IMG/VR virus record: IMGVR_UViG_3300008110_000029
DNA: 64,000 bases
From: a virus
Lineage: Duplodnaviria; Heunggongvirae; Uroviricota; Caudoviricetes
Reading direction: 5' to 3' (one strand)
Shown here: positions 1 through 64,000 of the stretch, one piece after another
Layout of the letters: each line of letters starts with the position of its first letter
How positions within the stretch are numbered: position 1 is the stretch's first letter
Made by a program: the position numbers and the translations under genes
Notes under the pieces: generated by a model
Databases searched by the model: none
Seen by the model: the letters and a program-made list of their open reading frames with translations, nothing else
Told to the model about the DNA's origin: nothing

Positions 1-598
1 TTGGTATGGTAAGGGTGTGTTTCCTTGGGAGCGCAGAGCTCATGGTGCAAACGAGCTAGCAGATTTTACTCCAGAGTTAGATTGGGAACCTTTACGTAAG
101 GAGATGAAAGAACATGGTGTACGAAATGCTACTCTTATGGCTATTGCTCCAGTTGAGTCTAGTAGTGTTGTTATTAATAGTACTAATGGAATAGAATTAC
201 CTATGAGCCTTATTTCTACTAAAGAGTCAAAGGCAGGATCATTTACACAGGTAGTTCCCGAGTATCATAGATTAAAAAACAAATATCAATTAATGTGGGA
301 ACAGCGTGACTGTTCTGGATATCTAAAAACAGCAGCAGTGTTAGCTGCCTATGTAGATCAAAGTATTAGTACCAATACATTCTACAATCCAGCACATTTT
401 ATAGATCGTAAAGTTCCAACTACATTAATTGCTAAAAACTTAATGCAAGCTCACATGTGGGGTTTAAAAACTTTCTATTATAGTTTGATTAACAAACAAG
501 GTAGTAAAGCACAAGAAGAAAAAGTTCAGGAAGTCGTTAATTATAATGGCTACCATAATGAAGAATTAGAAGATGATTGCGAGGCATGTAAACTATGA
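1..598 (+). CDS. nrdA: Ribonucleotide reductase class Ia alpha subunit, C-terminal fragment (gene begins upstream of the window)
   Basis: The ORF runs from the window edge. The C-terminal tail '...EELEDDCEACKL' matches the NrdA redox-active Cys-x2-Cys tail (E. coli '...DCESGACKI'). It lies directly upstream of nrdB, overlapping it by 4 nt. Confidence 0.8.
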   Translation, partial: WYGKGVFPWERRAHGANELADFTPELDWEPLRKEMKEHGVRNATLMAIAPVESSSVVINSTNGIELPMSLISTKESKAGSFTQVVPEYHRLKNKYQLMWEQRDCSGYLKTAAVLAAYVDQSISTNTFYNPAHFIDRKVPTTLIAKNLMQAHMWGLKTFYYSLINKQGSKAQEEKVQEVVNYNGYHNEELEDDCEACKL

Positions 599-1695
599 GT
601 ACGGCACAGTATAATTTAAACACAAAAACAGACTACCTTAATCGCAAAATGTTCCTTGATCCAGCCGGACCAGTTACTATTCAAAGGTTTGAGGAAGTCA
701 AATATAATAAAATTTCAGACTTTGAAAAAACAGCTAGGGGTTTCTTTTGGGTTCCTGAAGAAATTAGTCTAGCTAAAGATGCAAATGATTTTAAGGAAGC
801 CAGCGATGCAGTTAAACATATCTTCACTAGCAACCTGCTTAGGCAAACTGCTCTTGACAGTCTGCAAGGCCGCGGCCCAAGTCAAATCTTTACTCCGGTC
901 GTAAGTCTACCAGAACTAGAAGCACTGGTCTATAACTGGACATTCTTTGAAACAAACATCCACAGTCGCAGTTACAGTCACATTATTCGTAACATTTACA
1001 ATGTGCCCAAGGATGTATTCAACACAATCCATGACACCAAAGAAATTGTCGACATGGCTAGTTCAGTAGGTAATTATTATGAATCTTTACATCGTATCAA
1101 TATGCAAGTTGAACTAGGTATGGATGTCAAAAAAGAAGATCATATTAAAGCAATCTATCTAGCACTACATGCCAGTTATGCTCTCGAAGCATTCCGCTTT
1201 ATGGTATCGTTCGCTACATCACTAGCAATGGTTGAGAATAAGATCTTTATCGGCAACGGCAACATCATCAGTTTGATTCTACAAGACGAATTGCTACACA
1301 AAGGATGGACTGCTTGGTTAATCAATCAAGTGGTCAAAGAAGATCAAAGATTTGCCCAGGCAGCTCGAGAATGTCAAGAAGAAGTAATTCAAATTTACAA
1401 AGATGTTATTGCAGAAGAAAAAGGGTGGGCTGACTATCTGTTTAAGAAAGGTCCGGTGATTGGATTGAATGCTAACATTCTAAAAGACTTTGTAGACTAT
1501 ACTGCTGTTGGAGCATTAAAAGATATTGGTATTAAATATTGGGATGTTGCTCCTAAAACTACACCAATTCCTTGGTTCAATAAACATTCAGACACCAGTA
1601 AAAAACAAACGGCTCTGCAAGAAAATGAATCAACTAATTATGTCATTGGTGTAATGAGTGATGCTCTAAATTATGCAGAGCTTCCAGCAATTTAA
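595..1695 (+). CDS. nrdB: Ribonucleotide reductase beta subunit (di-iron/tyrosyl radical, ferritin-like)
   Basis: 366 aa, a typical NrdB length. Ferritin-like helices carry conserved Glu/His ligand contexts (e.g. 'ELLHKGW') and an acidic C-terminal tail. It is translationally coupled to nrdA (ATGA overlap). Confidence 0.88.
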   Translation: MSTAQYNLNTKTDYLNRKMFLDPAGPVTIQRFEEVKYNKISDFEKTARGFFWVPEEISLAKDANDFKEASDAVKHIFTSNLLRQTALDSLQGRGPSQIFTPVVSLPELEALVYNWTFFETNIHSRSYSHIIRNIYNVPKDVFNTIHDTKEIVDMASSVGNYYESLHRINMQVELGMDVKKEDHIKAIYLALHASYALEAFRFMVSFATSLAMVENKIFIGNGNIISLILQDELLHKGWTAWLINQVVKEDQRFAQAARECQEEVIQIYKDVIAEEKGWADYLFKKGPVIGLNANILKDFVDYTAVGALKDIGIKYWDVAPKTTPIPWFNKHSDTSKKQTALQENESTNYVIGVMSDALNYAELPAI

Positions 1696-1707
1696 TTAAG
1701 TAAAGAT

Positions 1708-1875
1708 ATGTATAAAGCACAGTTTAAAAGTAAGAGTCCATACGAATCGTGGACTACTCTTGGAACATTTGGAACAGAAGCCCAAGCTATCTCTGCTGCT
1801 CTACAAAAAAAACAAAAAGGTGCTGTTATGGTTAGAGTTGTTGATAAAAACAACAGCATTGTTTATTCAAGTTAA
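1708..1875 (+). CDS. Small hypothetical ORF (55 aa) in the nrdB-grx spacer
   Basis: ATG at 1708 to TAA at 1873-1875. It fills an otherwise empty 190-nt gap. No recognisable motif. Confidence 0.2.
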   Translation: MYKAQFKSKSPYESWTTLGTFGTEAQAISAALQKKQKGAVMVRVVDKNNSIVYSS

Positions 1876-1884
1876 GGAAGAAAG

Positions 1885-2124
1885 ATGAAAGCAGTAGTAT
1901 GGAGTAAGTATCATTGTCCATTCTGTGATCAAGCTAAGGCACTGCTCACAGCAAAGGGCATTCAGTTTGAAGAAAAGAAAATTGGCGATGGATTTACCAA
2001 AGAAGATTTATTAGAAGCTGTTCCTAATGCAAGAACAGTTCCACAAATTTTCTTAGATGATAAGTTAATTGGTGGTTTTACAGAATTAAAAGCATATCTA
2101 GCAAAGGAACAAAATGTTAATTGA
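1885..2124 (+). CDS. Glutaredoxin (likely reductant for the phage RNR)
   Basis: 79 aa. The N-terminal 'KYHCPFCDQAK' is a CPxC glutaredoxin active site. 'TVPQIFLDDKLIGGFTEL' is the glutathione-binding region. RBS AAGGAAG sits upstream. Confidence 0.78.
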   Translation: MKAVVWSKYHCPFCDQAKALLTAKGIQFEEKKIGDGFTKEDLLEAVPNARTVPQIFLDDKLIGGFTELKAYLAKEQNVN

Positions 2125-2404
2125 TAAAGGCGTAACAGAAGGTGAAGTAGTAACTCTAAAACTATCAACTGGTGAAGAGTTAATAGCAAAATTAATTGAG
2201 GATGGTGCCCTCTATTACAAATTAAGTAAGCCCATGGTTCTTAGTATGACACAAAAGGGTGTGGGCATGATGCCTTATCTTTTTACAGTTAATCCAGAAA
2301 AAGAAATTAAATTGTTTAAGACCAATGTAGTGGTGTTAGAAGCTACTGACAAAGATTTTGCTACTGCATATACGCAACAAACAACAGGAATAGCTCTAGC
2401 ATAA
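2114..2404 (+). CDS. Hypothetical protein (96 aa)
   Basis: ORF overlapping the grx stop. No recognisable motif. Confidence 0.4.
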   Translation: MLIDKGVTEGEVVTLKLSTGEELIAKLIEDGALYYKLSKPMVLSMTQKGVGMMPYLFTVNPEKEIKLFKTNVVVLEATDKDFATAYTQQTTGIALA

Positions 2405-2405
2405 T

Positions 2406-3434
2406 ATGGTAAAAGCAATACAGAGACTCAAGGATGAAAACACATCCGGTGGTGAGATTGTCGAAACCGATGGCAACACTACTGTTTATGCTAATGATCG
2501 TTTAGTATCTGTTAATACAAGTTTAGTTGGAGAATTCATAGAAGGCGATATACAAGCCAACGATGTAACCGCTAACGGAAGCAATGCAGTGTTTGTTCGT
2601 TTAATTGGAGTCAACTACACAACTAATAAAGACGAAAGTGGTGCTACTAGAATTGGTGGTAGTTCGGACGTTTTTGTTGGAGATGATGTTGATCAAGATA
2701 TTCCTAGTATTAGAGAAGTTGTAACTGCCGACGATCTTGACCTCGATCCTGAAGATCCAGGAGCTGGCCGAAGAAGGTACGAAGAGCTAGTAAGAAATGG
2801 TACTATTAGCAAACGAGAACAAGATGTTGCTTCCCCAAAACCCAGTGGAAAGAAAGATACTGCTCCTAGTAAATTTACCGGGACACCAACAACTGCCTGC
2901 GAAGGAATTGAATTAATAGTTGAACCCCCCGGTCTTCCTCCATTACAGGGATCGGTGTTAGATGCTGTTCAATTGTCACCAAGATTCACTGTTGGAAAAC
3001 TAACTAGAGCTCCTAATATAATTTTTGATCATCCCCTTAAACTTGGTGATTTAAGATTATCATTAGCAGAAACTGTGTGTAATTTAAAATTACTAGCAAT
3101 CAATGTTTTAGAACCTATTTTTTCTAAATACCCAAATGCTTTTATAACAAATACATTTAGACCTGCATCAACAAGTCAAAAAAGTCAACATGTTACAGGA
3201 CAAGCGGTGGATTTGCAATTTAGAAATGTCACTAAAGGTGATTATTATATAATTGCTCAAGATTTAAAAAATTTAGTCCCTTTTGATCAATTTTTATTAG
3301 AATATAAAACTACAGGTACTAGATTACCGTGGATACATATAAGTTTTAGTAAATCCAACAATAGAAAACAGGTTCTTACTTTGCTTAATGATACAACATA
3401 TGGTCAAGGACTAATTGATTTACAGGCACAATAA
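2406..3434 (+). CDS. Hypothetical protein with C-terminal peptidase-M15-like (zinc D-Ala-D-Ala/L-Ala-D-Glu peptidase) motif
   Basis: 342 aa. The C-terminal 'SQKSQHVTGQAVDLQF...WIHISF' fits the M15 'H-x2-G-x-A-x-D ... H' zinc-binding pattern. The N-terminal half is Gly/Asp-rich. Confidence 0.4.
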   Translation: MVKAIQRLKDENTSGGEIVETDGNTTVYANDRLVSVNTSLVGEFIEGDIQANDVTANGSNAVFVRLIGVNYTTNKDESGATRIGGSSDVFVGDDVDQDIPSIREVVTADDLDLDPEDPGAGRRRYEELVRNGTISKREQDVASPKPSGKKDTAPSKFTGTPTTACEGIELIVEPPGLPPLQGSVLDAVQLSPRFTVGKLTRAPNIIFDHPLKLGDLRLSLAETVCNLKLLAINVLEPIFSKYPNAFITNTFRPASTSQKSQHVTGQAVDLQFRNVTKGDYYIIAQDLKNLVPFDQFLLEYKTTGTRLPWIHISFSKSNNRKQVLTLLNDTTYGQGLIDLQAQ

Positions 3435-3844
3435 TGAAAAAATTATTTTGGAACATTTTAGGATTTTTAAGTTTGGGTATGGCCTACATAGGTTTGGTAA
3501 CCCCCGGCATTCCTTACTCACCATTCATTGTATTTTCTGCATATTGTTTTAGCAAAGGCTCAGAACGTATGCATCGTTGGATCTACAATCATAAGATTTT
3601 TGGTCCGTTCTTAACCAACTGGACAGAAAAGCGTGTGTTCCCAACTAAACTAAGATATCTCATGTTAGCCATGATGAGTCTAAGTTTAGTGCTGATGTGG
3701 ACGGGAGGGGTTAAGCCTATAGGGATAATCAGCACAGCAATATTCATGCTTTTAGTTGCAGTGTGGGCCTGGAGATATCCAGCAACACCAGAAGAACATG
3801 ATCAAAGAAAATTAGATAATAAGAGGATTGGATGGCTAAAATAA
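3434..3844 (+). CDS. DUF454 (YbaN-like) inner-membrane protein
   Basis: 136 aa. 'PGIPYSPFIVFSAYCFSKGSERMHRWIYNHKIFGPFLTNW' matches the YbaN/DUF454 signature. Two to three TM segments. Confidence 0.5.
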   Translation: MKKLFWNILGFLSLGMAYIGLVTPGIPYSPFIVFSAYCFSKGSERMHRWIYNHKIFGPFLTNWTEKRVFPTKLRYLMLAMMSLSLVLMWTGGVKPIGIISTAIFMLLVAVWAWRYPATPEEHDQRKLDNKRIGWLK

Positions 3845-4089
3845 CATTGAACGAATTAATTGACATTGCTTTTGCTGCCGAGGAAGGGGATCCAATTGAG
3901 TGGGGAATCTTTACCAACGGTAAAGAACAAGCAATGACAATGATCGGAACTAGTATCTTAGAACAGTTCGACAAAGACATTATTACAGATGAAGATAAAC
4001 TAATACTGTTAGCAACAATTACTAAATTGGTAACAGAAAATATGGTATTAAACACAAAGCTATTGACATTGTCTAAAAAAGATAGTTAA
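3832..4089 (+). CDS. Hypothetical protein (85 aa)
   Basis: ORF only. Confidence 0.35.
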   Translation: MAKITLNELIDIAFAAEEGDPIEWGIFTNGKEQAMTMIGTSILEQFDKDIITDEDKLILLATITKLVTENMVLNTKLLTLSKKDS

Positions 4090-4299
4090 ATAACATATGA
4101 ACGATGATTTAACAAGATTCTTAGTTGGTTTTCTTATAGTCGCGGCTGTGCTTTTTATTATACTACTATGATTTTTAATCTTTTAATTTTAGCATTTGCT
4201 GTATACTGTTTAGTAGTATGGATCCATGCGTTAGTAACATACGATTGGACTAAATTTGAAGAGGATTCAAAAGACGACGATTTTTTGAAACCTTATGAA

Positions 4300-4370
4300 T
4301 AAAGAATTGTTGTAATTCCTTCAAAGTGAAGGCATTCTGGACGCGGGTTCGACTCCCGCCAGGTCCACCA
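4300..4370 (+). ncRNA. ssrA: tmRNA (SsrA) acceptor piece of a permuted two-piece tmRNA: T-arm plus 3' acceptor strand plus encoded CCA
   Basis: Positions 4339-4370 'GGACGCGGGTTCGACTCCCGCCAGGTCCACCA' align with the tmRNA 3' end (E. coli '...GGACGGGGGTTCAAATCCCCCCGGCTCCACCA'). T-stem GCGGG/CCCGC, 7-nt T-loop TTCGACT, acceptor 3' strand CAGGTCC, discriminator A, CCA at 4368-4370. The 5' boundary is approximate. Confidence 0.65.
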
Positions 4371-4491
4371 ATAGAGATGATTATGAACACTACACAAACT
4401 ATAAAATTAGCAGGATTTTTTCTAGGAACGTATATTTTATACAGACTAGGATTAGAAGTTTGGTGTATAGTTTATGGACTACTTTATTGAT

Positions 4492-4738
4492 GGGCCTGAC
4501 ATGGTTTCGACAGGGTGAGATAATAGAGACGGCAACACGGTAGGCGATGACCGTAAATCAAGCAAATCTATAAATGCAAACGATAATGCATTTGACTTTA
4601 CAGCAATGAGCTTCACCGGTAACACTGTTGCCAATGACAGCAAATTTGCTCTAGCAGCCTAAGAAACTGCAAGTCCGGGGTAGCTATACCTTGTAACCCA
4701 AAATAGTGAAAAGCCCCCTTGGGGGCTTTTCTTTATTG
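4492..4738 (+). ncRNA. ssrA: tmRNA (SsrA) coding piece: 5' acceptor strand, tag reading frame (4576..4662, ...ANDSKFALAA-stop) and 3' terminator
   Basis: 4492-4515 'GGGCCTGACATGGTTTCGACAGGG' matches the conserved tmRNA 5' end 'GGGGCUGAUUCUGGAUUCGACGGG'. GGGCCTG pairs with CAGGTCC of the acceptor piece (7 bp, one G-U). The tag frame begins GCA AAC GAT (A-N-D) and ends GCT CTA GCA GCC TAA (A-L-A-A-stop). Confidence 0.65.
4712..4735. terminator. Rho-independent terminator (bidirectional hairpin)
   Basis: 'AAAAGCCCCCTTGGGGGCTTTTCTTT': GC stem flanked by an A-run and a T-run. It lies 3' of the tmRNA coding piece and 3' of the minus-strand gene ending at 4733. Confidence 0.65.
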
Positions 4739-5197
4739 CGGATAGACTAAAACGTTTTCTTCGGTTCCGATAATAGGATCAACTATAAGTTTCCCAAATC
4801 CTAGCATGGTCTGATTAGTGTTAATAGCAATGTCTTTGTTATTGTTGCTGTTGACTATGGCAAGATCAGTGCTTTTCCCAATACCATAAATTTGAGTAAG
4901 GCTGGGCACAATTACACTAGCCCACCGCAGAGCTGTGTCGCCTGTGCTAGTAGGTTGCTGTAGCTTAGGACTGTTGTTTTCCGGTGCGCCTTGCTGTAAT
5001 GCAATTACAGCGGCTACACGAGCCGTGGTGTCGCCACTATTGGCAATAGCTTCTAATGCCTTGTATCGTGCAATTTCTGCTTCTGCTCTTGCTAGGGCAA
5101 TATTTTCTTGGGTTTGGGCGTATTGTTGGTAGTTGTTAGATGCACAACCAGTTAGTGTTATGACGCAGATGGCGCCGGCGAGAATAGTTTTTCTCAT
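4733..5197 (-). CDS. Hypothetical lipoprotein
   Basis: 154 aa. The N-terminal 'MRKTILAGAICVITLTGCAS' is a lipobox signal peptide. An Ala-rich helical segment follows. Confidence 0.5.
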   Translation of the reverse strand: MRKTILAGAICVITLTGCASNNYQQYAQTQENIALARAEAEIARYKALEAIANSGDTTARVAAVIALQQGAPENNSPKLQQPTSTGDTALRWASVIVPSLTQIYGIGKSTDLAIVNSNNNKDIAINTNQTMLGFGKLIVDPIIGTEENVLVYPQ

Positions 5198-5293
5198 AAT
5201 AGTTTCCTTATAAATGATTTTATTTGGAAACTACTTAGATCAACTTACTCCCAATATAATATTGGCATATAAGGCTTAACAGCGAAAGAATTT

Positions 5294-6148
5294 ATGAAAC
5301 GTACCTCTATTAAAGAACTTTTTGGCGGTGAAGTTGCCTTCACCAAGTTCATCTCTCAAGATATTCAAACTGCCAAACGTTTGATTAATGCTATTTCTGC
5401 AGACTATGACGATGATTATACAGTCAAACCAGAGGATCATACGATTGATTCAAAACGTGTTGATCTTGTAATCCGCGATTCAGAAAACGTAGTTGCGTAT
5501 GTAATTGAAAGCCAAGATTGTACTGGCTGGCTTGATTCAATTCATGCCAGCAAGATTCTTTATTATATGTACGAAAAAGAATGTTCAGAAGGTATTTTAC
5601 TTTGCGAAGATGCAGATGAGCATATCAAAGGATTTGTTCGTTGGTGCAATGAAAATACACCTGTACAGATTTGGTTGATGAGTGCTGTATGTTTTGAAGT
5701 TAATAATTCAAAGTATGTAGACTTCATTCCTTTGATTCGGCCAGGTATGCTTAAAGATAAAAAGATTCGTCGAGTATCATCAAACGGATCTACATCAGCG
5801 TCTGTAGACTTTTCAGAAATGTTACAAGAAAAAGCAGACCAACATCCTGGTTTATTCACGAATGTAAGATCAAGATATCTCAGTACAAATGGTGTAGGAG
5901 GATCTGGGATCAACGTAGGTATTAGTCCACGTAAGAGTGGTTACTTTATGGTTACCATTTGGCATGCAGGCAAATGGAATAATGATAAATTTAGAAATAG
6001 TTTTAATGAATTTGTTAAAAACGAAACTAATCTAGAACCTAAGTGGCAAGATAGACAGAGTTATGTAAATGTAGATTCTTGGGACGAAGGTATAGAAGTT
6101 TATAAAAAATTTATAGATGGTTTAAAGTCTAAACAGATTGTCGGATAA
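5294..6148 (+). CDS. Hypothetical protein (284 aa)
   Basis: ORF with an upstream A/T-rich region. A possible PD-(D/E)xK-like core ('VDLVIRDSENVVAYVIESQD') is only a weak guess. Confidence 0.45.
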   Translation: MKRTSIKELFGGEVAFTKFISQDIQTAKRLINAISADYDDDYTVKPEDHTIDSKRVDLVIRDSENVVAYVIESQDCTGWLDSIHASKILYYMYEKECSEGILLCEDADEHIKGFVRWCNENTPVQIWLMSAVCFEVNNSKYVDFIPLIRPGMLKDKKIRRVSSNGSTSASVDFSEMLQEKADQHPGLFTNVRSRYLSTNGVGGSGINVGISPRKSGYFMVTIWHAGKWNNDKFRNSFNEFVKNETNLEPKWQDRQSYVNVDSWDEGIEVYKKFIDGLKSKQIVG

Positions 6149-6294
6149 TTTGATATTGAAAAATCCTATTATCGTCATTGAAAAATATTAGACAAAATCT
6201 ATAGATTTTGTTTGATTTATAGGATAACTAAATGTATAGTTATACATAGAACTTGTTGTTCTTTACGTTTTCAACACACACTTAAGGAGATAAA

Positions 6295-6828
6295 ATGAAA
6301 ACAGTTGGTGATAAAATTGAAGCATTTGCCGTAACCGGCGTTAATCCTGGTAAAGATGATTTCTTTACCATTACTGAAAAGTCATACGAAGGTAAGTGGA
6401 AAGTAATTGTTTACTATCCAAAAGACTTTACATTTGTATGCCCAACAGAAATCGTAGCATACGATAAATTGAATAGTGATTTTGCCGATCGTGACGCAGT
6501 ATTACTAACTGGTTCAACAGATAACGAATTCTGTAAACTGGCATGGCAAGCAGCCCATGAAGATCTTAAAAAAATCAAACATGTTCAGTTTGCTGATACA
6601 CAGCGTAACGAATTGAGCCTTATTGATCAGCTTGGCGTATTCTATGCTCCAGCAGGTGCTGCACTTCGTGCAACATTCATTGTTGATCCAGAGAATGTTA
6701 TCCAACACATTACTGTCAACAACTTGAATGTTGGTCGCTCACCAGAAGAAACACTTCGTGTATTAGACGCATTGCAAACAGGTGAACTTTGTGCTTGCAA
6801 CCGTACAGTTGGCGGAGAGACACTGTAA
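6295..6828 (+). CDS. ahpC: Peroxiredoxin, AhpC/TSA family
   Basis: 177 aa. The peroxidatic-Cys motif 'FTFVCPTEI' is present, with C-terminal Cys residues ('CACN'). RBS AAGGAGA sits upstream. The partner ahpD follows with a TAATG overlap. Confidence 0.82.
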   Translation: MKTVGDKIEAFAVTGVNPGKDDFFTITEKSYEGKWKVIVYYPKDFTFVCPTEIVAYDKLNSDFADRDAVLLTGSTDNEFCKLAWQAAHEDLKKIKHVQFADTQRNELSLIDQLGVFYAPAGAALRATFIVDPENVIQHITVNNLNVGRSPEETLRVLDALQTGELCACNRTVGGETL

Positions 6829-7343
6829 TGACTGCTTGGGTAGATCAAATTAAAGAAACTATTCCGGACTATGCTAAAGACACTCGTCTTAACATTGATG
6901 CAGTAGTTAAGCGTTCTACTCTACCCCAAGAAGAAGCAGAAGCTGTTGCTATCGCAGCGGCTTTTGCCACAGGTAATAGTAAACTGTGGACTTGGATGCA
7001 GAGTCAGGCAATAGATAAGAAAGAAGCTGAAGCAGCAGTTACCGCAGCTAGTCTAATGGCCATGAACAATGTATGGTACCCATTCGTTGAAATGGCTGAG
7101 GATCCTAATCTAACAGGATTACCGGCACAGTTGCGTATGAACGCAATTACTACACATGGCGGCACTACTAAAGCAAGATTTGAAGCATATTCTTTATCTG
7201 CTAGTATTGTTGGCAAGTGTCATTTTTGTGTGAAAGCACATTATGAAACACTCAAGCAAGAAGGATATACAGTAGAACAATTACGTGATATTGGGCGCAT
7301 AGCGGCAGTTATCACCAGTGTATCCAGAGTACTAAATAGTTAA
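6828..7343 (+). CDS. ahpD: AhpD-like alkylhydroperoxidase (carboxymuconolactone decarboxylase family)
   Basis: The 'CHFCVKAH' Cys-x-x-Cys-x-x-x-His motif is typical of AhpD. The start was taken as the ATG overlapping the ahpC stop (TAATG). Confidence 0.75.
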   Translation: MTAWVDQIKETIPDYAKDTRLNIDAVVKRSTLPQEEAEAVAIAAAFATGNSKLWTWMQSQAIDKKEAEAAVTAASLMAMNNVWYPFVEMAEDPNLTGLPAQLRMNAITTHGGTTKARFEAYSLSASIVGKCHFCVKAHYETLKQEGYTVEQLRDIGRIAAVITSVSRVLNS

Positions 7344-7383
7344 TCGCCGTAACAGAACTGTAATCTTAGGTCTCTTAAATAAG

Positions 7384-7417
7384 AAGGTACAACATAGTGT
7401 TGTACCTTTCTTTTTAT
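7384..7417 (+). terminator. Rho-independent terminator after ahpD
   Basis: 'AAGGTACAACATAGTGTTGTACCTTTCTTTTTATT': 11-bp stem followed by a T-run. Confidence 0.65.
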
Positions 7418-7439
7418 TCACTCACACAAGGAGATTACA

Positions 7440-8307
7440 GTGAAAAAAATCATACTGACACTACTGGCGGCATTGACCGTTTCAGCACATGCAGCGGATC
7501 TAACAGGAGCAGGGGCAACATTTCCTTATCCTATCTATTCAAAATGGGCCGAAGCATATAAAGCAGCAACAGGCATCGGACTCAACTATCAATCAATTGG
7601 TTCAGGCGGCGGCATCCGTCAAATCAAAGCTAAGATTGTAGATTTTGGCGCCAGTGACATGCCACTAAAACAAGACGAATTAGACAAAGACGGTCTAATG
7701 CAATTCCCTGCAATCATTGGCGGAGTTGTGCCGATTGTAAACATTGATGGTATTGGTGCAGGACAACTTAAACTTACCTCAGACATTATTGCTGACATCT
7801 ATATGGGTAAGATCGTCAAGTGGGATCATCCCAGCATCACAGCAATCAATCCAGGATTAAAATTACCTAATGCAAATATCTCTGTGGTTCACCGCAGTGA
7901 TGGTTCAGGTACAACCTTTATATGGACTAACTGGTTAAGCAAGACTAATAAAGAATGGGCAGATAAAGTCAAAGACGGCACCGCAGTCAAATGGCCAATG
8001 GGTGTAGGTGGTAAGGGCAATGAAGGTGTAAGTGCTGTGGTCCAACAACTAAAAAATAGTATTGGTTATGTAGAATATGCCTATGCTAAACGCAACAAGA
8101 TTCCACACGCACAAGTCAAAAATCGTGATGGCAACTTTGTACAGCCTAGCGATGATACATTCAAGGCAGCGGCAGCAGGTGCAGACTGGGCAAATGCTCC
8201 AGGGTTCTATCTATTGTGTACATCTTCCACAATCTGTTATTACATTAGTACAGAATCATTGGAAGACTCAGTTAAAAGATAAGGATAGCAACGCTATTTG
8301 GAAGTAA
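7440..8307 (+). CDS. pstS: Phosphate-binding periplasmic protein PstS; the 3' end appears frameshifted (main frame to 8282, conserved C-terminus continues in +1 frame to 8307)
   Basis: GTG start with RBS AAGGAGA and a signal peptide. 'LTGAGATFPYPIYSKWAEAYK', 'FGASD', 'HRSDGSGTTF' and 'GYVEYAYAK' match PstS throughout. The +1-frame ORF 8077..8307 ends 'LPQSVITLVQNHWKTQLKDKDSNAIWK', matching the PstS C-terminus '[26 protein letters not shown]'. Confidence 0.75.
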
Positions 8308-8317
8308 GCAGTACCCA

Positions 8318-8337
8318 CCGCCAGTGATCACTGGCGG
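8318..8337. promoter_or_regulatory. Perfect 20-nt palindrome CCGCCAGTGATCACTGGCGG between pstS and the porin gene (terminator or operator)
   Basis: The 10-nt arms are exact reverse complements. It is followed by a weak T-tract, 23 nt before the porin start. Confidence 0.3.
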
Positions 8338-8359
8338 ATCTATTTTATAAGGATTTAAA

Positions 8360-9772
8360 ATGAAAACATTACTTAAGGTAATGCTGGCGTCATCTGTGAC
8401 AGCATTTATACCTGCACCTGCACACGCAGACGAATACAAAGACACACTTGAAATTCTAAAAAATAAAAATATTCTTACACAGAAAGAATATGATATTAAA
8501 CTTAAAGAATATGAAGAAAAAGAAGAAAACAAAAAGTTTATTGAACAGAGAATTGACAGAGATGTCAGCGACTCAGTCAAATACAGACAGGCCAGAGTTA
8601 ATGACGGATCAGTCACAGAAAACGGAATTGGACTCAAAAGCAAAGATGGCGGCAACACCGTCCAGCTTACAGGTCGACTACATATGGACTATCGTCAGTA
8701 CTCCCCGGATTACGGTACAGGTCAAACCACAGATTCGTACCAGAATACTGCTGAAGCACGACGAGCCAGATTTGGAGTAAGAGGTCAGTTTGCCAAAGAT
8801 TTCAAATATCAATTATTAGCAAACTTTGGTGCCAGTGATGGTTTTAGTTCAACATCGAGTACAGCAGATGAAATGTGGGTCAACTATGCTGCAAATCCAG
8901 AAGCACAGTTTCAATTTGGTTTATTCAAGATGCCATTCAGTCTTGAGCAGTTAACAAGTTCAAACAATCTTGACTTTATGGAACGCAGTTTAATTGGTCA
9001 AAATGATACAGAGTTTATACCTGCTAAAGAAACTGGATTTATGTTACATGGTATTCCTAAGCCTGGCTTAACATACGCTCTAGCATTAAGCAGAGGTAAG
9101 AGCAATAAGAGTGCCGAGTTTGATGGCTTTGACTACATTAGTCGTGTAACTACAAACATCGCTGAACTAACCGGAAGCAAAGCATATACAGCACATTTAG
9201 GTGCCGCTTATAGTACAGGTGAAATCAAAAGCGGTGTAGCTCCAGCAAGTGGTAGAACAGAATCACGTATGCAATCAGGATGGTTTACAGGATCTGCTCT
9301 TAGCGGTGCAACTACAAGAACACGTCAAGGCCTCGAAGCTGCATTTGCTTATAATGCATTTAAGGTGCAAGGCGAACATTTTCAATTTAATTATGATCCT
9401 GCAACAGGTAACGATCAGAAAATAAATGGATACTATGTGCAAGCTGTGTATAATCTAACAGGTGAGTCACACTCATATAAAGATGGCGCATTTGGTTGGA
9501 TCAAACCTGCTAATCCTTTGGACAAAGGTGGTCGTGGTGCATGGCAAGTTGGTGTACGTATGAGTGAGTTTGATGCCAGTGACATTACTGTAGCTACCGG
9601 CAAATCAAATCGTGCTACTGCTATGACATATGGTGTTACCTGGTTCTGCACAGACAACCTACGTTTTATGTTAAATTATGTAGACACAAAATTTGATAGT
9701 CTAGTAGGCAGTTCAGGTAGTCGTGTAAACGGCGAACGTGCTGTTATGTTTAGAAGCCAACTAAGTTTTTAA
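8360..9772 (+). CDS. Phosphate-selective porin O/P family outer-membrane protein
   Basis: 470 aa. Signal peptide 'MKTLLKVMLASSVTAFIPAPAHA', a charged coiled N-terminal segment, then a long Gly/Tyr/Ser-rich beta-strand region ending in C-terminal '...SQLSF' (terminal Phe). Position next to pstS. The resemblance to OprP/OprO is from memory. Confidence 0.6.
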   Translation: MKTLLKVMLASSVTAFIPAPAHADEYKDTLEILKNKNILTQKEYDIKLKEYEEKEENKKFIEQRIDRDVSDSVKYRQARVNDGSVTENGIGLKSKDGGNTVQLTGRLHMDYRQYSPDYGTGQTTDSYQNTAEARRARFGVRGQFAKDFKYQLLANFGASDGFSSTSSTADEMWVNYAANPEAQFQFGLFKMPFSLEQLTSSNNLDFMERSLIGQNDTEFIPAKETGFMLHGIPKPGLTYALALSRGKSNKSAEFDGFDYISRVTTNIAELTGSKAYTAHLGAAYSTGEIKSGVAPASGRTESRMQSGWFTGSALSGATTRTRQGLEAAFAYNAFKVQGEHFQFNYDPATGNDQKINGYYVQAVYNLTGESHSYKDGAFGWIKPANPLDKGGRGAWQVGVRMSEFDASDITVATGKSNRATAMTYGVTWFCTDNLRFMLNYVDTKFDSLVGSSGSRVNGERAVMFRSQLSF

Positions 9773-9793
9773 TAAATAACTTGGCATTTATAA

Positions 9794-9820
9794 TGCCCCA
9801 TCTAATGGGGCTTTTTTTTG
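9794..9820 (+). terminator. Rho-independent terminator after the porin gene
   Basis: 'GCCCCATCTAATGGGGCTTTTTTTT'. Confidence 0.75.
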
Positions 9821-9830
9821 GACACACTAA

Positions 9831-10010
9831 ATGGAAACACACAAACGAACACTAACACGAGCAATTACATGGAGAATTACCGCAACTCTTATAACTGCGG
9901 CATGGACAGGATTGGCAGGAGCTATCGTTATTAATATTTTTATGACTGTTGCCCACTACATACATGAACGATTTTGGCTAAAAATTGAGTGGGGTAAACA
10001 GATCAATTAG
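9831..10010 (+). CDS. Small two-TM membrane protein, DUF2061-like (59 aa; not in the supplied ORF track)
   Basis: ATG at 9831 to TAG at 10008. 'TRAITWRITATLITAAWTGLAGAIVINIFMTVAHYIHERFW' resembles the DUF2061 small membrane protein family. Confidence 0.35.
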   Translation: METHKRTLTRAITWRITATLITAAWTGLAGAIVINIFMTVAHYIHERFWLKIEWGKQIN

Positions 10011-10032
10011 CCTATTTTAATGAATTTCACTA

Positions 10033-10061
10033 TGGTTTTCTGGTAGTTTTTATCATATAAT
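10033..10061 (+). promoter_or_regulatory. Candidate sigma70-type promoter for the pqqA-like ORF (-10 TATAAT at 10056-10061)
   Basis: A perfect TATAAT sits 57 nt upstream of the ATG. The -35 is weak (TGGTTT). RBS AAGGAG lies 7 nt before the ATG. Confidence 0.3.
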
Positions 10062-10118
10062 GCAGATACATACTGTTGCAATAGTATGTTTTTATTGTTG
10101 TTAAAAAGGAGAAGCATT

Positions 10119-10190
10119 ATGTGGACCAAGCCAGAAGCAACCGAGATGCGTTATGGTTTTGAGATCACTATGTACATCGCTAATCGCTAA
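10119..10190 (+). CDS. pqqA: PqqA-like 23-aa peptide (pyrroloquinoline-quinone precursor family)
   Basis: Translation [23 protein letters not shown]. This matches PqqA peptides (e.g. Klebsiella [23 protein letters not shown]) in length, the MW(T/K)KP start, R-x-GFE-(I/V)-T-x-Y and the conserved Glu/Tyr pair. It has its own RBS and terminator. Confidence 0.6.
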
Positions 10191-10209
10191 TACATAGTAT
10201 CAAAAATCA

Positions 10210-10235
10210 AAACCCGCTCCGGCGGGTTTTTTCTT
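10210..10235 (+). terminator. Rho-independent terminator after the pqqA-like ORF
   Basis: 'AACCCGCTCCGGCGGGTTTTTTC'. Confidence 0.75.
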
Positions 10236-10293
10236 GACTTTTATTGCAAATATGTTATACTATATGCTCAGTAACTAATTTTGGAGATATACT

Positions 10294-10665
10294 TTGAGTA
10301 TGCATTTGGAAGGTCCGTGGCTCAGTACCACAGGCAAGAAAAAAAGCAAACGTAAATTTCGTAATGCTGAAGAAGCACGTAAGTCTCGCGAGTTACAAGA
10401 TTCTTGGCAGTCGTTGTTAGAAAAGTATGATGTGCCAAAAACTAGTAAACAGAAAAAATTTGAACCATTAAAGGCCAAATCAGCACCTATAAGAGAGACT
10501 CCAAAGATTCCTAGTCTTCCTTTTACTGCTGGACCTTGTACTAAACCAGAGCAGAAAGTTTATACTGGTACAAAAGTTAAAGGTATTGGCACTATGCATA
10601 AAAGTAATGCTGTTCCAATTTTTTCAGACGAAGAAGCTGTAGAAATTGCCAAAATGAGGCGATAA
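10294..10665 (+). CDS. Hypothetical basic protein (123 aa, Lys/Arg-rich N-terminus)
   Basis: ORF with a preceding A/T-rich region. 'GKKKSKRKFRNAEEARKSRELQ' suggests nucleic-acid binding. No specific family. Confidence 0.4.
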   Translation: MSMHLEGPWLSTTGKKKSKRKFRNAEEARKSRELQDSWQSLLEKYDVPKTSKQKKFEPLKAKSAPIRETPKIPSLPFTAGPCTKPEQKVYTGTKVKGIGTMHKSNAVPIFSDEEAVEIAKMRR

Positions 10666-10729
10666 TACCACATTTTAGTACCAAAATGAGTGATATATGC
10701 TATATAAAAATACGTTTCGCAAAGAAACT

Positions 10730-10900
10730 AAGATAGTAGAACCAAAGTATGTCAAAAGCTGAAACGGTTCCGCGAGTCTTGGCCAATTGGAAACCCGTGA
10801 GATTCGGGCGGTCAAGGCTCCAAAGGCACACAAGTTATGAGATTGTGCGTCCAATGGAGACAACTACACGAACCCAGGGTTCTTCATTTAGAGCCTCGTG
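10730..10900 (+). other. GC-enriched, apparently structured non-coding segment upstream of the endolysin gene (candidate cis-regulatory or small RNA)
   Basis: In a roughly 35% GC genome this roughly 170-nt stretch is near 50% GC. It contains several short complementary segments (CCGCGAG/CTCGTG; CCCG-N7-CGGG; GAACC-CAG-GGTTC). No convincing ORF. The 62-aa minus-strand ORF in the track has no start context. Confidence 0.25.
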
Positions 10901-10965
10901 AAGTTTACTCCCTTAATGTAATGTAATATGAAGTTCGTATTACACCAAATGAAAGGAGATACAAA

Positions 10966-11505
10966 ATGGAAAAAGTAATAAAACCTATAATTTTGATTAT
11001 TGGGTTAGTACTAACAGTAATGTCTATTAAAGCTGTTACAGCCGTAAAACTAAATCAATTAAAACAGACAGCAGGAGTTTCTTATTCTGATGTTGTCACA
11101 ATTCGTGAACGTGAGCGTCAGTTAGATTGCTTGGCTAGAAATATCTATCACGAAGCGGCCAGCGAACCATTTGAGGGTAAAGTTGCGGTAGCACAGGTTA
11201 CAATGAACCGTGCATCCAGCGGCAAATTCCCAAATGATATTTGCGGTGTTATATACCAAAAGAATGTTTTCTATGAAAAAGTAGTTTGCCAATTTAGTTG
11301 GTACTGCGAAGGTCACGGTAAAAGCAAACCAATTCGTAGCAAAGAAATGTACGACGAATCATATCGTGTTGCTAAAAAAGTATTGTTAGAAAACTTTAGA
11401 CTTGACGTTATGAAAGAAGCCATGTATTATCATGCTGATTACGTGAACCCTCAATGGGGTAGAGAAAAGATTGGCAAAATTGGTCGTCATATATTTTACA
11501 AATAA
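10966..11505 (+). CDS. Cell-wall hydrolase, SleB/CwlJ family, with N-terminal signal-anchor (SAR-endolysin candidate)
   Basis: 179 aa. N-terminal TM 'IKPIILIIGLVLTVMSIKAV'. 'LARNIYHEAASEPFEGKVAVAQVTMNRA' matches the SleB hydrolase_2 core. RBS AAAGGAGA. A holin-like gene follows. Confidence 0.7.
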   Translation: MEKVIKPIILIIGLVLTVMSIKAVTAVKLNQLKQTAGVSYSDVVTIRERERQLDCLARNIYHEAASEPFEGKVAVAQVTMNRASSGKFPNDICGVIYQKNVFYEKVVCQFSWYCEGHGKSKPIRSKEMYDESYRVAKKVLLENFRLDVMKEAMYYHADYVNPQWGREKIGKIGRHIFYK

Positions 11506-11514
11506 GGATTAAGA

Positions 11515-11826
11515 ATGGAAAAGTTTGAGTTGTTGTTTAATAAATGCAGAGAATTTTTATCTACCAAATTAAGTCACATCAGTAGCGAAGCTTTGGGTTG
11601 GTTAGCTACTATTGTGATTCATGCATCAACCTTGCCAACGTTTCTTGCAGTTATGATGGGATTAACTGACAAGCTACCTGGCGTTGATATCATTCTAATG
11701 GTTTGGGGTGGACTAACCTTGTTGTTCTTTAGAGCCGTGTTAATCAAAGACATGCTCAATGTAGCAACAATTGGATTTGGTTTTATTCTTCAAGCTGTAT
11801 TCATGTCACTGATTTTCTTTAAGTAA
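11515..11826 (+). CDS. Small membrane protein, holin candidate
   Basis: 103 aa with two to three TM segments. It is immediately downstream of the endolysin candidate. Confidence 0.35.
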   Translation: MEKFELLFNKCREFLSTKLSHISSEALGWLATIVIHASTLPTFLAVMMGLTDKLPGVDIILMVWGGLTLLFFRAVLIKDMLNVATIGFGFILQAVFMSLIFFK

Positions 11827-11908
11827 TTTTGGTAATCACCGTAGTTGACTTTGGTCGACTGCGGTGTTATATTAGTAACTGTCTTAACACACACAGAAAG
11901 AGGCATTA

Positions 11909-12384
11909 TGAAAAAGGCAATTTTAGTAGGCTTAATGGCAGCGGCTATTACAGGCTGTTCGTCTATGAAAGATATTCCAGAACGTAAAACTTATGCTCAA
12001 CCTAGTTGGTATCAGGATTGCGCACAAGAAGGCATCAAAGGCTGGTTCTGGTGGAAAGAAGACTATGTCTATGCCTGCGGTGCAGGTGAATCAGCATACG
12101 CACAGGCTGCTGAAGAGCAAATGGATGCAATTGCAATGAATAACTTTGCAAAACGCATTAATGGTACAGTAAACTCTGAAACTGTAATTGATATCAAAGA
12201 CGATAAGAAAACTACTCGTACACTGATTTCTTACAAAGTTACTGATACTGCTATTCGTCGTCACGTCAAGACCGAAAAAGGCCACTTTACGATGAATGGA
12301 CGCCACTACACTTATGTACGGCTTGAAATGAAAAAGTCTACATTTGAACAATTGATGAACGAAGCTAAACAGAAAGCACAATAA
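11909..12384 (+). CDS. Lipoprotein (possible spanin component)
   Basis: 'MKKAILVGLMAAAITGCSS' lipobox. The start was taken at the ATG preceded by GAAAGAGG. It is the third gene in the lysis cluster. Confidence 0.5.
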
Positions 12385-12698
12385 TGAAATTATTGATTAT
12401 TGCTGCTACCGCTGTAATTTTAGCGGGCTGTAGTTCTGCCCCTAAAATTGCAGCCGAAAAGCCGCAGTATTGTCACACTTATCAAACAATAAAATCTAAG
12501 AACGGTGATACTGTTAATAGTGAGACTACTGTCAAATGTACTGATGATCAGGTTGAACGTGTAACTTCAAAACGTCTAGGTATGGCGGACAATTGTGGTT
12601 ATTTTACTAGTTATATGAAAGTTGGAGGCAAAGATGTTCCGTATCGTGCGATTAGTTGTTTTGACGGTCGTAATTGGGAAATCATTAATGTTCAGTAA
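12384..12698 (+). CDS. Lipoprotein (possible outer-membrane spanin)
   Basis: 'MKLLIIAATAVILAGCSS' lipobox. ATGA overlap with the upstream gene. Confidence 0.5.
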   Translation: MKLLIIAATAVILAGCSSAPKIAAEKPQYCHTYQTIKSKNGDTVNSETTVKCTDDQVERVTSKRLGMADNCGYFTSYMKVGGKDVPYRAISCFDGRNWEIINVQ

Positions 12699-13053
12699 TG
12701 CATTAGCATCTGATTTTAATAATCCTAAATTTTTTGAATATTCAGGTGGTGATTTTATAAATCGTCTTTCTGATCTTAGTTTTGGATGGTTTAAAACACT
12801 ATCAACTGAAGAAAGTGTAGCTTATCACCAAAGCATAACCCATGCGATAATGTACGCAGATAATGGGCAAAGTGTACGTTGGTTTAGAGGAAATGCCAGC
12901 GGCGAATCTACCCCAATTATGACATATCCCTCAGGCAATGGTTATTGCAGAAGGATATATATTAGAGTAATTGCCCATGAAACTGAAAAACGCCTAAAAA
13001 ATACGGCCTGTTATAATAAGACAAACGACAGGTGGATGTGGGTCAATGAATAA
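12622..13053 (+). CDS. Secreted hypothetical protein
   Basis: Signal peptide 'MFRIVRLVVLTVVIGKSLMFSNALA'. The true start is probably the internal ATG at 12634. Confidence 0.4.
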   Translation: MEAKMFRIVRLVVLTVVIGKSLMFSNALASDFNNPKFFEYSGGDFINRLSDLSFGWFKTLSTEESVAYHQSITHAIMYADNGQSVRWFRGNASGESTPIMTYPSGNGYCRRIYIRVIAHETEKRLKNTACYNKTNDRWMWVNE

Positions 13054-13077
13054 ATATAACATTAAGGAGATATTTTT

Positions 13078-13773
13078 ATGGCCTCAGGATTCCAACAAGA
13101 CACAAACCAACTAAGTCCTAATTTTTATAGAGTAACTATTGATCTTAGTGGTTATGATTCCACAGCCGCTAATACGACTTCGGGTAGTGTTGAACCTGAT
13201 AGCGGCGATTCTTTCGCAACAATGAACACAACTTTAGCAAATTCAAGACGTCGTGCTAGAGGTAACTTACGTTGGGAAGCAATTATCAGCAACCTGTCAA
13301 AGCACAGTGATTGCCAAATTTTAGATGTTACTGCTACAGAAGCAGGCCCATCAACTCTAGATGTAGCAGATGATGTTACTACTGCACTTTCTTTCACAGT
13401 TAGATATGATCGTGATGCATTTGTATTGCCTGGTGTTCAAGCTCAGTTAATTGCCGAGGGAAGAATTTCCGGTGGAGCAGCCAAAATGACTGATCATGAA
13501 ACTCTTGGCAGTGCAACTAGTTGTACCACAACTGCATTAGCTGTTAAAGAAATGATAGTTCGTGGTATTACTAAAGGATATGCCGATTATCTAACTAACG
13601 TTTCTACTGCTGTTAATTCATCAACAGACGTATTTCAAAAGTCTGCTAGAGTTTATGACGGCATCGGTGGTGGTCAAGAAACGGTTACAGTTGCATCCCC
13701 AGTAACTCCAAAGGTTGCTCATACTGATGTGACAGTGACACTGGTTGACACAGTTACCTTGGTGAATGCATAA
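13078..13773 (+). CDS. Hypothetical protein (231 aa, Thr/Ser/Val-rich; possible virion protein)
   Basis: RBS AAGGAGA. No motif. Confidence 0.4.
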   Translation: MASGFQQDTNQLSPNFYRVTIDLSGYDSTAANTTSGSVEPDSGDSFATMNTTLANSRRRARGNLRWEAIISNLSKHSDCQILDVTATEAGPSTLDVADDVTTALSFTVRYDRDAFVLPGVQAQLIAEGRISGGAAKMTDHETLGSATSCTTTALAVKEMIVRGITKGYADYLTNVSTAVNSSTDVFQKSARVYDGIGGGQETVTVASPVTPKVAHTDVTVTLVDTVTLVNA

Positions 13774-15085
13774 TAGCTTAATGCTACTAGCCTATCTACT
13801 ACTACTAACTGGTTTAACAATTTCAGCGGTCGCAATCTACTACTCAGTAGTTGGTTTGGCCGCTATTTTCTCTGCGGCTGTTATTCCTATCTATATTATG
13901 GGAACAACGTTAGAGGTTGCCAAACTAGTTTGCGCCAGCTGGTTAAAAGCCAACTGGGAACGTGCTCCACGTTTTATGAAATACTACATGAGTATTTCTG
14001 TAGTAGTATTGATGATTATTACTTCTATGGGTATCTTTGGATTTCTGTCAAAGGCACATACCGATCAAAATTTAGTCAGCGGCGATGTACAAAGTAAGAT
14101 TGCTGTGTATGACGAAAAAATTAAAACAGAACGAGATAACATAGACGCAGCCAAGAAAGCTTTGAGCCAAATGGATGCACAAGTTGATCAAATGTTGGGT
14201 CGTACAGACACTGATCGAGGAGCAGAACGTGCTGTACAAATTCGTCGTAATCAAGCAAAAGAACGTGCAGCATTGCAAGCAGATATTGCCAAAGCTCAAA
14301 AAAATATTTCTCAGTTACAAGCAGAACGTTCTCCAATTGCAGCAGAAGTTCGTAAAGTAGAAGCAGAAGTTGGCCCTCTAAAATATATTGCTAAGTTTAT
14401 CTACGGTGATAAAGGTGCCGATGTAAACATGCTAGAGAAAGCTGTTACCTGGGTAATTATCCTTATTGTTATTGTGTTTGATCCATTGGCAGTTATCATG
14501 TTGTTGGCAGCACAAATGACATTCCAGTGGAATCGCGAACAGAAAAAAGTCAACGATGAAATGCACGATGAGTATGACTTTTCTAATGGAGTAAAAGGTC
14601 CGGTACTTCCACCTGAAGTACCTCCAGCACCTTGGCCATTTCCTGCTAAGATAGATACTCTTGTTGAAGCCGAAGATCGTCATAATGAATCTATTGATCT
14701 AGAAAAAGTTGCGACAGAAAAACCTAACAATGTAGATCCATTTCCGGATGCAACAGTTAATCCTTTAGATACTCCAGATTTTTTGAAAAAAGCTGAAAAT
14801 CGTGTTAAAGAAAAAGTAGAAGAATTGGAAGAAACTCCAATGCCTATTGATCAATGGAATAAAATGATTGAGGAGGCAGAGAAAGCTGCAGAGGAAGAAG
14901 CCAACAGGCTTAAAGAAGAACTAATTGCAACTGAAGAAGCTAAGAAATGGGCTGAGGAAAATCCTCAAACTGAAGAAGCCGAAAAAGCTAAAGAGTGGGC
15001 GGACGAAGAAGAGACCAAAAAAAAAGAGTTGACTTGGTTCGAGAAGGAAGGCAAGGAACAGGTCAAAAAGAGCCGCTTAGAATAG
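13766..15085 (+). CDS. Membrane protein with long coiled-coil and Glu/Lys-rich C-terminus
   Basis: 439 aa with multiple TM segments at the N-terminus and mid-protein. Heptad-like 'AKKALSQMDAQVDQMLGR...' and a C-terminal 'EEAEKAKEWADEEETKKKE' region. Confidence 0.45.
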   Translation: MHNSLMLLAYLLLLTGLTISAVAIYYSVVGLAAIFSAAVIPIYIMGTTLEVAKLVCASWLKANWERAPRFMKYYMSISVVVLMIITSMGIFGFLSKAHTDQNLVSGDVQSKIAVYDEKIKTERDNIDAAKKALSQMDAQVDQMLGRTDTDRGAERAVQIRRNQAKERAALQADIAKAQKNISQLQAERSPIAAEVRKVEAEVGPLKYIAKFIYGDKGADVNMLEKAVTWVIILIVIVFDPLAVIMLLAAQMTFQWNREQKKVNDEMHDEYDFSNGVKGPVLPPEVPPAPWPFPAKIDTLVEAEDRHNESIDLEKVATEKPNNVDPFPDATVNPLDTPDFLKKAENRVKEKVEELEETPMPIDQWNKMIEEAEKAAEEEANRLKEELIATEEAKKWAEENPQTEEAEKAKEWADEEETKKKELTWFEKEGKEQVKKSRLE

Positions 15086-15366
15086 AAGGCTATCAACAGA
15101 ACAGCGAACAAAGCAATTCTACAGTTTGGAAAAAAATTAAAGAAAGACAACCAGTAGAAGATAACTTTACCCCACGCGATAGAATATATAGAAATCTAAA
15201 CAAAGACAATTTAAGTTCTTTGGATCTAGAAATTTATAATGAAGAAGATCCCGAGCTAATTAGAATTATGACGTTTATTAAAAAATTGCGGTCTCGTGAA
15301 ATAAAACCGGAAGACTTGTCAGTCGAAGATGCTGAAATCGTTGCAGAAGTATTATCTAAAATCTAA
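14995..15366 (+). CDS. Hypothetical protein (123 aa)
   Basis: ORF only. Its start overlaps the previous gene, so its reality is uncertain. Confidence 0.3.
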   Translation: MGGRRRDQKKRVDLVREGRQGTGQKEPLRIEGYQQNSEQSNSTVWKKIKERQPVEDNFTPRDRIYRNLNKDNLSSLDLEIYNEEDPELIRIMTFIKKLRSREIKPEDLSVEDAEIVAEVLSKI

Positions 15367-15758
15367 TGAATAAAATTACTTTGGTTACTGAGCCAGATGA
15401 TATACTGGTAGATGCTTTTAGAATATTGTGCGTAAATCTAACCGTAGATCAAACACAGTTTCTTTCTGACATCGTAAATGATATGGAATATATAGTTGAC
15501 ACTGTTGTATATGTTTGGAACGATGGAGATGACGAAAAATGGTTATTTGATAAAAAGACAAAAAGTAATCTAATTGTCTTTAATGCAAGTACAGAATGTG
15601 GAGAGATAAATGGATATCTAGCTGCACAACCAAATTCGTTTTATTTTGGTCCTCTCAGAAATTTATCTCTCGTAAATATTAGAGATATATATGATGCAAC
15701 AGATTTTAAAGATACTTTATTAGAATATATCAGGAAATATGAACAAATTTACGAATAA
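15366..15758 (+). CDS. Hypothetical acidic protein (130 aa)
   Basis: ORF only. Confidence 0.4.
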   Translation: MNKITLVTEPDDILVDAFRILCVNLTVDQTQFLSDIVNDMEYIVDTVVYVWNDGDDEKWLFDKKTKSNLIVFNASTECGEINGYLAAQPNSFYFGPLRNLSLVNIRDIYDATDFKDTLLEYIRKYEQIYE

Positions 15759-15978
15759 ACCTTCTGGTAGTGTAGTTACAGTTAAAGATGGCGAAGATAT
15801 TAATCGTGCTCTTAGACGTTTTAAGAAAAAAATAGAAGAATCCGGCACACTTGACACCCTCCGTAAAAAAGAATTTTACGAAAAACCTACTACAGAACGT
15901 AAGCGTAAAAAATCAGCGGCTAAGGCACGTTGGCGCAAACAATTACGTTCACAAGAATTACCACCTAAACTCTATTGA
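15739..15978 (+). CDS. rpsU: Ribosomal protein bS21
   Basis: 79 aa. '[58 protein letters not shown]' follows the bS21 pattern (E. coli '[60 protein letters not shown]'). Confidence 0.88.
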   Translation: [79 protein letters not shown]

Positions 15979-16009
15979 CATCTGAAAGAAAGTAGTTTAT
16001 AATAGTACT

Positions 16010-16591
16010 ATGAACTCAGATATAATGATAGACCTCGAAACCCTTGCCACCACTCCTGATGCTGCAATTTTAAGTATTGGCGCAGTGAAATTTGATCCGT
16101 TTGGGCAAGAATTAAAAGAACCAGCAATGGAAAGTTTTTATCTACGTGTAGATATTGACAGTTGTGATCGGTTAGGATTAGCTACATCACAAGATACTCT
16201 TGAATGGTGGGCAAAACAAAGTCAAGCAGCTCAAGACGAAGCATTTGGAACCGAAGGTAGAGTTGATATTGTTAGTGCTATGAATCAACTTTATAAATTC
16301 TGTTGGGGTGCTAAACGTGTATGGAGTCACGGTGCTGGCTTTGACGTTGTTATTTTAGAAACAGTATTTCGCAAAATGGGAAAAGGTTACCCTTGGAGTT
16401 TCTGGCAAGTAAGAGATACTAGAACAATTTTTGATCTTGGTATCAATCCAGACCGCCCTGAAGTATTAGCTCACCATGCGTTACACGATTCTTATAATCA
16501 AGCAATTGGTGTGCAAAATGTTTTCCGTAGATTGCGAACATCGTCGACATTAGACGGCCAATTGCTTTCTCCATTAAAGGATTCAAGATGA
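16010..16591 (+). CDS. DEDDh 3'-5' exonuclease (DnaQ-like/RNase T-like)
   Basis: '[23 protein letters not shown]' is Exo I motif D-x-E. '[11 protein letters not shown]' is the Exo III H-x4-D motif. Confidence 0.62.
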
Positions 16592-17667
16592 GAATCGAAG
16601 ATGAAATCAAATTAGATTTCAAAGATGTTCTTATTCGTCCTAAGCGCAGTACTTTATCAAGTCGCAAAGAAGTTGACTTAACAAGGACTTACAAATTTAA
16701 ACACAGTCGCGCCGAGTGGACAGGAGTTCCGATTATGGCCAGTAACATGGACGGTGTTGGTACACTAGAAATGGCTCATGCTCTATATCAACACAAAATG
16801 TTCACTTGCCTAGTTAAGAATATCAGTACGGTATACTTTGAAACAACCGTACAAGATATAGGAGGCAATCATTTCGCAGTAAGCACAGGGACTTCCGAAA
16901 AGGACTTTGAAAGATTAAGTAACATACTTAATTCTTATTCCGAAATAAAATTTATCTGTATAGATGTAGCAAATGGATATAGCGAACACTTCGGGGACTA
17001 TGTAGAAGAAGTGCGTGAGGCATTTCCTAATCACACAATTATCGCAGGTAACGTTGTTACCGCAGACATGACACAGGAGTTAATTTTACGTGGAGCAGAT
17101 ATTATCAAAGTGGGCATTGGTCCAGGCAGTGTTTGTACAACTAGGATACAAACTGGCGTCGGTTATCCTCAGCTCAGTGCTATTATTGAGTGTGCTGACG
17201 CTGCTCATGGTCTCGGCGGCCATATTATTGCTGATGGTGGTTGTGTGTGTCCCGGTGACATTGCTAAGGCGTTTGGCGCCGGAGCAGACTTTGTAATGTT
17301 AGGAGGCATGTTAGCCGGTCATGATGAGGGCGGCGGTGAAGTTATTGAAGAAATGCACGAACTTTCAAAACTTCAAAAAGATATGTTTTCAAATGATTAT
17401 GAAATTAAAAAATATGTAGAATTCTATGGAATGAGTTCAAATACTGCTATGAACAAGCATCATGGTGGCATAGCTGAATATCGTTCATCAGAAGGACGTA
17501 CGGTAAGAGTACCGTATAAGGGCCCGGTCCAAAGTACAATTTTGGATATGTTGGGCGGACTGCGTAGTTCTTGCACATATGTAGGTGCTGCAAGTCTTAA
17601 ACAATTATCTAAATGTACTACATTTATTAGGGTCAATATGCAATTTAATGATGTCTTTACGAGATAA
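16588..17667 (+). CDS. guaC: GMP reductase
   Basis: 359 aa, near-colinear with E. coli GuaC: '[26 protein letters not shown]', '[36 protein letters not shown]', '[14 protein letters not shown]', '[12 protein letters not shown]'. Confidence 0.92.
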
Positions 17668-17748
17668 ATAAAAACGCAATTAGCACCCAATGGGCTAATT
17701 GTAACGAGCTCAGTGCTCATTAAATTCTTACTTTTTAAGGAGAAAAAT

Positions 17749-19662
17749 ATGTCAAAAATCATCGGTATCGATTTGGGTACCACAAACTCATGTGTAGCTG
17801 TTATTGAAAACGGCAAATCCAAAGTAATTGAAAACTCAGAAGGCGCAAGAACAACTCCGAGTATTGTTGCTTATACAGACAGCGATATTTTAGTAGGTGC
17901 TTCAGCAAAGCGTCAGGCGGTAACTAATCCCAAAAACACAATTTATGCATCTAAGCGGTTAATTGGACGTAAGTTCAATGAACAGGCTGTTCAGAAGGAC
18001 ATTGACCTAATGCCTTATGAAATTGTCAAGGCAACAAATGGTGATGCTTGGATTCGCGCACAAGGAAAAGAAATGGCACCTCCACAGGTGTCTGCAGAAG
18101 TTCTTCGCAAGATGAAAAAGACTGCAGAGGACTATTTAGGGCATGAAGTTACACAGGCTGTTATTACAGTGCCTGCTTACTTCAATGATAGTCAAAGACA
18201 GGCAACTAAAGATGCCGGTCAAATCGCTGGCTTAGAAGTTCTACGTATTATTAACGAACCTACTGCGGCTGCATTAAGCTACGGTGTTGACAAGACAGAC
18301 AAAGCTGATCGTAAGATTGCGGTGTATGACTTAGGTGGTGGCACATTTGATATCAGTATCATTGAGATTGCCAACGTCGAAGGCGACAAACAAATTGAAG
18401 TATTGTCAACAAACGGCGATACATTCTTAGGCGGTGAAGACTTTGACCAGCGCATTATGGATTATCTGGTTGAGGAATTTAAGAAAGAGCAAGGCATTGA
18501 TCTAACTAAAGATATGTTGGCACTACAACGTCTTAAGGACTCTGCTGAAAAAGCTAAGATTGAATTATCTAATTCTACACAAACTGAAGTTAATCTTCCA
18601 TACATTACTGCCGATGCTAGTGGTCCTAAACATCTAGTGGTAAAAATTACCAAGGCAAAATTGGAACAGTTAGTTGACGATTTAATTCAACGTTCATTAG
18701 AACCTTGTCGTATTGCTATGAAAGATGCCGGAGTTACCGCAGATCAGATCGACGAAGTTATTCTAGTTGGCGGCCAAACTCGCATGCCAAAGGTACAAGA
18801 AGAAGTAGAACGTTTATTTGGAAAAGCGCCACGTAAAGATGTTAACCCAGACGAAGCAGTAGCAGTTGGTGCTGCTATCCAAGGTGCTGTGTTGGGTGGT
18901 GATCGTAAAGATGTCCTATTGTTAGATGTTACTCCATTAACTTTGGGTATTGAAACAGTAGGCGGTGTAATGGCCAAACTGGTTGCTAAGAATACTACTA
19001 TTCCAACTAAGGCAAATCAAATTTTCAGTACAGCTGATGACAATCAACCTGCTGTTACTATTCGTGTGTTCCAAGGAGAACGCGAATTGGCACATCATAA
19101 CAAATTGTTAGGCGAATTTAATCTTGAAGGTATTGATCCAGCACCACGTGGTATGCCTCAAATTGAAGTTACATTTGATATTGATGCTAATGGTATTTTA
19201 AGCGTAAGTGCCAAAGACAAAAATACTGGTAAAGAAAATAAAATTACCATTAAAGCTAATAGCGGCATTACTGAAGATGAAATCAAACGTATGATCGCTG
19301 AAGCAGAACAATATGCAGAAGAAGATAAAAAAGCACGTGAAGTTATTGAAACACGTAATGGTGCATTATCTGAACTGTATACAATTCGCAGAGAATTAGA
19401 AGCAGAAAAAGATCTTGCTACAGAAGAAGAATGGAAAATAATTGAAGATGCACTAGAGGCTGCTGAAAAATTAGTCAATGATAATAGTGACATTGAAGAA
19501 ATTAAGAAAGGTCCTTTCAATGTAGCCGATGCTGCAAAACCTTTGTTTGAAAAAATTAAAGCCAAACGCGAAGCTGCCAAAGCAGAACAATCTGCACCGC
19601 AGCCAACTGATGGTGAAGTGATCGATGCTTCCTTTACAGCAACTGAAGGCAAGGCATCTTAA
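17749..19662 (+). CDS. dnaK: Molecular chaperone DnaK (Hsp70)
   Basis: 638 aa. '[15 protein letters not shown]', '[11 protein letters not shown]', '[11 protein letters not shown]' and the substrate-binding domain are all present. RBS AAGGAG at -8. The start was taken at the internal ATG (17749), not the track's 17713. Confidence 0.95.
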
Positions 19663-19753
19663 GAATACACATATGTGTGTATAATGTTGCGGTACCTAAT
19701 GGGCCGCAACATTGAGCATAAAGCTCATATTCTTACTTTAAAAGGAGATTAAT

Positions 19754-20191
19754 ATGAATAATAATCAGTTAGCACAAATTACAGCTCTTAACAGAGCTCT
19801 TATTGGATTTGACACACTGTTTGATCAAATGGAAAGACGTTTTTCTAATAGTGTATCTAATAACTATCCACCTCACAACATTCTTAAAACTGGTGAAAAT
19901 CAGTATGAGATTCAATTAGCAGTTACTGGATTTGATAAAACAGAAATTTCTGTTACTGTAGAGGACGGAATTCTTATTGTTAAAGGTGAAAGCATGGCTA
20001 CAGATCATGCGCCAGAACAATACATTCATCGCGGTCTTGCTACTCGCGATTTTGTTAAAGAATTTCCTCTAGCAGAACATATTGAAGTTACTGGAGCGGA
20101 AACCAAAAATGGTATGTTAACCATTAAGTTGGTCCGTAATGTTCCAGAGTCTGCGAAACCGAAAGTCATTGACATTGTAGACATTAAGTAA
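19754..20191 (+). CDS. Small heat-shock protein (Hsp20/alpha-crystallin, IbpA-like)
   Basis: 145 aa. 'PPHNILKTGENQYEIQLAVTGFDKTEISVTVEDGILIVKGE' is the alpha-crystallin domain pattern. RBS AAAGGAG. Confidence 0.8.
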   Translation: MNNNQLAQITALNRALIGFDTLFDQMERRFSNSVSNNYPPHNILKTGENQYEIQLAVTGFDKTEISVTVEDGILIVKGESMATDHAPEQYIHRGLATRDFVKEFPLAEHIEVTGAETKNGMLTIKLVRNVPESAKPKVIDIVDIK

Positions 20192-20195
20192 TATA

Positions 20196-20226
20196 ATTAA
20201 GGGGAAGGAAACTTCCCCTTAATTAA
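20196..20226 (+). terminator. Perfect hairpin TTAAGGGGAAG-GAAA-CTTCCCCTTAA after the hsp20 gene (terminator-like, no T-run)
   Basis: 11-bp perfect stem with a GAAA tetraloop. Confidence 0.4.
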
Positions 20227-20240
20227 CCTACAGAGGAAAT

Positions 20241-20549
20241 ATGGCAGACGTAGAAACTAAAATCAAAGAAGTAACAAAGACAGTTGAAACTCAACCACCC
20301 AATCATTGGAAGGTAGTATTCTTAAACGATGATTATACTCCCATGGAATTTGTTGTTGCTCTTTTGGTTACTATTTTTAGGCACAGTGAACAATCTGCCG
20401 AGCAGATCACAATAGAAATACACAACACGGGCAGTGCTGTTGTTGGTTTATACACACACGAAATTGCAGAACAAAAGTCTATTGATGCAACAACCGTTTG
20501 CAGACAACACGGTCATCCTTTACAAATTACAATCGAAGAAGACAAATAA
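20241..20549 (+). CDS. clpS: ATP-dependent Clp protease adaptor ClpS
   Basis: 102 aa. 'WKVVFLNDDYTPMEFVVALLVTIFRHSEQSAEQITIEIHNTGSAVVG' matches the ClpS core. Confidence 0.82.
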   Translation: MADVETKIKEVTKTVETQPPNHWKVVFLNDDYTPMEFVVALLVTIFRHSEQSAEQITIEIHNTGSAVVGLYTHEIAEQKSIDATTVCRQHGHPLQITIEEDK

Positions 20550-20807
20550 ATGACAGCCGACGAGTTTAAGTTCATACGATATATGAACGCTGAAACTAGT
20601 CGGTTTTCTTTTTGGATAATTTTTCACGACCTTAGAAGATATAATTTGGGTAAAAAAGGAAGAAAGAATTTTATAAGCTTCTTTACAGAAATTCTAGGGC
20701 CAGTAGGTGAGCGTTGGCAATATGAAAAAACAATTCATACATTTTGTATAAAATTAGATAAAGAAATAGATGCCACAATGATGATACTGAGATACGGGCC
20801 TAAGTAA
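20550..20807 (+). CDS. Small protein, distal member of the 'LKW' paralog family (see array at 33.1-35.8 kb)
   Basis: C-terminal '...KEIDATMMILRYGPK' parallels '...ENDRDATMFMLRWGY' of ORF 33089..33391. Confidence 0.4.
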   Translation: MTADEFKFIRYMNAETSRFSFWIIFHDLRRYNLGKKGRKNFISFFTEILGPVGERWQYEKTIHTFCIKLDKEIDATMMILRYGPK

Positions 20808-20817
20808 ATAAAAAACT

Positions 20818-21384
20818 ATGAGTTTAAAAGAAATTACCAAAGATCTTCATCACGAAGCAGAAACAACCCAATTTGCTAAGATGTTACTTAGCGGAAAAAT
20901 TACTAAAGAAGATTATGCCAACTACCTTTATCAGTTAGTATTAATTTATAATGCTATAGAGTTAGGTAATCGAGTAGAAGGCAATTTTAAAAATCTTCCT
21001 GGTTTAGAAAGAACACACGCAATCTATCAAGACTTTATTGAGATCGCAGGTGTTGATCACAATTACAAATGGTTACCTGGAACTATAGACTATTACAACT
21101 ATCTCTTAAATTTAGTTCGTGATCCTGCGCATCGTCCTAAAATCAAAGCTCATCTATATTGTCGACATATGGGAGATCTGTATGGTGGTCAAATAATTAA
21201 AAAACAAGTAGCACATATTAGCAAAGGTCGTTTTTATGATTTTAAAGATGCAGATGCATTAAAAATGTCCATACGTGCAGAACTAACTGATGACCTAGGA
21301 GACGAAGCAAGAGTTGCGTTTGAATGGGCCATTAAAATGATGAGAGAATTGTATAATGAGTCAGGTCTGGAACAGTCTAATTGA
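20818..21384 (+). CDS. Heme oxygenase
   Basis: 188 aa. 'LKEITKDLHHEAETTQFAKMLLSGKITKEDYANYLYQLVLIYNAIE' matches the HO N-terminal proximal-His helix region. Confidence 0.72.
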   Translation: MSLKEITKDLHHEAETTQFAKMLLSGKITKEDYANYLYQLVLIYNAIELGNRVEGNFKNLPGLERTHAIYQDFIEIAGVDHNYKWLPGTIDYYNYLLNLVRDPAHRPKIKAHLYCRHMGDLYGGQIIKKQVAHISKGRFYDFKDADALKMSIRAELTDDLGDEARVAFEWAIKMMRELYNESGLEQSN

Positions 21385-22036
21385 AATACAAAAACTGTTA
21401 GAAAAAAGATTTTCAGAGACAGGCATTGAAACTTTTGAGCCCGGAATGGAAAGATTTAATCAACCGGGTTGGGTAAATAGAGTTTGGTGCAGCGATCATT
21501 ATCGCAGAGCTCATGTCGACGTAGTTGACGCCCGATCCTCAAAGGGCCTTTGGATGATGCATTGCTGCATCTTTCCTCACATACACAATCCTGCTCCTAT
21601 TTTTGGATTTGATGTAATTGCAGGAAAAAATAAAATCACAGGTTGTTTTATAGACTACAGCCCAACAGCTGATAAACAGCATCCTATGATCGAATATTTT
21701 GCTGAAGAAGTCAGTAGATACGAATGGATCCGCAAACGTGAACTACCTGAATGGGCGCAACGTATATTCAGTTCACACATGGTGGCCGCTGGCAATGTGC
21801 AAGAAGAATCAGAATTATCTCAAATTAGCGGTCTAGCGAACATTCTAGTAAATCATTATTTAGAAACAGTAGGCGAAACAAATCACAAAGTTGCAGATAC
21901 AACGTTTGAGCAAAATTATTACGCACAGAATCAAAAACAAAATCCGCACACCCCTAGAGTTATGGTTAGTTTGGGGCTTAGTGAAGAAGATGTTAAGCAT
22001 TTTATTCAAGATTGTTTATTTCCAGAAATAAACTAA
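21356..22036 (+). CDS. Ferredoxin-dependent bilin reductase (PcyA/PebS/PcyX family)
   Basis: 226 aa. 'RRAHVDVVDARSS...LWMMHCCIFPHIHNPAPIFGFDVIAGKNKITGCFIDYSPT' matches the FDBR core 'RRAHLDIVDA...HCVIFP...P.FG.D...G..D.SP'. It overlaps the 3' end of the heme oxygenase gene. Confidence 0.75.
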   Translation: MSQVWNSLIEIQKLLEKRFSETGIETFEPGMERFNQPGWVNRVWCSDHYRRAHVDVVDARSSKGLWMMHCCIFPHIHNPAPIFGFDVIAGKNKITGCFIDYSPTADKQHPMIEYFAEEVSRYEWIRKRELPEWAQRIFSSHMVAAGNVQEESELSQISGLANILVNHYLETVGETNHKVADTTFEQNYYAQNQKQNPHTPRVMVSLGLSEEDVKHFIQDCLFPEIN

Positions 22037-22043
22037 ATATTCA

Positions 22044-22262
22044 ATGCGTTTTACAGAAATAGAATCAAAACCACAGCTTATCAAACTTCACTACTTTCAA
22101 GTAGATGACACGCAGGCCGCTCGGGATATTGGTATGCGTCAAGATCGTAATGGCCAATGGTTTCTTCCACAATACAATAAAAGTGGTGGCGGATTTGATC
22201 GTAAAGTGTCATCGGCTATGAGGTTATTTGGTACACCTCGTACAATTACATTAAAAAATTAA
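22044..22262 (+). CDS. Hypothetical protein (72 aa)
   Basis: ORF only. Confidence 0.3.
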   Translation: MRFTEIESKPQLIKLHYFQVDDTQAARDIGMRQDRNGQWFLPQYNKSGGGFDRKVSSAMRLFGTPRTITLKN

Positions 22263-22351
22263 ATTTAATTAAGACACCATAATCTAGTGTTTTAATATCT
22301 CTCCTCTTCTCCTTAAATAATAATAACCCAATATCCCGGGAGCGAGAAAAA

Positions 22352-23182
22352 ATGAAAAAAATAATAATAACGGGCGTATTGCTGGGATCTTTAACCACCC
22401 CTGCATTTTCGCAAACAACGTATGATAGTAAAAGTTTAGTAGATACCAATAATAACTCAACAAGTACTAGCACGGTTAACAGCACCAGTACCAACACTAA
22501 TAATAATATAAACACCAGTACAGTTAACAGTAATAGTGTCAATACCAATGTAAACCAAAATACCAGTACTAGTACGAGTGTTAATACCAACAACAATATT
22601 AATACCGGTCATACAACCAGTGCTAACACTAATACAAATAATAATACTAATGTAAACACTAGTACCAGTACAGCAACCAGTACCAATCAAAACAATAATG
22701 TAAATCAAAATATCAACAGTGGTGATATGACCAATCGTAATATTAATGACAGTAATATTACACAAAAAGTAATTCAACCTCCACCAACTGCCATTGCACC
22801 TGCAATGATGAGCGGTGGCAATAATGATTTATGTACTACAGGAACCAGTGGTGCTGTTCAAACACAAATATTAGGTGTCAGTAGTGGTGGTACAGTAAGA
22901 GATATGAATTGCGAAAGATTAAAAAACGCCAAGACACTTTATGATATGGGAATGAAAGTTGCTGCGGTAGCTACAATGTGTCAGGATCGTAGAGTTTTTG
23001 ATGCTATGTGGAATGCTGGCACACCTTGTCCTTATGAAGGTGTGATTGGTGAACAGGCTCGTGTAGCATGGAATGAAAATCCTAACAAGTGGCCAAAAAC
23101 TGAGGAACCAAAGAGTGATGATTTCTATAAGAAAACTGGCTTCGGCGCTTTGCTTGGCGCTCTGCTTTTCGCACTATTCTAA
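22352..23182 (+). CDS. Secreted Asn/Thr/Ser-rich low-complexity protein with Cys-containing C-terminal domain and hydrophobic C-terminal tail
   Basis: Signal peptide 'MKKIIITGVLLGSLTTPAFS'. Roughly 110 aa of N/T/S repeats, then 'CTTGTSG...CERLKNAKTLYDMGMKVAAVATMCQDRRVFDAMWNAGTPCPYEG', ending 'GFGALLGALLFALF'. Confidence 0.5.
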   Translation: MKKIIITGVLLGSLTTPAFSQTTYDSKSLVDTNNNSTSTSTVNSTSTNTNNNINTSTVNSNSVNTNVNQNTSTSTSVNTNNNINTGHTTSANTNTNNNTNVNTSTSTATSTNQNNNVNQNINSGDMTNRNINDSNITQKVIQPPPTAIAPAMMSGGNNDLCTTGTSGAVQTQILGVSSGGTVRDMNCERLKNAKTLYDMGMKVAAVATMCQDRRVFDAMWNAGTPCPYEGVIGEQARVAWNENPNKWPKTEEPKSDDFYKKTGFGALLGALLFALF

Positions 23183-24953
23183 CGCTCAAGAACCTGGCGT
23201 TGAGTATACCACCGGCAACATAGTTCTTCCTACTGTTGCTGGTTCCGGAACGACTCCTTGGGTTGGGGGAGTGTATCAAGACAATCTCACCTGCTGGAGT
23301 TGGGGCAATCCAGGATATTGTGGACCAAACGCAATTGTTCGTCCGGGTGGAAGTATAAACTTCTCATTTGGTACGACAGACTTATATCAGAGCCAGGCCA
23401 TAGCAAATGTGTTACCTAATTCCGGTACTGGATTACAAGTTAACGGATATACTTTTAGTTTTATGGCTAAGAATGGTAATGGGTGGGACGATGGTCGCGT
23501 AGATTATCTAAACGCTTATGTGCATTTTAAAAACTCTAATGGTAGCGTAGTAGAGTATGATTCATATGATCTAAACTACAAATTTAATTGGACTAACTTT
23601 AATTTTTCAAGAAATTTTACAACACCATACTCTGCTAGTACATTAGGAAATGTTACTTATGGATTTGTTGGTCGTGATAATAATGGGTGGGCAGGACCTT
23701 ACGGTCCAGAAATTAATAATGTTAATTTTAGTCTAAGATATTCAGTTGATCAATGCGTGATAAATCCTCTTAGTAGTGTATCCTGTACTGGATATGCAGA
23801 AGCATTTAAAAATTATCAATGTTCAATAAATCCCTTATATGATAGTACATGTCCGGGTTACGCACAGGCTTATTATACACAACAATGTTCAATCAATGCT
23901 TTGTATGATCCCACTTGCCCTGGTTATGCGCAGGCTTATTATTCACAGCAGTGTTCAATAAATGCATTATACGATCCAGGATGTCCAGGTTACGCACAGG
24001 CTTTCTTTAATAATCAATGTTCGTTGAATGCACTTTATAATACACAATGCCCTGGTTATGCACAGGCAAAAGTTCTTAAAGATCTGCAGGATAAACAAAC
24101 CGAATCAACGGAAACTGCAACAACGACCAGTTCGCCAATCCCTACATCTTCAACCTCAACTGCACAAGCATCGTCACCAACAGTATCATTGGCCGATCCT
24201 ACTAGAACTGAAACACTTGTGACTACAGATGTGGGCGGAGTTGAATTAACTACCAGCGGTCAAATTAGCATACCCACTGGTCAAACTGCTTCTACTAAAG
24301 AAGCAATAAAAGAATCGACAAGAGAAGAAAATAAAACAGAATCCGCCAATAGAGAAACCGCCAATAGAGAATCTGACAGAAAACGTGTAGATCCTAGAGC
24401 TCTTGCTGTAGCCATGGCAGCAGTGGCAGCTACAGAACGTACAGCATTGGCTACATCAGAACAAGCAATAGTAATGAGTCAAGCTAGTATAGGTCCTAAT
24501 GACGGAACTAGTATAGCATTAGGTTCTGGATTAACTTTACAAAATAATAGATCTCAATCATTTAATGATGACAAGTTTGAAGATAAAAAGGATGAAGGCA
24601 AAAATAATACTGCACAAAAATCTTCCGGACCAACTGATAATATTAATTTACTGATAACACCAATTCAAACAGTTCCAGATACTAATCAAAAGGCAGGACC
24701 TAGTGTAAGAAGAGGTGGAGCAGTAGAAGGTATGGAGGGAGGACCAGATCCTACCACATTAGCAAAAGCACCGATGGATTTTAATCAATATCTTAATTCA
24801 CAATTAAAAGATGCACAGTTTTATCAAAGTAAAGAAATTTATCGAGGACAGCGAACTGTTGATAATCAAAGGTTGTTAAGAGGTTTGTCTGGAGGTAGTG
24901 ATGCACTACACCAAAGAATGATAGAACAACAATATAATATTTCAGGACAATAA
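23118..24953 (+). CDS. Secreted repeat protein with five tandem 22-aa Cys-Pro-Gly-Tyr-Ala-Gln-Ala repeats and Thr/Ser-rich linker
   Basis: The start was taken at the ATG giving signal peptide 'MISIRKLASALCLALCFSHYSNAQE'. Repeats 'CSINALYDPTCPGYAQAYYSQQ' x5, then 'TESTETATTTSSPIPTSSTSTAQASSPT'. Confidence 0.5.
   Translation: MISIRKLASALCLALCFSHYSNAQEPGVEYTTGNIVLPTVAGSGTTPWVGGVYQDNLTCWSWGNPGYCGPNAIVRPGGSINFSFGTTDLYQSQAIANVLPNSGTGLQVNGYTFSFMAKNGNGWDDGRVDYLNAYVHFKNSNGSVVEYDSYDLNYKFNWTNFNFSRNFTTPYSASTLGNVTYGFVGRDNNGWAGPYGPEINNVNFSLRYSVDQCVINPLSSVSCTGYAEAFKNYQCSINPLYDSTCPGYAQAYYTQQCSINALYDPTCPGYAQAYYSQQCSINALYDPGCPGYAQAFFNNQCSLNALYNTQCPGYAQAKVLKDLQDKQTESTETATTTSSPIPTSSTSTAQASSPTVSLADPTRTETLVTTDVGGVELTTSGQISIPTGQTASTKEAIKESTREENKTESANRETANRESDRKRVDPRALAVAMAAVAATERTALATSEQAIVMSQASIGPNDGTSIALGSGLTLQNNRSQSFNDDKFEDKKDEGKNNTAQKSSGPTDNINLLITPIQTVPDTNQKAGPSVRRGGAVEGMEGGPDPTTLAKAPMDFNQYLNSQLKDAQFYQSKEIYRGQRTVDNQRLLRGLSGGSDALHQRMIEQQYNISGQ
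23751..24080 (+). repeat. Five tandem 66-nt coding repeats (protein-level conservation, synonymous divergence)
   Basis: Unit boundaries at 23751, 23817, 23883, 23949 and 24015. Units begin CAATG(T/C)(G/T)... and encode C-x-(I/L)-N-x-L-Y-x-x-x-C-P/T-G-Y-A-Q/E-A. Confidence 0.8.
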
Positions 24954-25093
24954 AATGTTTGAAGCATTTATGATTTTTTATCTATTAGAAGTGTTAGTGC
25001 TAGTGTCAGTGGCCGTTTGGTATTATAAAGAACCTAAAAAGGTAGAAAAAAAATTACATGACCCTTGGGGTTTTTTTAGAGGAACAAAATAAA

Positions 25094-25711
25094 ATGAGCG
25101 AAGAAAAAGTAGACGTAAACAAAAAAATTGACGAAGCAGATGCAGCAATGAAAAAATATGCCAGCAAAGACACTGTTATCAGTATCGGCGGCTATGAATT
25201 TACTCCTGCTAAACTTATGGTAGCAGCTACGCTGATTTCATCAACACTGGGTGGGTTATATGGATGTTTTGAAGTGTACAAGGATTACATGGGCATGAAG
25301 AAAAAGATTGCCGAGTATGTCACACCCGACTTAACTGAAATCTATAAGAAGATGGAAGTGTTAGATGCCAACACCAGCAAGATGGTCGAATACACTGACA
25401 ACATCAAGATTGATTTAAAGAATGATGTCCGTAGACTAGAAAATGTAGTTGAAAATGTTGAACGTAGTTCTAAACAAACTGCAAGAGATACTGACCAAAC
25501 GGTCAAGGAGATAAAGAGAGATGTTGACGGTACTCTTAAAGAAGTTAGAAGATATAGCGATCAGACTGTTAAAGAAATTAATCAAGAAATAGCTCGTAAT
25601 AATCAAGAGATGGCTAGAAATCAAAAAGAAACGCAAGCTGAAATACGTGCGTTAAGAAAAGAAGTAGATGACAAAATTAAGAAAGCATTGGACAATCCAT
25701 TGTCTCAATAA
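25094..25711 (+). CDS. Single-pass membrane coiled-coil protein, paralog A
   Basis: 'DTVISIGGYEFTPAKLMVAATLISSTLGGLYGCFEVYKDYMGMKKKIAEYVTPDL' is followed by coiled-coil 'RRLENVVENVERSSKQ'. Start at the internal ATG with RBS. Confidence 0.5.
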   Translation: MSEEKVDVNKKIDEADAAMKKYASKDTVISIGGYEFTPAKLMVAATLISSTLGGLYGCFEVYKDYMGMKKKIAEYVTPDLTEIYKKMEVLDANTSKMVEYTDNIKIDLKNDVRRLENVVENVERSSKQTARDTDQTVKEIKRDVDGTLKEVRRYSDQTVKEINQEIARNNQEMARNQKETQAEIRALRKEVDDKIKKALDNPLSQ

Positions 25712-25723
25712 GGAGAGGAGCAA

Positions 25724-26188
25724 GTGGCAGAAGATAAAGATCTAAACAAAGCAGTAGATAAATTACAGGAGATTACCAGCAAGGACACAGTAATAAGCAT
25801 AGGTGGGTATAGTTTTACTCCGGCCAAACTTATGATTGCCGCGGGTATTATATCATCTGTAATTGGAGGACTCTATGGAGCATTTGAAGTATATAAGGGC
25901 TATATAGATATGAAGGAAAAAATAGCCAAATATGTAGCACCAGATTTAAGCGAGTTTGACAAGCGTCTGTCAGTAATTGAAGAAAACAGTCAAAAAACCA
26001 CAGACTACACACGTGATATTAAAAATGATTTAAAGCAGGATTTGCGTAAACTTGAACAAGTCGTAGAGACAGTAGAACGTAGTTCTAAACAACAACAGAG
26101 AGAAGTTGATCAGGATATTAGGCAGTTGCGCAAAGAAGTAGACACTAAGATACAGAAAGCCATGGATAACCCGTTAGCCAATAAATAA
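25724..26188 (+). CDS. Single-pass membrane coiled-coil protein, paralog B (tandem duplicate of 25094..25711)
   Basis: 'DTVISIGGYSFTPAKLMIAAGIISSVIGGLYGAFEVYKGYIDMKEKIAKYVAPDL...RKLEQVVETVERSSKQ' is about 60% identical to paralog A. RBS AAGGAGAGGAG. Confidence 0.5.
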   Translation: MAEDKDLNKAVDKLQEITSKDTVISIGGYSFTPAKLMIAAGIISSVIGGLYGAFEVYKGYIDMKEKIAKYVAPDLSEFDKRLSVIEENSQKTTDYTRDIKNDLKQDLRKLEQVVETVERSSKQQQREVDQDIRQLRKEVDTKIQKAMDNPLANK

Positions 26189-26210
26189 CTATATATTCAG
26201 GAGCTAAATT

Positions 26211-26543
26211 ATGAAGCCGTTACTAGATATACTAAGATTGTCGCTAGTAGCGGCTTTCTTTTCACCGTTATTTGCTCAAGCAGAAGTAGTCTATCCAACA
26301 AAACTAGTATGTGTTACTGAACAGGAATTAACCCCTGTTTTAACAAAATATCAAGAACAACCCGTACTAAAGTTTTCCTCTATGCGAGTTATAGGAAATA
26401 GTCAGGGTTATTTGCAATCAGTCCTGTATATGAATCCTACTACTAAAACATGGACATTGGTTGAACAATGGGATGAAAATTTATACTGTATTGTTTCCAT
26501 AGGAGTCGATGCCGAGCCAGCGATATCGGGCGATAAAATATGA
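26211..26543 (+). CDS. Small secreted protein (110 aa)
   Basis: Signal peptide 'MKPLLDILRLSLVAAFFSPLFAQA'. Confidence 0.4.
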   Translation: MKPLLDILRLSLVAAFFSPLFAQAEVVYPTKLVCVTEQELTPVLTKYQEQPVLKFSSMRVIGNSQGYLQSVLYMNPTTKTWTLVEQWDENLYCIVSIGVDAEPAISGDKI

Positions 26544-26565
26544 ATCAATTCCTTATAGGTGTTCA

Positions 26566-27210
26566 ATGAATGGTAAAATAGGTTTATTTTTACACCAGCC
26601 AAAATGTTCCGTTCAGAGCGGGAACGGAATCATGCAAGCACTGTATCCGCACTATTCTTTTAAAATTTTCACTAAGCATGAGATAGAAGACGATTTTTTC
26701 AACAATCTTGATATGGTCTGCTTTCCCGGTGGGTTTGGGGACAGTGATGCTTTTGACTATCTTTTACCAAACCATATTAAAAGTATAAAAAAATTTATAA
26801 ATCGTGGCGGAAAGTATCTTGGTATCTGCATGGGAGCATATTGGGCAGATAAAGATTACTTTGATATATTAGAAGATATTAGAGTAGAACAATATATCAA
26901 ACGTCCTAACACAGATACAAAAAGACCACATGCTAAAGCCATAGATGTTAAATGGTTTAATAGATCAGAAAAAATGTATTTTTATGATGGTTGTACTTTT
27001 GTTGGGGATCGTTCAAAGTTTGAAACAGTGTCAACGTATGCTAATGGTGATCCAATGGCTATTATTAAAAATAACATTGCACTAATTGGTTGCCATTTGG
27101 AAAGCGAACGGCATTGGTACAACAGTTATAGTTGGATGCCACGTCACTGGCATAAAGGTTCTCATCACAAATTACTTTTAGAGTTTGTCGACAGATTTTT
27201 GACCAAATAA
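26566..27210 (+). CDS. Class-I glutamine-amidotransferase-like fold protein
   Basis: 'LDMVCFPGGFGDSDAFDYL...GGKYLGICMGAYWA' resembles a GATase1-like nucleophile elbow (G-x-C-x-G). The start was taken at the internal ATG (the track's 26509 start overlaps the previous gene). Confidence 0.35.
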   Translation: MNGKIGLFLHQPKCSVQSGNGIMQALYPHYSFKIFTKHEIEDDFFNNLDMVCFPGGFGDSDAFDYLLPNHIKSIKKFINRGGKYLGICMGAYWADKDYFDILEDIRVEQYIKRPNTDTKRPHAKAIDVKWFNRSEKMYFYDGCTFVGDRSKFETVSTYANGDPMAIIKNNIALIGCHLESERHWYNSYSWMPRHWHKGSHHKLLLEFVDRFLTK

Positions 27211-27387
27211 TTCTCCGTCTTTTAAAAATTTAATCAAATCGTCTTGTTTGACCAAATACTGCCGTCCATTTACATTGACTAATTTAAAATAGTCTCCGCC
27301 CTTCCAGCCTAATCCATCTGAATCAAATTCTGGATCTAACAGAATTCCTTTTTTATTAACCACCCACTCGTATTCAAAATTTTTCAT
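27178..27387 (-). CDS. Hypothetical protein (69 aa)
   Basis: Only minus-strand ORF in this block. It is divergent from the promoter at 27401-27429. Confidence 0.35.
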   Translation of the reverse strand: MKNFEYEWVVNKKGILLDPEFDSDGLGWKGGDYFKLVNVNGRQYLVKQDDLIKFLKDGELFGQKSVDKL

Positions 27388-27400
27388 CCTTTATTTATTA

Positions 27401-27429
27401 TTGACTTTGTCCAAACTATCTGCTATAAT
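27401..27429 (+). promoter_or_regulatory. Near-consensus sigma70 promoter TTGACT-N17-TATAAT
   Basis: -35 TTGACT at 27401-27406, 17-nt spacer, -10 TATAAT at 27424-27429, 30 nt upstream of the ATG at 27459. Confidence 0.55.
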
Positions 27430-27458
27430 CTACATATTATTCAGTTGGTAAATAGACG

Positions 27459-28268
27459 ATGAAAATTAGATTAGTATCAGATCTCCATTTAGAATTTTCA
27501 GATTGCTTCGATATTAAGAATGATGATAATATCGATGTCTTAATTCTTGGCGGTGACATTATGATCGCCAGTAAAGTTCTAAAACCTCAAAGTGAATACG
27601 GTATTCGTTTTCGTGACTTTCTAAAACGAATGAGCTTTCAGTTTCCTCATGTTATCTACATAATGGGCAATCATGAATTTTATAGTGATGGTCATTGGGT
27701 AGGTAGTGTTGAACAAATGCGCATGGCTTGCGGTGTACATGATAATATCTACATGTTGGAGAGAGATACTAAAATTATCGACGATGTAGTTTTTGTTGGT
27801 GGAACATTATGGACAGACATGAATAAGTACGATCCATTAACTATGCATGCCGTCCGAGACATGATGAACGATTATCGTGCTATTCGTAATGATCAGGCTG
27901 GATATCGAAATCTTAAACCTGCCGACACTGCCGAACGTCATCGTCAAACAGTAGATTATATTAAACATGTTGTTAAAGAACACAAAGATAAACAGTGCGT
28001 AGTAGTTGGACATCATTCTCCAAGTTGGTTAAGTGTGCATGAACAATATAAGAATGATTACATAATGAACGGTGCATATCACAGTGATCTCTCTAATATC
28101 ATGTTAGATAATCCTAATATTAAATTGTGGACGCATGGCCATACACATCATTGCTTTGACTATATGATTGGAGAAACTAGGATAGTTTGTAATCCTAGAG
28201 GTTATCATCAGGCAAGTGGGTGGAGTGAAGACACTAACTGGAACCCTTCATTATGTATAGAAATTTAA
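27459..28268 (+). CDS. Calcineurin-like metallophosphoesterase
   Basis: 'SDLHLEF', 'GGDIMIA', 'GNHEFY' and 'GHTHH' are the canonical metallophosphatase motifs. Confidence 0.72.
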   Translation: MKIRLVSDLHLEFSDCFDIKNDDNIDVLILGGDIMIASKVLKPQSEYGIRFRDFLKRMSFQFPHVIYIMGNHEFYSDGHWVGSVEQMRMACGVHDNIYMLERDTKIIDDVVFVGGTLWTDMNKYDPLTMHAVRDMMNDYRAIRNDQAGYRNLKPADTAERHRQTVDYIKHVVKEHKDKQCVVVGHHSPSWLSVHEQYKNDYIMNGAYHSDLSNIMLDNPNIKLWTHGHTHHCFDYMIGETRIVCNPRGYHQASGWSEDTNWNPSLCIEI

Positions 28269-29062
28269 TCTTATTAATCCTGTTGTTCCCTATTAAGAGT
28301 TGGGCCGAATCCAACTCTTATCTTTATAATATCACCAATGATAAAATTGTCATGGGCGATAGATTAGATGAAGTACGACCAATTGCCAGCATAACAAAAA
28401 TTATGACTGCTATGATTGTATTAGACTACTATAAATCGTTATCTGATAAAATTAAAACTGGCACCGGAATGCTACCTCGTAAAGAGTATACTCTCGAACA
28501 AATACTAACTGCTATGTTGGTACGAAGTGATAATGGCGCTGCAGAAACATTGGCTAGAAATTTTCCCGGAGGTAGGAAGGAGTTTCTAATCCAGATGAAT
28601 CGCAAAGCCAATCAACTTAAAATGTATAATACCAACTTTGATGATCCAACAGGATTGAGTAGAAAAAACGTATCTTCTATTCACGATCTTAGTTTAATGA
28701 TGACAACGGCTCAAAAATATTCTAAAATTAGAGAAATTAGCATTAAGAAACAGGCATTATTTGAAACCAAATATAAAAAGAAAATTAGAACTATTCATTT
28801 GCATAATACTAATACACCAATACTTTTTGAATTTGATACTGTAGTGGTGTCTAAAACAGGGTATACCAACCCAGCTGGATGGTGTGTGGCAATGGTAGTT
28901 GAAAAGTTCAATAACACTTATGTTGTAATTGTCTTGGGTGCTAAAAACAAAGCGCATCGTATTGACAAAGTTAAGGAAATCATGTATAATCATATTGTTG
29001 ATGAAAGAGTTTTTGATAAAGACATAGACTATGATTTCCAAATCCCCCATCCTATTTTATAG
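28253..29062 (+). CDS. Serine-type D-Ala-D-Ala carboxypeptidase (PBP5/6, peptidase S11 family) with signal peptide
   Basis: Signal peptide 'MYRNLILLILLFPIKSWA'. S-x-x-K 'ASITKIMT', S-x-N 'RSDNGAAETLA' and K-T-G 'SKTGYT' are all present. Confidence 0.75.
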   Translation: MYRNLILLILLFPIKSWAESNSYLYNITNDKIVMGDRLDEVRPIASITKIMTAMIVLDYYKSLSDKIKTGTGMLPRKEYTLEQILTAMLVRSDNGAAETLARNFPGGRKEFLIQMNRKANQLKMYNTNFDDPTGLSRKNVSSIHDLSLMMTTAQKYSKIREISIKKQALFETKYKKKIRTIHLHNTNTPILFEFDTVVVSKTGYTNPAGWCVAMVVEKFNNTYVVIVLGAKNKAHRIDKVKEIMYNHIVDERVFDKDIDYDFQIPHPIL

Positions 29063-29504
29063 AAAAGAAGGTCGCCGTTATATTCCGGTAGCAGAATATG
29101 ACAACGAACTATTAGATAGTTTCCCCAAAGGGGATCATCTTGTGTCTGTATACCCCGGCGGCACTAGTCGTCGCTTTAAGATTGATCCAGCTTATGCTCC
29201 TATGATTGCTGCGGGTCGTGTTGCCGAAGACAAAATCTGTAGGGCTATCGCCAAAGCCGCTGAACTACGTCCTCCTCGTTCTCCAATTACTCCTCAGCAG
29301 AAGAAAGCCTGGGAAGCATTGGCCAAAGCATTTGGCGATGAACTTTGTACCTTACAAGGATTGAGCATTCATGATTGTGCAGAAGCAGGTATTAAAGCTA
29401 TGCAGGAAGAAGCAGATAAACTTTTAAAACATGAAAGTGTTCGAAAGGCGTATGATCATTTTATGTTAATGTGCGAACTTACAAAAGAAAATACAGGAGA
29501 TTAA
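29031..29504 (+). CDS. Hypothetical protein (157 aa)
   Basis: ORF only. Confidence 0.4.
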   Translation: MISKSPILFYRKEGRRYIPVAEYDNELLDSFPKGDHLVSVYPGGTSRRFKIDPAYAPMIAAGRVAEDKICRAIAKAAELRPPRSPITPQQKKAWEALAKAFGDELCTLQGLSIHDCAEAGIKAMQEEADKLLKHESVRKAYDHFMLMCELTKENTGD

Positions 29505-29505
29505 A

Positions 29506-29685
29506 ATGGCACTACCATTATTAATAATTGGATTTGCTTCTTTGTTTGGCAGTGGTTGTACCTTTATGGACTGGCGCAGTCATCGAGAAGAAACATCTAA
29601 AATTGTTTGGACTGTTGGTCTGGCTATTATTGGTATGTATATGGTAGTTGCTGTTATTGGACAGTTAGTAAGGCATTGCTCATGA
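29506..29685 (+). CDS. Small two-TM membrane protein (59 aa; not in the supplied ORF track)
   Basis: ATG at 29506 preceded by CAGGAGA. 'MALPLLIIGFASLFGSGC...VWTVGLAIIGMYMVVAVIG'. Its stop overlaps the next start (ATGA). Confidence 0.3.
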   Translation: MALPLLIIGFASLFGSGCTFMDWRSHREETSKIVWTVGLAIIGMYMVVAVIGQLVRHCS

Positions 29686-30317
29686 GTTTTAATTTAGGTG
29701 ATATTTGGTCATATGAAGATAAAACTAGGAATCTTCCTAGTATTCAAGTAGTACGATATCCAACTATCCATTATCAAGATTGGTTTCCAGTATCTGTAAT
29801 CAATCCTAATTTTGAAAAAGGTCCTTGGATTGCTGGCGGTGCTGGTTTACGTTGGTATCAAGGAATTCCTGTAGGGGAAAGCGACATAGATGTATATTGT
29901 TCTTCTCCCATGCAGGCAGAGCAGTTACAACAGAAAATTTTTGCTTCAATGGCCTGTACAGAAAAATACAAATCAGATAACGCTGTTACATTAGAAGTTT
30001 CAAAAGATGATCAGACATGGACTGTACAAATAATTAAGAAAAACTATTTTACTGATATGCAAAAAGTCATTGATAGTTTTGATCTATCAGTTTGTCAAGT
30101 TGCTACTGATGGAAATACCTACTTGTTAGGCAATCATACAGCCAAGGATATTCGTGAACGCAACTTAAGAATGCGTATGCCTTTACAAGCAGATGCACTC
30201 AAGCGCCTTATCAAATATTGGACCTACGGGTATCGTCCAGTAGACGGATTATTAGAAGCAATTCAACACAATCCAGTAGGTCGTTGGGAATTTAACCCTG
30301 CAGAGGATTATCTATGA
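29682..30317 (+). CDS. Hypothetical protein
   Basis: The start was taken at the ATG overlapping the upstream stop (the track lists 29607). Confidence 0.4.
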   Translation: MSFNLGDIWSYEDKTRNLPSIQVVRYPTIHYQDWFPVSVINPNFEKGPWIAGGAGLRWYQGIPVGESDIDVYCSSPMQAEQLQQKIFASMACTEKYKSDNAVTLEVSKDDQTWTVQIIKKNYFTDMQKVIDSFDLSVCQVATDGNTYLLGNHTAKDIRERNLRMRMPLQADALKRLIKYWTYGYRPVDGLLEAIQHNPVGRWEFNPAEDYL

Positions 30318-30706
30318 GAGCAGAACACAGTTGGAGTTTATTAGATCCAAGACCAGTTTTAATGTATCTAGAACATCACGATGATTATATCGTCTATTGG
30401 AATGGTGTTGTTATGCCACACAGCTATGCACTTGCTATGGCAGTAGAACAGTTTGGAATTTATGCTACTCCAGAAATGAAAAATGCAAGGTTGACAAATT
30501 ATAAGAAATTATATTATACTAACGCATTTGAAACTCGAGCTTGGGACAGTAAGATAATGGATCATGATGTTTATTCATATCTAAAAAATATAATGTCATA
30601 TCATATTACTAAAACATGTGAAGGTAAAGAACCACAAGAAATATTATCCTGGTTTGATTATAAACGAGCCAGAACAGAAAATTATCAACCAAAGGAAGAG
30701 AAGTAA
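30314..30706 (+). CDS. Hypothetical protein (130 aa)
   Basis: ORF, ATGA coupling. Confidence 0.4.
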   Translation: MRAEHSWSLLDPRPVLMYLEHHDDYIVYWNGVVMPHSYALAMAVEQFGIYATPEMKNARLTNYKKLYYTNAFETRAWDSKIMDHDVYSYLKNIMSYHITKTCEGKEPQEILSWFDYKRARTENYQPKEEK

Positions 30707-30918
30707 TGGATATGAATCAAGCAGCAGTATTTTTAGCAGGTAGTGTTTTAACTATGATTGGTTTTATAGTTATAGTTGTGGGATTAGTTATTATTAACAA
30801 TATTCTTCATAGGTATTGGAAACCTGTTAAGATGTGGAAATTTGATGTATATCCTCCGCAGTTCATGCATCAAGAACCTTTAATGGATCAACCTAAAGAA
30901 AAGGAACTTAAGAAATGA
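30706..30918 (+). CDS. Small membrane protein (70 aa)
   Basis: One TM 'AAVFLAGSVLTMIGFIVIVVGLVIINNIL'. Confidence 0.35.
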   Translation: MDMNQAAVFLAGSVLTMIGFIVIVVGLVIINNILHRYWKPVKMWKFDVYPPQFMHQEPLMDQPKEKELKK

Positions 30919-31424
30919 TTACCTTAAAACAGTTCATGGAAACCGTTGACTACCGTATCACTGAAGGTAGTGAGTATATGTGGCAATGCTACGGTCCTAA
31001 TGCTTATAGATTAGATTCATGGTCTGGCGATCAAGACGGGCATTCTGTTAGTATTGTATTCGATACTAAAACTCAAGAAGTCTACGAAGCCAGCGCATAT
31101 GATTATAAAAATCAACGTGCCTATAGATTGATTAATACTGATTATAAGACGGATCACGATGACGAATCTGAGGATCGTGGTGTGTTAGGTAATCAAGCAT
31201 GGGATGATGTTAATTATGTTGATCTAGATGTCGATGAAGACTTTTTAGAAAAAGCACAGGCAATTGTAAATGAGGAAGATTACGACACTCGGGTTCAAGT
31301 TCAAGTAGAATTTACGGATGACGAACTATTTCGTTACATGAAATTTGCACATGATAAAGATATAACATTTAATCAATTAGTTGAGGAAGCTGTAAAATCA
31401 GCAATCAAGGAACACCAAGCATGA
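30915..31424 (+). CDS. Hypothetical acidic protein (169 aa)
   Basis: ORF, ATGA coupling. Confidence 0.4.
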   Translation: MITLKQFMETVDYRITEGSEYMWQCYGPNAYRLDSWSGDQDGHSVSIVFDTKTQEVYEASAYDYKNQRAYRLINTDYKTDHDDESEDRGVLGNQAWDDVNYVDLDVDEDFLEKAQAIVNEEDYDTRVQVQVEFTDDELFRYMKFAHDKDITFNQLVEEAVKSAIKEHQA

Positions 31425-31609
31425 TTAAAGTTGTACTGTCGTTCTTAGTTGTTGCTGTTGTATTTCATTTTGTAATCGAATCTTGGAGATATACTTCAGG
31501 AAAAGAACGTTGGAATAGTATAAAAACCTTGACATACAGTCTAGGTCTTGCTACACTAACTTTCATAGCATTATCGCTATTTGTTTTTTTATTTTAAGGA
31601 TTTACACAC

Positions 31610-32407
31610 ATGAAACGTATCGCAACTCTTGGCCTTATCGCTGCCGCTGTGTTGGCAACTGGCTGTACTCGTATTGAAACCGGTGAGGTTGGTGTACGAG
31701 TTGGTTTTGACAAACAGGTTCAACCTGGTGAACTATTGCCTGGTTCGTTTAATCAGGTATTGATTGGCGACGTGCTTACATTCCCTATCAAGGATGTCAA
31801 CGTCACACTAGAGAACATGACTCCTGTGGCCAAAGATAATAGCACAATGAAAGACTTTGATGCTGTGGTTGTTTACAACATCAACCCACAACAAGTATCA
31901 GAACTGTATGCTACCAAGAACAAGGCTTTCCACGCTGACTTCAAAGGCGACACTTATGTGATGTATAACTACATTGTTCAGAATGCTCGTAATGCTATCT
32001 ACAAAGCCGCACGTAAGTACGAAGCCTTGGACATGGCAGACAATCGTGGCGAAATGGAGAAGTTCATCCAAGACGAGATCGTTCGCAACTTGTCAGAAGA
32101 AAAGTTGGACGGTACTATTATGATTAGTCAAGTGCTGATTCGTAATGTTGTGCCAGCAGACAGTGTGGTTGAATCAGCTAACGCATTAGTTCGTTCAAAG
32201 AACGAGTTGAAGCAGAAGGAAGTTGAAGTTAAGACTGCTGAAGCCGAAAGCCGTCGTATGGCAGCATTGGCTAACAACTCAGGTGCATCAATTGCATTCA
32301 TGCAGGCCCAAGCCATGTTAAATATCTCCGAAGGTATTAAGAACGGTCAAGTGCAGACTATTGTAGTGCCTTCAAACTTTAACGCTTTGATGTTACCCAA
32401 ACAATAA
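31610..32407 (+). CDS. SPFH/band-7 (prohibitin-like) lipoprotein
   Basis: Lipobox 'MKRIATLGLIAAAVLATGCT', then 'IETGEVGVRVGF' beta start and a long coiled-coil region 'ELKQKEVEVKTAEAESRRMAA', typical of SPFH domain proteins. Confidence 0.55.
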   Translation: MKRIATLGLIAAAVLATGCTRIETGEVGVRVGFDKQVQPGELLPGSFNQVLIGDVLTFPIKDVNVTLENMTPVAKDNSTMKDFDAVVVYNINPQQVSELYATKNKAFHADFKGDTYVMYNYIVQNARNAIYKAARKYEALDMADNRGEMEKFIQDEIVRNLSEEKLDGTIMISQVLIRNVVPADSVVESANALVRSKNELKQKEVEVKTAEAESRRMAALANNSGASIAFMQAQAMLNISEGIKNGQVQTIVVPSNFNALMLPKQ

Positions 32408-32575
32408 TGTAGGATTATTTCTTAGAGGTTAATTAGTGATATTAGAAATTATGATGTGGGGTTTTTTCTCCGCCTGGGGGTGGTTTGGAGCCAGTTATAT
32501 TAAAGATCAAATCTGGAAACCAGAAACTGTTGAGCAGGATAAGCAACAGAAACAAGAAAAGAAAGATTAATAATT

Positions 32576-32836
32576 ATGAATTATAATTTCAATATCACTA
32601 TGACAACTGATATATCTTCAACTATTGTAGAGGAAATAATAAAAAAAATAGTAGAAGAACAAACAGGTAAAAAAATTTCCTCTATAGAAGTTAAACTACG
32701 CCGAGTACAAAAAGGCATAGGTCCCAATGAATCAATTGACACTGTGTTTGACGGATATAACATTGTGTTTGTTGAAGAATCCACAAAAGGAAACAAACAA
32801 CCTAATACTGGATTTAAACCTGCTGTTTATCAATGA
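32576..32836 (+). CDS. Hypothetical protein (86 aa)
   Basis: ORF only. Confidence 0.3.
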   Translation: MNYNFNITMTTDISSTIVEEIIKKIVEEQTGKKISSIEVKLRRVQKGIGPNESIDTVFDGYNIVFVEESTKGNKQPNTGFKPAVYQ

Positions 32837-33159
32837 CTTTAACTAATCAAAGACTTATTGAAGAAATAAAAGGAATCCGCCGAGTGGTGATTAACATTTG
32901 CCACGGCGGATTTAGCCTTAGTGATCAAGCAATTGAAAAATATCGAGAGCTCACCGGTATAACTGATGAAAAATTTTGGGATCGAGATATATCAAGAGAC
33001 GATCCCTATCTAATTCAAATAATCAATGAAATGGGCGAAAAAGCCAACGGTTCTTACGCCGAATTAAAAATCGTAGAGATTCCTGCAGATGTTGATTGGA
33101 TTGTTGAGGAATACGATGGAAGAGAATGGATTGCCGAACGACATAGAACTTGGGACTAA
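32833..33159 (+). CDS. Hypothetical protein (108 aa)
   Basis: ORF, ATGA coupling. Confidence 0.35.
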   Translation: MTLTNQRLIEEIKGIRRVVINICHGGFSLSDQAIEKYRELTGITDEKFWDRDISRDDPYLIQIINEMGEKANGSYAELKIVEIPADVDWIVEEYDGREWIAERHRTWD

Positions 33160-33391
33160 ACTTAAACAAGTTTTAGCTACAAGATCTCGAGCTGTCTTTA
33201 GTTATCGTATCAACTTTGACACAATAGGATATGAATCTTTAGATCTCATGAGAAAGTGGTGTGAAGATAATTGCTCTGGACTTTGGCGATTAGAGCATGT
33301 CCACGCACTATATTTTCAATTTGAAAACGACAGAGATGCTACAATGTTTATGCTACGTTGGGGCTACTGTAGAAAAATTTTCCTTACCTAA
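33089..33391 (+). CDS. 'LKW'-family small protein, array member 1
   Basis: 'WCEDNCSGLWRLEHVHALYFQFENDRDATMFMLRWGY...'. Its start is uncertain (it overlaps the upstream ORF). Confidence 0.4.
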   Translation: MLIGLLRNTMEENGLPNDIELGTKLKQVLATRSRAVFSYRINFDTIGYESLDLMRKWCEDNCSGLWRLEHVHALYFQFENDRDATMFMLRWGYCRKIFLT

Positions 33392-33569
33392 TAATTTACA
33401 TGAATGGTTAATTCATGATTATGAAACGAATTTTTTAGGTCCAGGTAAACGATATCCAAAAAATTATTCAGATCAATATAAAAAAAGATATAATTGTCAT
33501 TATGATTGTCATTATTATACATTTGACTCAGAAAAAGATTATATGTTATTTTTGTTAAAATGGTCATGA
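33297..33569 (+). CDS. 'LKW'-family small protein, array member 2
   Basis: C-terminal 'CHYDCHYYTFDSEKDYMLFLLKWS'. The 5' part overlaps member 1 out of frame, so the start is uncertain. Confidence 0.4.
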   Translation: MSTHYIFNLKTTEMLQCLCYVGATVEKFSLPNNLHEWLIHDYETNFLGPGKRYPKNYSDQYKKRYNCHYDCHYYTFDSEKDYMLFLLKWS

Positions 33570-33958
33570 TTTATTCTTGGCAAAAAGAGATATTAGAAAA
33601 AATGACGCAGTACAAAGGTAAAGGTATGACAACAATTACTGGACGCAAGTTAGGCAAGAGTGCCTTTTCTGCTCAGGCTTTTCAACGACTGTGGGAAGAT
33701 CTTCATGCTCGCCCGGTGGAAGATCTTAAGCTCACAGAAGGCACAGTCTACGGTGCTAGATATTATTGTGTAGAACCAGTTGGTGGAGTATGGCGAGAAA
33801 TGGAAGCGTGGTGTGTCGAAACATTTGGTTCAGTTGGGGAACACATGTGGGGTAACGAGAAAGCACCAGACCCTGCACAGCGTTGGTACATGAACAATCG
33901 CAAGTTCTGGTTCCACAATGAAGTAGATAGAATGGTGTTTGTATTAAAATGGCGATAA
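33560..33958 (+). CDS. 'LKW'-family small protein, array member 3
   Basis: '...AWCVETFGSVGEHMWGNEKAPDPAQRWYMNNRKFWFHNEVDRMVFVLKWR'. Its start ATG lies inside the upstream K-W codons (TTAAAATGGTCATGA). Confidence 0.45.
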   Translation: MVMIYSWQKEILEKMTQYKGKGMTTITGRKLGKSAFSAQAFQRLWEDLHARPVEDLKLTEGTVYGARYYCVEPVGGVWREMEAWCVETFGSVGEHMWGNEKAPDPAQRWYMNNRKFWFHNEVDRMVFVLKWR

Positions 33959-34021
33959 AACTTTTAAGACGAAAAGTTATTATAAGACTGGGCCTTTAGC
34001 AGCTATTGATACTGATCTTAA

Positions 34022-34198
34022 AATGCCTGCAGTTCTAGTGGCACAGTTACAAGACTTTCTCTACGACAAAAAATATCATCAATGGACTGTATCCATTGAT
34101 GAAGAAGGTTACCTCTGTGTACAGTCTAGAAAGAATACACCTAGAACTAGATTAGGGTGGGGTATCTTTGAAAAAGATATAGAAAGACATTATGAATA
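34022..34198 (+). CDS. Small ORF (58 aa) within the array spacer, degenerate junction (CTTAAAATGCC)
   Basis: ATG at 34022. The stop overlaps the member-4 start (TATGAATAA). Confidence 0.25.
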
Positions 34199-34455
34199 AT
34201 TTAGAAGAAGAAATAACTCAAGAACTAGCTACACAGATGCAAAGTGAAATGGACTTTCATATTCTTTCTGATATGTTGGTCAAATCCTGCGGATGGAAGA
34301 AAGTCACATTAACCAGATTCTTTAGTCGTAAACATTCTGTGAATATTTTAATGTGGTGCGAAGAAAATATTAAAAATCCTTTTGAACATAGAGGAAGCAC
34401 TTTTGTATTTGAGAATGAAGGTGATGCTGTTAACTTTACACTAAAATGGTTATGA
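34192..34455 (+). CDS. 'LKW'-family small protein, array member 4
   Basis: '...WCEENIKNPFEHRGSTFVFENEGDAVNFTLKWL'. Confidence 0.45.
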   Translation: MNNLEEEITQELATQMQSEMDFHILSDMLVKSCGWKKVTLTRFFSRKHSVNILMWCEENIKNPFEHRGSTFVFENEGDAVNFTLKWL

Positions 34456-34676
34456 AAACTGCTAGAGATTTTCCTTACCAAACAGTTACTGATAGAACCA
34501 ATCATGGAAAAGCTGCAGAATGGTGCAAGGAAAAGTTTGGTCCTAGATGGGAAGCTATAGGATATAGAGAAGGTACATGGTGTACATTTTGGCAAGGTCG
34601 AGGCGTACCGGGAAGCTATGAATGGTTCTTTCTCAACGAACAAGATTATTTGATGTTTACTTTAAAATGGTTATAA
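34446..34676 (+). CDS. 'LKW'-family small protein, array member 5
   Basis: '...WCKEKFGPRWEAIGYREGTWCTFWQGRGVPGSYEWFFLNEQDYLMFTLKWL'. Start ATG inside the upstream 'AAATGGTTATGA'. Confidence 0.45.
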   Translation: MVMKTARDFPYQTVTDRTNHGKAAEWCKEKFGPRWEAIGYREGTWCTFWQGRGVPGSYEWFFLNEQDYLMFTLKWL

Positions 34677-34933
34677 AAACTTCTGTACACCATTGGCGTT
34701 TTGAGGACGGCAAGACAGTGCCTAACCCCAGTAGCCATTTCCCTTTAGGACCTCCTCCTCGTGGTTGGTACTGTTGGGTATATCCCGAAGACGATCATGA
34801 GTTTGAAGAATGGATGGCTAAGATGTGTCCTACGACAGATTGCACACACCGATTTAACGGTGGCGATCCCATGTACACCGTTTTTATTAAAGAAGATAAA
34901 GAAGCGACACTGTTTCAATTAAAATGGATGTAA
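34667..34933 (+). CDS. 'LKW'-family small protein, array member 6
   Basis: 'MVIKTSVHHW...WMAKMCPTTDCTHRFNGGDPMYTVFIKEDKEATLFQLKWM'. Start ATG inside the upstream 'AAATGGTTATAA' (the track lists the 34622 extension). Confidence 0.45.
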   Translation: MVIKTSVHHWRFEDGKTVPNPSSHFPLGPPPRGWYCWVYPEDDHEFEEWMAKMCPTTDCTHRFNGGDPMYTVFIKEDKEATLFQLKWM

Positions 34934-34936
34934 TAC

Positions 34937-35332
34937 ATGGCAAGATGGTATAAGGATATCGACAGAACTTTTCAAATTAATGAATATCTTTCTGATCGAT
35001 ATTCTTCAAATCATAAAGACAAGATTCGTTGGCCGGTAACAAATAAGTATGTTATAATAAACACCCCCGAAGGAGATCGCGTGGAAGAAGTTAAAGAGAT
35101 AATAGTTCATCAATTCTCGATGGGGGATGTTGAAGATCCAGATCTTTACGCTGCTACTCCTCTATGGGAGTGGGAGAAAAGTGAACAAGGACAGTGGGTA
35201 ATGAAAAATGCCGTGGATACCCCAACGTGGTATCGAATGGCTGATACCAGTATATTTGGTTACAAATATCAAATTAGAGCCAAGCTAATGGGTCCGGCAT
35301 TAACAGAATGGTTGTTGAGGTTTGGTGAGTGA
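34937..35332 (+). CDS. Hypothetical protein (131 aa) interrupting the array
   Basis: ORF. It ends '...EWLLRFGE', not a clear family member. Confidence 0.35.
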   Translation: MARWYKDIDRTFQINEYLSDRYSSNHKDKIRWPVTNKYVIINTPEGDRVEEVKEIIVHQFSMGDVEDPDLYAATPLWEWEKSEQGQWVMKNAVDTPTWYRMADTSIFGYKYQIRAKLMGPALTEWLLRFGE

Positions 35333-35589
35333 AAGATAATCCAAAACAATTTATTACTATGGCTCACAAAAAAGTGGGTTCGGTATTATTAGAAGATGAT
35401 AAACTGATGTCTATCTTAAATGGTTATCATATTGTACGATTAGAAGGTGACGACGACTTTAATGAAAAACTCACGTGGTGTATGGAACACTGTCAAAGTA
35501 AATTTCGAGATATAAGAGAATCTAACTGCCGTGCTTGGTATTTTCAAAATGAACAGGACGCCAGTATGTTTGCCATGAAATGGTCTTAA
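35329..35589 (+). CDS. 'LKW'-family small protein, array member 7
   Basis: GTG start. '...WCMEHCQSKFRDIRESNCRAWYFQNEQDASMFAMKWS'. Confidence 0.45.
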   Translation: MKDNPKQFITMAHKKVGSVLLEDDKLMSILNGYHIVRLEGDDDFNEKLTWCMEHCQSKFRDIRESNCRAWYFQNEQDASMFAMKWS

Positions 35590-35811
35590 ATGTTAGTAGT
35601 ATATCTCGATGATTCAAAAATAGTCTACGATAGATCCTTAGAATATTTTCAAACAGCGGCAGATTGGGCCAAAGCTCAATGTCAAAGTTTTGTTGACTAT
35701 CATGTTCAAGATGTTTCAGATGTATCAATGATGTTCGATCACGTGGCAGAATATCGATTTAAAGATTCTAAAGATGTTTTAATGTTTCAATTAAAATGGA
35801 AAACCAATTGA
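35590..35811 (+). CDS. 'LKW'-family small protein, array member 8
   Basis: '...WAKAQCQSFVDYHVQDVSDVSMMFDHVAEYRFKDSKDVLMFQLKWKTN'. Start immediately after the upstream stop (AAATGGTCTTAAATG). Confidence 0.45.
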   Translation: MLVVYLDDSKIVYDRSLEYFQTAADWAKAQCQSFVDYHVQDVSDVSMMFDHVAEYRFKDSKDVLMFQLKWKTN

Positions 35812-35867
35812 CTTTTGAAGTTAATGAGTATATAATTAACTTGTTTAATAATATATAGGTAACTTAA

Positions 35868-36278
35868 ATGAAAATTGGTTTTAGTTTTGGACGCTGTATT
35901 CGTGACATCGTTAACGGTGATGTTGAACTCGAAGATGTTGCATTTATTATTGCAGCAACTTGTATGCATGACGAGAAGCATGTACGTAATGTTATTCTTA
36001 ACTATCTAACAGAACCTAGTTATCTCCTTGGCTACAATGAAAAAGATTGCATGGAAGTAGGTCTTGCACTTTGGAATCAAAACAAAGTTCTACAACCTCG
36101 CAAACAGGGAATACCAAGACATGCCCAACCAGAAAATGCAGTTTGGGTTGATATCTTTCCTACATCTCATTCCGACAGCGAAGCAGTAAAAACTGCTTGG
36201 GATCAATATCGCTTTATGTTACATATGGTTGAAAATGTAGACACTGAAGCTATCGATGTTTTTAAAGAACCTTATTAA
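35868..36278 (+). CDS. Hypothetical protein (136 aa)
   Basis: ORF preceded by an A/T-rich region. Confidence 0.4.
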   Translation: MKIGFSFGRCIRDIVNGDVELEDVAFIIAATCMHDEKHVRNVILNYLTEPSYLLGYNEKDCMEVGLALWNQNKVLQPRKQGIPRHAQPENAVWVDIFPTSHSDSEAVKTAWDQYRFMLHMVENVDTEAIDVFKEPY

Positions 36279-36280
36279 CA

Positions 36281-36553
36281 ATGTTTAGATTATTTTTTAA
36301 TATCAGCAATCCCTGGAGCGATCGTTGGGAGAACATCAAACAGTGGTCTGGAACTACTCCTTTTAAACACAAGTTTTGGGAAGCGCAGATTGATAAAACT
36401 CATGATGTTATAGGTGTTGATATACAATACAGTGTTCGACAAGATCATGCAGGAATATTCCTGTGCCTGGCATTTTTGGGCTATGAAGTAATTTTTAATT
36501 TTTACGATAGCAGGCACTGGGATCATGAAACCAATAATTGGGCAAAAGATTAA
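36281..36553 (+). CDS. Hypothetical protein (90 aa)
   Basis: ORF only. Confidence 0.35.
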   Translation: MFRLFFNISNPWSDRWENIKQWSGTTPFKHKFWEAQIDKTHDVIGVDIQYSVRQDHAGIFLCLAFLGYEVIFNFYDSRHWDHETNNWAKD

Positions 36554-36624
36554 GTGCGCAGTTAATTAAATATGTATGAAATCTAAACTCTAGATAAGTA
36601 CATAGTTAATCAAATGGAGCATTT

Positions 36625-37182
36625 GTGAAAAAAATCGAGGACTTCAATGCCGAAGATCGTATTGATATCGAACTACTCGGAAACAGTATACATTTCTTAG
36701 TGGGAGAAATAAATGAGGACACGATCAAAAGTGCTATAAAATGGATTGTTTACGAAAACCTAGAGTCAAAGGAAAAAACATTAACTTTATACGTTAATTC
36801 AACAGGCGGTGATCTTTATCAAGCATTTGCCTTAATTGATGTAATGCGTAGCAGTAATCACACAATTAGAACTGTTGGTATCGGTGCTGTAATGAGTGCA
36901 GCATTTTTAATTTTTGCCAGCGGTGATCAAGGTGAAAGATACGCAGCTCGTAATACTAGTTTTATGTGTCATCAGTTTTCAGAAAGTATGGATAACAAAT
37001 ATCATGACCTTAAAGCTACTATGCGAGAAAATGATTTATGTAATGAAAAAATGGTACAAATATTAAAAGACGCTACAGGACTTGCTCCTAGCGTAGTCAA
37101 AAAGAAATTACTGCCCGCCAGTGATGTTTATCTATCATCCCAGGAAGTCATAGATCTCAACGTTGCAGATCATCTGTTATAA
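36625..37182 (+). CDS. ClpP-family serine protease (S14)
   Basis: '[21 protein letters not shown]...[18 protein letters not shown]...FMCHQFS' parallels ClpP 'IYINSPGG...TICMGQAASMGAFLL...IHQPLGG' (Ser and His positions conserved). GTG start. Confidence 0.6.
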
Positions 37183-37184
37183 AT

Positions 37185-37403
37185 ATGTCTAAAGAAGATA
37201 TTATTAAGTTCGACGGAACTATTGTAGAAGTTCTGCCCAACACAACTTATCGTGTAAAATTAGCAGATACCCAAACAGTAGTATATGCTTATTCTAGCGG
37301 TAAAATTAGGAAGAACAACATTAAAATTCTGTTAGGTGATACAGTAACTTTGGAGTTTAGCCCCTATGACCTTTCCAAAGGAAGGATTGTTTACCGAAAA
37401 TAA
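37185..37403 (+). CDS. infA: Translation initiation factor IF-1
   Basis: 72 aa. '[63 protein letters not shown]' is near-colinear with E. coli IF-1 ('[62 protein letters not shown]'). Confidence 0.88.
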
Positions 37404-38034
37404 AATAATTGATCCGAATAGGGTAATAGTATATCTCACGGATAGACTGTTAACTACTGAAAAAATAAGTTCTGAGGAACTGATCAAAATCCTCAAAAAA
37501 ATGTTACCTTCTAAAACTAAAATTAAGGTAACTTATCAAAGATCAAAAATTACCAAAGACTGTTTTGGAATAAATGGTTTTTTTGATTCTGATTATGTTA
37601 GAGATATAGAGTTACAGATCTGCTGCTCTAGCTTTAAAAAGAAATTCCCCATTACAGAAGATCTAAAGCAACAGTTAATTTACGATGTTGCTGATACGCT
37701 CTGTCACGAAACTATACACAGACGTCAATTTTATCTTCGAGGAGATTGTGCAAGCATTGACGAAACTGGGGATCGTCAAAGAGATTATTATCTAGATCCA
37801 GATGAAATGTTTGCTTATTCAGTAAACATAGCACATAATCTTCACCGTAAATATGGAGTTGATGCACTAAAACATCTTTGCGATATAAACAGCGCAGTTA
37901 AAGATGACTGTTATCTAGCGGATTATTATTACTGGTTTTATAACGATTATCCGTTTAAACGCTTATTAAAAATGATAGCACAAAATTTAGAAGCTATAAA
38001 TCAGGGTGAAGTTTGCCATCGCTCTTTAATTTGA
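37366..38034 (+). CDS. Hypothetical protein with HExxH zinc-metallopeptidase-like motif
   Basis: '[13 protein letters not shown]' contains H-E-x-x-H. The start is uncertain (the track start overlaps infA). Confidence 0.35.
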
Positions 38035-38071
38035 ATTGCGATAAATATTACATCAAAACGGATTTTTAAAT

Positions 38072-39001
38072 ATGCAACCAGTACAAATAGCTATGTCGGG
38101 AGTTACTCCCGGAACTTATGGAAACAACACCCAGATTCCTTCTTTCACAGTTGATGCTAGAGGTAGACTAGTATGGGCTGCAAATGTTGATATTCAATCA
38201 ACATTTAAATTTAAGGTTAATGATGACGATAGAATTGAAACCGTTAATTTAAGTAATGATTCATTCAATTTTAGAAGTGGACATGGAATCAATATAACAC
38301 CGGCACCAGACGGAATTAATATTGATTTTGATAGATCAATAATTCCCGATACTAGTGACTTTGTTAGAAAATCAGAAACATCTCATCAATTTTTAGGATC
38401 TATAAGATCTCCGTTAATTTATTCTCAAGAAGGAATATTTGATTCAGTTACTACAAAAGAAATATTAATAGATGGTGTATATACTAGATTTCAAACAAAA
38501 GGGTTCCATGTAGATTTTACAGACTTTGATGTTCTTGATTCTAAAGTTTTTCAAATCGATGGAATTTCAAAAAATACTAATACTGAAACAGCAAATTTTA
38601 ATGTTGATATTACATCTTCTTGGTTAAAATTCACCAGTCAAATTGAACTTCCTAATTCTGCTTTAAGTTTTCCAGATGGCCATGCTTTGGGAATTATTTC
38701 TTTTCAAGATGGCGGAATTGAAATGGGATATGGTGCAGGATTAATTGCTATCAAAAATTTTAATAATGATGGATCTTCACCGACAGGAATTTGCGTTATT
38801 ACTTCAAATGGGAAAGATGATATTTTTGAAAATCCAACAAAGTTTAACTTTGGTGGCGACGGAGTATTTGAAGCACCAATTTTAAAAACAAAAAGCTATA
38901 CAAGTTTGCCAGATAATCCCAAAGAAGGTTGGATAGTATTTGATGGCAACAACAAACAATTTAAAGGGTGGAACGGAACTAGTTGGATAACTTTAGGATA
39001 A
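38072..39001 (+). CDS. Tail-fibre-like structural protein
   Basis: The N-terminal 'MQPVQIAMSGVTPGTYGNNTQIPSFTVDARGRLVWAANV' resembles the phage tail-fibre 'G-x-Y-x-x-V-T-V-D-x-x-G-R-V' repeat. The rest is Gly/Asn/Asp-rich beta-type sequence. Confidence 0.45.
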   Translation: MQPVQIAMSGVTPGTYGNNTQIPSFTVDARGRLVWAANVDIQSTFKFKVNDDDRIETVNLSNDSFNFRSGHGINITPAPDGINIDFDRSIIPDTSDFVRKSETSHQFLGSIRSPLIYSQEGIFDSVTTKEILIDGVYTRFQTKGFHVDFTDFDVLDSKVFQIDGISKNTNTETANFNVDITSSWLKFTSQIELPNSALSFPDGHALGIISFQDGGIEMGYGAGLIAIKNFNNDGSSPTGICVITSNGKDDIFENPTKFNFGGDGVFEAPILKTKSYTSLPDNPKEGWIVFDGNNKQFKGWNGTSWITLG

Positions 39002-40535
39002 GAGGTTTAAAATAATCTCTTATTATTGTTTCTTTAAACATTTCTGTAAAATTAATAGACTTAATTAAATTTTGATATTCTTTATCTGTTAAATCTAAAT
39101 TTTTTTCTCTATTGCTTAGTCTACTATCATTAAAACTACTAATATAAAAATCTCCTCGATACGGCTTATTCTTCAATGTAGAATTTAATTCTTGCGAAAG
39201 TAATTCGGCCTGTTCGTAGCTGTTTATATCAGTATCATCATCTTTTCTCCAACTAAAGAAATTTATATCGGGATTAGGAAAATAATAACCATACTTTGAA
39301 TAATTGCGATCAATTTCACTCATATACATGTATTTCATAATATTGTGATTACCAATAATACTTAAAGGAAATGTGTTAGCTAAATCTATTGGGCAATCTT
39401 TTCTTTTAAAAAATTCAACAGCCTTATAAATTGTATCTGTACTTTCGTAAGGTAAACCTATAATAATCCCCGAAGCAATGTAACTTCGATCTCCCCAAAT
39501 TTCTTTACACTGATAGATAGTATCTATTAATCTTTCACTAGCCATCCCCTTACCAATAAACTTTGCAGTTTTTGGATTAAATGTTTCTAGACCAAAGTAA
39601 GTTTCTGCTATACCGGCATCTTTTAGTAATTGTATTTGCTCTGGGTGTGCCGCTAATAAATCTGCTCTTAGATAACACCAAAATTTTAATTCAAAAGGCA
39701 AACTCTGACTAACATCTGCAAACATCTGCATCTTTTCTGTACTATCATTAAACGTATCATCAACAATAAAATATTTTGTTGTTCCCCATTGTTCATAATT
39801 TTCTAAGAGTTCTCTACGTATAACATCAGCTTGTTTAAGATAGTTGACTGTTTTCTGTCCTATCAAAGGATACGAGCAATAGGCACATTTAAATTTACAA
39901 CCTCTGCTGACTTCTAAATTTAAAGTTTCTTGAGGTTGTATTAAATCCCAGGACGTATATGAAGTAGTACTTAATTTAAAATCCCATGTTGGATTGTGCG
40001 CCTTACGATCATGATCTATAATTCTATTAAATATCCTTTTTGTTTTTCCCGACAGAGAATCTAACAAATCAATAGTTTCAGTTTCTCCTAATCCGACTAT
40101 AACATAATCTGTAGGAGCATTAAGATAAAAATCAATCCTTGCACCACCCAACATTGTTTTTGTTTTTAAATTACATTGTTTGACATAATCGATCCAGGGT
40201 TTATAATTATCTCGAGCAAACTCAGTAACTAAACTTGGAATCTCAAATCGTTCTTTATCTGTTCCTGTTCCTTCTCCCGGATTACTGGTTCTAACACCAA
40301 TATCAGGAAACTTAAAAGGCATCCATGTTGTACTATAGCCAACTAGTAATGTGTTTGGTCCAATTGCTTTATCTAATATTTCAGTGTATATTTCCCAAGT
40401 AACAAGAGAGCTAAAATTAATTACTAAACAGCTATAACCATAATTGCGTATATGACTGGCTAATCTGTGTACACCATAACCTCTAGATTTAATATTAAAT
40501 TCTACAGTGTCAGTAAAAAGAATAACATCAAACAT
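38979..40535 (-). CDS. B12-binding radical-SAM enzyme (class B radical-SAM methyltransferase-like), copy 1
   Basis: 518 aa. N-terminal Rossmann-like B12-binding region. 'NLEVSRGCKFKCAYCSYP' is a Cys-x3-Cys-x2-Cys radical-SAM cluster motif. Confidence 0.75.
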   Translation of the reverse strand: MFDVILFTDTVEFNIKSRGYGVHRLASHIRNYGYSCLVINFSSLVTWEIYTEILDKAIGPNTLLVGYSTTWMPFKFPDIGVRTSNPGEGTGTDKERFEIPSLVTEFARDNYKPWIDYVKQCNLKTKTMLGGARIDFYLNAPTDYVIVGLGETETIDLLDSLSGKTKRIFNRIIDHDRKAHNPTWDFKLSTTSYTSWDLIQPQETLNLEVSRGCKFKCAYCSYPLIGQKTVNYLKQADVIRRELLENYEQWGTTKYFIVDDTFNDSTEKMQMFADVSQSLPFELKFWCYLRADLLAAHPEQIQLLKDAGIAETYFGLETFNPKTAKFIGKGMASERLIDTIYQCKEIWGDRSYIASGIIIGLPYESTDTIYKAVEFFKRKDCPIDLANTFPLSIIGNHNIMKYMYMSEIDRNYSKYGYYFPNPDINFFSWRKDDDTDINSYEQAELLSQELNSTLKNKPYRGDFYISSFNDSRLSNREKNLDLTDKEYQNLIKSINFTEMFKETIIRDYFKPLILKLSN

Positions 40536-42138
40536 TTTTATTTTTAAGATAGTTTAACAACGGTTGAAAATATTCTTTATTGGTATGATCATAAAACAGT
40601 TGATTAAAGTCTATAGAATTTATTAAATTATTATATTCTATCTTTGGCATATCGATAGTAAACTCTCTATTTCCAAGTATTGGATGATTGAAAGAACTAA
40701 CATAAAAATCTCCCTGACGTATTCTTTGATATGATGCTAATTCTTTAGTGGTAATGTCGGCTATTTCTTGTGCTTGATAAAAATTTTTAATATCGGTATC
40801 ATCTTTCTCCCAATATAACATTCCGTCTACTCCGTCCTTAGGAAATTGATATCCAAACTTTTCGTAGTTTTCGTCAAACCAACTAGTAGGGAACCATTTA
40901 TTTCTATCGGTTTTTTTAATTATATTGAGAGGATATACTGTCGAAATATCTAGCGGACAATCTCTACGCTTTAACCAATCAACGGTTTCTCTCCAACTAG
41001 CCTGGGTTTCGTGAGGAAGGCCAATCATAAAACCCCCTTCTAACCATACTCGATCACCCCACACTTCTTTTGCTCTATATAAAGTATCCTTACGGCGACT
41101 TGATGGCATTCCCTTACCAATAGTTTTTGAGCTCTTGTCATTAAAAGTTTCAAGACCAAAAAATGTTTCTGCTATGCCTATTTCTTTTAACAGTTCCATC
41201 TGTTCGGGATGTGCGGCTAATAGATCAACTCGGGTATAACACCAAAATTTAATTTTAAAAGGCAAGTCGCTCATTACCTTGGCCAACATTTCTAATTTTT
41301 CAGTGCTGTCATTAAATGTATCATCCACAATAAAATACTTAGTAGTACCCCAAAGTTCGTAATTTTTTAACAACTCGTCACGAATAATAGTTGGATATTT
41401 TAAATAATCATTGACATTTTTTTGACCAATAAGAGGAAAGTTGCAGAACGAACATTTAAATCTACATCCGCGACCTACTTCTAAGTTAAGAGTTTCTTGA
41501 GGTTGTATAAAATCATATTCTGTGTATTGTGTGCTACTTTCTCTAAAATCCCATGTAGGAGCATGAGCTTTTCTATCGTGATCGATATATTTTCCAAATA
41601 TGCGTTTTGTTTTTCCCGATAGTCGATCTAATAAATCAATAGTTTCAGTTTCGGCAATTCCAAAAATAACATGATCTATATTTTTTAGATCCATATAAAA
41701 ATCTGCTTTTGCACCACCTAATACAATTTTTAATTTTGAATTAATTGTTTTAGGATATAACAACCATTCTTCAACTTCATTCTTTCCAAATTTAACCACT
41801 AAATTATCTTTTCTCCAATCGTGCATCTCTGACTTTAAATGACTTAATTCATGTTGTTCCCCAATATGGTGTCCGGGAATCTGATTGGTAAATTCTCCTG
41901 GTTTTTCCGGCCATCTATAAGGTAACCAAGTTGTACTAAAACCAACCATAAGAGTTTCTGGTCCCACTGAATTATCAATAATTTCTTTATATCTATCAAA
42001 TGTTAGTGCCGAACTAAAATCAATGACAAGACAAGAGTAACCATTTGTTCTAATTTGACTAGCAATTCTATGCACACCATAACCTCTAATTTTATGATGA
42101 GGATAGGGAGCATCGGTAAATAGTATGACATTAAACAT
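40528..42138 (-). CDS. B12-binding radical-SAM enzyme, copy 2 (tandem paralog of 38979..40535)
   Basis: 536 aa. 'NLEVGRGCRFKCSFCNFP'. Long stretches are near-identical to copy 1 ('ETETIDLLD.LSGKTKRIF...IDHDRKAHAPTWDF', 'WGTTKYFIVDDTFNDSTEK'). Confidence 0.75.
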   Translation of the reverse strand: MFNVILFTDAPYPHHKIRGYGVHRIASQIRTNGYSCLVIDFSSALTFDRYKEIIDNSVGPETLMVGFSTTWLPYRWPEKPGEFTNQIPGHHIGEQHELSHLKSEMHDWRKDNLVVKFGKNEVEEWLLYPKTINSKLKIVLGGAKADFYMDLKNIDHVIFGIAETETIDLLDRLSGKTKRIFGKYIDHDRKAHAPTWDFRESSTQYTEYDFIQPQETLNLEVGRGCRFKCSFCNFPLIGQKNVNDYLKYPTIIRDELLKNYELWGTTKYFIVDDTFNDSTEKLEMLAKVMSDLPFKIKFWCYTRVDLLAAHPEQMELLKEIGIAETFFGLETFNDKSSKTIGKGMPSSRRKDTLYRAKEVWGDRVWLEGGFMIGLPHETQASWRETVDWLKRRDCPLDISTVYPLNIIKKTDRNKWFPTSWFDENYEKFGYQFPKDGVDGMLYWEKDDTDIKNFYQAQEIADITTKELASYQRIRQGDFYVSSFNHPILGNREFTIDMPKIEYNNLINSIDFNQLFYDHTNKEYFQPLLNYLKNKNV

Positions 42139-42161
42139 CTAGTTATTTAAGTGAGATATCT

Positions 42162-42848
42162 ATGGTAAAAAAATTTAATTCAGTTCTAGCATTTGGAGAT
42201 AGTCATGTTGCTGGATGTGAATTATCAAATCAATATACTTTTGAAGATTATACCAGAGGTAAAATAACAATAGAACAAGCAGATGATTCTGGAAAAAAAT
42301 TAGCCTTTCCTCAAGTGGTTGCTGATAAATTAAATATTCCTTGTTATAATTATGCAATGACTGGCGGAAGTAATGCTCGTAGTCTAAGATTATTAGTCAA
42401 CGCATTACAAGAACATCCAAATAGTTTAGTATTGTTTGGGTATACATGTACAGATAGAACAGAATTTTACTATCCAGACGTTGGCAATTTCTTAGGTAGA
42501 GATAAAGATAAATTCATACAAGTTGGTATGCAATGGAAAGGTAAGGTTGATGGAACCATGATTCATCCAATTAACGATCTGTTTGTTAATGAAATGCTTC
42601 GTCCTTATAATAATTTAAATGAATTAATGTTTATAGTAGATAATTTATGTACAGGATGGGCTACTGATTTTTTACATTTACCGTTGTTTCCAGAAATTAT
42701 ACCAAAGGTAGATAATGTTTTTAATTTTGAAAGTTGTGAGAATTATGTAAATTGGTGTGAATTCAAAATGTATAAAAAATTACCATTTTATCATTACGAT
42801 CAAGAAGCACATAATAATTTGGCTAGATTAATTCTTGAGGAGTTATAA
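42162..42848 (+). CDS. SGNH/GDSL-family hydrolase
   Basis: 'VLAFGDSHVAGCE' is the block-I GDS(H) motif. Confidence 0.5.
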   Translation: MVKKFNSVLAFGDSHVAGCELSNQYTFEDYTRGKITIEQADDSGKKLAFPQVVADKLNIPCYNYAMTGGSNARSLRLLVNALQEHPNSLVLFGYTCTDRTEFYYPDVGNFLGRDKDKFIQVGMQWKGKVDGTMIHPINDLFVNEMLRPYNNLNELMFIVDNLCTGWATDFLHLPLFPEIIPKVDNVFNFESCENYVNWCEFKMYKKLPFYHYDQEAHNNLARLILEEL

Positions 42849-43201
42849 TGTCTTGGGGTTATCATATTATGTTAGATTGTGCCGGTTGTGATTTAAAAAA
42901 AATTAAAGATAAAGATCACATATGGGCATTTGTATATACATTAATAAAACGTGTTGAAATGGAAGCGCACGGAAAAATGATCATTGAAAATTTATTACCA
43001 GGAACAGACAATGAAGGATATAGTGTATTACAAATGATTACTACAAGTAATATAAATTGTCATTTTGTAAACAAGACTGCTGATGCTTATATTGATTTGT
43101 TTAGCTGTAAAGAATTTAAAGCAGAAATAGTTATTGCTACTGTTAAAGAATTTTTTAATCCAACCAGCATCAAATTAAACTTTGTAGAAAGACAGGCTTA
43201 G
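42848..43201 (+). CDS. speD: S-adenosylmethionine decarboxylase-like protein (small pyruvoyl SpeD/SpeH class)
   Basis: 117 aa. 'GYHIMLDCAGCD' aligns with SpeH 'GRHLIAELYGCD'. 'GYSVLQMITTSNINCHF' aligns with '[20 protein letters not shown]'. 'AYIDLFSC' aligns with 'AAVDVFTCG'. Confidence 0.6.
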   Translation: MSWGYHIMLDCAGCDLKKIKDKDHIWAFVYTLIKRVEMEAHGKMIIENLLPGTDNEGYSVLQMITTSNINCHFVNKTADAYIDLFSCKEFKAEIVIATVKEFFNPTSIKLNFVERQA

Positions 43202-44277
43202 GGATCTATCCTCATATCCTCTCTGCTACGAAATCTATAACGTTCCGGAACGGTGTCATATAATATCATATTCTTGTTTACAGCCGCGTCACGTAGCATG
43301 ATTTGATGTAGAAAATTACTAATAGGTTTATTAGGTACAAAGTCACACCACGGACCACATCGTAGCTCTTCCATATCAATGGTTTTAGGATCGCTCCATT
43401 GTATTAATCTATGTGTGATACCGTTAATCTTAACCATATAATGATACAGATTATCATCTGCAGGTATCTTTTCCCATGTCCATCCTTTGCTGTCTACATA
43501 GTCCTTAATTGCTTTTACATGGTCACTAAGATAATAACGAGGTTCATCCGGGTTGCGACCAATGTCGCTGCCAGCACGTACACGATACTGTAAGGCATTA
43601 TTTCCTAGTTTTTGTATTTCTTCTAGTACTTCTGGAATGTGATTTAAGTTTTCTAATGTATAACCTACGTAGTAAACAACAATGCCAGCAGCCTTACAAT
43701 TCTCAATACCTTGTAACTGTTTTTGATGTACAGTATCACCTTGGTACGAATGATGGTTAAGTCCTACCATCACAGCACGACATCCAGCCTTGGCTATTTC
43801 TTCAGTCCACTGCTTATCAGCGAGCTTAACACCATTAGTTAAAATTGTAATATCCTGGTGTGTTCTGCCTAGGCGAGTTTGTACATGTCTGATGTTTCTA
43901 ATTAGTTCAGGTAAGTCTTTACGTAGTGTAGGTTCAGCACCTGCAAGGATAACGCTACCAGCATCTTCAGGCCAACTTTCAATTTGTTGAAGTATTAATC
44001 CTAAGGGTTTGTCTGTTGTTGCATTTTCTGGTTCATGATAACAGTGCGGGCATTTTAAATTACAGCGATCTGTAACTTCAATCATAATACCACTGGGCAC
44101 ATCGTATCCGTACGGATCAAATTCTAAACTCTTATAAAAGTCTGAATCGCGTTCTATCATATATTCACTATAACCGTGCTCCGGACACTCTTTACTCATC
44201 CACACGCTACCATCTCGTATAAACTTTTTAGCAGAAACGTGTCTATAACAATGTTCGCATAAACTTATTGTGTCCAT
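43198..44277 (-). CDS. Radical-SAM enzyme with C-terminal Cys-rich (SPASM/twitch-like) region
   Basis: 'EVTDRCNLKCPHCYHE' is a Cys-x3-Cys-x2-Cys motif. The N-terminal 'CEHC...C' and C-terminal 'RCGPWCDF' are extra Cys clusters. Confidence 0.7.
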   Translation of the reverse strand: MDTISLCEHCYRHVSAKKFIRDGSVWMSKECPEHGYSEYMIERDSDFYKSLEFDPYGYDVPSGIMIEVTDRCNLKCPHCYHEPENATTDKPLGLILQQIESWPEDAGSVILAGAEPTLRKDLPELIRNIRHVQTRLGRTHQDITILTNGVKLADKQWTEEIAKAGCRAVMVGLNHHSYQGDTVHQKQLQGIENCKAAGIVVYYVGYTLENLNHIPEVLEEIQKLGNNALQYRVRAGSDIGRNPDEPRYYLSDHVKAIKDYVDSKGWTWEKIPADDNLYHYMVKINGITHRLIQWSDPKTIDMEELRCGPWCDFVPNKPISNFLHQIMLRDAAVNKNMILYDTVPERYRFRSREDMRIDP

Positions 44278-44810
44278 CTATCTACCTTTGATAATTGATC
44301 TAAAAATATATTTTTATTAAGTTTCCAGAACGTTTGTTTATGACCTCTATAATTATGATCAAACGCTCTGGTCAGCACCCCTGTAGATTCTAATGTGGGC
44401 CCCCATATTGTATGAACTAATCTTTGTGTGCCAACTTCGCTTTCGTGACTAGTAATATACATATCATGATTGCCTACCCATTCAATACAAGTGGGCATAA
44501 AAAACTGTGCAGTAATATGTTGATGATTTTTAATTTGATTAATTGTTCTTAAAGTTATTTTAGGTAAGTGATTGGTTAATACACATGTTCTAGCACAAAT
44601 CCTATATCCAAGATCGTCTAAAGTATGTGCCGCCACAGATCCAACAGGGTGGTCATTATAATATAATATCCAGATGTTCCAACGTACTTCATTTTTAAAA
44701 CAATCGATCATTGCTGCTTGACTTGAGTTATTTACGAAACCTCTAGATTTTGCCTCGGCATAAAATTCAGTAAGATCTAAATCTTCCGACCATGGAACTA
44801 TTTTATACAT
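44265..44810 (-). CDS. Hypothetical protein (181 aa; possible acyltransferase fold)
   Basis: ORF, overlapping coupling. No firm motif. Confidence 0.3.
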   Translation of the reverse strand: MYKIVPWSEDLDLTEFYAEAKSRGFVNNSSQAAMIDCFKNEVRWNIWILYYNDHPVGSVAAHTLDDLGYRICARTCVLTNHLPKITLRTINQIKNHQHITAQFFMPTCIEWVGNHDMYITSHESEVGTQRLVHTIWGPTLESTGVLTRAFDHNYRGHKQTFWKLNKNIFLDQLSKVDRWTQ

Positions 44811-45502
44811 TCTTTTACACTTTCTATAAAATCTTGAGGATAGTTTGTTCTAAAACTCTCCCAACATAATTGGTCCATTATTTTCCAAGGTTGCGGTGTA
44901 TGCCATTCGATGTTCAGTGTTTTTAAATGCTTACGCATTTCTGCTTGTCTATTAGAGTGGATGTGACTTTCAACATCTTTAATGCTAATATTAGGTTCTT
45001 CTTCATGATATGTAAAAAAATAATTAATGCTTTTAAGCTGACCGTTAACAACAAAATAACTGCTGGGATGCATACTATATTTGTGTAATCCTAAACTTTT
45101 GTGGGCTGTGATAATTTTACACATCTGATCTTTCCAATCTGGTAATACTTTATCATAATTTTCAGTAACACATCCTGCACGATTCCAAAAGTCTAAACCA
45201 TCTATAGACAAATAAATTTTTTGTTCTTTATGATTTATTTCTAATATTTTTGGAACTTTATCTTCATACTTCCGGGCCATTTCTATAAGATATTTTACTT
45301 CACGATTCCACTTAGCATTCATCAGATTCGAATCAACAACTTCATTATTCCCTTTATGATATTCACTATCATTATGATACCATTGGACAAAAGTTTTTTT
45401 ATCACGACTGATCAAGCTGGTGTAAATAAGGTTGTTCCTTGTTAAACCAACTCCAGGAACATTGTTGTAATAATATTCATAATCCATACATTTAATTATC
45501 AA
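44798..45502 (-). CDS. Hypothetical protein (234 aa; possible small-molecule kinase-like fold)
   Basis: 'LGLHKYSMHPSSYFVVNGQLKSINYFFTY' is paralogous to 46301..46876 ('NGQLHAYAFYSSSDY'). Confidence 0.3.
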   Translation of the reverse strand: MIIKCMDYEYYYNNVPGVGLTRNNLIYTSLISRDKKTFVQWYHNDSEYHKGNNEVVDSNLMNAKWNREVKYLIEMARKYEDKVPKILEINHKEQKIYLSIDGLDFWNRAGCVTENYDKVLPDWKDQMCKIITAHKSLGLHKYSMHPSSYFVVNGQLKSINYFFTYHEEEPNISIKDVESHIHSNRQAEMRKHLKTLNIEWHTPQPWKIMDQLCWESFRTNYPQDFIESVKECIK

Positions 45503-45510
45503 GAAAAATA

Positions 45511-46314
45511 ATGATCAAAGGTATAAACGAACAACCCTACTTTAACATGGAACCATATTTGGATATGGCCAAGTTTGAGCAACTACAACCTGAAATTTTA
45601 ACTGGTTTTGCTCTAGCACGAGAAAATGCTAAAGAAGGCACTTGGATGAAGCCCGGTTTTAATTTTGATAATATGAGTTATAAACTAAGCTGGAAACCAA
45701 TATATCAAGCCATGGATGAATTTATGGAGTTGCCTAAAGATGATCCTATATATCAAACCGGCATAAAACTAATGCCTACAGATTTTAAAAACTTCCAACA
45801 GCGTAATAAGTTTACTCGTTATTTGAAAATGGCAATGGGTGCCTACGATCCTTACATTTACTATTACTTGTGGGAAGAAGGCTCATGGGATGATCGAACA
45901 GCACCACGCAAACTAACTCCAGAAGCAGAACATTTTCCTAACGTAGTTAAGTGGGTTGAAAGCCTAGTAGGCACAGTGTTCAAAGACATTGGCCGTGTTA
46001 TATTCTTCCATTGTGAAGCCGATGGCATTCCGTTTGAACACAGAGACTTAGATGCTAAGAATGGTATCGATGTTGTTAAGCCACATTGCAACGAGTTTAT
46101 ACATGTTCGACCAAATACAAAAAAAGCCATGTACTTATGGGATCCAGAAACAAAAAATAAAACATATCTTAATACTAGAGCCGCCTGGTGGAATGACGTA
46201 GATTGGCATGGCGGAGAACGTATTATGGAACAGAGCTATAGCCTACGCATTGACGGCAAATTTACAGAAGCATTTCGTAAACAACTAGGAGTAGATCACC
46301 TTGACAGCTATTGA
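45511..46314 (+). CDS. Cupin-like protein, aspartyl/asparaginyl-beta-hydroxylase-like paralog family ('HxD...WHGG')
   Basis: 'IPFEHRDLDAKN' (H-x-D) and 'WWNDVDWHGGERI' (second His). Shared with the 60.1-63.6 kb array. Confidence 0.4.
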   Translation: MIKGINEQPYFNMEPYLDMAKFEQLQPEILTGFALARENAKEGTWMKPGFNFDNMSYKLSWKPIYQAMDEFMELPKDDPIYQTGIKLMPTDFKNFQQRNKFTRYLKMAMGAYDPYIYYYLWEEGSWDDRTAPRKLTPEAEHFPNVVKWVESLVGTVFKDIGRVIFFHCEADGIPFEHRDLDAKNGIDVVKPHCNEFIHVRPNTKKAMYLWDPETKNKTYLNTRAAWWNDVDWHGGERIMEQSYSLRIDGKFTEAFRKQLGVDHLDSY

Positions 46315-46876
46315 TCACGGCATATTTTCACTAGACATTGTAGATAATCTTGCAGTAATGGAATTTAATCCGGAGGGTGATAGATATCCCGATGACCTAG
46401 TTAATGAAGTATATACTAGAGAATGTAGATATCTTGAAAGATTGTCAAGGTATTCTTGGGCACCGCAGAACATACATCTATTAAAACCATTCAGACAAAT
46501 ATGTTTTGAATGGTATGGTAATACCTGTGAGGATTGGTTACCGAAGGATTATAAAGAACAGTTAGAGCAAATAGTATCTGATTTGCATAAAGAACAAATA
46601 TATAAACCTAGCTTTTATCCCAAGTACTTCTACTCAGATAAGAATGGACAACTACATGCATATGCATTTTATAGTTCTAGCGATTATAGCGAACAGCCCA
46701 TACATATGGACTTCTATAAACCTATATTGAATCCTAGACGTGAAGAGCTTGTTAATTTCTTGCTAGGAGATAGCAAGACACTAGATATGGGTTTACTTGT
46801 TGAAAGAGCGTTTACGGACTATATTAAATGGCCAGAAGATGCATTAAAAGAAATTTATAATAAAGTTTATAGATAG
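46301..46876 (+). CDS. Hypothetical protein, paralog of 44798..45502
   Basis: Shared 'NGQL...Y.F' segment. Confidence 0.3.
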   Translation: MTAIDHGIFSLDIVDNLAVMEFNPEGDRYPDDLVNEVYTRECRYLERLSRYSWAPQNIHLLKPFRQICFEWYGNTCEDWLPKDYKEQLEQIVSDLHKEQIYKPSFYPKYFYSDKNGQLHAYAFYSSSDYSEQPIHMDFYKPILNPRREELVNFLLGDSKTLDMGLLVERAFTDYIKWPEDALKEIYNKVYR

Positions 46877-47124
46877 TCTTTTTCTTTTTCTATCATCATT
46901 AACACAAAGGTATTAATATTTTTCCAAGATTTAATAAATTCTTCGTTATTATCTAACCATTGTTTAAATTCATCACTTTCTAAATAATCTTTATAATCTA
47001 CATGGTCAATGTTTTTTATAAATTTGCTAATGCTATACATAATATCAGCCGGAGTATCCATTTCGTTTGTCATTGCAATTATGTTATAAATTTCTTCTTG
47101 AAGATTATTCATAAGAATTAACAA
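46867..47124 (-). CDS. Hypothetical acidic protein (85 aa)
   Basis: ORF coupled to the downstream rSAM gene. Confidence 0.3.
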   Translation of the reverse strand: MLILMNNLQEEIYNIIAMTNEMDTPADIMYSISKFIKNIDHVDYKDYLESDEFKQWLDNNEEFIKSWKNINTFVLMMIEKEKDYL

Positions 47125-48898
47125 TTAATAAATTTTTTAAAGAACCTCTACGTCTCATAGAAACTAAACTTAAACCTTTAATATCTTTAATTTTTGGAAC
47201 AACCTCGTAAAATACATTTTCTTTTTTCTTATTAACTATATCGCAACTGCCTTGTATTCTAATAGGATATGTATGCTCAATATCGAATATAAAAGTTGAT
47301 TGAAGATCAATCACCCATTGTGGTATATTATTAAACTTTTTTGAAAAATCAATAACTTTTCTTATCAATTCGTGACGATGATCGTATAACCATTCATTAC
47401 TTCGTTTGTGTAATATGTGTCCCGGTCCGTCATCTATTTTTCCAAAAGTTAAAAACTGTCGAACAAGATTTTTCATTTTATCATATTCTTGTTTTGTTAA
47501 CGGATCAGTTTTTAAAAATTCATAAAAATCATCATAAAACTGTTGATATGAAATATCATTATTAACTCTTAAATATCTTGAAATAATTTGAGAGTATCCA
47601 GTAAAGTGAAATTTTGTTATCATCCATCCGTACATATATCCATCGACCATTTCTTCTCTGGACATCGTTTTAGTTTCGCAAATTATTTCTATAGTTTCTG
47701 AAATGCCGTCGTTCGTTTCGCTATGCATGTCGATATAATCATGACACTTAACTGCTTTTATTCCATGCATCAGTCTGCTGGTAGCAGAAGCAAGTTCGCT
47801 ATTTGTCAACAGTTGAGTCCAATACATTTCAACTACATTGTGTTGTCCTAATTCAATTACTCGAGTAAATCCCTCTTTCCAGCTCTTTAAAGTTTCATTA
47901 GGCATTCCCAGAATTAATTCTGTATAAGTGGGAACATTATATTTTGTACTCATTTCTAACAATTCTTCTAAATTGTTTGTAGGTAAATTTTTACGTTTTA
48001 TGGCATCTAAAGTATCTTCATTGAAACTTTGCAATGCAATAGAAACTCCTAAATATTTTGGTCCCAAAACCTGCCCAATCATAAAAATATTTTCCGTACT
48101 ATTTTTTGCAGTAATAATACTCATTACTTCTACTTTTGGGTTACTATCTGTTACTTCTCTTAATTTTTTAGCAATCTCTAAATCTCTTTCTTTGAATATT
48201 CCAAAGTTTGCATCTGCGAGATATACATAAGAAATTGGTCGATCTCGTATCCACTCTATTTCGCTATAAATTTTTTCAAGTTCAAATTTAGCAACTTTAC
48301 TGTAAGTAAGACTGCCCCAATCGCAAAATGTGCAGGAATATGGACAACCCCGATTGGTTTCTAATGTCATAGCCCAAACTGCATTCGGATTTTCTTCTAT
48401 GATTTTATCAAATATTCCTGTTGTGTATGGACTTGGAATAACTGATAAATCCTTCATGCGTTTTTTTGGCATGAATTTTTCGATAGGTTGTTGATTTTTT
48501 ATTCTTCTTAATATTTCAACAAATGTTTCTTCGCCTTCGGCCTGGACTATTGAATCAATAAAATCGTATTCTAAAAACCCAGAATTAACTTCCGGCCCCC
48601 CAAAAACAATAACACACGAAGGCCATTTTTCTTTAATTTGTTTTGCAAATTCTAAACAATAAAGGCGATTCCACATATAACAACTAAACCCACATAATGA
48701 CGGATTTTCAATTTTAGATATGGCATCTTCTATTTTTTCTCTTTTAAAAATCAAACCAGCCAGCGTAAAATTTTCTGCAATTTCTGGATATTGAATAGCA
48801 TAACACCAAATGGTTCCAACACTATAAGGTATCCAATGATTGGCTTGTCCGTTGATTACTGCTGTATATTGTGGTTGTAAAAGATAAACGTTAAACAT
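47105..48898 (-). CDS. B12-binding radical-SAM enzyme, copy 3
   Basis: 597 aa. N-terminal B12-binding-like region. 'ETNRGCPYSCTFCDWGSL' is a Cys-x3-Cys-x2-Cys motif. Confidence 0.75.
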   Translation of the reverse strand: MFNVYLLQPQYTAVINGQANHWIPYSVGTIWCYAIQYPEIAENFTLAGLIFKREKIEDAISKIENPSLCGFSCYMWNRLYCLEFAKQIKEKWPSCVIVFGGPEVNSGFLEYDFIDSIVQAEGEETFVEILRRIKNQQPIEKFMPKKRMKDLSVIPSPYTTGIFDKIIEENPNAVWAMTLETNRGCPYSCTFCDWGSLTYSKVAKFELEKIYSEIEWIRDRPISYVYLADANFGIFKERDLEIAKKLREVTDSNPKVEVMSIITAKNSTENIFMIGQVLGPKYLGVSIALQSFNEDTLDAIKRKNLPTNNLEELLEMSTKYNVPTYTELILGMPNETLKSWKEGFTRVIELGQHNVVEMYWTQLLTNSELASATSRLMHGIKAVKCHDYIDMHSETNDGISETIEIICETKTMSREEMVDGYMYGWMITKFHFTGYSQIISRYLRVNNDISYQQFYDDFYEFLKTDPLTKQEYDKMKNLVRQFLTFGKIDDGPGHILHKRSNEWLYDHRHELIRKVIDFSKKFNNIPQWVIDLQSTFIFDIEHTYPIRIQGSCDIVNKKKENVFYEVVPKIKDIKGLSLVSMRRRGSLKNLLIVNSYE

Positions 48899-50774
48899 AT
48901 TTTTTCACTAACTTTTTAATATTTAATAATATGTTATCTGAAGAATTTAGCAGAATCATATCAAGGTTATGATTATAGTTATCATTAACATAATCTAATT
49001 CCTGATATAGTGATTTTTGATCATTTTTAAAAAAAATTAATTTTTTAATAACTGCATTTGCTCTTTCAACTGGATCTTTAATTTTATCAATTTCTAATGT
49101 TGATTTTGAAAATTTAAAATTAAATTTTTCTTCCAAAGCATGGCATAGATTATATGTAGCTAAAGGTAAGATAATTTGCCCTAGTAAAATAGGTCTTAAA
49201 ATTTTTTCACTGTGTGTTATGATATTTTGAACAAAAAAGGTCTCAGTGACAACATTAATCGGCGCCATAAACATTTGATCATTGTAAAAATTTGAAACAA
49301 AATATTCGTGCGTACCGTGGGTTAATTTAAAATTTGGTATTTCTAAATTGTCTATCTTAATAGGAAGAAGTTTATTAATTTGATTTAATTCTTCCTCAGA
49401 GACATTTAAATTAAATTTTTCACATATTTTTAAAAATCTTAAATTATAATTTTTTTGATGCATGGATAAAATTCCATCGTCTAATAGATTATTTTTCCAC
49501 AGTAGGTAAAATATTAATTCTCTATTCCAGCGACGCTGTCTATTAAAAGAGTTGAATAAATGTGTGTGGCGGTATTGTTTCCTAATTTCTTGGAATGTTG
49601 TTCTAAAAAACATTTCTGGATCAGAAGAAGATTTAAAAAATAACATTGTAAAATTTAATAGAACTTTTCCGTACAATAGGTTGTCAACACAAGATACTGC
49701 AAATTTAGGTTTAGTCTTTAAAGCTCTAGCCCATTTTCTAAAACTTGATTTAATTGAAAAATCATTGTCAATATACTCTAATGTATTTGGAGTAACAAGA
49801 TTATGATAAACAGTTAAAAATTCATATACTGGCTGATATTCTGGAGATTCAATAATTCTATCTTCAATAAGTTTAACCGCGGGTTCCATTCCATGAAAAA
49901 ATATATGATGTTTAAATGATTTAATAAATTCTAAATCTCTAAGGATAGTCGATGGGATGTCAATAGAAAATCCGCTAAACATATTAAAAACAATAACAGA
50001 TACGTTAGTGGATAATTGTTTTATTTTTTCACTTATTATGTTATCTGTAAAAATATCATTTCCGTCAATGTCTTTTGCCGAAACAATTAATTTTCCGTTG
50101 ATCCAATTAAAAACTAAGGTATTTTTTATTTCCCCATCGAGGTGATTAGCTCTTTGATCTGTTTGTAAAATTTTTATATCATGATCAGTTAAACTTAAAC
50201 TTAATAATGGGGGACGAATCTCAACTCCGTGCTTCCATGTATGATGATACGTAACATTATTTGGTTTTGTACTGTCAGTAGACCAATCACTTGTTTTACC
50301 GGCAGTCCATAGATGAATAATTTTTGTAGGTAATTTTGATAAAATTTCGTCGTCGAAATATCTTAATGCAGAAATATATTCAAGTTCCTCTTTTTCCCAA
50401 TTAAACAATTCATTATAATATAATTGAGCAGCTTTCCATACTTTCCAATATAATGGATTAAATGTATGAAATTTTGGATTAATTGCATCTGCACTATTTA
50501 GTCTTCTTACTTTTTTATGATATAATCGACCCGGTAAACTCCATACAAATACAGATATATCGGGAACTTTATTTTGGTCTATTAATGGTTTTAGCTGTGT
50601 TAGATAACAATCCCATATGCCCGACCCTCCATATCCAAGATTTACTATATCACAAGAATAATGTTTTTTTAATTTTTTTATATAGGTGTCATACCTAAAC
50701 CATAAGCTATGATGATTTTCTATCTCTGCGCAAAAGCTATCTCCAAAGAATCCTATAGTATTATATTTTTGCAT
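48891..50774 (-). CDS. Large hypothetical protein (627 aa) with N-terminal SGNH-hydrolase-like motif
   Basis: 'TIGFFGDSFCAEIE' is GDS-type block I. The rest is unassigned. Confidence 0.4.
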   Translation of the reverse strand: MQKYNTIGFFGDSFCAEIENHHSLWFRYDTYIKKLKKHYSCDIVNLGYGGSGIWDCYLTQLKPLIDQNKVPDISVFVWSLPGRLYHKKVRRLNSADAINPKFHTFNPLYWKVWKAAQLYYNELFNWEKEELEYISALRYFDDEILSKLPTKIIHLWTAGKTSDWSTDSTKPNNVTYHHTWKHGVEIRPPLLSLSLTDHDIKILQTDQRANHLDGEIKNTLVFNWINGKLIVSAKDIDGNDIFTDNIISEKIKQLSTNVSVIVFNMFSGFSIDIPSTILRDLEFIKSFKHHIFFHGMEPAVKLIEDRIIESPEYQPVYEFLTVYHNLVTPNTLEYIDNDFSIKSSFRKWARALKTKPKFAVSCVDNLLYGKVLLNFTMLFFKSSSDPEMFFRTTFQEIRKQYRHTHLFNSFNRQRRWNRELIFYLLWKNNLLDDGILSMHQKNYNLRFLKICEKFNLNVSEEELNQINKLLPIKIDNLEIPNFKLTHGTHEYFVSNFYNDQMFMAPINVVTETFFVQNIITHSEKILRPILLGQIILPLATYNLCHALEEKFNFKFSKSTLEIDKIKDPVERANAVIKKLIFFKNDQKSLYQELDYVNDNYNHNLDMILLNSSDNILLNIKKLVKKYV

Positions 50775-51822
50775 CTTTTGTGTTTACATATAAGGTAAAT
50801 TTTGCATCCAAGTCAACTGAACATGCTCCGGAGCAAACAAGCAATCTTCCTTCTGAAAATTTCTTAGTCCAACTCCTTTCTAGTTCTAGATAAAATTCAC
50901 TGTTTAAAATATCATTCCAGTTGTGCGAAGATAATTTTAACTTATCTCCTCCGTAGGTTGTCCATAATTTATAGTACCCGTCCGGATCTGTCGGGTTCAA
51001 TGTAAATTTTGCGCCTGCTATAAAACAACACGGTAATAGATGTGTGTCGGCATCAATGTATAATTCGTCCTTTTCTAATGACTGACATTTTATACAAGAC
51101 TTCTCGGAATTCTCTCCCCACTCTTCAGTTGATTTTTTATCAAGTTTTAGCAGTATTGATTTTTCTTCTTCTATGGTTGGAGGTTCTAATCTTTTTCCGT
51201 CGGCACCAAACGTTTCTCTTCCAAAAAGTTCTTCAACAAAGAATCTATTATTATAGATAGTAAAGAAATTCTTAAATCCCATTTGTTGAGAAAAATTTCT
51301 AGCTTCTTCAATTTGTTTTTCGTTATGTTTAAAAACAATAAATTGCCACCAGGCATGTCCGCCTGCATCAATAAATGCTTTCACATTCTCCATTAATTTA
51401 TTCCACTTCACATTTACTCGATAAATCCAATTTGTATTTTCTAGCCCGTCAATGCCAAAAATAACTATATCAGTCTGATCTAATACAGATGCTAATTCTT
51501 TCCACCATTCGACGGATCTCAATCCTCCGTTTGTTGCTATAGTTAATTTTATATTCGGATTTTTCTTTTTTATTATTCTGCAAACATCTATAAAATTAGG
51601 TGCCGCACACGGATCTCCCATTGTTCCACAAAAATTTATTCTTTCTAAATCATTATAAATTTGATCTGGTATTCTTTCTTCATAGAATTCTGTTGGGATA
51701 TAAGTTTGTTTAAAAAAGCTATGATCTCCTTCGTACCATTCTCTGAGACATTGTGGACAGGCAGCATTACAAATCGTGCTAGTTTCAATTTGTATATTTT
51801 TAATTTTATTGTATTTGGCCAT
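50761..51822 (-). CDS. Radical-SAM enzyme with C-terminal SPASM/twitch-like Cys cluster
   Basis: 'IETSTICNAACPQCLREW' at the N-terminus. The C-terminal 'CIKCQS...LLPCCF...LLVCSGACS' provides auxiliary-cluster cysteines. Confidence 0.7.
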   Translation of the reverse strand: MAKYNKIKNIQIETSTICNAACPQCLREWYEGDHSFFKQTYIPTEFYEERIPDQIYNDLERINFCGTMGDPCAAPNFIDVCRIIKKKNPNIKLTIATNGGLRSVEWWKELASVLDQTDIVIFGIDGLENTNWIYRVNVKWNKLMENVKAFIDAGGHAWWQFIVFKHNEKQIEEARNFSQQMGFKNFFTIYNNRFFVEELFGRETFGADGKRLEPPTIEEEKSILLKLDKKSTEEWGENSEKSCIKCQSLEKDELYIDADTHLLPCCFIAGAKFTLNPTDPDGYYKLWTTYGGDKLKLSSHNWNDILNSEFYLELERSWTKKFSEGRLLVCSGACSVDLDAKFTLYVNTKDAKI

Positions 51823-52444
51823 ATATAATTGCTACTTGTAGAAAATCAGTATTTCCCTCGATAATTAGATTTAATTTTGTATCTAAAATCTGCTGTCTTA
51901 ATTCGTCGGCATTGAATGCTGCTAAGAGCGAATTGTAATAATCGTTTTTAAATAATTCGCTATCTTTTTCAGCCAATTGACCAACAATTTTTTTTGCAAT
52001 ATCTTTGTTTTTAGGACGAACCAAATCCATAATGAATACATTGTTTGAAATATTCTTTACACAGTTCCAAAAAATATTAGAATCATGTATGTGATGAAGT
52101 GTATTAGTTGATATTACGCAATCAGCAGAATCTTTAACATTTTTAAAATATTCGCATCTTAATCGTACTCCACTACTGATATTTTCTACAATAGTTTGTC
52201 CAAGTTCTATCATATACTCACTCGCGTCATAGCCGGTTATTAATAGGTCTGGATATTGCGTCTCTAATGCAAATAGATACGATCCAGTACCACATCCCAA
52301 ATCGACTACTTTACCTTTTTTGAGATTGACATATTTTTTATAAAAGTCAAGAAATCCCTTGATTCCATAATCTCTACTACCGTGATGAAACGCCAATACT
52401 TGATTTTTTTCATTCATTATTTCTGGTTCTAAATGACGTTGCAT
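51806..52444 (-). CDS. Class-I SAM-dependent methyltransferase
   Basis: 'KVVDLGCGTGSYLF' motif I. An acidic residue follows beta-2 ('ITGYDASEYM'). Confidence 0.7.
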   Translation of the reverse strand: MQRHLEPEIMNEKNQVLAFHHGSRDYGIKGFLDFYKKYVNLKKGKVVDLGCGTGSYLFALETQYPDLLITGYDASEYMIELGQTIVENISSGVRLRCEYFKNVKDSADCVISTNTLHHIHDSNIFWNCVKNISNNVFIMDLVRPKNKDIAKKIVGQLAEKDSELFKNDYYNSLLAAFNADELRQQILDTKLNLIIEGNTDFLQVAIIYGQIQ

Positions 52445-53031
52445 ATATTGGATCCTATAATAATTCTATCTTCATTCGAAAGATTGGGTTGAGTTTTATG
52501 ATTTATATACCCGGGAAATATTATTAACATTCCTGTTTTCACGGTAATTTCTTGCTCAAATGATTTGTAACGCATTTGATCAAAATCATATGGCTGGTGT
52601 TTTAGCAAGATAGCATTGGGATGTTCGAATATAATATTTCCACCATTTGTAGGATGCTGAAGATAAAAACTAGCAGTCATGTGTATAGGACTATGATTAT
52701 GCATATCAATAAATGATTCTTGTTCGTATCGATTCACCCACATTTCATAAACACCTGGTTTACCTGATTTACTATATCCTAATCTGTTCCAATATGTTCC
52801 TGCTTCTTTGTTTATAAATTCAGTTAATTCAATAAAGGATGGATCTAAATTTAAATCTCGTTTTATGTTATATGAACATATACCTTTTCCGCGTATGCTC
52901 GATTGATTATTCTTTTTGGTTTCTTCAAACCACGGTTGTATCTTAGGGAATAACATATTCTGAAGTTGTTTAATATCTCCAGAATACTCTGCTGTATGAA
53001 TCAGTATGGGAAAAATTTCTTTAGTTGGCAT
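52429..53031 (-). CDS. Cupin-like protein (putative Fe(II) oxygenase/hydroxylase)
   Basis: His-rich 'MHNHSPIHMTASF' and 'IIFPGYINHKTQPN' suggest a double-stranded beta-helix metal site. Confidence 0.3.
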   Translation of the reverse strand: MPTKEIFPILIHTAEYSGDIKQLQNMLFPKIQPWFEETKKNNQSSIRGKGICSYNIKRDLNLDPSFIELTEFINKEAGTYWNRLGYSKSGKPGVYEMWVNRYEQESFIDMHNHSPIHMTASFYLQHPTNGGNIIFEHPNAILLKHQPYDFDQMRYKSFEQEITVKTGMLIIFPGYINHKTQPNLSNEDRIIIGSNICNVI

Positions 53032-53048
53032 AAGTCTATAAATACCGC

Positions 53049-53681
53049 ATGTATCTTACTTATGTTGACTTACCGCCCGTACCAAAATATATTAGAGATC
53101 AAATAATTCACATAGTAGAACACCCTATTCATAATTTTCAAAACTCGGCATCATTCGTCGAATATGCTAGAAAAAATCTAAACATAGAAGCAAGCCAAGA
53201 AATTATTGATGCTATTGTTGGTATAGAATATAATTCGCAGGATTCTTTGGGTTATCATTTATCTGATGCTTTCAAATATTTTGATGATCTAGCAAATTTT
53301 GATTTTTTAGAAGTTAACGATGAAATTAAAAAATGGGTTAGAGAGAATATCGATCTTGATGTAATACACATTAGCATACAATCAATGCATAGTGGAAAAA
53401 CAATCACCCCACACATTGATGAAATGAGAAATTACGCTTACAATTATATCATAGAAACAGGAGGAGATAAAACCTCCACATGTTTTTGGACTCCAAAGGT
53501 AGAATACAGTCATTTAAAAACATATGCTCAAACAGTATTTCCATATGACAGATTAGATTTAGTAGAAAAAATTAAAATAAAAGAATGCGCCTGGCACAAA
53601 CTAGATACTAAAACTATTCATAGTGTAGAAAATTTAGATCCACATAAAAAAAGAATTTCGTTGTCACTGAGTTTTTTATGA
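53049..53681 (+). CDS. Cupin-like protein, 'HxD...H' paralog family
   Basis: 'ITPHIDEMRNY' (H-x-D) and 'KTIHSVENL'. Confidence 0.35.
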   Translation: MYLTYVDLPPVPKYIRDQIIHIVEHPIHNFQNSASFVEYARKNLNIEASQEIIDAIVGIEYNSQDSLGYHLSDAFKYFDDLANFDFLEVNDEIKKWVRENIDLDVIHISIQSMHSGKTITPHIDEMRNYAYNYIIETGGDKTSTCFWTPKVEYSHLKTYAQTVFPYDRLDLVEKIKIKECAWHKLDTKTIHSVENLDPHKKRISLSLSFL

Positions 53682-54862
53682 CCAATATTATATTTCCCTA
53701 TTCAAAAAATAATCAACAACCGATTCGTAAAATAGAAGAATATACTGACTATGGGTTTATCGAAAATGGTAATCAGTATTTAGATCTAAGTTTGGGTGCC
53801 TGCGGTTGTTTTCCCCTAGGATTTAAAAGAAAAGACATTATTGATTTCGTATCTCTTAGAATGATCAATAATCCATTTTGCGGCGGAGAATTCTACACAA
53901 CAAATGATGCTGTGTTAGAATTAACCGATCGAATTAGTAAAATGAGCGGAGGATACAAAAGTGCATTTGCATTGAGTGGAAGCGATGCGATCGAAGGAGC
54001 ACTAAGGTTAGCTCAAATGTATAACAAAAAAAATAAATTTTTGGGATTTCGAAAATCTTATCATGGAAGTACATTTTTAAGTAGCAGTGTCAGTGATGCT
54101 ACTTATATGACAGATGTATTCGGAAAAGATTCAAGATGTGTCATCAGCGATTACAACTTAGAGATGATTACTGAAGATTTATGTGCCGTAGTTGTAGAAA
54201 CTGCCAGTTGGCAAAACGGATTATACGATCCTGGTGAAAACTTTTGGAACGGGCTTAGAGAAGAATGCACTCGCAAAAATATAGTTCTTATTGTTGATGA
54301 CATCGCCGTGTGCGGAGGAAAGACTGGTTCTTTTTTTGGTTGGACTGGAAGAATAATTCCAGATATTTTTACAATGGGTAAAGCATTAACCGGAGGTTAT
54401 TTTCCTCTCAGTGCCGTTTGTGCTAATCAAAAAATATTTGATAAAATTAAATATGATGTTTTTGTGCATGGCTTTAGTTACAGTTTCAATCTAAGTGGGA
54501 TTTATTCTGCATTAGAATATATGAATATATTAGATCGAGAACAGTTATTAATTAATCAACCTAAATTAGAAAGATGGGGGAAATTAATGTGTCAGCGATT
54601 TAAAGACAAAGAATTAATTAAGGATTATAATAATTATGGACTTTTATTTAATCTAGTATTACTAAACGAAAAGCCCATGGACAGTACATTTGAAAGATTT
54701 TTATATCAATATGGGATTAATGCCGGAATGTGGAACGAAGGTGGAACTGGAGTTTTGTTTGTTATTCCTCTCGATGCACCTTCCGATTGGTTTGAAGACA
54801 TTGAATATCGATTTTTACAAGCCTTAACTGATTACAGATCGATTTCTACCCTCACGAGATAG
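53678..54862 (+). CDS. PLP-dependent aminotransferase, class III
   Basis: 'VLIVDDIAVCGGKTGSFFGW' parallels 'DEVQTGFGRTG'. 'FTMGKALTGGYFPLSA' contains the PLP-Lys. Confidence 0.78.
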   Translation: MTNIIFPYSKNNQQPIRKIEEYTDYGFIENGNQYLDLSLGACGCFPLGFKRKDIIDFVSLRMINNPFCGGEFYTTNDAVLELTDRISKMSGGYKSAFALSGSDAIEGALRLAQMYNKKNKFLGFRKSYHGSTFLSSSVSDATYMTDVFGKDSRCVISDYNLEMITEDLCAVVVETASWQNGLYDPGENFWNGLREECTRKNIVLIVDDIAVCGGKTGSFFGWTGRIIPDIFTMGKALTGGYFPLSAVCANQKIFDKIKYDVFVHGFSYSFNLSGIYSALEYMNILDREQLLINQPKLERWGKLMCQRFKDKELIKDYNNYGLLFNLVLLNEKPMDSTFERFLYQYGINAGMWNEGGTGVLFVIPLDAPSDWFEDIEYRFLQALTDYRSISTLTR

Positions 54863-55864
54863 ATCCAAAGTTAAACAGTGGATTCCTGCTTCCCAGAATA
54901 ATCCGTGGCGTTGTGGTACTACATGACAGTTAATGCTGTAACGTTCCATGACTTTAAAAATACCGGGCTGATGATTGCTGAATAAAATATTGTTGCTGTC
55001 AATAACTAAAACATTACTATCAAAAAACACTTCTTGTGCATACCCTTTCCATTCGGTTAGCCACTTATCGATCCAAGCATCACTAAATTTGCCTGTTGTG
55101 TTTCGATAGTCATTGATAAATTTTGTATCGTCGAATTTCTCAAAATGATCTTGTAGCTCTACTATCTGCTTATTATGCAACGGTTCTGGTACCCAAGTTT
55201 TGTTTACGCAAAAAATTAGATCATCGTTAGTCATAAACCATCCGTGATCTATGTGTCCAAAACCTTTCTGATGTGTATTGCCTGCATCAATAATAGTATT
55301 TTCTGGAAGATTACGTTTCATCCATTCGAGTCCAAGAGTATTTCCCGGTCCTTTGATATTAGTAATTAATTTGTCTCCGCACTTAAACATTGTAGCTGTA
55401 TGCCATAGAACTTGATTCTTTAATTGCTCGTGATAGACATATTCACCGTTTGCCCACCATCTATCTACTAGTGTATCTAATTTTGGTGGAGGCATGCTTA
55501 TCCAATTATAACCTCTATCAAAAAATTCCTTAAAAATATGTGTGTAATTTATGCTGTCTAAATATCTATCAGGCATACTAGTATATGTTTGATAGATGGT
55601 ATTTCCATAAACTAGATATTGATCTCGGGGAACAATAGGAGCAGTTGCATATTTAATTTTAAAATTGCTTAGATCAATATCTTCTTTAAAATAGGTTACA
55701 TCGGGACGATATACTTTAATTCCCATTTTAATCAAATAGTCTGCTAGATTATCTAAATCTTCTTTAGTTTCGATAAAAATTTGAGATAATTTATTTCGAC
55801 TATGATCAACAAAACAGTTACCTACTATAATTTCTTTAAGCGGATCCCAATTAGTATAAATCAT
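54824..55864 (-). CDS. Amidinotransferase-superfamily enzyme (guanidino-group modifying)
   Basis: 'TNWDPLKEIIVG' at the N-terminus and a C-terminal catalytic-Cys context 'EAGIHCLTLD', as in glycine/inosamine amidinotransferases. Confidence 0.55.
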   Translation of the reverse strand: MIYTNWDPLKEIIVGNCFVDHSRNKLSQIFIETKEDLDNLADYLIKMGIKVYRPDVTYFKEDIDLSNFKIKYATAPIVPRDQYLVYGNTIYQTYTSMPDRYLDSINYTHIFKEFFDRGYNWISMPPPKLDTLVDRWWANGEYVYHEQLKNQVLWHTATMFKCGDKLITNIKGPGNTLGLEWMKRNLPENTIIDAGNTHQKGFGHIDHGWFMTNDDLIFCVNKTWVPEPLHNKQIVELQDHFEKFDDTKFINDYRNTTGKFSDAWIDKWLTEWKGYAQEVFFDSNVLVIDSNNILFSNHQPGIFKVMERYSINCHVVPQRHGLFWEAGIHCLTLDLSREGRNRSVIS

Positions 55865-57348
55865 TTGTTTAACTTTTTTTCTACATATTCTCGCTCTCTC
55901 GGACCTGTTCGATTTTTAGGAGCATCAAAATATTTTACTTTATCTAATACTTCTTGAAGAGGAATATCGGGATAGGTATAATCAGCAAAAGTCCAGATGC
56001 TAGATTTCATTATAATCTCATCTCTTACAATTTTAACATAAAAGTCATCGACTATTTTACACGCATCTGCATAAGTCATGTTATCATTTTCCCATATAAC
56101 TTTATCGTTAGCTTGCTTCACTCGTGTTTCGGCCGATCCAAAAAATTTGACTTCCTCTGGAGGTTCTGGCTCGGGTATATCTGAATGTCGATACCCATAT
56201 TTTCCCATATCTTTTGATATAGTAGATTGCACATCATTAGTTTCTGATCCGTGTATTTCTAAAGGAAATGCATGGACACATTCACCTTGCCAATTTTTTT
56301 CAATCCAATTAAAAGTTTTTATCTGACTTTCTAATGTTTCGTGCGGAAGTCCTACTACTATTCCGAGTGCCCCTCTGTAAGGACCATTGCTTAAAAAATA
56401 ATTTTTTACTTCGATTAATCCATCTCCGAGTTTTTCCGGTCTCATTCCCTTTCCAATAAATTTTGCTGTTTCATAATTCATAGTTTCTATACCATAAAAA
56501 TGTCCAACAAATCCCATCTTTAATAAAGGTTCCCAATCTCTTCTTCTAGAAACTAAAAGGTCTGCACGAATAAATCCTGCAAAAATAGTATCAAGATTTA
56601 ATTGTTGTATAGCATCTGAATATTTTTCTATTTTTTCACTATGATCATTAAAAGTTTCATCGGCCATGTAGTAATTTTTGATTCCCCACCTTTCCCAATT
56701 TTCTTTCATATCTTCCTTAAAATCTTCTGCCGATCGAGTATAATCTCCCTTAACACCAAGAACCGGATGATTACAATATGGACATTGAAATTTACAACCT
56801 CTAGAGCACTCTATCGTCAACCATTCCCAGGGTTGTAGATCATCTCGATCTTGATATTTTATTGTGAGGCGATTCATAGGAAAAGCAGGATAATGTTTAT
56901 TTGCGCTAATAACTTTTTTCTTTCCAAGATATAACGGATCAAGGGTTATTTTATTATTCGAATTTCCTACAAAAGATCTGGCAAGTTCTAATACTGCTAA
57001 TTCTCCGTAGCCGTGAATATAGTAATCGACTTTTTTAGTATTAATTAGAGGTTTACTTTGTCCTCCTACAATTATTCTAATGTAAGGATAAGAAGATTTA
57101 ATCCAGTCAATAAAAATATCAACGTCGTCGCTCCATGCATTAAAAAAAGAACTGAAACCAATAAAAATAGTTTTAGAACTTATACGCATTTTAGCTACTT
57201 CTTTTAATTCTTCTAGCGTGAATGATTTAACGTAATCTATTACCTCTACATCCCATTCGTGTTCGCGAAGAAATGTGGCTATCCTATATGGGCCTGCCAA
57301 TCTCCTTAATGCCAAGTCGTGAACACAAAAAATTAATGCGTGATTCAT
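55861..57348 (-). CDS. B12-binding radical-SAM enzyme, copy 4
   Basis: 495 aa. 'TIECSRGCKFQCPYCNHP'. N-terminal B12-binding-like region. Confidence 0.75.
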   Translation of the reverse strand: MNHALIFCVHDLALRRLAGPYRIATFLREHEWDVEVIDYVKSFTLEELKEVAKMRISSKTIFIGFSSFFNAWSDDVDIFIDWIKSSYPYIRIIVGGQSKPLINTKKVDYYIHGYGELAVLELARSFVGNSNNKITLDPLYLGKKKVISANKHYPAFPMNRLTIKYQDRDDLQPWEWLTIECSRGCKFQCPYCNHPVLGVKGDYTRSAEDFKEDMKENWERWGIKNYYMADETFNDHSEKIEKYSDAIQQLNLDTIFAGFIRADLLVSRRRDWEPLLKMGFVGHFYGIETMNYETAKFIGKGMRPEKLGDGLIEVKNYFLSNGPYRGALGIVVGLPHETLESQIKTFNWIEKNWQGECVHAFPLEIHGSETNDVQSTISKDMGKYGYRHSDIPEPEPPEEVKFFGSAETRVKQANDKVIWENDNMTYADACKIVDDFYVKIVRDEIIMKSSIWTFADYTYPDIPLQEVLDKVKYFDAPKNRTGPREREYVEKKLNK

Positions 57349-57764
57349 GTTTCTAAAATCTCTTTTAAATATTCTTCACTCCAGTGCGTATAATAACTAG
57401 ATTTAGATAATTTATCTCTCGCTTTATTCAGTTCGTCTCTCCACTGGCACAGAATTAAATTGTGTTCTCCATTATTAGTTTGTATACCATTAATGTAGGT
57501 TATTCTATTTTTAGGATCTGGTAAGAAAACCATCTCTGGATAAATGCTGTTATATTCTTTCGCAATTTTAAATATTTCTTCTTCGGAATAGTCATTCGGT
57601 AATTTATAAATGATGAGCTCAAAATTCCAAGGAGGTGGATCGATATCTGATCCATCAGTTTCAATAATTTCATACTTAGAACCTTTAGCATACGGACAAA
57701 TGCTAAATCCACCAAGTTCATCTCTAGGTTGGGTAATACGATCAATCCAATTGTCAATATCCAT
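57345..57764 (-). CDS. Hypothetical protein (139 aa)
   Basis: ORF, ATGA coupling. Confidence 0.35.
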   Translation of the reverse strand: MDIDNWIDRITQPRDELGGFSICPYAKGSKYEIIETDGSDIDPPPWNFELIIYKLPNDYSEEEIFKIAKEYNSIYPEMVFLPDPKNRITYINGIQTNNGEHNLILCQWRDELNKARDKLSKSSYYTHWSEEYLKEILET

Positions 57765-58371
57765 TTTGTACCGTTATACTTGAAATAAAGTTTCTACCAT
57801 TGATACTCTGTAAAATTAAATCAACAGTCTTTGTAAGATCTTCAATTGTAATTATGCTATTGGTATCCATTACCTTATTATATAATTCTATACCATTCTG
57901 ATTTTCTGTGTCATAGGGATTATAAAAATTAGTTTGACAAACACCTGGCATAATAACTATGCTTTTACATTTACTACCGCTATGATTTATATCCCAGCTG
58001 ACTTTATTAATAGCATATTTTTCTTCTCCGTAGTTTTTAAGCCATGGAAAATTTTTAGGTATATCTGCTAATGGTTCTGCAGCTATAGAACTTGTACTTA
58101 TAATAAAATGAGGATCATTCCAATGTTGTTGGTGCCATAATTTCATTAGTTCTACTTGAGAATAATAATGATAGGCATTATTGATAAACAAATCACAATC
58201 TTTTGTATAAGAAATAATAATATCTTGATTAGATCTATCACCGATATCGAAACCGTTGTCTTTGCTAAATCCTTTAACTCTACAATTTAAATTAAGAAAA
58301 TAATCATATAATCCTTTGCCAATCCCGCTGGTATGACCAGTAATTGCTATATTATTAAATTTCATAAACAT
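57754..58371 (-). CDS. Short-chain dehydrogenase/reductase (SDR)
   Basis: 'IAITGHTSGIGKGLY' is the T-G-x3-G-x-G cofactor motif. Confidence 0.5.
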   Translation of the reverse strand: MFMKFNNIAITGHTSGIGKGLYDYFLNLNCRVKGFSKDNGFDIGDRSNQDIIISYTKDCDLFINNAYHYYSQVELMKLWHQQHWNDPHFIISTSSIAAEPLADIPKNFPWLKNYGEEKYAINKVSWDINHSGSKCKSIVIMPGVCQTNFYNPYDTENQNGIELYNKVMDTNSIITIEDLTKTVDLILQSINGRNFISSITVQNGY

Positions 58372-58900
58372 CTTCCTTAAGAAGTTCTAATAACACAACA
58401 ACTCTAGGAGATGATGTGTGATTCCAAACCGAATGAGGAGTTTCTACATCTAATAAAAAACATTCCCCCTCGAACCATCTTCCTCGATAATCTCCTTCTG
58501 AGAATCCGACATCTCCGAGAGGAATAATTAGAGGAACGTGACAAATAACATAATTTTCGTGACCTTCTTCTGTATCAGTGTGCATCGGAACAACTCCGCC
58601 TGCGTCTAAAACACTGTAACCTGCACTACGACAAGTATCACCAAAACTTTTAACTAGTTCAGTTAATATTGGGTATCGAGATAAATTTTTATCTTCCCAT
58701 TTGCCCATAATTTTAATTACAAGCATTTTCCATTTATTTTGAGGATCTAAACTGTTTCCAATATATTCGCTGTAGAGGGGAATGTTACCAGTATCGTAAC
58801 CGTGAACAGTCACAAATTCATTTTTTAATTTTGGTATAAATTTATTAATTTTATCTTTAAAAATAAATTTGTTTATGTCATAGATCATTCCACTCTCCAT
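58355..58900 (-). CDS. Cupin-fold protein
   Basis: 'GVVPMHTDTEEGHENYVICHVPLIIPLGDVGFSEGDYRGRWFEG' is a cupin-type His/Glu metal site. Confidence 0.4.
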   Translation of the reverse strand: MESGMIYDINKFIFKDKINKFIPKLKNEFVTVHGYDTGNIPLYSEYIGNSLDPQNKWKMLVIKIMGKWEDKNLSRYPILTELVKSFGDTCRSAGYSVLDAGGVVPMHTDTEEGHENYVICHVPLIIPLGDVGFSEGDYRGRWFEGECFLLDVETPHSVWNHTSSPRVVVLLELLKEDVYEI

Positions 58901-60134
58901 CCATGTGCCACGAAGGAAGTGAATCTTTATAAATCTCCGATGCCTTATTTACAGTAACAATAATGGCATTGGGATTATATTCTTTAATTTTTTTGAACAA
59001 TAGATTCTCATTATATATTCTGTGTCTTAATGGAACAAAAGGTGCTACGGGATCGTAATTAAAAATATGACTAAGATGCACAATAGTAGAAGGCACTGCA
59101 TCTAGCCAATCGCTTACTTCGAGATTTTTGTTAAGAACTAAATCTTGATGAGAAAATTCGAATTTAACGACTTTACTAATGTCACTCCAAATTACAGGAT
59201 CAATCCGTTGTTCAACACCAGTTAACGTTATCCACTCTTGTTTTTTATTTTTTAAAAAACTTGATCTTTTATTAACATACGTTTTTACAAATTCTAAATA
59301 ATTCAACCCGTCCCAATTCTTTATAATATATTCCATACACTCTAAAGCAAACAAATTATAATCTACAAAACGAACAACGGTATTTTTATCATATCCATAT
59401 TCTAAAAGATATTCTATAAACTGCAATCCACTTGCTTGAATTACTAATTGTTGTATTGGTGTACTACAATTAATTTTTATAACTTCTTCTGTATTGTAAG
59501 GATAGAATAATGTTTGTGAGGCAACCTCGTTTTTGCCGTATAGATAATCGCACGATTTTATAAACGCAGGTTCATAATTAGGATAATAGTATCTTTTGTT
59601 TTTTCTGAAACGATCTGCAAATGGTTTCACAAATTTATTATTAGCAAACGCAACACTAAGAATGTTCCAGCCGTGCCATTTGTGTTTATATTGACGTTCG
59701 GTATCGCCACCGGTTACCCAGATAGGAGTATAATCGTCGTGAATATTTTCTTCACTGCGTCTGGGTGCTATCTGTGTATGAGCTGAATAATATTCAAATT
59801 TTCCTATAACAGGACAACCTAATTCTTTGTAAGTTTTTAGATTGATTATGTAGCATTGTTCGTGTAATTCATAATAACCATCATCCCTATCTGGTATATG
59901 ACCCCAGATAAAAAATTCTTTGCCGCTGTAGACTTCCTTTTCGACTTCATGGAAAAATTCATCACCGTTGATGAACTCTGTGCCTGTACTTAATACAACT
60001 GCATGTGTATATTCTTTGGCGGCTTCTTGTAACATAGCATCTTCATCTAATCCTTGAATAATATTAAATCCGTGACCAAGAATCTTACTATAGACTATAT
60101 CTGAAGATCCTTCGGGTGTATTAAATTTTACCAT
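58878..60134 (-). CDS. Hypothetical protein (418 aa)
   Basis: ORF in operon context. No motif. Confidence 0.4.
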   Translation of the reverse strand: MVKFNTPEGSSDIVYSKILGHGFNIIQGLDEDAMLQEAAKEYTHAVVLSTGTEFINGDEFFHEVEKEVYSGKEFFIWGHIPDRDDGYYELHEQCYIINLKTYKELGCPVIGKFEYYSAHTQIAPRRSEENIHDDYTPIWVTGGDTERQYKHKWHGWNILSVAFANNKFVKPFADRFRKNKRYYYPNYEPAFIKSCDYLYGKNEVASQTLFYPYNTEEVIKINCSTPIQQLVIQASGLQFIEYLLEYGYDKNTVVRFVDYNLFALECMEYIIKNWDGLNYLEFVKTYVNKRSSFLKNKKQEWITLTGVEQRIDPVIWSDISKVVKFEFSHQDLVLNKNLEVSDWLDAVPSTIVHLSHIFNYDPVAPFVPLRHRIYNENLLFKKIKEYNPNAIIVTVNKASEIYKDSLPSWHMDGEWNDL

Positions 60135-60768
60135 ATTGATTATTATAACATCTTACTAACATTTCACAAAACTCGGCAGTTCTATGTCCCAATATAATGT
60201 TAGCAATCATATGCACTCTTGGTTTACTGCTACGATTAAAAACGGCATGTTTTTTGCTTATATTGATCATAATTATCTTTCCTTCTTTCCAAGGAACTTT
60301 CTTATCTTCTATAAACATCTCGCAATTATTTGGATGAGCTATAGCAATATTAATTGGTAGAATAGATAATAATGGATCCATATCCAGTGGAATCTCGCCG
60401 TCGGTGTGCCAGTTTATATTACTCCACGGTGCCAATTTCATAAAACGTATTCTTGTATATCTTTCTGCAGGAAATTGATTCTTCCAAAAATCTGTAATTA
60501 CAGGACACTTGTATGCTAGATCAGTATATTGATAAGGAGCATGATATTCATTATAACCATACCTGTCGGCAGTGTATGTTTTATCAATACCCAATCCGTG
60601 TAAACAACAACCGCTCCATCCTTCGCTATATCCTTCTCTATATTCTTGATAATGAGGCTCTGCTTCTAATGCCTGTTGTTTCCAGATATCTGCATTAAAA
60701 GAAATATCTAATTCTAACCAAGGTATATCTGATCTTAATATTTTACGTGCTTGTTCTATGCTATCCAT
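60121..60768 (-). CDS. Cupin-like 'HxD...H' family paralog
   Basis: 'NINWHTDGEIPLD' and 'ISKKHAVFNRS'. Confidence 0.4.
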   Translation of the reverse strand: MDSIEQARKILRSDIPWLELDISFNADIWKQQALEAEPHYQEYREGYSEGWSGCCLHGLGIDKTYTADRYGYNEYHAPYQYTDLAYKCPVITDFWKNQFPAERYTRIRFMKLAPWSNINWHTDGEIPLDMDPLLSILPINIAIAHPNNCEMFIEDKKVPWKEGKIIMINISKKHAVFNRSSKPRVHMIANIILGHRTAEFCEMLVRCYNNQYGKI

Positions 60769-61334
60769 GATTTAAAAATTTCTAAAGATTCTGCTATTGT
60801 TAGTCCCGCTTCTGGATTCTCTTTCCTACTAATGTCACAACTAATTAACCAACGCGGTTCCCAAACATTATTGTGAATGTTATGTGGAATGCCAGTTTGC
60901 ACGATTGTAGGCCATTTAACCACGTGAGAATATAAATGATTAACTTGGTTAGGGTGGTATTGTATGTAAGGTGTACCTGCTTGGGTATCCGTAGTTTCAA
61001 ATGGTTGCTCGCCCTCTTTAAGTTTGTACCAATGCATCATACTACCAGCACCCTGTACACACCAATTCATAACAGCACGGTCTGCGTCAGGAGAATGTCC
61101 GTCAATGTGTATACCGCATTGCTTGCCTTTAGGTGTGTAAAAAATAAGAGGAGGATAAGTTATTACTAATCCTAAACTATCAAGCCAGGATCGAAACTCA
61201 TCAGATACGTCACTATGATTAGCAAACCATATTTCTGTTTGGTCGCCTGTTTGATTTAATATAGCAGGGTTTACTAACGGATGAGATATCGGTATAGATA
61301 AATCGATAGCATAATTAGTGTTCACTTTTGCCAT
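60756..61334 (-). CDS. Cupin-like 'HxD...H' family paralog
   Basis: 'CGIHIDGHSPDAD' and 'MMHWYKL'. Confidence 0.4.
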   Translation of the reverse strand: MAKVNTNYAIDLSIPISHPLVNPAILNQTGDQTEIWFANHSDVSDEFRSWLDSLGLVITYPPLIFYTPKGKQCGIHIDGHSPDADRAVMNWCVQGAGSMMHWYKLKEGEQPFETTDTQAGTPYIQYHPNQVNHLYSHVVKWPTIVQTGIPHNIHNNVWEPRWLISCDISRKENPEAGLTIAESLEIFKSWIA

Positions 61335-61885
61335 CCAAAGAAATTAAACATATATTTTGTTTCAAGTCCCATATTCAGTCCGCCATGCCAATTTTGCCAA
61401 TCATCCCAACGATAAACATCTCCTTGTTTAGGATCGTATATAGCATGATTTTCAATTATTGATACCTGACCAAAGCTAGGCTCGCATATATAGCAAGTAT
61501 AATGAACAATTGGTCCTTTTGATAACCATTCTTTTTCCTGGTTGGGCATCTTATAATCGGGATGCCAAGGAACTATATACCCTGGAGGAACGGCACTAAC
61601 CCAACAGCCTGCAGGTTCACAATTTATCCATTTAGAAAAATTTTCAACCCATACATTAGAAAAATGCTCATAAGGCAAATAATCAATCCATTTTGCTGCG
61701 GCATTATTTTTATCATAACCTGCATTTTCCCAAATCTTAATTAGTTTTTCTACTTTGGGATTTCCTAAATGTATATCATCTTCCTGATCGTTTCCTCTTA
61801 ATCTAGGAGGTATTAATTTAAGATGATTTATTAAATCTTCCCATTTCATTGTTTTATTTGAATTTCCAATGTATGTGGCCATCAC
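61322..61885 (-). CDS. Aspartyl/asparaginyl-beta-hydroxylase-like cupin paralog
   Basis: 'IVPWHPDYKM' and 'WQNWHGGLNMGLETKYMFNFFGW'. Confidence 0.45.
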   Translation of the reverse strand: MMATYIGNSNKTMKWEDLINHLKLIPPRLRGNDQEDDIHLGNPKVEKLIKIWENAGYDKNNAAAKWIDYLPYEHFSNVWVENFSKWINCEPAGCWVSAVPPGYIVPWHPDYKMPNQEKEWLSKGPIVHYTCYICEPSFGQVSIIENHAIYDPKQGDVYRWDDWQNWHGGLNMGLETKYMFNFFGWQK

Positions 61886-62427
61886 TTTATTCCTAAAAAA
61901 TGAAACATAAATTGATCATGGAGCCCGCAGTTACCACCTGCATGATAATCTAAGTAATGGTCCCACTGATATGTATTACCAGAAAGTTCGCAATGAAAAC
62001 ATTGATTTTTACAAACAAAAACTCCTCCCGGATAAGGGTGACTGATAAAAGTACTGAACCGAATTACTTCTCCCTGAGATAGATATTCTTCAATGTTATC
62101 ATCGATGTCTTGATGTATTGGAGCATATTTTCCTGGACGTATTTTACTAATCCATGCTCTAGCACATTTCATTCCAACAAATTTTTCAAATTCTATAACA
62201 CACGAATTATCAAAATGTTTTATAGGATAATAATTAAACCACTCAACAGTGTCAACTTTATTATAGCCCGCATCAATCAACATTTGGATGTTATTGTCAA
62301 ATCGACCATCAAAGTTCTTATAAAAGTCTACACCAAACGCTCTCCGATCGCCTTCTTCAATACATAAAGAGTCAATTATACTATCCCATTTTCCTGCAAA
62401 AAAATTACCTATAAACTTAATTGACAT
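61882..62427 (-). CDS. Aspartyl/asparaginyl-beta-hydroxylase-like cupin paralog
   Basis: 'YAPIHQDIDDN' and 'HYLDYHAGGNCGLHDQFMFHFLG' are co-linear with 61322..61885. Confidence 0.45.
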   Translation of the reverse strand: MSIKFIGNFFAGKWDSIIDSLCIEEGDRRAFGVDFYKNFDGRFDNNIQMLIDAGYNKVDTVEWFNYYPIKHFDNSCVIEFEKFVGMKCARAWISKIRPGKYAPIHQDIDDNIEEYLSQGEVIRFSTFISHPYPGGVFVCKNQCFHCELSGNTYQWDHYLDYHAGGNCGLHDQFMFHFLGIK

Positions 62428-62461
62428 TTAATCCTCATATCTTATTACATATTCTTTAAAT

Positions 62462-62878
62462 TTATTCTTGATCGTAATGAGGAGTTAATAAAACATTATA
62501 TCTTTCCGGACTTTTAGGATATGTGAAGTCAATAGTTATATCATGATGAGCATCGACCGGACCTGTTTGAAGATATAGGCCTCCCCCGATAATTTGTTTA
62601 AATGGCAAAGATTCTAAAATTTCTATTAATTCTGGCATTAATTCTTTGATTCCGGGTCGATAGTAAGTTGGATCGTTATCGGTGAGATCTTGAAGTTTAT
62701 CTTCTGTAAAAATTTGAGAAGCATCTCTCCAATCGGTCACTGCCTTTCTAACAACTAATGGACATAATAAAGCATTAGGTATAATATTTTTATCCAAATA
62801 ATTCTTCTTAACATATTCTATGAGTAAATCTTGATCAGGAATTTTACATTTAATATCAATGGGAGTGTATATTATCAT
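62462..62878 (-). CDS. Hypothetical protein (138 aa; possible cupin paralog)
   Basis: 'GPVDAHHDITIDF'. Confidence 0.3.
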   Translation of the reverse strand: MIIYTPIDIKCKIPDQDLLIEYVKKNYLDKNIIPNALLCPLVVRKAVTDWRDASQIFTEDKLQDLTDNDPTYYRPGIKELMPELIEILESLPFKQIIGGGLYLQTGPVDAHHDITIDFTYPKSPERYNVLLTPHYDQE

Positions 62879-63612
62879 AATAATTCAAAGTTTTCTGGAA
62901 GCATTTTATTAAGTGTGTCTTTAGATTCTTTTTCGATATTAAATTTAACAAATGTTTTCCCATACTCAAACTTATTTATAAGCCCACTCTTATCAAAATG
63001 ATTTAATAACGGACTTAATTTCTCATCAAAAATAAACCTCGCATGTTCGTCAGTAATATCATTAAACTTAATGCATACCGGAACGCTGTTTTTAAGAATA
63101 TTGTTTTTTAATAACTGTCTAACAACTAATTGTATTCTTGTGACTCGTCCAACATTCATCGCTGTATGCCTAATCCCGGCATTCATGTTGTACCAAAATC
63201 CGTCTGTTGTTAACTTATACAACACGTTGTTTTCTAAATCTATCAAAAACGATTCATCAGAACATAAATTTAGATGATACCGATCATCTATATCAGCGTG
63301 TCCCTGGTAACATTTACCAGGTTCTAAAATTATTATCCTAGCTTCACCGATCGGTTCATTGATTGTTTTTAAAATAGATTCCCAAATAGTATTTTTAAAT
63401 TCCTCTTTAATTTTCCAAGGATCATAAAAGAAAGAATCTGTTGGTTGATTGATTGTATATCTAAAGTTATCACTGGGAATTTCTTTCAATGCAATTTCGA
63501 TTAAATCTAAAGAAACTTGATAGTTAGTTTTTGTTAACATGAAATATTTATATGCTACTATAACCCAGTTAAATAGTTCATGAACTATAATCATAATACA
63601 TTTTGTATGCAT
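62875..63612 (-). CDS. Cupin-like 'HxD...H' family paralog
   Basis: 'KCYQGHADIDDRYHL' and 'NAGIRHTAMNVG'. Confidence 0.4.
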   Translation of the reverse strand: MHTKCIMIIVHELFNWVIVAYKYFMLTKTNYQVSLDLIEIALKEIPSDNFRYTINQPTDSFFYDPWKIKEEFKNTIWESILKTINEPIGEARIIILEPGKCYQGHADIDDRYHLNLCSDESFLIDLENNVLYKLTTDGFWYNMNAGIRHTAMNVGRVTRIQLVVRQLLKNNILKNSVPVCIKFNDITDEHARFIFDEKLSPLLNHFDKSGLINKFEYGKTFVKFNIEKESKDTLNKMLPENFELL

Positions 63613-64000
63613 CCTTTTACAGGATTAGCAACACGTGAAGACGGCGCAATTAAAGTCATTCGTAAACAAGTTTTAAACGGAGAACGTCCTCCGGAGTGTG
63701 AACCTTGTTTTAGTTTAGAAGATCAAGGGGTTGAAAGTTTAAGACAGCGACACATTAAAGGAGAAATTCCAGAAGCACGTATTAATCTTTATCCTAATTC
63801 ATTAAAGAAAATGGATCAAGATTTTACAATGCCTTTCGAAATTCCAACAATAGAGATTAAATTGAATAATCTTTGCAATTTAAAATGTCGAATGTGCAAC
63901 CCTACAGATAGCACTAGTTGGAATGATTGGAAACAGGTTGAGGAATTTTACGACAAAGAAGGAAATTTTATTTCTAAAAATGTAAGAAAACTTAATCTTA
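63607..64000 (+). CDS. Radical-SAM enzyme, N-terminal part (continues beyond the window)
   Basis: 'MHPFTGLATREDGAIKVIRKQVLNGERPPECEPCFS...IKLNNLCNLKCRMCNPTDS' carries a Cys-x3-Cys-x2-Cys motif. It is divergent from the minus-strand block. Confidence 0.65.
   Translation, partial: MHPFTGLATREDGAIKVIRKQVLNGERPPECEPCFSLEDQGVESLRQRHIKGEIPEARINLYPNSLKKMDQDFTMPFEIPTIEIKLNNLCNLKCRMCNPTDSTSWNDWKQVEEFYDKEGNFISKNVRKLNL

What the first reader, a model, noticed from the sequence alone, without database searches (positions are those of the whole stretch)
4300..4738. Phage-borne circularly permuted (two-piece) tmRNA with an internally duplicated tag
The tRNA-like 3' end (T-arm GCGGG-TTCGACT-CCCGC, acceptor CAGGTCC, discriminator A, encoded CCA; 4339-4370) lies about 120 nt upstream of the conserved tmRNA 5' end (GGGCCTGACATGGTTTCGACAGGG at 4492). 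That 5' end pairs with the acceptor 3' strand. This inverted order is the permuted ssrA architecture otherwise typical of alphaproteobacteria and a few other lineages. The tag frame (4576-4662) reads ANDNAFDFTAMSFTGNTVANDSKFALAA-stop. It contains two 'AND' modules and ends in canonical ALAA, so the functional tag could be 28 or 10 residues. A rho-independent terminator follows at 4712-4735.
Basis: partly seen in the sequence, partly recalled or inferred. Interest (0 to 1): 0.8.

Follow-up and report, generated by a model that had tools for sequence, protein, structure and literature searches.

The report
Phage two-piece tmRNA, extended tag
A large aquatic-type bacteriophage carries its own split (circularly permuted) ribosome-rescue RNA, which is a known kind of thing, but it belongs to a lineage found almost only in viral DNA that adds an unusually long conserved tag and has a tiny membrane-protein gene in the piece of RNA that is cut out.

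Summary
Window 4308-4737 (+) is a circularly permuted, two-piece tmRNA gene. ARAGORN calls it permuted, and it scores 152.6 bits on Rfam tmRNA_permuted and 135.9 bits on beta_tmRNA.

The context is a large phage. Phage exonuclease, tail-spike-like and virion-protein genes lie just upstream on the same 138-kb contig, and the window holds many auxiliary genes.

Phage two-piece tmRNAs are already published (PMC9004378), so the kind is known. Three things appear new:
- **Virus-enriched lineage.** The gene's signature is in at least 119 IMG/VR viral contigs. A narrower form of that signature, which about 85 of those loci also match, hits only 2 probably mis-binned contigs among 185,579 species genomes.
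- **Extended tag.** The 28-codon tag is not a private duplication. It belongs to a family with a conserved 18-residue N-terminal extension (..TFDFxAMSFTGNTV) under peptide-level selection. The motif is absent from bacterial genomes and GenBank phages. Translation should resume at the first AND, not the second.
- **Gene in the intervening segment.** The 121-nt segment holds a conserved 37-residue hydrophobic micro-protein gene (4377-4490). Its differences are 53% synonymous in frame, against 17% and 8% out of frame. A near-identical sibling strain has an unrelated non-coding spacer instead.

The functions of the extension and the micro-protein are unknown.

The parts
4168..4302 (+). Upstream micro-protein ORF (44 aa, hydrophobic N-terminus, MIFNLLILAFAVYCLVVWIHALVTYDWTKFEEDSKDDDFLKPYE). 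Its stop lies 5 nt before the acceptor piece. It is probably co-transcribed with the tmRNA.
   Evidence: ORF listed and invariant in sibling contigs. A homologue (54% identity over 35 aa, E 2e-14) sits inside the tmRNA intervening segment of L066.
4308..4370 (+). Acceptor piece of the two-piece tmRNA. Distal P2 strand UGUUG 4308-4312; local hairpin CCUUC/GAAGG 4318-4322/4328-4332; proximal P2 strand 4333-4339; T-arm 4343-4359; acceptor 3' strand 4360-4366; discriminator A4367; encoded CCA 4368-4370.
   Evidence: Rfam alignments. Covariation over 33 distinct family members: T-arm 100% paired with 3 compensatory pairs, and proximal P2 99.5% paired with 3 compensatory pairs. Conservation stops exactly after the CCA in L003.
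4371..4491 (+). Intervening segment (121 nt), absent from the mature RNA. Its ends are complementary (AUAGAG/CUUUAU) and could form a closing stem.
   Evidence: Replaced by an unrelated 87-nt sequence in L003, a strain that is otherwise about 99% identical. Across the family, 66 unique spacers of 25-256 nt fall into 50 sequence clusters. Fold (z = -2.4).
4377..4490 (+). Micro-protein gene inside the intervening segment (37 aa, hydrophobic: MIMNTTQTIKLAGFFLGTYILYRLGLEVWCIVYGLLY). The stop codon ends 1 nt before the coding piece's first base.
   Evidence: Eleven distinct nucleotide versions in metagenomes, in tmRNA genes with 8 different tags. In codons 4-28, 53% of differences are synonymous in frame, against 17% and 8% in the other frames. 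One version has a clean one-codon deletion, and the other frames contain stops.
4492..4737 (+). Coding piece. Acceptor 5' strand GGGCCUG 4492-4498 (G3 pairs with U4364, giving the G3.U70 pair); P2 strands 4511-4517 and 4533-4537; PK1 hairpin 4538-4553; tag frame; post-tag pseudoknot; terminator.
   Evidence: Rfam. The inter-piece acceptor stem is 100% paired with 3 compensatory pairs, and G.U at the third pair is invariant in 33 of 33. The co-fold forms the trans acceptor stem.
4576..4662 (+). Tag reading frame: resume codon GCA4576, 28 codons, stop UAA 4660-4662. Extension module 4576-4629 (ANDNAFDFTAMSFTGNTV); canonical module 4630-4659 (ANDSKFALAA).
   Evidence: ARAGORN. Resume position aligned to the model consensus UAAAUGCAAACGA. 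U-5/A-4 are present (rule from PMC2481249). The extension has 49% synonymous differences in frame, against 12% and 10% out of frame.
4677..4707 (+). Post-tag pseudoknot. S1 is GGGGU 4677-4681 with ACCUU 4688-4692. S2 is GCUAU 4683-4687 with AUAGU 4703-4707.
   Evidence: Family alignment. The loop-to-downstream helices are 8-9 bp with different sequences in many members, and L003 shows a paired double change GUUAU/AUAGC.
4708..4737 (+). Intrinsic terminator (10-bp stem, 4-nt loop, T run). It is bidirectional and shared with the convergent lipoprotein-like gene 4733-5197 (-).
   Evidence: Terminator scan. In L003 a different GC hairpin plus T run occupies the same place.

Best explanation
Window 4308-4737 is a functional ssrA gene of a large tailed phage, in the circularly permuted form of the betaproteobacterial structural type.

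**Proposed mechanism**
1. One precursor is transcribed, probably together with the upstream micro-ORF, and ends at the terminator at 4708-4737.
2. tRNA-type processing trims to the encoded CCA at 4370, and RNase P cuts before G4492. This releases a 63-nt acceptor piece and a roughly 245-nt coding piece.
3. The two pieces stay paired through a 7-bp acceptor stem and P2.
4. The tRNA-like domain has G3.U70 and discriminator A, so it should be charged with alanine. It would enter stalled ribosomes with SmpB, presumably the host's, since none was found in the window.
5. Translation resumes at GCA4576 and appends Ala plus 28 encoded residues ending in ALAA, the classical ClpXP-type degron.

**What is shown and what is inferred**
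- Shown: the architecture, covariation of the helices, selection on the tag peptide, and viral context.
- Inferred from tmRNA biology: processing, charging, tagging and proteolysis.

**Family-specific additions**
- The tag has a conserved, translated 18-residue N-terminal extension of unknown role. My guess is an extra recognition module for an adaptor or protease.
- The excised 121-nt segment carries a conserved 37-aa hydrophobic micro-protein gene. The tmRNA precursor therefore also serves as an mRNA.
For: **tmRNA identity**
- ARAGORN calls a permuted tmRNA.
- RF04321 scores 152.6 bits and RF01850 scores 135.9 bits; both match the full model.

**Structure, over 33 distinct family sequences**
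- 93.7% of cells are paired, against 81.9% in shuffles. The covariation score is 0.264, against 0.068 in shuffles (0 of 500 reach it) and at most 0.048 in the slid controls.
- The trans acceptor stem, T-arm and proximal P2 each have 3 compensatory pairs.
- G3.U70 is invariant.

**Selection**
- In L003, both mature pieces are about 99% identical to the window. The spacer and the terminator are replaced by unrelated sequences of the same function.
- The tag extension has 49% synonymous differences in frame, against 12% and 10% out of frame. Variable columns by codon position are 6/5/13.
- The post-tag pseudoknot covaries.

**Phage context**
- Phage exonuclease (192.6 bits), tail-spike and virion-protein hits lie directly upstream on the same contig.
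- The window has endolysin-like and ClpP/prohead-protease-like genes, a ribosomal protein S21 gene, and auxiliary genes for RNR, PstS, heme oxygenase and bilin reductase.
- At least 119 IMG/VR contigs of up to 270 kb carry the family signature. A narrower form of it, which about 85 of those loci also match, finds 2 MAG contigs in 185,579 species genomes.

**Spacer gene**
-, as listed under parts.
Against: - No expression, processing or tagging data exist; everything rests on sequence.
- No SmpB gene was found in the window (Pfam scans). Not every small ORF was scanned, and the rest of the genome was not seen.
- No sigma-70-like promoter lies directly upstream of 4308, so the 5' end of the acceptor piece is undefined.
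- The middle segment of Rfam's P2 (14-17 with 96-99) is only 68.9% paired in the family. An invariant local hairpin may replace it, but that cannot be tested by covariation.
- No capsid, portal or terminase gene was seen within the sequence I could reach.
- The spacer ORF's ribosome-binding site in this gene is weak (GAG), and the sibling strain L003 lacks the ORF altogether.
Confidence: 0.85

Rival explanations
1. It is a bacterial (host) ssrA gene, captured on a chromosomal contig or at a prophage boundary, not a phage gene.
For: tmRNA genes are classic integration sites for prophages and islands (PMC11915505). The window encodes DnaK at 69% identity to gammaproteobacterial DnaK, plus AhpC, PstS and a porin. 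No capsid or terminase gene was seen.
Against: A narrowed form of the family signature, which about 85 of the 119 IMG/VR loci match, finds only 2 small MAG contigs with phage-like content in 185,579 species genomes. Phage-type genes flank the locus on both sides on the same 138-kb contig. The 626-aa window ORF 23073-24953 has no Pfam or PHROG family and no tblastn match among GenBank phages. The window has 36% GC, is gene-dense with many micro-ORFs, and carries an S21 gene, as reported for large aquatic phages.
Confidence: 0.04
2. It is a decaying or non-tagging copy: a relic, or a decoy that only titrates SmpB or AlaRS, like the tRNA-like-domain-only RNA of mycobacteriophage DS6A.
For: The DS6A precedent (PMC4131195). 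No phage SmpB was found. The tag is atypically long.
Against: The whole tag frame is intact. The tag extension evolves under peptide-level purifying selection, which requires translation. PK1, the resume context, the post-tag pseudoknot and the terminator are all kept, with compensatory changes.
Confidence: 0.05
3. The functional tag is only the last 10 residues (ANDSKFALAA), with translation resuming at the second AND (GCC4630). The first part would then be untranslated RNA.
For: The last 10 codons form a complete canonical tag. One relative (L029) encodes exactly ANDSKFALAA as its whole tag.
Against: GCC4630 lacks the U-5/A-4 resume context (C4625/U4626), whereas GCA4576 has it and aligns to the resume site of both Rfam models. 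The extension shows third-position variation and a synonymous excess only in the tag frame.
Confidence: 0.03
4. The ORF in the intervening segment is not a gene. It stays open by chance, or because of RNA-structure constraints on the spacer and the conserved UGAU before the RNase P site.
For: - UGAU precedes G+1 even in spacers without an ORF.
- The spacer ends must pair.
- The window-versus-L036 comparison alone showed no codon bias (3 synonymous, 16 non-synonymous).
- L003 lacks the ORF.
- The Shine-Dalgarno sequence is weak.
- In the ORF-enrichment test, one of 200 shuffles reached the observed count.
Against: With 10 equal-length versions, 53% of codon differences are synonymous in frame, against 17% and 8% out of frame. 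This holds outside the region constrained by my search pattern. There is also a clean one-codon indel, and the other frames contain stops. Other spacers carry micro-ORFs behind a perfect AAGGAG site. One spacer ORF is homologous to a free-standing ORF of the window.
Confidence: 0.12

Closest known systems
Betaproteobacterial two-piece tmRNA (Rfam RF01850 beta_tmRNA; third permuted lineage, Sharkady and Williams 2004, cited from memory and via PMC9004378)
   Same: - Gene order: acceptor piece, intervening segment, coding piece.
- tRNA-like domain with a trans acceptor stem, G3.U70 and encoded CCA.
- P2 and PK1.
- Resume context UAAAU-GCA-AAC-GA.
- Tag ending in FALAA.
- Terminator at the 3' end.
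- Best-scoring clan model, 135.9 bits.
   Different: - It is phage-borne.
- The family signature is essentially absent from bacterial genomes.
- The intervening segment is 121 nt, against about 24 nt in the model consensus, and it carries a gene.
- The middle of P2 does not pair as in the model.
- The tag has 28 codons, against the usual 10.
Two-piece tmRNAs of marine myophages (Methylophilales phage Melnitz, Pelagibacter myophages; PMC9004378)
   Same: A phage-encoded, permuted ssrA in AMG-rich aquatic phages. Its presumed role is to maintain ribosome rescue and proteolytic tagging during infection.
   Different: - Those are of the alphaproteobacterial type and are associated with a glutamine riboswitch. 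Here the type is beta and no riboswitch is present.
- Neither a long conserved tag nor spacer ORFs came up in my term searches of that paper's text and supplements.
- There is no sequence similarity beyond the tRNA-like domain to any GenBank phage.
One-piece phage tmRNAs (mycobacteriophage cluster C such as Bxz1, Bacillus phage G; PMC4131195) and tmRNA/SmpB of huge phages (PMC7162821)
   Same: A phage-carried ssrA as part of a translation-support gene set. Here the set also includes S21, DnaK, Hsp20 and ClpP.
   Different: Those have the standard, non-permuted gene form. Only the T-arm region of Bacillus phage G matched the window's gene.
Intron-form tmRNA genes with homing-endonuclease ORFs, and permuted tmRNA genes with cargo in the intervening sequence (a tRNA-Ala gene, a repetitive element; PMC11915505)
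   Same: A segment of the tmRNA gene that is removed from the mature RNA hosts other genetic cargo.
   Different: Here the cargo is a tiny, conserved, non-mobile-looking membrane micro-protein gene placed between tRNA-type processing sites. It is not a self-splicing intron or an endonuclease. My term search of that paper turned up no protein-coding cargo in the intervening sequence of a permuted gene.

Membership tests
Permuted (two-piece) tmRNA | The 3' tRNA-like half (T-arm, acceptor 3' strand, CCA) is encoded upstream of the 5' acceptor strand and the tag frame. | tested here: met
   Acceptor piece at 4308-4370 and coding piece from 4492. ARAGORN flags the gene as permuted.
Permuted (two-piece) tmRNA | Score above the curated threshold of the covariance model. 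| tested here: met
   RF04321 scores 152.6 bits against a gathering score of 47, over model positions 1-213 of 213.
Permuted (two-piece) tmRNA | The acceptor stem forms in trans between the pieces, with the G3.U70 alanine identity pair and discriminator A. | tested here: met
   7 bp, 100% paired in 33 family sequences, with 3 compensatory pairs. G.U is invariant in 33 of 33. The co-fold forms the stem. A4367 is the discriminator.
Permuted (two-piece) tmRNA | A P2 helix joins the acceptor piece's 5' region to the coding piece. | tested here: met
   Proximal P2 is 99.5% paired with 3 compensatory pairs. Distal UGUUG/CAACA is invariant and complementary. The middle segment is poorly paired at 68.9%.
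Permuted (two-piece) tmRNA | A tag reading frame with an Ala resume codon, the upstream U-5/A-4 context, a hydrophobic C-terminus (ALAA) and a stop. | tested here: met
   GCA4576 is preceded by U4571 and A4572. The frame has 28 codons ending in ALAA-UAA. It carries a coding signature.
Permuted (two-piece) tmRNA | The precursor is processed into two RNAs that stay paired in vivo. | not testable with these tools
   Indirect support only: sequence conservation ends exactly at the CCA and resumes about 4 nt before G4492 in L003.
Permuted (two-piece) tmRNA | It works with SmpB. | tested here: inconclusive
   No SmpB domain was found in the roughly 60 window ORFs scanned with Pfam. The rest of the phage genome and the host were not available.
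Betaproteobacterial subtype (RF01850) | Best-scoring tmRNA clan model, above its gathering score, with PK1 and a 3' terminator hairpin. | tested here: met
   135.9 bits against a gathering score of 84, over model positions 1-331 of 331. Other clan models score lower and were removed.
Betaproteobacterial subtype (RF01850) | It occurs in betaproteobacterial genomes (membership of the bacterial lineage). | tested here: not met
   The family signature TGGTTTCGACAGGGN{13,17}GGCAACACGG has 2 hits in 185,579 species genomes. Both are MAG contigs with phage-like content. It is structurally of the beta type but not a bacterial member.
Phage-encoded gene | It is embedded among phage hallmark genes on one contig. 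| tested here: met
   Exonuclease phrog_298 (192.6 bits), tail spike phrog_2234 and virion protein phrog_14154 lie upstream. Endolysin-like and Clp/prohead-protease-like genes lie downstream. Capsid, portal and terminase genes were not within reach.

The most novel reading that the evidence does not exclude
In this virus-restricted tmRNA lineage the ssrA gene has become a composite expression module.

1. The tRNA-type processing that separates the two tmRNA pieces also liberates the intervening segment as a mini-mRNA for a membrane micro-protein. Alternatively, translation of that ORF, which ends 1 nt before the RNase P site, gates folding and maturation of the tmRNA.
2. The conserved 18-residue tag extension is a phage-specific second recognition module. 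It would route proteins tagged by the phage tmRNA to a particular adaptor or protease, possibly the phage's own ClpP (36625-37182). This would distinguish phage-tagged from host-tagged proteins.
Probability: 0.25. Interest if true: 0.75.

Novelty: new variant of a known kind. Interest (0 to 1): 0.55.

Why it matters
Phage tmRNAs are known, but why phages carry them is not. This locus gives three testable handles.

- **A tmRNA lineage seen essentially only in viral DNA.** It is common in viral metagenome contigs and essentially absent from cellular genomes. That suggests the gene has been maintained and diversified within phages for a long time, not repeatedly borrowed from hosts.
- **A tag extension under peptide-level selection.** This is direct evolutionary evidence that phage tmRNA tagging happens. 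It also shows that the tag carries information beyond the ALAA degron.
- **Protein-coding micro-genes in the excised spacer.** As far as I could find, these have not been described for permuted tmRNA genes. They offer a natural case of RNA processing coupled to micro-protein expression.

If none of this holds up functionally, the locus is still a clean new member of the phage two-piece tmRNAs.

Tried and rejected
- The first viral scan used a mis-counted spacer (17 N instead of 15) and found nothing. The scan was wasted. I validated later patterns on the window first.
- A combined acceptor-plus-coding pattern with a 15-45-nt gap matched none of the loci, because spacers in this family are longer.
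- Megablast of 25 kb against GenBank phages gave no match. One search matched only the tRNA-like domain of other phage tmRNAs.
- tblastn of the 626-aa orphan ORF against phages gave no match.
- Walking beyond the window's end by exact-protein look-up reached only 3-kb contigs.
- Searching the supplements of the tmRNA-database and Melnitz papers for the tag motifs found nothing.
- Sharkady and Williams 2004 is not held in the library.
- The test of the alternative local-hairpin structure failed on a string-length error. I did not repeat it, because the hairpin is invariant and cannot show covariation.
- The window-versus-L036 comparison of the spacer ORF gave no coding signal. The question was settled only after the metagenome scan added more versions.
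- Only L036 in IMG/VR shares the exact spacer start.
- PHROGs has no family for any spacer micro-protein.
- There is no riboswitch or other Rfam family in the locus.
- No GenBank phage encodes the long-tag motif.
- **Host.** It could not be identified.
Full report
**1. The observation**

- T-arm GCGGG-UUCGACU-CCCGC at 4343-4359.
- Acceptor 3' strand CAGGUCC at 4360-4366, discriminator A4367 and encoded CCA at 4368-4370.
- After 121 nt, the canonical tmRNA 5' end GGGCCUGACAUGGUUUCGACAGGG from 4492.
- A reading frame at 4576-4662 encoding ANDNAFDFTAMSFTGNTVANDSKFALAA-stop.
- A 10-bp GC-rich hairpin at 4708-4731 followed by a T run.

ARAGORN reports a single gene in the whole window, a permuted tmRNA at 4278-4753 with this tag. 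Rfam gives two full-length hits above threshold. RF04321 tmRNA_permuted scores 152.6 bits (gathering score 47). RF01850 beta_tmRNA scores 135.9 bits (gathering score 84). A permissive Rfam search of the locus adds nothing except sub-threshold hits on the terminator hairpin, and finds no riboswitch.

**2. Is it on a phage?**

The window has 31-40% GC and is densely packed. It encodes:
- NrdA/NrdB and glutaredoxin.
- AhpC, an AhpD-like protein, PstS and a phosphate porin.
- An Rv2179c-type exoribonuclease, GMP reductase, DnaK, Hsp20, heme oxygenase and a bilin reductase.
- Ribosomal protein S21 at 15739-15978.
- Endolysin-like proteins and a ClpP-family protease at 36625-37182.
- A lower-GC block with at least seven radical-SAM enzymes.

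This content alone does not settle the question. An exact neighbouring protein places the locus on many metagenome contigs, one of 138 kb and one between 0.2 and 1 Mb. On the 138-kb contig, the genes just upstream of the window hit a phage exonuclease family (192.6 bits), tail-spike families and a virion structural protein family.

No capsid, portal or terminase gene lay within reach, and there is no nucleotide or orphan-protein match to GenBank phages. The strongest argument comes from the tmRNA itself, described in section 4. I rate 'phage-borne' as well supported, though hallmark structural genes are still lacking.

**3. Anatomy and structure**

The Rfam alignments place P2 between the 5' part of the acceptor piece (4308-4339) and the 5'-proximal part of the coding piece (4511-4537).

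I collected relatives (section 4), removed the spacer, and counted base-pair behaviour over 33 distinct sequences (alignment A2):
- The acceptor stem formed between the two pieces is 100% paired, with three positions showing compensatory double changes.
- The T-arm is 100% paired with three compensatory positions.
- Proximal P2 is 99.5% paired with three compensatory positions.
- Distal P2 (UGUUG/CAACA) is invariant.
- The G.U pair at the third acceptor position, the alanyl-tRNA synthetase identity element, is present in 33 of 33.
- The covariation score is 0.264. Column shuffles give 0.068 +/- 0.008 (0 of 500 reach the observed value), and the slid controls reach at most 0.048.
- The middle P2 segment of the Rfam model is only 68.9% paired. 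An invariant local hairpin CCUUC/GAAGG (4318-4332) may replace it. This cannot be tested, because the hairpin does not vary.

Downstream of the tag, a pseudoknot is supported by loop-to-downstream helices of 8-9 bp with different sequences in different genes. In the window, S1 pairs 4677-4681 with 4688-4692, and S2 pairs 4683-4687 with 4703-4707. An RNA co-fold of the two pieces forms the trans acceptor stem and the T-arm.

**4. Relatives: a lineage found almost only in viral DNA**

A coding-piece signature, validated on the window, hits at least 119 IMG/VR viral contigs of up to 270 kb. ARAGORN of 108 detected genes permuted, and 89 gene sequences are unique.

A slightly narrower signature still matches about 85 of those loci. 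In the collection of 185,579 bacterial and archaeal species genomes it finds only 2 contigs. Both are short MAG contigs. L127 has phage-like content (an endolysin-like gene) and both carry tRNA genes. They are most likely mis-binned viral DNA.

This result rules out the idea that these are host ssrA genes at prophage junctions. The gene is structurally of the beta type but is not a member of the bacterial lineage. The host remains unidentified. A Gram-negative, probably betaproteobacterial (Burkholderiales sensu GTDB) host is inferred only from the tmRNA type and the porin gene.

**5. The sibling strain L003**

Contig L003 is about 99% identical to the window across the neighbourhood and across both mature tmRNA pieces. 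Its intervening segment is a completely different 87-nt sequence, and its terminator is a different GC hairpin plus T run. Identity ends exactly after the CCA and resumes about 4 nt before G4492. One of the few differences within the mature RNA is a paired double change in pseudoknot stem S2.

This is the pattern expected if the two pieces are the functional product and the segment between them is discarded. It is the best indirect evidence here for two-piece maturation.

**6. The tag**

The tag frame begins at GCA4576. That codon aligns with the resume codon of both Rfam models. It is preceded by U at -5 and A at -4 (4571-4572). Experiments in E. coli show that these upstream nucleotides set the frame (PMC2481249). 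The second 'AND' (GCC4630) has C and U at those positions.

Across the family, tags are either canonical 10-mers or 22-33 residues long. One 10-mer is ANDSKFALAA itself (L029). Nineteen unique genes share the core AN[AD][DN][TA]F[DE]Fx-A[ML][SN]F[TSN]GN[TS]V, followed by a short linker and (F/V)ALAA. Within this 18-codon extension:
- Variable columns fall 6/5/13 by codon position.
- 49% of pairwise codon differences are synonymous in the tag frame (420 of 856), against 12% and 10% in the other two frames.

The extension is therefore translated and its peptide sequence is under selection. So the tag has 28 encoded residues, not 10.

The motif seems restricted to these phages:
- A codon-degenerate pattern for it hits 31 of my 125 loci and none of the 185,579 species genomes.
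- tblastn finds it in no GenBank phage.
- It is not in the supplements I could search.

On 'duplication': the first and last 30 nt of the window's tag share 17 positions (codon-shuffle P about 0.016; other in-frame registers share at most 12). An ancestral duplication is therefore possible. However, many members keep the extension without a second AND (...GNTVSGKSKVALAA...GNTVGGRVALAA). The conserved feature is the extension, not a repeat. Its function is unknown. My working guess is an additional adaptor or protease recognition module. The phage's own ClpP gene is an obvious thing to test.

**7. The intervening segment carries a gene**

The window's 121-nt spacer contains an ORF at 4377-4490 (37 aa, hydrophobic). 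It starts 6 nt after the CCA, and its UGA ends 1 nt before G4492.

Across the family, spacers are 25-256 nt long, and 66 unique spacers fall into 50 sequence clusters. They are reassorted with tag types like cassettes. L003's non-coding 87-nt spacer type also occurs with six other tags. Fifteen of the 66 unique spacers are at least 60% filled by a sense ATG ORF. Dinucleotide shuffles give 5.4 +/- 2.1 (one of 200 reached 15), and the antisense strand gives 2. One group of 22-24-aa hydrophobic ORFs sits behind a perfect AAGGAG site.

For the window's own ORF, the first pairwise comparison, with L036, was inconclusive. A metagenome scan with a codon-degenerate pattern for its C-terminus then returned 13 contigs. 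They give 11 distinct nucleotide versions in tmRNA genes with 8 different tags. I restricted the count to codons 4-28, which neither search pattern constrained:
- 53% of codon differences are synonymous in frame (335 of 632), against 17% and 8% out of frame.
- Variable columns fall 17/12/22 by codon position.
- One version has a clean one-codon deletion.
- The alternative frames contain stops.

I conclude that this is a real, conserved micro-protein gene.

In addition, the spacer ORF of L066 is homologous (54% identity, E 2e-14) to the window's ORF 4168-4302, which lies just upstream of the acceptor piece. The same micro-protein family can therefore sit beside the tmRNA gene or inside it. None of these peptides has a PHROG family.

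It is open whether the ORF is translated from the precursor or from the excised spacer. It is also open whether translation, which would terminate on top of the acceptor 5' strand, interferes with maturation.

**8. Comparison with what is known**

- tmRNA genes occur in mycobacteriophages and Bacillus phage G (PMC4131195) and in huge phages (PMC7162821).
- Two-piece forms are documented in phages. Among 18,146 genomes, 402 had tmRNA, 133 were unique, and ARAGORN called 53 two-piece, 50 of them aquatic. Melnitz and the pelagimyophages carry alpha-type genes with a glutamine riboswitch (PMC9004378).
- The 2025 tmRNA database lists 79 phage sequences. It mentions a tRNA gene and a repeat inside intervening sequences as curiosities (PMC11915505).

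The headline 'phage-borne permuted tmRNA' is therefore not new. I could not find any description of a virus-restricted beta-type lineage, its conserved extended tag, or protein-coding micro-genes in the spacer. My literature access is limited to open-access full text.

**9. Verdict**

This is a real, almost certainly functional, phage-encoded two-piece tmRNA of beta-type architecture. I class it as a new variant of a known kind. Confidence is high for identity and architecture, and good for phage origin and for coding of the tag extension and the spacer ORF. It is low for any specific function of those two additions.

Noticed in passing
window 36625-37182 (+): The phage encodes a full-length ClpP-family protease (PF00574, 103.8 bits). 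It also hits prohead-protease PHROGs. It could be a capsid maturation protease, or a partner for degrading tmRNA-tagged proteins.
   Followed up: partly
window 38000-64000, mostly minus strand: A lower-GC block (29-34%) encodes at least seven radical-SAM enzymes, several with B12-binding domains. It also encodes a methyltransferase (51806-52444), 2OG-Fe(II) oxygenases (52429-53031; Asp/Asn hydroxylase-like 60121-60768) and a class-III aminotransferase (53678-54862). This is an unusually large biosynthetic-looking cluster for a phage.
   Followed up: partly
window 7440-8307: The PstS gene has an internal deletion of about 158 nt relative to the sibling contig L001 (341-aa PstS). The deletion shifts the frame: 280 aa, then garbage. 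The original C-terminus survives in another frame at 8077-8307. This is either a strain-specific pseudogene or an assembly artefact.
   Followed up: partly
window 15739-15978, 17713-19662, 19754-20191: The phage carries ribosomal protein S21, a DnaK with 69% identity to gammaproteobacterial DnaK, and an Hsp20. Together with the tmRNA and ClpP these form a translation and proteostasis gene set.
   Followed up: partly
window 20818-22036: Heme oxygenase and a ferredoxin-dependent bilin reductase lie side by side. This is a pigment-pathway AMG pair. From memory, such pairs are known in cyanophages and other marine phages; I did not check this. Here it sits in a phage whose tmRNA type points to a non-cyanobacterial host.
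   Followed up: no
L003 6519-6960 compared with window 4278-4753: Two otherwise near-identical strains differ by wholesale replacement of the tmRNA spacer and of the terminator hairpin. L003 also has extra genes (metallophosphoesterase, glycosyltransferase) after the porin gene. This indicates cassette-like recombination at short non-essential segments.
   Followed up: partly
L126 2944-3018 (-): A contig labelled 'Bifidobacterium' MAG carries a family tmRNA next to a tRNA with anticodon CUA, which ARAGORN calls tRNA-Pyl (an amber-suppressor-like tRNA). It is probably a mis-binned phage fragment.
   Followed up: no
L124, L029, L125, L007 (intervening segments of family tmRNA genes): Some spacers are 155-256 nt long. 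They hold two micro-ORFs in tandem (L124), or soluble-looking ORFs of 56-65 aa (L029, L125, L007). The L007 ORF and the CPxC-containing ORF of L012, L015 and L116 read through into the coding piece.
   Followed up: no
window 4733-5197 (-): A convergent 154-aa gene with a lipoprotein-type signal peptide (LTGC lipobox) shares the bidirectional terminator with the tmRNA gene. It has no confident family.
   Followed up: no

Follow-up and report, generated by a model that had tools for sequence, protein, structure and literature searches.

A stand-alone pqqA-like gene in a large phage and its probable role in supplying PQQ precursor peptide to a methylotrophic host

Results

A 23-codon pqqA reading frame

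The stretch of DNA that we analysed, referred to below as the window, is 64 kb (64,000 nucleotides) in length, and all positions are given relative to its first nucleotide. On the plus strand, at positions 10119–10190, it contains a reading frame of 23 codons that begins with ATG, ends with TAA and matches the PqqA profiles. A first-pass annotation of this DNA had described the product as a PqqA-like 23-residue peptide with a Glu-x3-Tyr pair, and had suggested a search with the PqqA profile. We confirmed the reading frame, and the peptide passed both of the curated profiles: it scored 38.2 bits (E = 8.8e-10) against the NCBIfam model TIGR02107, aligning with model positions 1–21 of 21, where the curated cut-off is 20 bits, and 35 bits against Pfam PF08042, for which the cut-off is 21.1 bits. 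The back-translated PqqA pattern had a single match in the 64-kb window and, with 2 mismatches tolerated, no match in 100 dinucleotide-preserving shuffles of the window. The codons for Glu15 (10161–10163) and Tyr19 (10173–10175), both on the plus strand, specify the ends of the segment Glu15-Ile-Thr-Met-Tyr19; in established PQQ biochemistry, the Glu-x3-Tyr pair is the site that PqqE cross-links (PMC7678222, PMC9851590).

Three IMG/VR contigs, L099, L074 and L008, are syntenic relatives of the window. We considered a 34-residue form of the peptide that would start from an in-frame upstream ATG at 10086, and rejected it. This start has no RBS, and stop codons break the longer ORF in L099 and L008; therefore, the 23-residue form is the real one.

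Transcription and translation signals flanking the gene

The gene had been described as standing alone with a TATAAT element, an AAGGAG RBS and a strong terminator. We found all of these elements, with the reservation that the -35 region is weak. The -10 hexamer TATAAT, as read from the sequence, is located at 10056–10061 on the plus strand, and because of the weak -35 region, our promoter scan did not score it as a full sigma-70 site. L099 and L074 share the hexamer, which in L008 reads TATACT, and among the viral pqqA copies listed there is an excess of GTATAAT and TATAATA around positions -56 to -65. A fixed-spacing search for the conserved promoter region of the relatives yielded no match, as the spacing in the window copy is altered by an indel.

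Downstream of this hexamer, at 10068–10089 (plus strand), the sequence predicts a hairpin in the 5'-UTR in which ACATACT and AGTATGT are separated by a loop of 8 nt. Its stem is invariant in L099, L074 and L008 and its loop varies, and 5'-UTR structure is moderately enriched over the viral and host pqqA copies listed. The hairpin may serve in stabilisation of the mRNA or in regulation. The Shine-Dalgarno sequence AAGGAG follows at 10106–10111 (plus strand), 7 nt upstream of the ATG, and an SD-like motif between -18 and -4 is present in nearly all of the viral copies listed (119 of 120).

To the 3' side of the reading frame, at 10209–10232 on the plus strand, is an intrinsic terminator that consists of a 9-bp GC-rich stem, a TCCG loop and a run of T residues, and that was identified from the sequence, from folding and from the relatives. 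The hairpin portion, AAAACCCGC-TCCG-GCGGGTTTT, spans 10209–10230, with the T run behind it. It is predicted to fold at -15.3 kcal/mol (z = -4.07), a value that none of the shuffled sequences reached. In L099, L074 and L008 the stem has undergone a compensatory change, from CCCGC/GCGGG to CCCAC/GTGGG. In the terminator scan, the hairpin was reported for the minus strand alone; the T run on the plus strand is visible in the sequence. Hairpins downstream of pqqA were seen in 62% of the viral copies and 87% of the host copies among the matches listed. An Rfam search over positions 9750–10320 identified no known RNA family, and returned only sub-threshold matches driven by the terminator. The entire cassette, from the upstream palindrome described below through the terminator, could be aligned with its counterparts in L099, L074 and L008 at 71–79% DNA identity. 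Directly behind the terminator is a promoter-like sequence, TTGACT-16-TATACT, that belongs to the next gene (10294–10665), and we therefore regard pqqA as an independent transcription unit.

An operator-like palindrome upstream of the promoter

Just upstream of the putative promoter, at 10018–10032, is a palindromic, operator-like site, TAATGAATTTCACTA, of the pattern T[A/C]ATGA-N3-TCA[T/C][T/G]A. It matches 11 of the 12 core positions, is the sole exact match to the pattern in the 64-kb window and is conserved in L099, L074 and L008. Sites that match at 10 or more of the 12 positions lie upstream of 61% of the Methylophilaceae-type genomic pqqA copies listed (background, 0.6%; median position, -128) and of 35% of the viral copies listed (background, 1.4%; median position, -89). 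The palindrome coincides with the central part of the Fur-box consensus of E. coli. Our literature search found no paper that ties pqqA to a Fur box, and we came upon no description of pqqA regulation in the Methylophilaceae. We considered a divergently oriented gene for a TonB-dependent receptor as the owner of the site and discarded it, since the 742-residue "ORF" in question is an artefact, an antisense frame that occurs in high-GC MAGs. Possibly, the palindrome is a host-type operator that was retained from host pqqA genes and steers the phage cassette; we refer to it as a putative operator. Whatever its ligand, the shared palindrome offers a testable handle on pqqA regulation in the Methylophilaceae.

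The window as part of a large phage genome

The GC content of the window is about 37%, and it includes a low-GC block that is rich in radical-SAM genes. Among its genes are those for RNR subunits, AhpC, a carboxymuconolactone-decarboxylase-like protein, PstS, a phosphate-selective porin, a SleB-type wall hydrolase, ribosomal protein S21, an enzyme of the GMP-reductase/IMPDH family, DnaK and Hsp20. A two-piece tmRNA of the betaproteobacterial type is encoded at 4272–4732 and scores 135.9 bits against Rfam beta_tmRNA (RF01850), for which the gathering score is 84. The gene that directly follows pqqA belongs to phrog_27048 (E = 7e-37), and Delftia phage PhiW-14 and Acidovorax phage ACP17 carry homologs of it. 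The NrdB protein of the window is nearest to those of large Xanthomonas and Stenotrophomonas myoviruses. The same DNA was observed in several freshwater metagenomes, and once, for the porin gene, on a contig of the 0.2–1 Mb class. Neither a near-identity DNA search with positions 9000–12000 nor a protein search with a 626-residue ORF gave a match in a set of 50,697 phage records, by which measure the phage has no close sequenced relative.

No structural genes were detected within the 64-kb window, and the viral assignment thus rests on gene context. From that context we conclude that the window derives from a phage with a large genome, possibly a jumbo phage, whose host is of betaproteobacterial type. 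The complete genome probably exceeds 200 kb, of which 64 kb was examined here. Many of the genes are of cellular type (tmRNA, S21, DnaK, PstS, porin and GMP reductase), as might be expected if the window were bacterial rather than viral, or if its pqqA were a non-functional remnant of host DNA. We find this scarcely credible. The neighbouring genes match PHROG families, an endolysin family among them, and have relatives in IMG/VR and in PhiW-14-like phages, and many of the ORFs have no Pfam family; evidence against a remnant is given with the phage and host comparisons below.

Missing pqq partners and the radical-SAM genes

The earlier observation that no pqqB–E genes are adjacent to pqqA was borne out, and can be extended to the window as a whole: neither tblastn nor profile HMMs revealed pqqB, pqqC, pqqD or pqqE anywhere in the 64 kb. 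PqqB, PqqC and PqqD, sought by tblastn and with HMMs made from host proteins, were also absent from 125 related and viral loci, and the sole PqqE signal in the window or the viral loci was an 18-bit match to the radical-SAM core.

The first-pass annotation had further reported three SPASM-type radical-SAM enzymes 33–53 kb downstream, and had offered them as enzymes that might act on the peptide. We observed a different arrangement, consisting of 6 radical-SAM ORFs between 38979 and 57348, about 29–47 kb downstream of pqqA, none of which is PqqE-like. At E <= 0.001, the Pfam search listed a SPASM domain for none of them. Four of these ORFs, at 38979–40535, 40528–42138, 47105–48898 and 55861–57348, resemble B12-binding class B enzymes; the Pfam B12-binding domain was detected in the last 2, and the best partial matches of the 4 were to PhpK, lipid-ladderane and KedN5-type models, at scores far under the cut-offs. 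The ORF at 43198–44277 is TrsS/Tes-like, with an N-terminal zinc ribbon, and that at 50761–51822 is tungsten-cofactor maturase-like, with a Cys-rich C-terminal tail (CxxC...CC...CxxxC) that could be twitch- or SPASM-like. The best score of any of these ORFs against the PqqE model was 35.1 bits, compared with a cut-off of 381.35 bits.

The presence of 6 radical-SAM genes is what recommends the idea that the peptide is a substrate for the phage's own enzymes, the product being PQQ formed by a non-canonical route or a new RiPP. In its favour also, class B includes RiPP C-methyltransferases, to models of which the window genes give weak, sub-threshold matches, and in L074, a 96-kb viral contig, a gene for a class B radical-SAM protein of 501 residues (43% identical to the product of 38979–40535) lies 70 nt behind pqqA. 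Yet the window has no radical-SAM protein that approaches PqqE in score and no PqqD; the nearest radical-SAM gene is separated from pqqA by about 29 kb and is on the opposite strand; and in L074 the pqqA terminator sits between the 2 genes. A radical-SAM gene was nearby in only 1–2 of the 120 viral pqqA loci listed, and in phages Venkman and P19250A (about 39 kb) the annotation shows no radical-SAM gene within 3 kb of pqqA on either side. Since most pqqA phages have no such gene nearby, phage pqqA cannot depend on one, and we consider it very unlikely that the peptide is made for the phage's own radical-SAM enzymes. That class B enzymes also modify the peptide, as an addition confined to the phage family of the window, is a much less likely reading than supply of the host pathway, and one to which we attach little weight.

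Besides the radical-SAM genes, the cluster encodes a class III aminotransferase, a SAM methyltransferase and a TIGR02466-family protein. DNA hypermodification is a known trait of relatives of PhiW-14, and a role in such modification may be one possibility for the cluster.

pqqA in other phages

A pattern scan of IMG/VR identified at least 120 viral contigs with a stand-alone pqqA of 23 codons. The 120 copies listed represent 108 distinct coding DNAs, and each stops exactly after codon 23. The search pattern fixed several residues, including the cross-linked Glu and Tyr, so that their conservation is a consequence of the pattern itself; Arg11 was left free by the pattern and is the same in all 120 copies, where 5 different codons specify it. 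As judged from these sequences, the viral peptide is shown to be under protein-level selection across lineages. Retention of frame, length, RBS and terminator through the 108 distinct coding DNAs also argues against the suggestion that the gene is a non-functional remnant. The genes that neighbour the viral copies listed are typical phage genes from differing, unrelated backbones and include the recombination genes YqaJ and Sak, together with DUF3310, DnaB, an M15 peptidase, Hsp20, capsid and gp44 clamp-loader genes; none of them was a universal neighbour of pqqA among the loci listed.

A tblastn search of phage records detected the peptide, at 70–74% identity, in 9 records of isolate methylophages (Melnitz and 3 sister records, Venkman, MEP301, MEP401, MEP402 and P19250A) and in one freshwater Caudoviricetes contig from Manatee Spring. 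The gene is unannotated in 8 of the 9 isolate records, and the ninth bears an annotation only of an opposite-strand ORF. Specifically, no annotated feature underlies the match in MEP301, MEP401, MEP402, Venkman or P19250A, and "hypothetical protein" alone underlies it in the Melnitz records and the Manatee Spring contig, with the opposite-strand ORF in Melnitz-1. In Venkman, pqqA is oriented opposite to all of its neighbours. The papers on Melnitz and on MEP401/402 make no mention of pqqA, and tblastn and HMM searches found no pqqB–E near the pqqA of the isolate methylophages. Like these phages, the phage of the window carries a stand-alone pqqA in an intergenic gap, on a backbone that is unrelated to, or distant from, theirs (35–44-kb phages and 141-kb Kyanoviridae). 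Two records of "Acinetobacter phage MD-2021a" that also appeared to contain pqqA represent bacterial pqqABCDE operons between fur and ppk, and were left out of the count.

The host family and its PQQ pathway

For comparison with cellular genes, we scanned genomic sequences, one genome per species, with the pattern MWTKPxxTEMRxGFE[IV]TMY, which describes the TEMR-type PqqA of the window. There were at least 120 such loci, and 79 of the 120 listed are titled Methylophilaceae or Methylophilales; most of the others carry higher-rank labels only. The genera represented are Methylophilus, Methylotenera, Methylobacillus, Methylovorus, Ca. Methylopumilus and Novimethylophilus. A search with PstS homologs for the host gave no taxonomic signal, as the sole named match among 8000 was an actinobacterial MAG, at 75% identity. 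Most likely, the host is a methanol-eating freshwater member of the Methylophilaceae.

As had been recommended, we determined whether likely hosts encode pqqBCDE, and found these genes in the Methylophilaceae: in a MAG of Ca. Methylopumilus universalis, pqqA is followed by genes whose products score 394 (PqqB), 329 (PqqC), 113 (PqqD) and 515 bits (PqqE), all in excess of the equivalog cut-offs. The likely host family is thus equipped to process the phage peptide. Among the matches listed, pqqB follows only about 23 of 127 genomic pqqA copies, from which it appears that an orphan pqqA feeding a distant operon is the normal arrangement in the host family. In another methylotroph, Hyphomicrobium denitrificans, there are five pqqA copies, and one orphan is among the two most highly expressed (PMC9851590).

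The product of the window gene is similar to the orphan PqqA peptides of the Methylophilaceae in its 23-residue length, its MWTKP start and its R-x-G-F-E-[IV]-T-M-Y core. As is the case for most host copies, the gene is not beside pqqB and is followed by a hairpin terminator, and the upstream palindrome is common to both. It differs from host pqqA in being phage-encoded, in having no pqqB–E within 64 kb and in specifying its own set of residues, Tyr12, Ile16 and Ile20-Ala21, a combination that was absent from the sampled host copies, the best of which matched at 20 of 23 residues. DNA similarity between the window gene and host copies is 77–83% and is confined to the RBS and coding sequence. 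This degree and extent of similarity indicate that capture of the gene was not recent, which again argues against a remnant of host DNA.

Phages often encode small inhibitors, and the window peptide has 3 or more substitutions relative to the sampled host copies. Both facts would suit the proposal, raised in the first-pass annotation, that the peptide is a decoy, that is, an inhibitor that titrates host PqqD/PqqE or a regulator, and that shuts down PQQ synthesis by the host. The proposal is in conflict with other observations. The viral copies sampled keep the residues that are cross-linked and the core as a whole; the search pattern imposed part of this conservation, the Glu and Tyr included, but left Arg11, Asn22 and the 23-codon length free. 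Loss of Glu15 or Tyr19 would be expected of a decoy, and many viral peptides are identical to host peptides; indeed, the commonest viral PqqA among the matches listed is the same as the commonest genomic one. Moreover, a block in methanol oxidation would be expected to starve the phage of energy. We therefore regard a decoy as most improbable.

Discussion

From these sequence comparisons, we think it likely that the ORF at 10119–10190 is a functional pqqA, and that it constitutes a self-contained "moron" auxiliary metabolic gene by which a large phage of the lytic type feeds the PqqBCDE enzymes of its host. The cassette, whose anatomy is described above, would be transcribed from its own promoter as a short mRNA bounded by the 5' hairpin and the 3' terminator. 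By the established PQQ pathway, host PqqD would then bind the 23-mer and host PqqE would cross-link Glu15 to Tyr19, after which a host peptidase would trim the product, and PqqB and PqqC would complete the synthesis of PQQ. PqqA alone would be consumed in this pathway, one-for-one with each PQQ made, and its supply would end once host transcription was shut off. Expression of the phage gene would keep PQQ flowing to the periplasmic methanol dehydrogenase (XoxF/MxaF) and so would sustain energy production through a long infection of a slow-growing methylotroph. A gene of 72 bp would be enough for this purpose, because PqqA is the sole component that is consumed; the enzymes act catalytically, and the host has them already. 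PQQ is itself a stable cofactor, and we assume that additional precursor is of benefit within a single infection cycle. Of the 3 functions offered in the first-pass annotation, a boost to the PQQ supply of the host best fits the presence of pqqBCDE in the host family, the selection on the viral peptide and its spread among phages.

In its logic, this arrangement is analogous to that of psbA in cyanophages, where the phage carries only the component that is turned over and the host machinery supplies the rest. The difference is that the product here is a sacrificial precursor peptide of 23 residues, and neither an enzyme nor a reaction-centre protein.

More tentatively, and at rather less than even odds in our estimation, pqqA may be a near-universal and independently acquired hallmark of the phages of the Methylophilaceae, in which the cassette keeps the host operator, that is, the Fur-box-like 15-bp palindrome. 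If the host operator is kept, phage pqqA would stay wired into the metal- or redox-sensing circuit of the host. Were the hallmark reading true, supply of the precursor peptide, rather than enzyme capacity, would limit PQQ during infection, and the 72-bp pqqA would rank among the smallest of auxiliary metabolic genes.

Phage-borne pqqA is already known. Coutinho et al. (2020, Microbiome) reported PqqA in VP_266, a population of T4-like methylophages from Lake Baikal, and assigned it the role of an auxiliary metabolic gene for methanol oxidation; they linked PQQ synthesis to radical-SAM proteins of a companion population, VP_139 (PMC7678222). Viral pqqA is also included in a 2026 list of viral phosphorus-cycling genes. 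By its published description, VP_266 is similar to the phage of the window in being of freshwater origin and low GC content (35%, compared with about 37%), in its predicted Methylophilaceae host, in having RNR genes in its genome and in carrying pqqA without other pqq genes. The window differs from VP_266 in lacking a methanol dehydrogenase, and from the linkage proposed for VP_139 in that its radical-SAM genes are not PqqE-like. What appears to be new in the searchable literature is the breadth of the distribution of pqqA among phages, the conserved cassette and the operator-like motif shared with the host.

The Baikal populations, both of which have a methanol dehydrogenase (VP_266 in addition to its PqqA; PMC7678222), provide a precedent for a variant of the main explanation, in which pqqA would mainly serve a PQQ-dependent dehydrogenase that the phage itself encodes beyond the window. 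The genome probably exceeds 200 kb, as against the 64 kb examined, and such a gene, or genes for pqq enzymes, may lie in the remainder. However, the four window ORFs of at least 590 residues all lacked a PQQ-dehydrogenase domain, and the small methylophages, with genomes of 35–44 kb, carry pqqA too; on balance, we consider this variant unlikely.

Supply of precursor to the host enzymes, which remains the reading that we prefer, is of wider interest in that PQQ-dependent methanol dehydrogenase is where carbon and energy enter the metabolism of the OM43 and LD28 methylotrophs, which are abundant in oceans and lakes. If unrelated phage lineages all carry the PQQ precursor, then supply of this cofactor would be a real bottleneck, and infection would alter methanol turnover. 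With only 23 codons, pqqA is missed by gene callers, and its lack of annotation in the isolate records implies that the PQQ potential of viruses is probably undercounted. The TEMR-type peptide may also serve as a cheap host-prediction marker for phages of the Methylophilaceae.

Sequences flanking pqqA

Upstream of the 23-codon pqqA gene (window 10119-10190, +), at 10018-10032, lies a 15-bp palindrome, T(A/C)ATGA-N3-TCA(T/C)(T/G)A, which we take to resemble the core of a Fur box. Among the matches listed, this palindrome was observed to the 5' side of 61% of the Methylophilaceae-type genomic copies of pqqA (L126-L245) and 35% of the viral copies (L006-L125), against a background of about 1%. 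A literature search found no description of this palindrome.

Directly to the 5' side of pqqA is a run of host-like genes (6295-9772, +) encoding an AhpC/peroxiredoxin, a carboxymuconolactone-decarboxylase-family protein, PstS and a 470-aa phosphate-selective porin O/P (Pfam, 176.7 bits). It is unusual for a phage to encode an outer-membrane phosphate porin adjoining PstS. The window PstS reading frame (7440-8282, +) is 280 aa in length, as compared with 341 aa in five metagenomic copies of the window phage (for example, 8923-9948 in L001), and the 2 forms are 99.6% identical over 261 aa; therefore, judging from this alignment, a frameshift or indel seems to be present near 8220 in the window copy. 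A pseudogene, a sequence variant or a mistake in assembly could account for the shorter frame.

The isolate methylophages Melnitz-1, P19250A and Venkman carry pqqA in genomes that have no annotation for it. In Melnitz-1, where the gene occupies 74888-74953 of MZ577095.1, the annotation at this location is an opposite-strand "hypothetical protein" (74848-74943). In another record filed as phage ("Acinetobacter phage MD-2021a", CAKLQF020000010.1, 144 kb), the matching region contains fur and ppk along with a complete pqqABCDE operon, and the record looks like bacterial chromosome.

Radical-SAM genes

We observed pqqA next to a radical-SAM gene in only one of the 120 viral loci listed, the 96-kb related contig L074 (IMGVR_UViG_3300028275_000480, 2773-4419). 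There, a class B radical-SAM gene begins 70 nt after pqqA, with a terminator between the two, and its 501-aa product is 43% identical to that of window 38979-40535. The latter gene lies in a mostly minus-strand, low-GC block (38979-63612); its GC content is 29-35%, and that of the initial 36 kb of the window is about 37%. Six radical-SAM genes are located in this block, four of which resemble B12-binding class B enzymes and include a paralog pair (38979-42138), together with a SAM methyltransferase (51806-52444), a TIGR02466-family protein (52429-53031), a class III aminotransferase (53678-54862) and several reading frames that matched no family. The block could specify a DNA or glycan modification pathway.

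tmRNA, translation and chaperone genes

ARAGORN and Rfam identified a two-piece (permuted) tmRNA gene at 4272-4732 (+), with the ARAGORN-derived tag peptide ANDNAFDFTAMSFTGNTVANDSKFALAA and Rfam scores of 152.6 bits for tmRNA_permuted and 135.9 bits for beta_tmRNA. The window tmRNA is of the betaproteobacterial type, whereas the Melnitz tmRNA was reported to be alphaproteobacterial-like.

Genes for ribosomal protein S21, a GMP-reductase/IMPDH-family enzyme, DnaK (Hsp70; full-length, 838 bits) and Hsp20 follow in a row at 15739-20191 (+). Such a set of translation and chaperone genes is typical of very large phages.

Follow-up and report, generated by a model that had tools for sequence, protein, structure and literature searches.

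The stretch of DNA analysed here, referred to below as the window (64,000 nucleotides of the IMG/VR virus record IMGVR_UViG_3300008110_000029), is on balance probably part of the genome of a jumbo phage, uncultured and of the myovirus type, that has Pseudomonas phage PA5oct as a distant relative and carries functional copies of three parts of the host translation apparatus: the ribosomal protein bS21, the initiation factor IF-1 and a tmRNA. The identities of the genes, their intactness, the purifying selection acting on them, the covariation in the RNA, the phage origin of the DNA and the conservation of the gene neighbourhood are established by the comparisons set out in the following sections. 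The most unusual item of the window is the 28-residue peptide tag that is encoded by the tmRNA.

The bS21 and IF-1 genes and their neighbours

The open reading frame at 15739..15978 on the plus strand encodes a small, very basic protein of 79 amino acids (pI 10.5, with 24 lysine and arginine residues) which matches the Pfam family Ribosomal_S21 (PF01165) with 70.2 bits against a cut-off of 27 and the NCBIfam equivalog model TIGR00030 with 66.8 bits against a cut-off of 28.95. Residues 13-73 align with the ribosome-bound bS21 chain 6v39_u in the PDB (E = 5e-16), an alignment which covers the full core and in which that core closely resembles the proteobacterial protein. The IF-1 (infA) homologue, a protein of 72 amino acids encoded at 37185..37403 on the same strand, scores 74.7 bits against the Pfam eIF-1a/IF-1 family (PF01176, cut-off 30.2) and 98.9 bits against the equivalog model TIGR00008 (cut-off 61.15). 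Over residues 1-71 it can be aligned with E. coli IF-1 (9fco_I, E = 7e-22, and 1ah9), and its S1-like OB domain of about 72 residues is complete; the core is again near the proteobacterial protein. Both histidines and Tyr44 of E. coli IF-1, which are residues of importance, are replaced in the phage protein, a difference that counts against its being a functional copy. PHROGs already holds a family for each of the two proteins. The original prediction had given both genes these exact coordinates, stop codons included, and had proposed profile searches as a check; the scores obtained lie far above the family cut-offs and beyond chance. Bacterial bS21 is a protein of the 30S platform, located beside the anti-Shine-Dalgarno end of the 16S rRNA, and IF-1 sits in the A site of the 30S initiation complex. 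Judged by their sequences, the two phage proteins are genuine family members which would each retain the ribosome-contacting core at equivalog level.

All 81 copies of S21 and all 22 copies of IF-1 that were compared are intact, and their median dN/dS stays at 0.17 and 0.08 respectively while synonymous sites are near saturation in both genes. S21 is kept in 80 of the 80 IMG/VR loci fetched, its family has relatives on at least 260 IMG/VR contigs, and every one of the nearest 120 relatives lies on a contig of 295 kb or less. An identical IF-1 occurs on a contig of 211,818 bp, with relatives on contigs of 295-353 kb in one search and of 278-356 kb over two, lengths to be set beside the more than 200 kb of PA5oct-like jumbo genomes; the window's own genome was not closed. 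The idea that the genes are decaying, functionless fragments recently captured from a host, which the original prediction had itself named as a way in which it could fail, was rejected and has a negligible probability. Nothing was found in its favour: the genes are intact and show purifying selection or covariation across dozens of related viral contigs, the helices of the tmRNA covary, and S21 is collinear out to PA5oct. The bS21 gene has been inherited by vertical descent from the time when this lineage and the PA5oct-like phages parted.

The start of bS21 overlaps the upstream reading frame by 20 nt, and its stop codon is spanned by a perfect sigma-70 consensus promoter (TTGACA-17-TATAAT, 15975..16003, plus strand) which lies ahead of the gene for an Rv2179c-like 3'-5' exoribonuclease (16010..16591, plus strand; Pfam PF16473, 134.4 bits). 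This exoribonuclease is directly 3' of S21 in the window and adjoins it in 75 of 80 loci. It is followed on the same strand by a GMP reductase (16588..17667; NCBIfam NF003470, 555 bits against a cut-off of 397), DnaK (Hsp70; 17713..19662; Pfam HSP70, 838 bits, and the NCBIfam DnaK equivalog, 969 bits against a cut-off of 648), an HSP20 small heat-shock protein (19754..20191) which is homologous to and collinear with PA5oct gp225, and a ClpS-like adaptor (20241..20549) which matches Pfam ClpS, falls under the NCBIfam cut-offs and is collinear with PA5oct gp224 (tblastn E = 2e-18). S21, the exoribonuclease, (GMP reductase), DnaK, HSP20 and ClpS are kept in 57-75 of the 80 loci.

IF-1 belongs to a further run of genes. 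A near-consensus sigma-70 promoter (TTGACT-17-TATAAT, 35808..35836, plus strand) occupies the intergenic gap ahead of the run orf136-orf90-ClpP-IF-1, and IF-1 begins 2 nt past the stop of the gene directly 5' of it, which encodes a ClpP-family serine peptidase (36625..37182, plus strand; Pfam CLP_protease, 103.8 bits). The Ser/His/Asp triad of this peptidase is intact, in that its motifs VMSAA, CHQF and ASDVY align with the triad positions of ClpP 3q7h_A. It passes only the Pfam domain threshold and does not reach equivalog level, since it falls under every NCBIfam ClpP cut-off (best 87.9 bits against 249; TIGR00493 70.4 against 308.6), and its best PHROG is the head maturation protease phrog_94; it may be a Clp protease subunit or else a head-maturation protease, and because of the latter possibility the link to proteolysis considered below would be weaker. 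The last 38 nt of IF-1 are overlapped by the reading frame of a conserved HExxH protein of 222 amino acids with a zincin-like fold (orf222; 37366..38034, plus strand), and the module ClpP-IF-1-orf222 recurs in four contigs.

The sequence AGGA lies upstream of 28 of 98 genes, where about 5 would be expected, so that Shine-Dalgarno-like motifs are enriched about 5-fold. This enrichment, together with the sigma-70 consensus promoters on the coding strand, suggests that the host, probably a proteobacterium, reads Shine-Dalgarno sequences. The special leader features that had been suggested for phage mRNAs were not found; the phage genes have ordinary Shine-Dalgarno-like motifs. This bears on the reading in which phage bS21 and IF-1 replace the host proteins in order to produce specialised ribosomes that favour phage mRNA leaders. 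The window's bS21 is indeed extended at its N-terminus by about 9 residues and has a C-terminal motif, LPPKLY; the extension is present in all 56 unique S21 sequences, as is the clade-specific motif LPxK(L/M)[FY] (56 of 56), which is unlike bacterial tails. Such a takeover corresponds to the remodelling put forward in the original prediction and is the hypothesis advanced in Al-Shayeb 2020 (PMC7162821) and Chen 2022 (PMC9723584), and bS21 paralogues that alter translation are reported from a bacterial pathogen (PMC9578407). We nevertheless regard a selective takeover as possible but rather doubtful, in view of the ordinary leaders, the closeness of the S21 and IF-1 cores to the proteobacterial proteins, and the position of both genes behind sigma-70-type promoters in non-structural blocks, whereas the bS21 of Chen 2022 is found with late structural genes. 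All three translation genes lie amid chaperone, protease and RNA-decay genes. This context of chaperones, proteases, an exoribonuclease and nucleotide salvage, which the original prediction had passed over, points to upkeep of the ribosome and proteome as much as to control of initiation, and it suggests that host ribosomes are maintained and rescued more than that they are remodelled. The gene order also argues that the translation genes form part of a broader kit, together with genes for RNA decay, nucleotide salvage, chaperones and proteases, by which a hijacked cell is kept translating, rather than an isolated initiation switch.

A two-piece tmRNA with an extended tag

The tmRNA, which had been predicted at 4.3-4.7 kb, was placed by ARAGORN and Rfam at 4272-4753 on the plus strand, where it is a complete two-piece (circularly permuted) gene of betaproteobacterial type. 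In the ARAGORN prediction the permuted tmRNA (tmRNA*) spans 4278..4753 and encodes the tag ANDNAFDFTAMSFTGNTVANDSKFALAA, and both matching Rfam models are matched over their full length: RF04321 tmRNA_permuted with 152.6 bits against a gathering score of 47 (4308-4662, model positions 1-213) and RF01850 beta_tmRNA with 135.9 bits against a gathering score of 84 (4272-4732, model positions 1-331), the latter representing the two-piece tmRNA of the Betaproteobacteria, which shares the permuted architecture. Among 15 aligned homologues, compensatory changes are seen in 25 of 44 base pairs, and the double-sided changes fall in the T-arm and acceptor stem as well as in the stem that closes the intervening segment.

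The Rfam alignment, the sequence itself and the covariation together define an acceptor piece (4306..4370), which comprises the T-arm with the 3' acceptor strand and ends in an encoded CCA at 4368-4370, and a downstream coding piece (4492..4707) which contains the 5' acceptor strand GGGCCUG, helices, the tag frame and further helices downstream of it. Between them lies an intervening segment (4371..4491), which shows up as 117 inserted nt against the Rfam models; its closing stem (columns 94-107/363-375) carries many double-sided changes, and the segment is presumably removed on processing. According to ARAGORN and the codon alignment, the tag reading frame (4576..4662) consists of the resume codon GCA, the 28 codons of the tag and TAA; its 3' end, GCT CTA GCA GCC TAA, gives an ALAA-type hydrophobic terminus and the stop. 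An intrinsic terminator (4708..4731), in which a G+C-rich hairpin is combined with runs of T on each strand, lies 3' of the tmRNA. No SmpB Pfam family was found on any gene of the window and its flanks of about 30 kb, so the function of the tmRNA rests on a compatible SmpB being supplied by the host.

The tag is unusually long, with the core FDFxAMSFTGNTV, and it has about 16-21 more codons than the tags of betaproteobacterial two-piece tmRNAs. In the codon alignment the core is conserved despite synonymous codon changes, and the peptide is therefore constrained at the amino-acid level, which implies that the tag is translated. At least 118 viral contigs have the core, but it occurs in none of the tmRNAs of 185,579 bacterial species genomes. 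Sister contigs carry relatives with a short tag (ANDEQFALAA), like the consensus of the RF01850 family. It is conceivable, and we put it forward tentatively, that the extended tag is a virus-specific label, in which the core T-F-D-F-S-A-M-S-F-T-G-N-T-V, set between an AN(D/A)-type start and the ALAA end, would act as a second recognition element on rescued, mostly host-derived truncated proteins and be read by an adaptor, chaperone or protease of the phage's choosing. Among the proteins of the same genome that could serve as readers are the ClpP-family peptidase and the HExxH protein, as well as the ClpS-like protein and DnaK.

The constraint on the tag also bears on the suggestion that the three genes act away from the ribosome, with bS21 and IF-1 serving as RNA chaperones or regulators and the tmRNA as a host-state sensor, as a signal that times lysis or as what remains of an integration site. 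IF-1 is an RNA binder of the S1/OB fold, bS21 is reported from a non-ribosomal RNP (PMC12054373), a role of tmRNA as a host-state sensor is mentioned in PMC7162821, and fragments of ssrA serve as phage attachment sites (PMC9004378). The tmRNA of the window is, however, whole rather than a fragment, with both pieces, the CCA, the tag frame and covarying helices, and no integrase was found near it; the tag is held at the amino-acid level, and S21 and IF-1 appear to keep their ribosome-contacting cores. Activity off the ribosome is therefore considered unlikely.

Phage origin and the relationship to PA5oct

The original prediction treated the sequence as that of a phage, and collinearity with the jumbo phage PA5oct (Arenbergviridae, Wroclawvirus) bears this out. 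Nine homologues occur in the same order in both (gp247, gp244, gp242, NrdA, NrdB, gp239, S21, Hsp20 and ClpS; tblastn E from 1.6e-08 to 0), the shared order being virion protein, exonuclease, ribonucleotide reductase alpha and beta, and baseplate hub/lysozyme, followed by S21, Hsp20 and ClpS. Within the window the synteny is anchored by the ribonucleotide reductase genes (C-terminal part of alpha, and beta; 17..1695, plus strand), which correspond to PA5oct gp241 and gp240, and by a homologue of gp239 (2406..3434, plus strand; tblastn E = 6e-22) with PHROG matches to endolysin and baseplate hub; according to its annotation, PA5oct gp239 was found in virions by mass spectrometry. Tail-spike and exonuclease PHROG matches lie just upstream of the window. 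All three translation genes are found together on an independent assembly, JGI Ga0114344_1000088.

These observations weigh against the view that the replicon is cellular or plasmid-like and that S21, IF-1 and tmRNA genes of its own have been misread as viral. Such a replicon would account for the failure to find capsid, portal or terminase genes in the window or the neighbouring sequence examined, and large plasmid-like elements with similar translation genes are described in Al-Shayeb 2020 (PMC7162821); PA5oct TerL, sheath, tube and helicase likewise had no match in the loci compared, which leave out the relevant regions of the genome. Against this stand the collinearity with virion-protein and replication genes of PA5oct, the baseplate-hub/lysozyme homologue inside the window and the tail-spike-like gene just upstream, as well as the content of the window, which is 95% coding, holds about 98 mostly orphan genes in its 64 kb and has a single ribosomal protein and no rRNA or tRNA; the contigs that carry the exact proteins are all smaller than 1 Mb. 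A non-phage replicon is accordingly very improbable.

The relationship to PA5oct is a distant one, since the identities are low (29-47%; for S21, 47% over 47 residues), and the window is not placed in PA5oct's family. The surroundings of S21 also differ: PA5oct has ClpX directly 5' of the gene and QueD 3' of it, whereas in the window the exoribonuclease, GMP reductase and DnaK lie 3'. PA5oct was absent from the IF-1 and tmRNA screens of the phage collection. The two-piece tmRNA is a gain of a sub-lineage, and IF-1 is present in some members and was not detected in PA5oct.

Translation genes in large phages and the role of the kit

The combination of bS21, IF-1 and tmRNA had been called notable, a claim which holds in part. 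A kit of this type is already known from large phages, having been published for huge phages, Melnitz and AP-J-162, and the claim of novelty is to that extent overstated; no genuine deposited phage record with both S21 and IF-1 appeared in the screens made. The huge phages of Al-Shayeb 2020 have IF1, IF3, S21 with N-terminal extensions, tmRNA and SmpB, and an interception of host translation is proposed for them; the lineage, gene order and tag of the window are not described in the text of that paper that was available (PMC7162821). The Methylophilales phage Melnitz and the pelagimyophages HTVC008M and Mosig are aquatic myophages of about 141-147 kb with T4-like replication and late-transcription genes (PMC9004378), and S21 is annotated in all three. 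Melnitz has a two-piece tmRNA, and a tmRNA is reported for Mosig too (PMC9004378); that of Melnitz belongs to the alphaproteobacterial type and has a glutamine riboswitch, in contrast to the betaproteobacterial type of the window. The S21 proteins of the three are so divergent that they were not matched by the window's S21 at E = 1e-3, and the three phages were absent from the IF-1 screen. The cultured Sinorhizobium jumbo phage AP-J-162 carries S21, L7/L12, IF-3, tmRNA, Clp proteins, Hsp20 and DnaJ, and it differs from the window in having IF-3 rather than IF-1, L7/L12, 66 tRNA genes, a genome of 471 kb and an unrelated lineage (PMC11242549). The freshwater Bacteroidetes 'bS21 phages' of Chen 2022 are large and uncultured and conserve bS21, for which substitution into host ribosomes is proposed; their gene lies on the reverse strand inside a terminase-portal-protease-capsid block, and their hosts do not use Shine-Dalgarno sequences (PMC9723584), whereas the S21 of the window lies amid chaperone and RNA-decay genes in DNA that is enriched in Shine-Dalgarno-like motifs. 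The bS21 of HTVC008M was incorporated into E. coli 70S ribosomes, as cited in PMC9723584.

If the genes of the window act together, infection would be expected to shut off host gene expression and to be accompanied by degradation of host mRNAs, with the phage exoribonuclease beside S21 contributing to RNA decay and the GMP reductase and ribonucleotide reductase to nucleotide salvage. The phage would top up bS21 and IF-1, assuming that both are expressed and incorporated into ribosomes, so that 30S subunits could go on initiating on phage mRNAs, and its tmRNA, working with host SmpB, would free ribosomes stalled on truncated messages and tag the unfinished proteins. Tagged and damaged proteins might then pass to DnaK, HSP20, the ClpS-like protein, the ClpP-family peptidase and the HExxH protein.

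With the present work, the large uncultured phages known to carry translation genes are joined by a further lineage, one that has many members and has been sampled widely. If the extended tag is a virus-specific label, the phage does more than copy the degradation signal of its host, and such a tag would set phage-directed disposal and recycling apart from host quality control. A phage-specific tag opens to experiment the question of what phage-encoded tmRNAs are for.

Identity and integrity of the translation genes

The original prediction held that the phage carries genes for ribosomal protein bS21, initiation factor IF-1 and a tmRNA, and suggested that with these it remodels initiation and ribosome rescue in its host. 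The bS21 ORF is located exactly at 15739-15978 and encodes a 79-aa product which matches Pfam Ribosomal_S21 with 70.2 bits and the NCBIfam equivalog TIGR00030 with 66.8 bits (cut-off 28.95), while the IF-1 ORF is located exactly at 37185-37403 and encodes a 72-aa product which matches Pfam eIF-1a/IF-1 with 74.7 bits and the equivalog TIGR00008 with 98.9 bits (cut-off 61.15). The cores of the two products can be aligned to ribosome-bound bS21 chains and to E. coli IF-1, respectively, and PHROGs families exist both for phage S21 and for the IF-1 of the window. In the ribosome, bS21 occupies the platform of the 30S subunit, beside the 3' end of the 16S rRNA. The bS21 of phage HTVC008M is incorporated into E. 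coli ribosomes, according to work as cited in PMC9723584.

The tmRNA is confirmed as a permuted gene at 4278-4753, the sole RNA gene that ARAGORN finds in the window, with full-length Rfam matches to both tmRNA_permuted (152.6 bits) and beta_tmRNA (135.9 bits). As read from the sequence, the acceptor piece has the CCA of its 3' end at 4368-4370 and is followed by an intervening segment of 121 nt, the coding piece begins at 4492, and the reading frame of the tag peptide spans 4576-4662; a terminator hairpin lies at 4708-4731. No SmpB gene was seen in the window or in about 30 kb of its flanks.

Relatives of the S21 protein occur on 260 IMG/VR contigs, the best 80 of which are 63-84% identical to it, and relatives of the IF-1 protein occur on 21 viral contigs. 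S21 is intact in 81 of 81 copies, with a median pairwise dN/dS of 0.17 and synonymous sites close to saturation, and IF-1 is intact in all 22 copies, the window counted, with a dN/dS of 0.08. Because the copies are intact and dN/dS is low, and because the tmRNA exhibits compensatory changes in 25 of 44 pairs in an alignment of 15 sequences, the hypothesis that these genes are decaying host fragments is refuted.

Phage affiliation, host and gene neighbourhood

With a G+C content of 35.3% and a coding fraction of 95%, the window contains approximately 98 mainly short genes. When 23 kb of sequence were compared by megablast with 50,697 phage records, no close DNA match emerged. An independent JGI assembly, Ga0114344_1000088 (137,979 bp), shows the same succession of tmRNA, S21 and IF-1, so the window is not a chimera. 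The exact S21 and IF-1 proteins are found on dozens of metagenome contigs, all of at most 1 Mb; an identical IF-1 is borne by a contig of 211,818 bp, and relatives by contigs of 295-353 kb. The single cultured relative of a 317-aa protein encoded just upstream of the window is a virion structural protein of the Pseudomonas jumbo phage PA5oct, and nine homologues are collinear between the 150-195 kb region of PA5oct and the window with its upstream flank: virion protein gp247, exonuclease gp244, gp242, the alpha and beta subunits of RNR, the baseplate hub or tail lysozyme gp239 (window 2406-3434), S21, Hsp20 and ClpS. About 40 ORFs that are large or conserved, taken from the window, from its upstream contig (L116, L118) and from related loci, were screened against PHROG and Pfam without yielding a capsid, portal or terminase, and tblastn with the PA5oct TerL, sheath, tube, UvsX, primase and helicase gave no relevant match in the sequence of the window or related loci. 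It is nevertheless concluded, with very little doubt, that the window derives from a jumbo phage distantly related to the Arenbergviridae. S21 is ancestral at least as far as the split from PA5oct, whose published description says nothing about its S21.

Motifs resembling Shine-Dalgarno sites are about five-fold enriched ahead of the genes of the window, and three perfect sigma-70 promoters (TTGACA-17-TATAAT; 15975-16003, 20169-20197 and 28962-28990) are present at gene boundaries, all of them on the coding strand; the number expected from base composition is about 0.05. Along with the betaproteobacterial type of the tmRNA, these signals point to a proteobacterial host, and the three consensus promoters suggest that unmodified host RNA polymerase reads large parts of this region. 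The IF-1 gene run is preceded by a near-consensus sigma-70 promoter; no sigma-70 site was found upstream of the tmRNA gene. Many sister contigs conserve a GTTAAATAAC-like motif approximately 5-10 nt upstream of the tmRNA (columns 17-28 of alignment A1, window ~4290-4303), at which the window carries TGAATAAAG; the motif could serve as a promoter or processing signal specific to the phage. The leaders of DnaK (17700-17748) and HSP20 (19713-19753) share the motif GCTCAT(T)A..TTCTTACTTT(T/A)AAAGGAG with a hairpin before it, which may be a common regulatory element of the two genes.

S21, whose start overlaps the preceding ORF by 20 nt, is followed by genes for an Rv2179c-like 3'-5' exoribonuclease, GMP reductase, DnaK, HSP20 and a ClpS-like protein, and the core order Hydrolase_2, orf439, S21, exoribonuclease, DnaK, HSP20, ClpS, haem oxygenase and bilin reductase recurs in 52-76 of 80 S21 loci. 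In 19 of the 80 loci a tmRNA precedes S21 by 7-10 kb, and these loci belong to the sub-lineage that also bears AhpC and CMD. The start of the IF-1 gene follows the end of a ClpP-family peptidase gene by 2 nt, and its final 38 nt are overlapped by orf222, whose product of 222 aa is conserved, carries an invariant HExxH motif and has a predicted fold that is weakly zincin-like; this gene order is found in 4 of the 21 viral contigs with IF-1 relatives. The peptidase has an intact Ser/His/Asp triad, scores under the ClpP equivalog cut-offs and has a head-maturation protease as its best PHROG, and comparison with the PA5oct region containing the head protease detected no homology at E = 1e-4. S21, IF-1 and the tmRNA all lie outside structural modules.

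At 20818-22036 and 6295-9772 the window encodes haem oxygenase and ferredoxin-dependent bilin reductase, AhpC and a CMD-family protein, PstS and a phosphate-selective porin O/P, auxiliary genes of a kind better known from cyanophages and found here in a proteobacterial-looking phage; haem oxygenase and bilin reductase are retained as a pair in 52-56 of the 80 related loci. The region 38979-64000, mostly on the minus strand and running past the window end in L114, contains a large cluster with seven or more radical SAM genes, in some of which B12-binding or SPASM domains are present, as well as two Asp/Arg hydroxylase-like, 2OG-Fe(II) oxygenase, methyltransferase, aminotransferase and AdoMet-decarboxylase-like genes, and looks like a phage-borne pathway of peptide or natural-product modification or of hypermodification. 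In the near-identical contigs L007 and L008, Pfam Gad2 (PF26128), a phage anti-Gabija protein, and a Peptidase_S11/beta-lactamase-like domain are called in the counterparts of the genes at 29607-30317 and 28253-29062, respectively. Some relatives carry a tRNA with a CTA anticodon, an amber suppressor that ARAGORN labels tRNA-Pyl, either directly after S21 (L044:10262-10335) or 1.6-4.8 kb upstream of IF-1 (L093 and L094:8325-8399; L095:5214-5289); homologues from those loci have no excess of in-frame TAG and so give no sign of recoding.

The long tmRNA tag

The tag of the window is 28 residues long. Among 17 unique tmRNAs from S21-anchored loci, nine tags called by ARAGORN share the core (T/A/S)F(D/E)F-x-A(M/L/I)(S/N)FTGN(T/S)V, which is additionally present in another frame in locus L015, and the remainder include short tags such as ANDEQFALAA. 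The core is kept despite many synonymous changes (TTT/TTC, ACT/ACA/ACC, GGT/GGC/GGA, AAC/AAT, GTT/GTA/GTG), and the constraint therefore acts on the peptide; in the tag sample collected by pattern, whose selection depended on part of the motif, the unbiased portion is the five upstream codons only.

A degenerate DNA pattern of the core, applied to viruses, bacteria and metagenomes, has at least 118 matches in IMG/VR, with 69 of the 80 fetched falling within permuted tmRNAs called by ARAGORN, and occurs on 93 metagenome contigs of up to 146 kb. A bacterial donor or host possessing the long tag was also sought: 185,579 species genomes of bacteria and archaea yielded two matches, neither within a tmRNA, one being a high-GC Polaromonas coding region and the other a 7-kb MAG contig devoid of tmRNA. 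Strings of the core peptide were not found in the literature searched. The long tag is regarded as a phage-specific variant of the tmRNA tag, and this virus-restricted tag is the element most deserving of an experiment.

Known systems and the proposed role

The original prediction also regarded the combination of bS21, IF-1 and tmRNA as notable, and this must be qualified, since IF1, IF3, S21 with N-terminal extensions, tmRNA and SmpB have been described in huge phages (PMC7162821). Two-piece tmRNAs are widespread among aquatic phages, including Melnitz (PMC9004378), which has an annotated S21 as well, and AP-J-162 carries S21, L7/L12, IF-3 and a tmRNA. Among deposited phage records, three queries for S21 and one for IF-1 turned up no genuine phage that encodes the two together; the screen was not exhaustive and missed divergent S21s, since those of the Atu_ph07/AP-J-162 group escaped its queries. 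The records common to the S21 and IF-1 lists (Acinetobacter phage MD-2021a, Staphylococcus SA 1306 Kay, and Listeria and Enterococcus sets) were rejected as apparent bacterial contamination. CAKLQF02/CAKLQH02 (MD-2021a), OR8449xx-OR8503xx (Staphylococcus, Listeria and Enterococcus "phage" sets), AGRM01000002 and AFYI01000001 match S21, IF-1 and DnaK at bacterial levels of identity and seem to be bacterial contigs that were submitted as phage or gathered among them; such records raise the apparent number of phages with translation genes.

The original observation is confirmed, the families being genuine and the genes not decaying, and the interpretation put on it is supported in part. Selective reprogramming of translation toward phage mRNAs, the remodelling that the original prediction envisaged, is possible and gains no support from any computed result. 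The most economical reading is that S21, IF-1 and the tmRNA are part of a maintenance and rescue kit. Host mRNA would be broken down and the nucleotides from it recovered, the phage tmRNA would act with host SmpB to free ribosomes stalled on truncated messages, chaperones and proteases would receive the tagged and damaged proteins, and bS21 and IF-1 would maintain the initiation competence of the 30S subunits.
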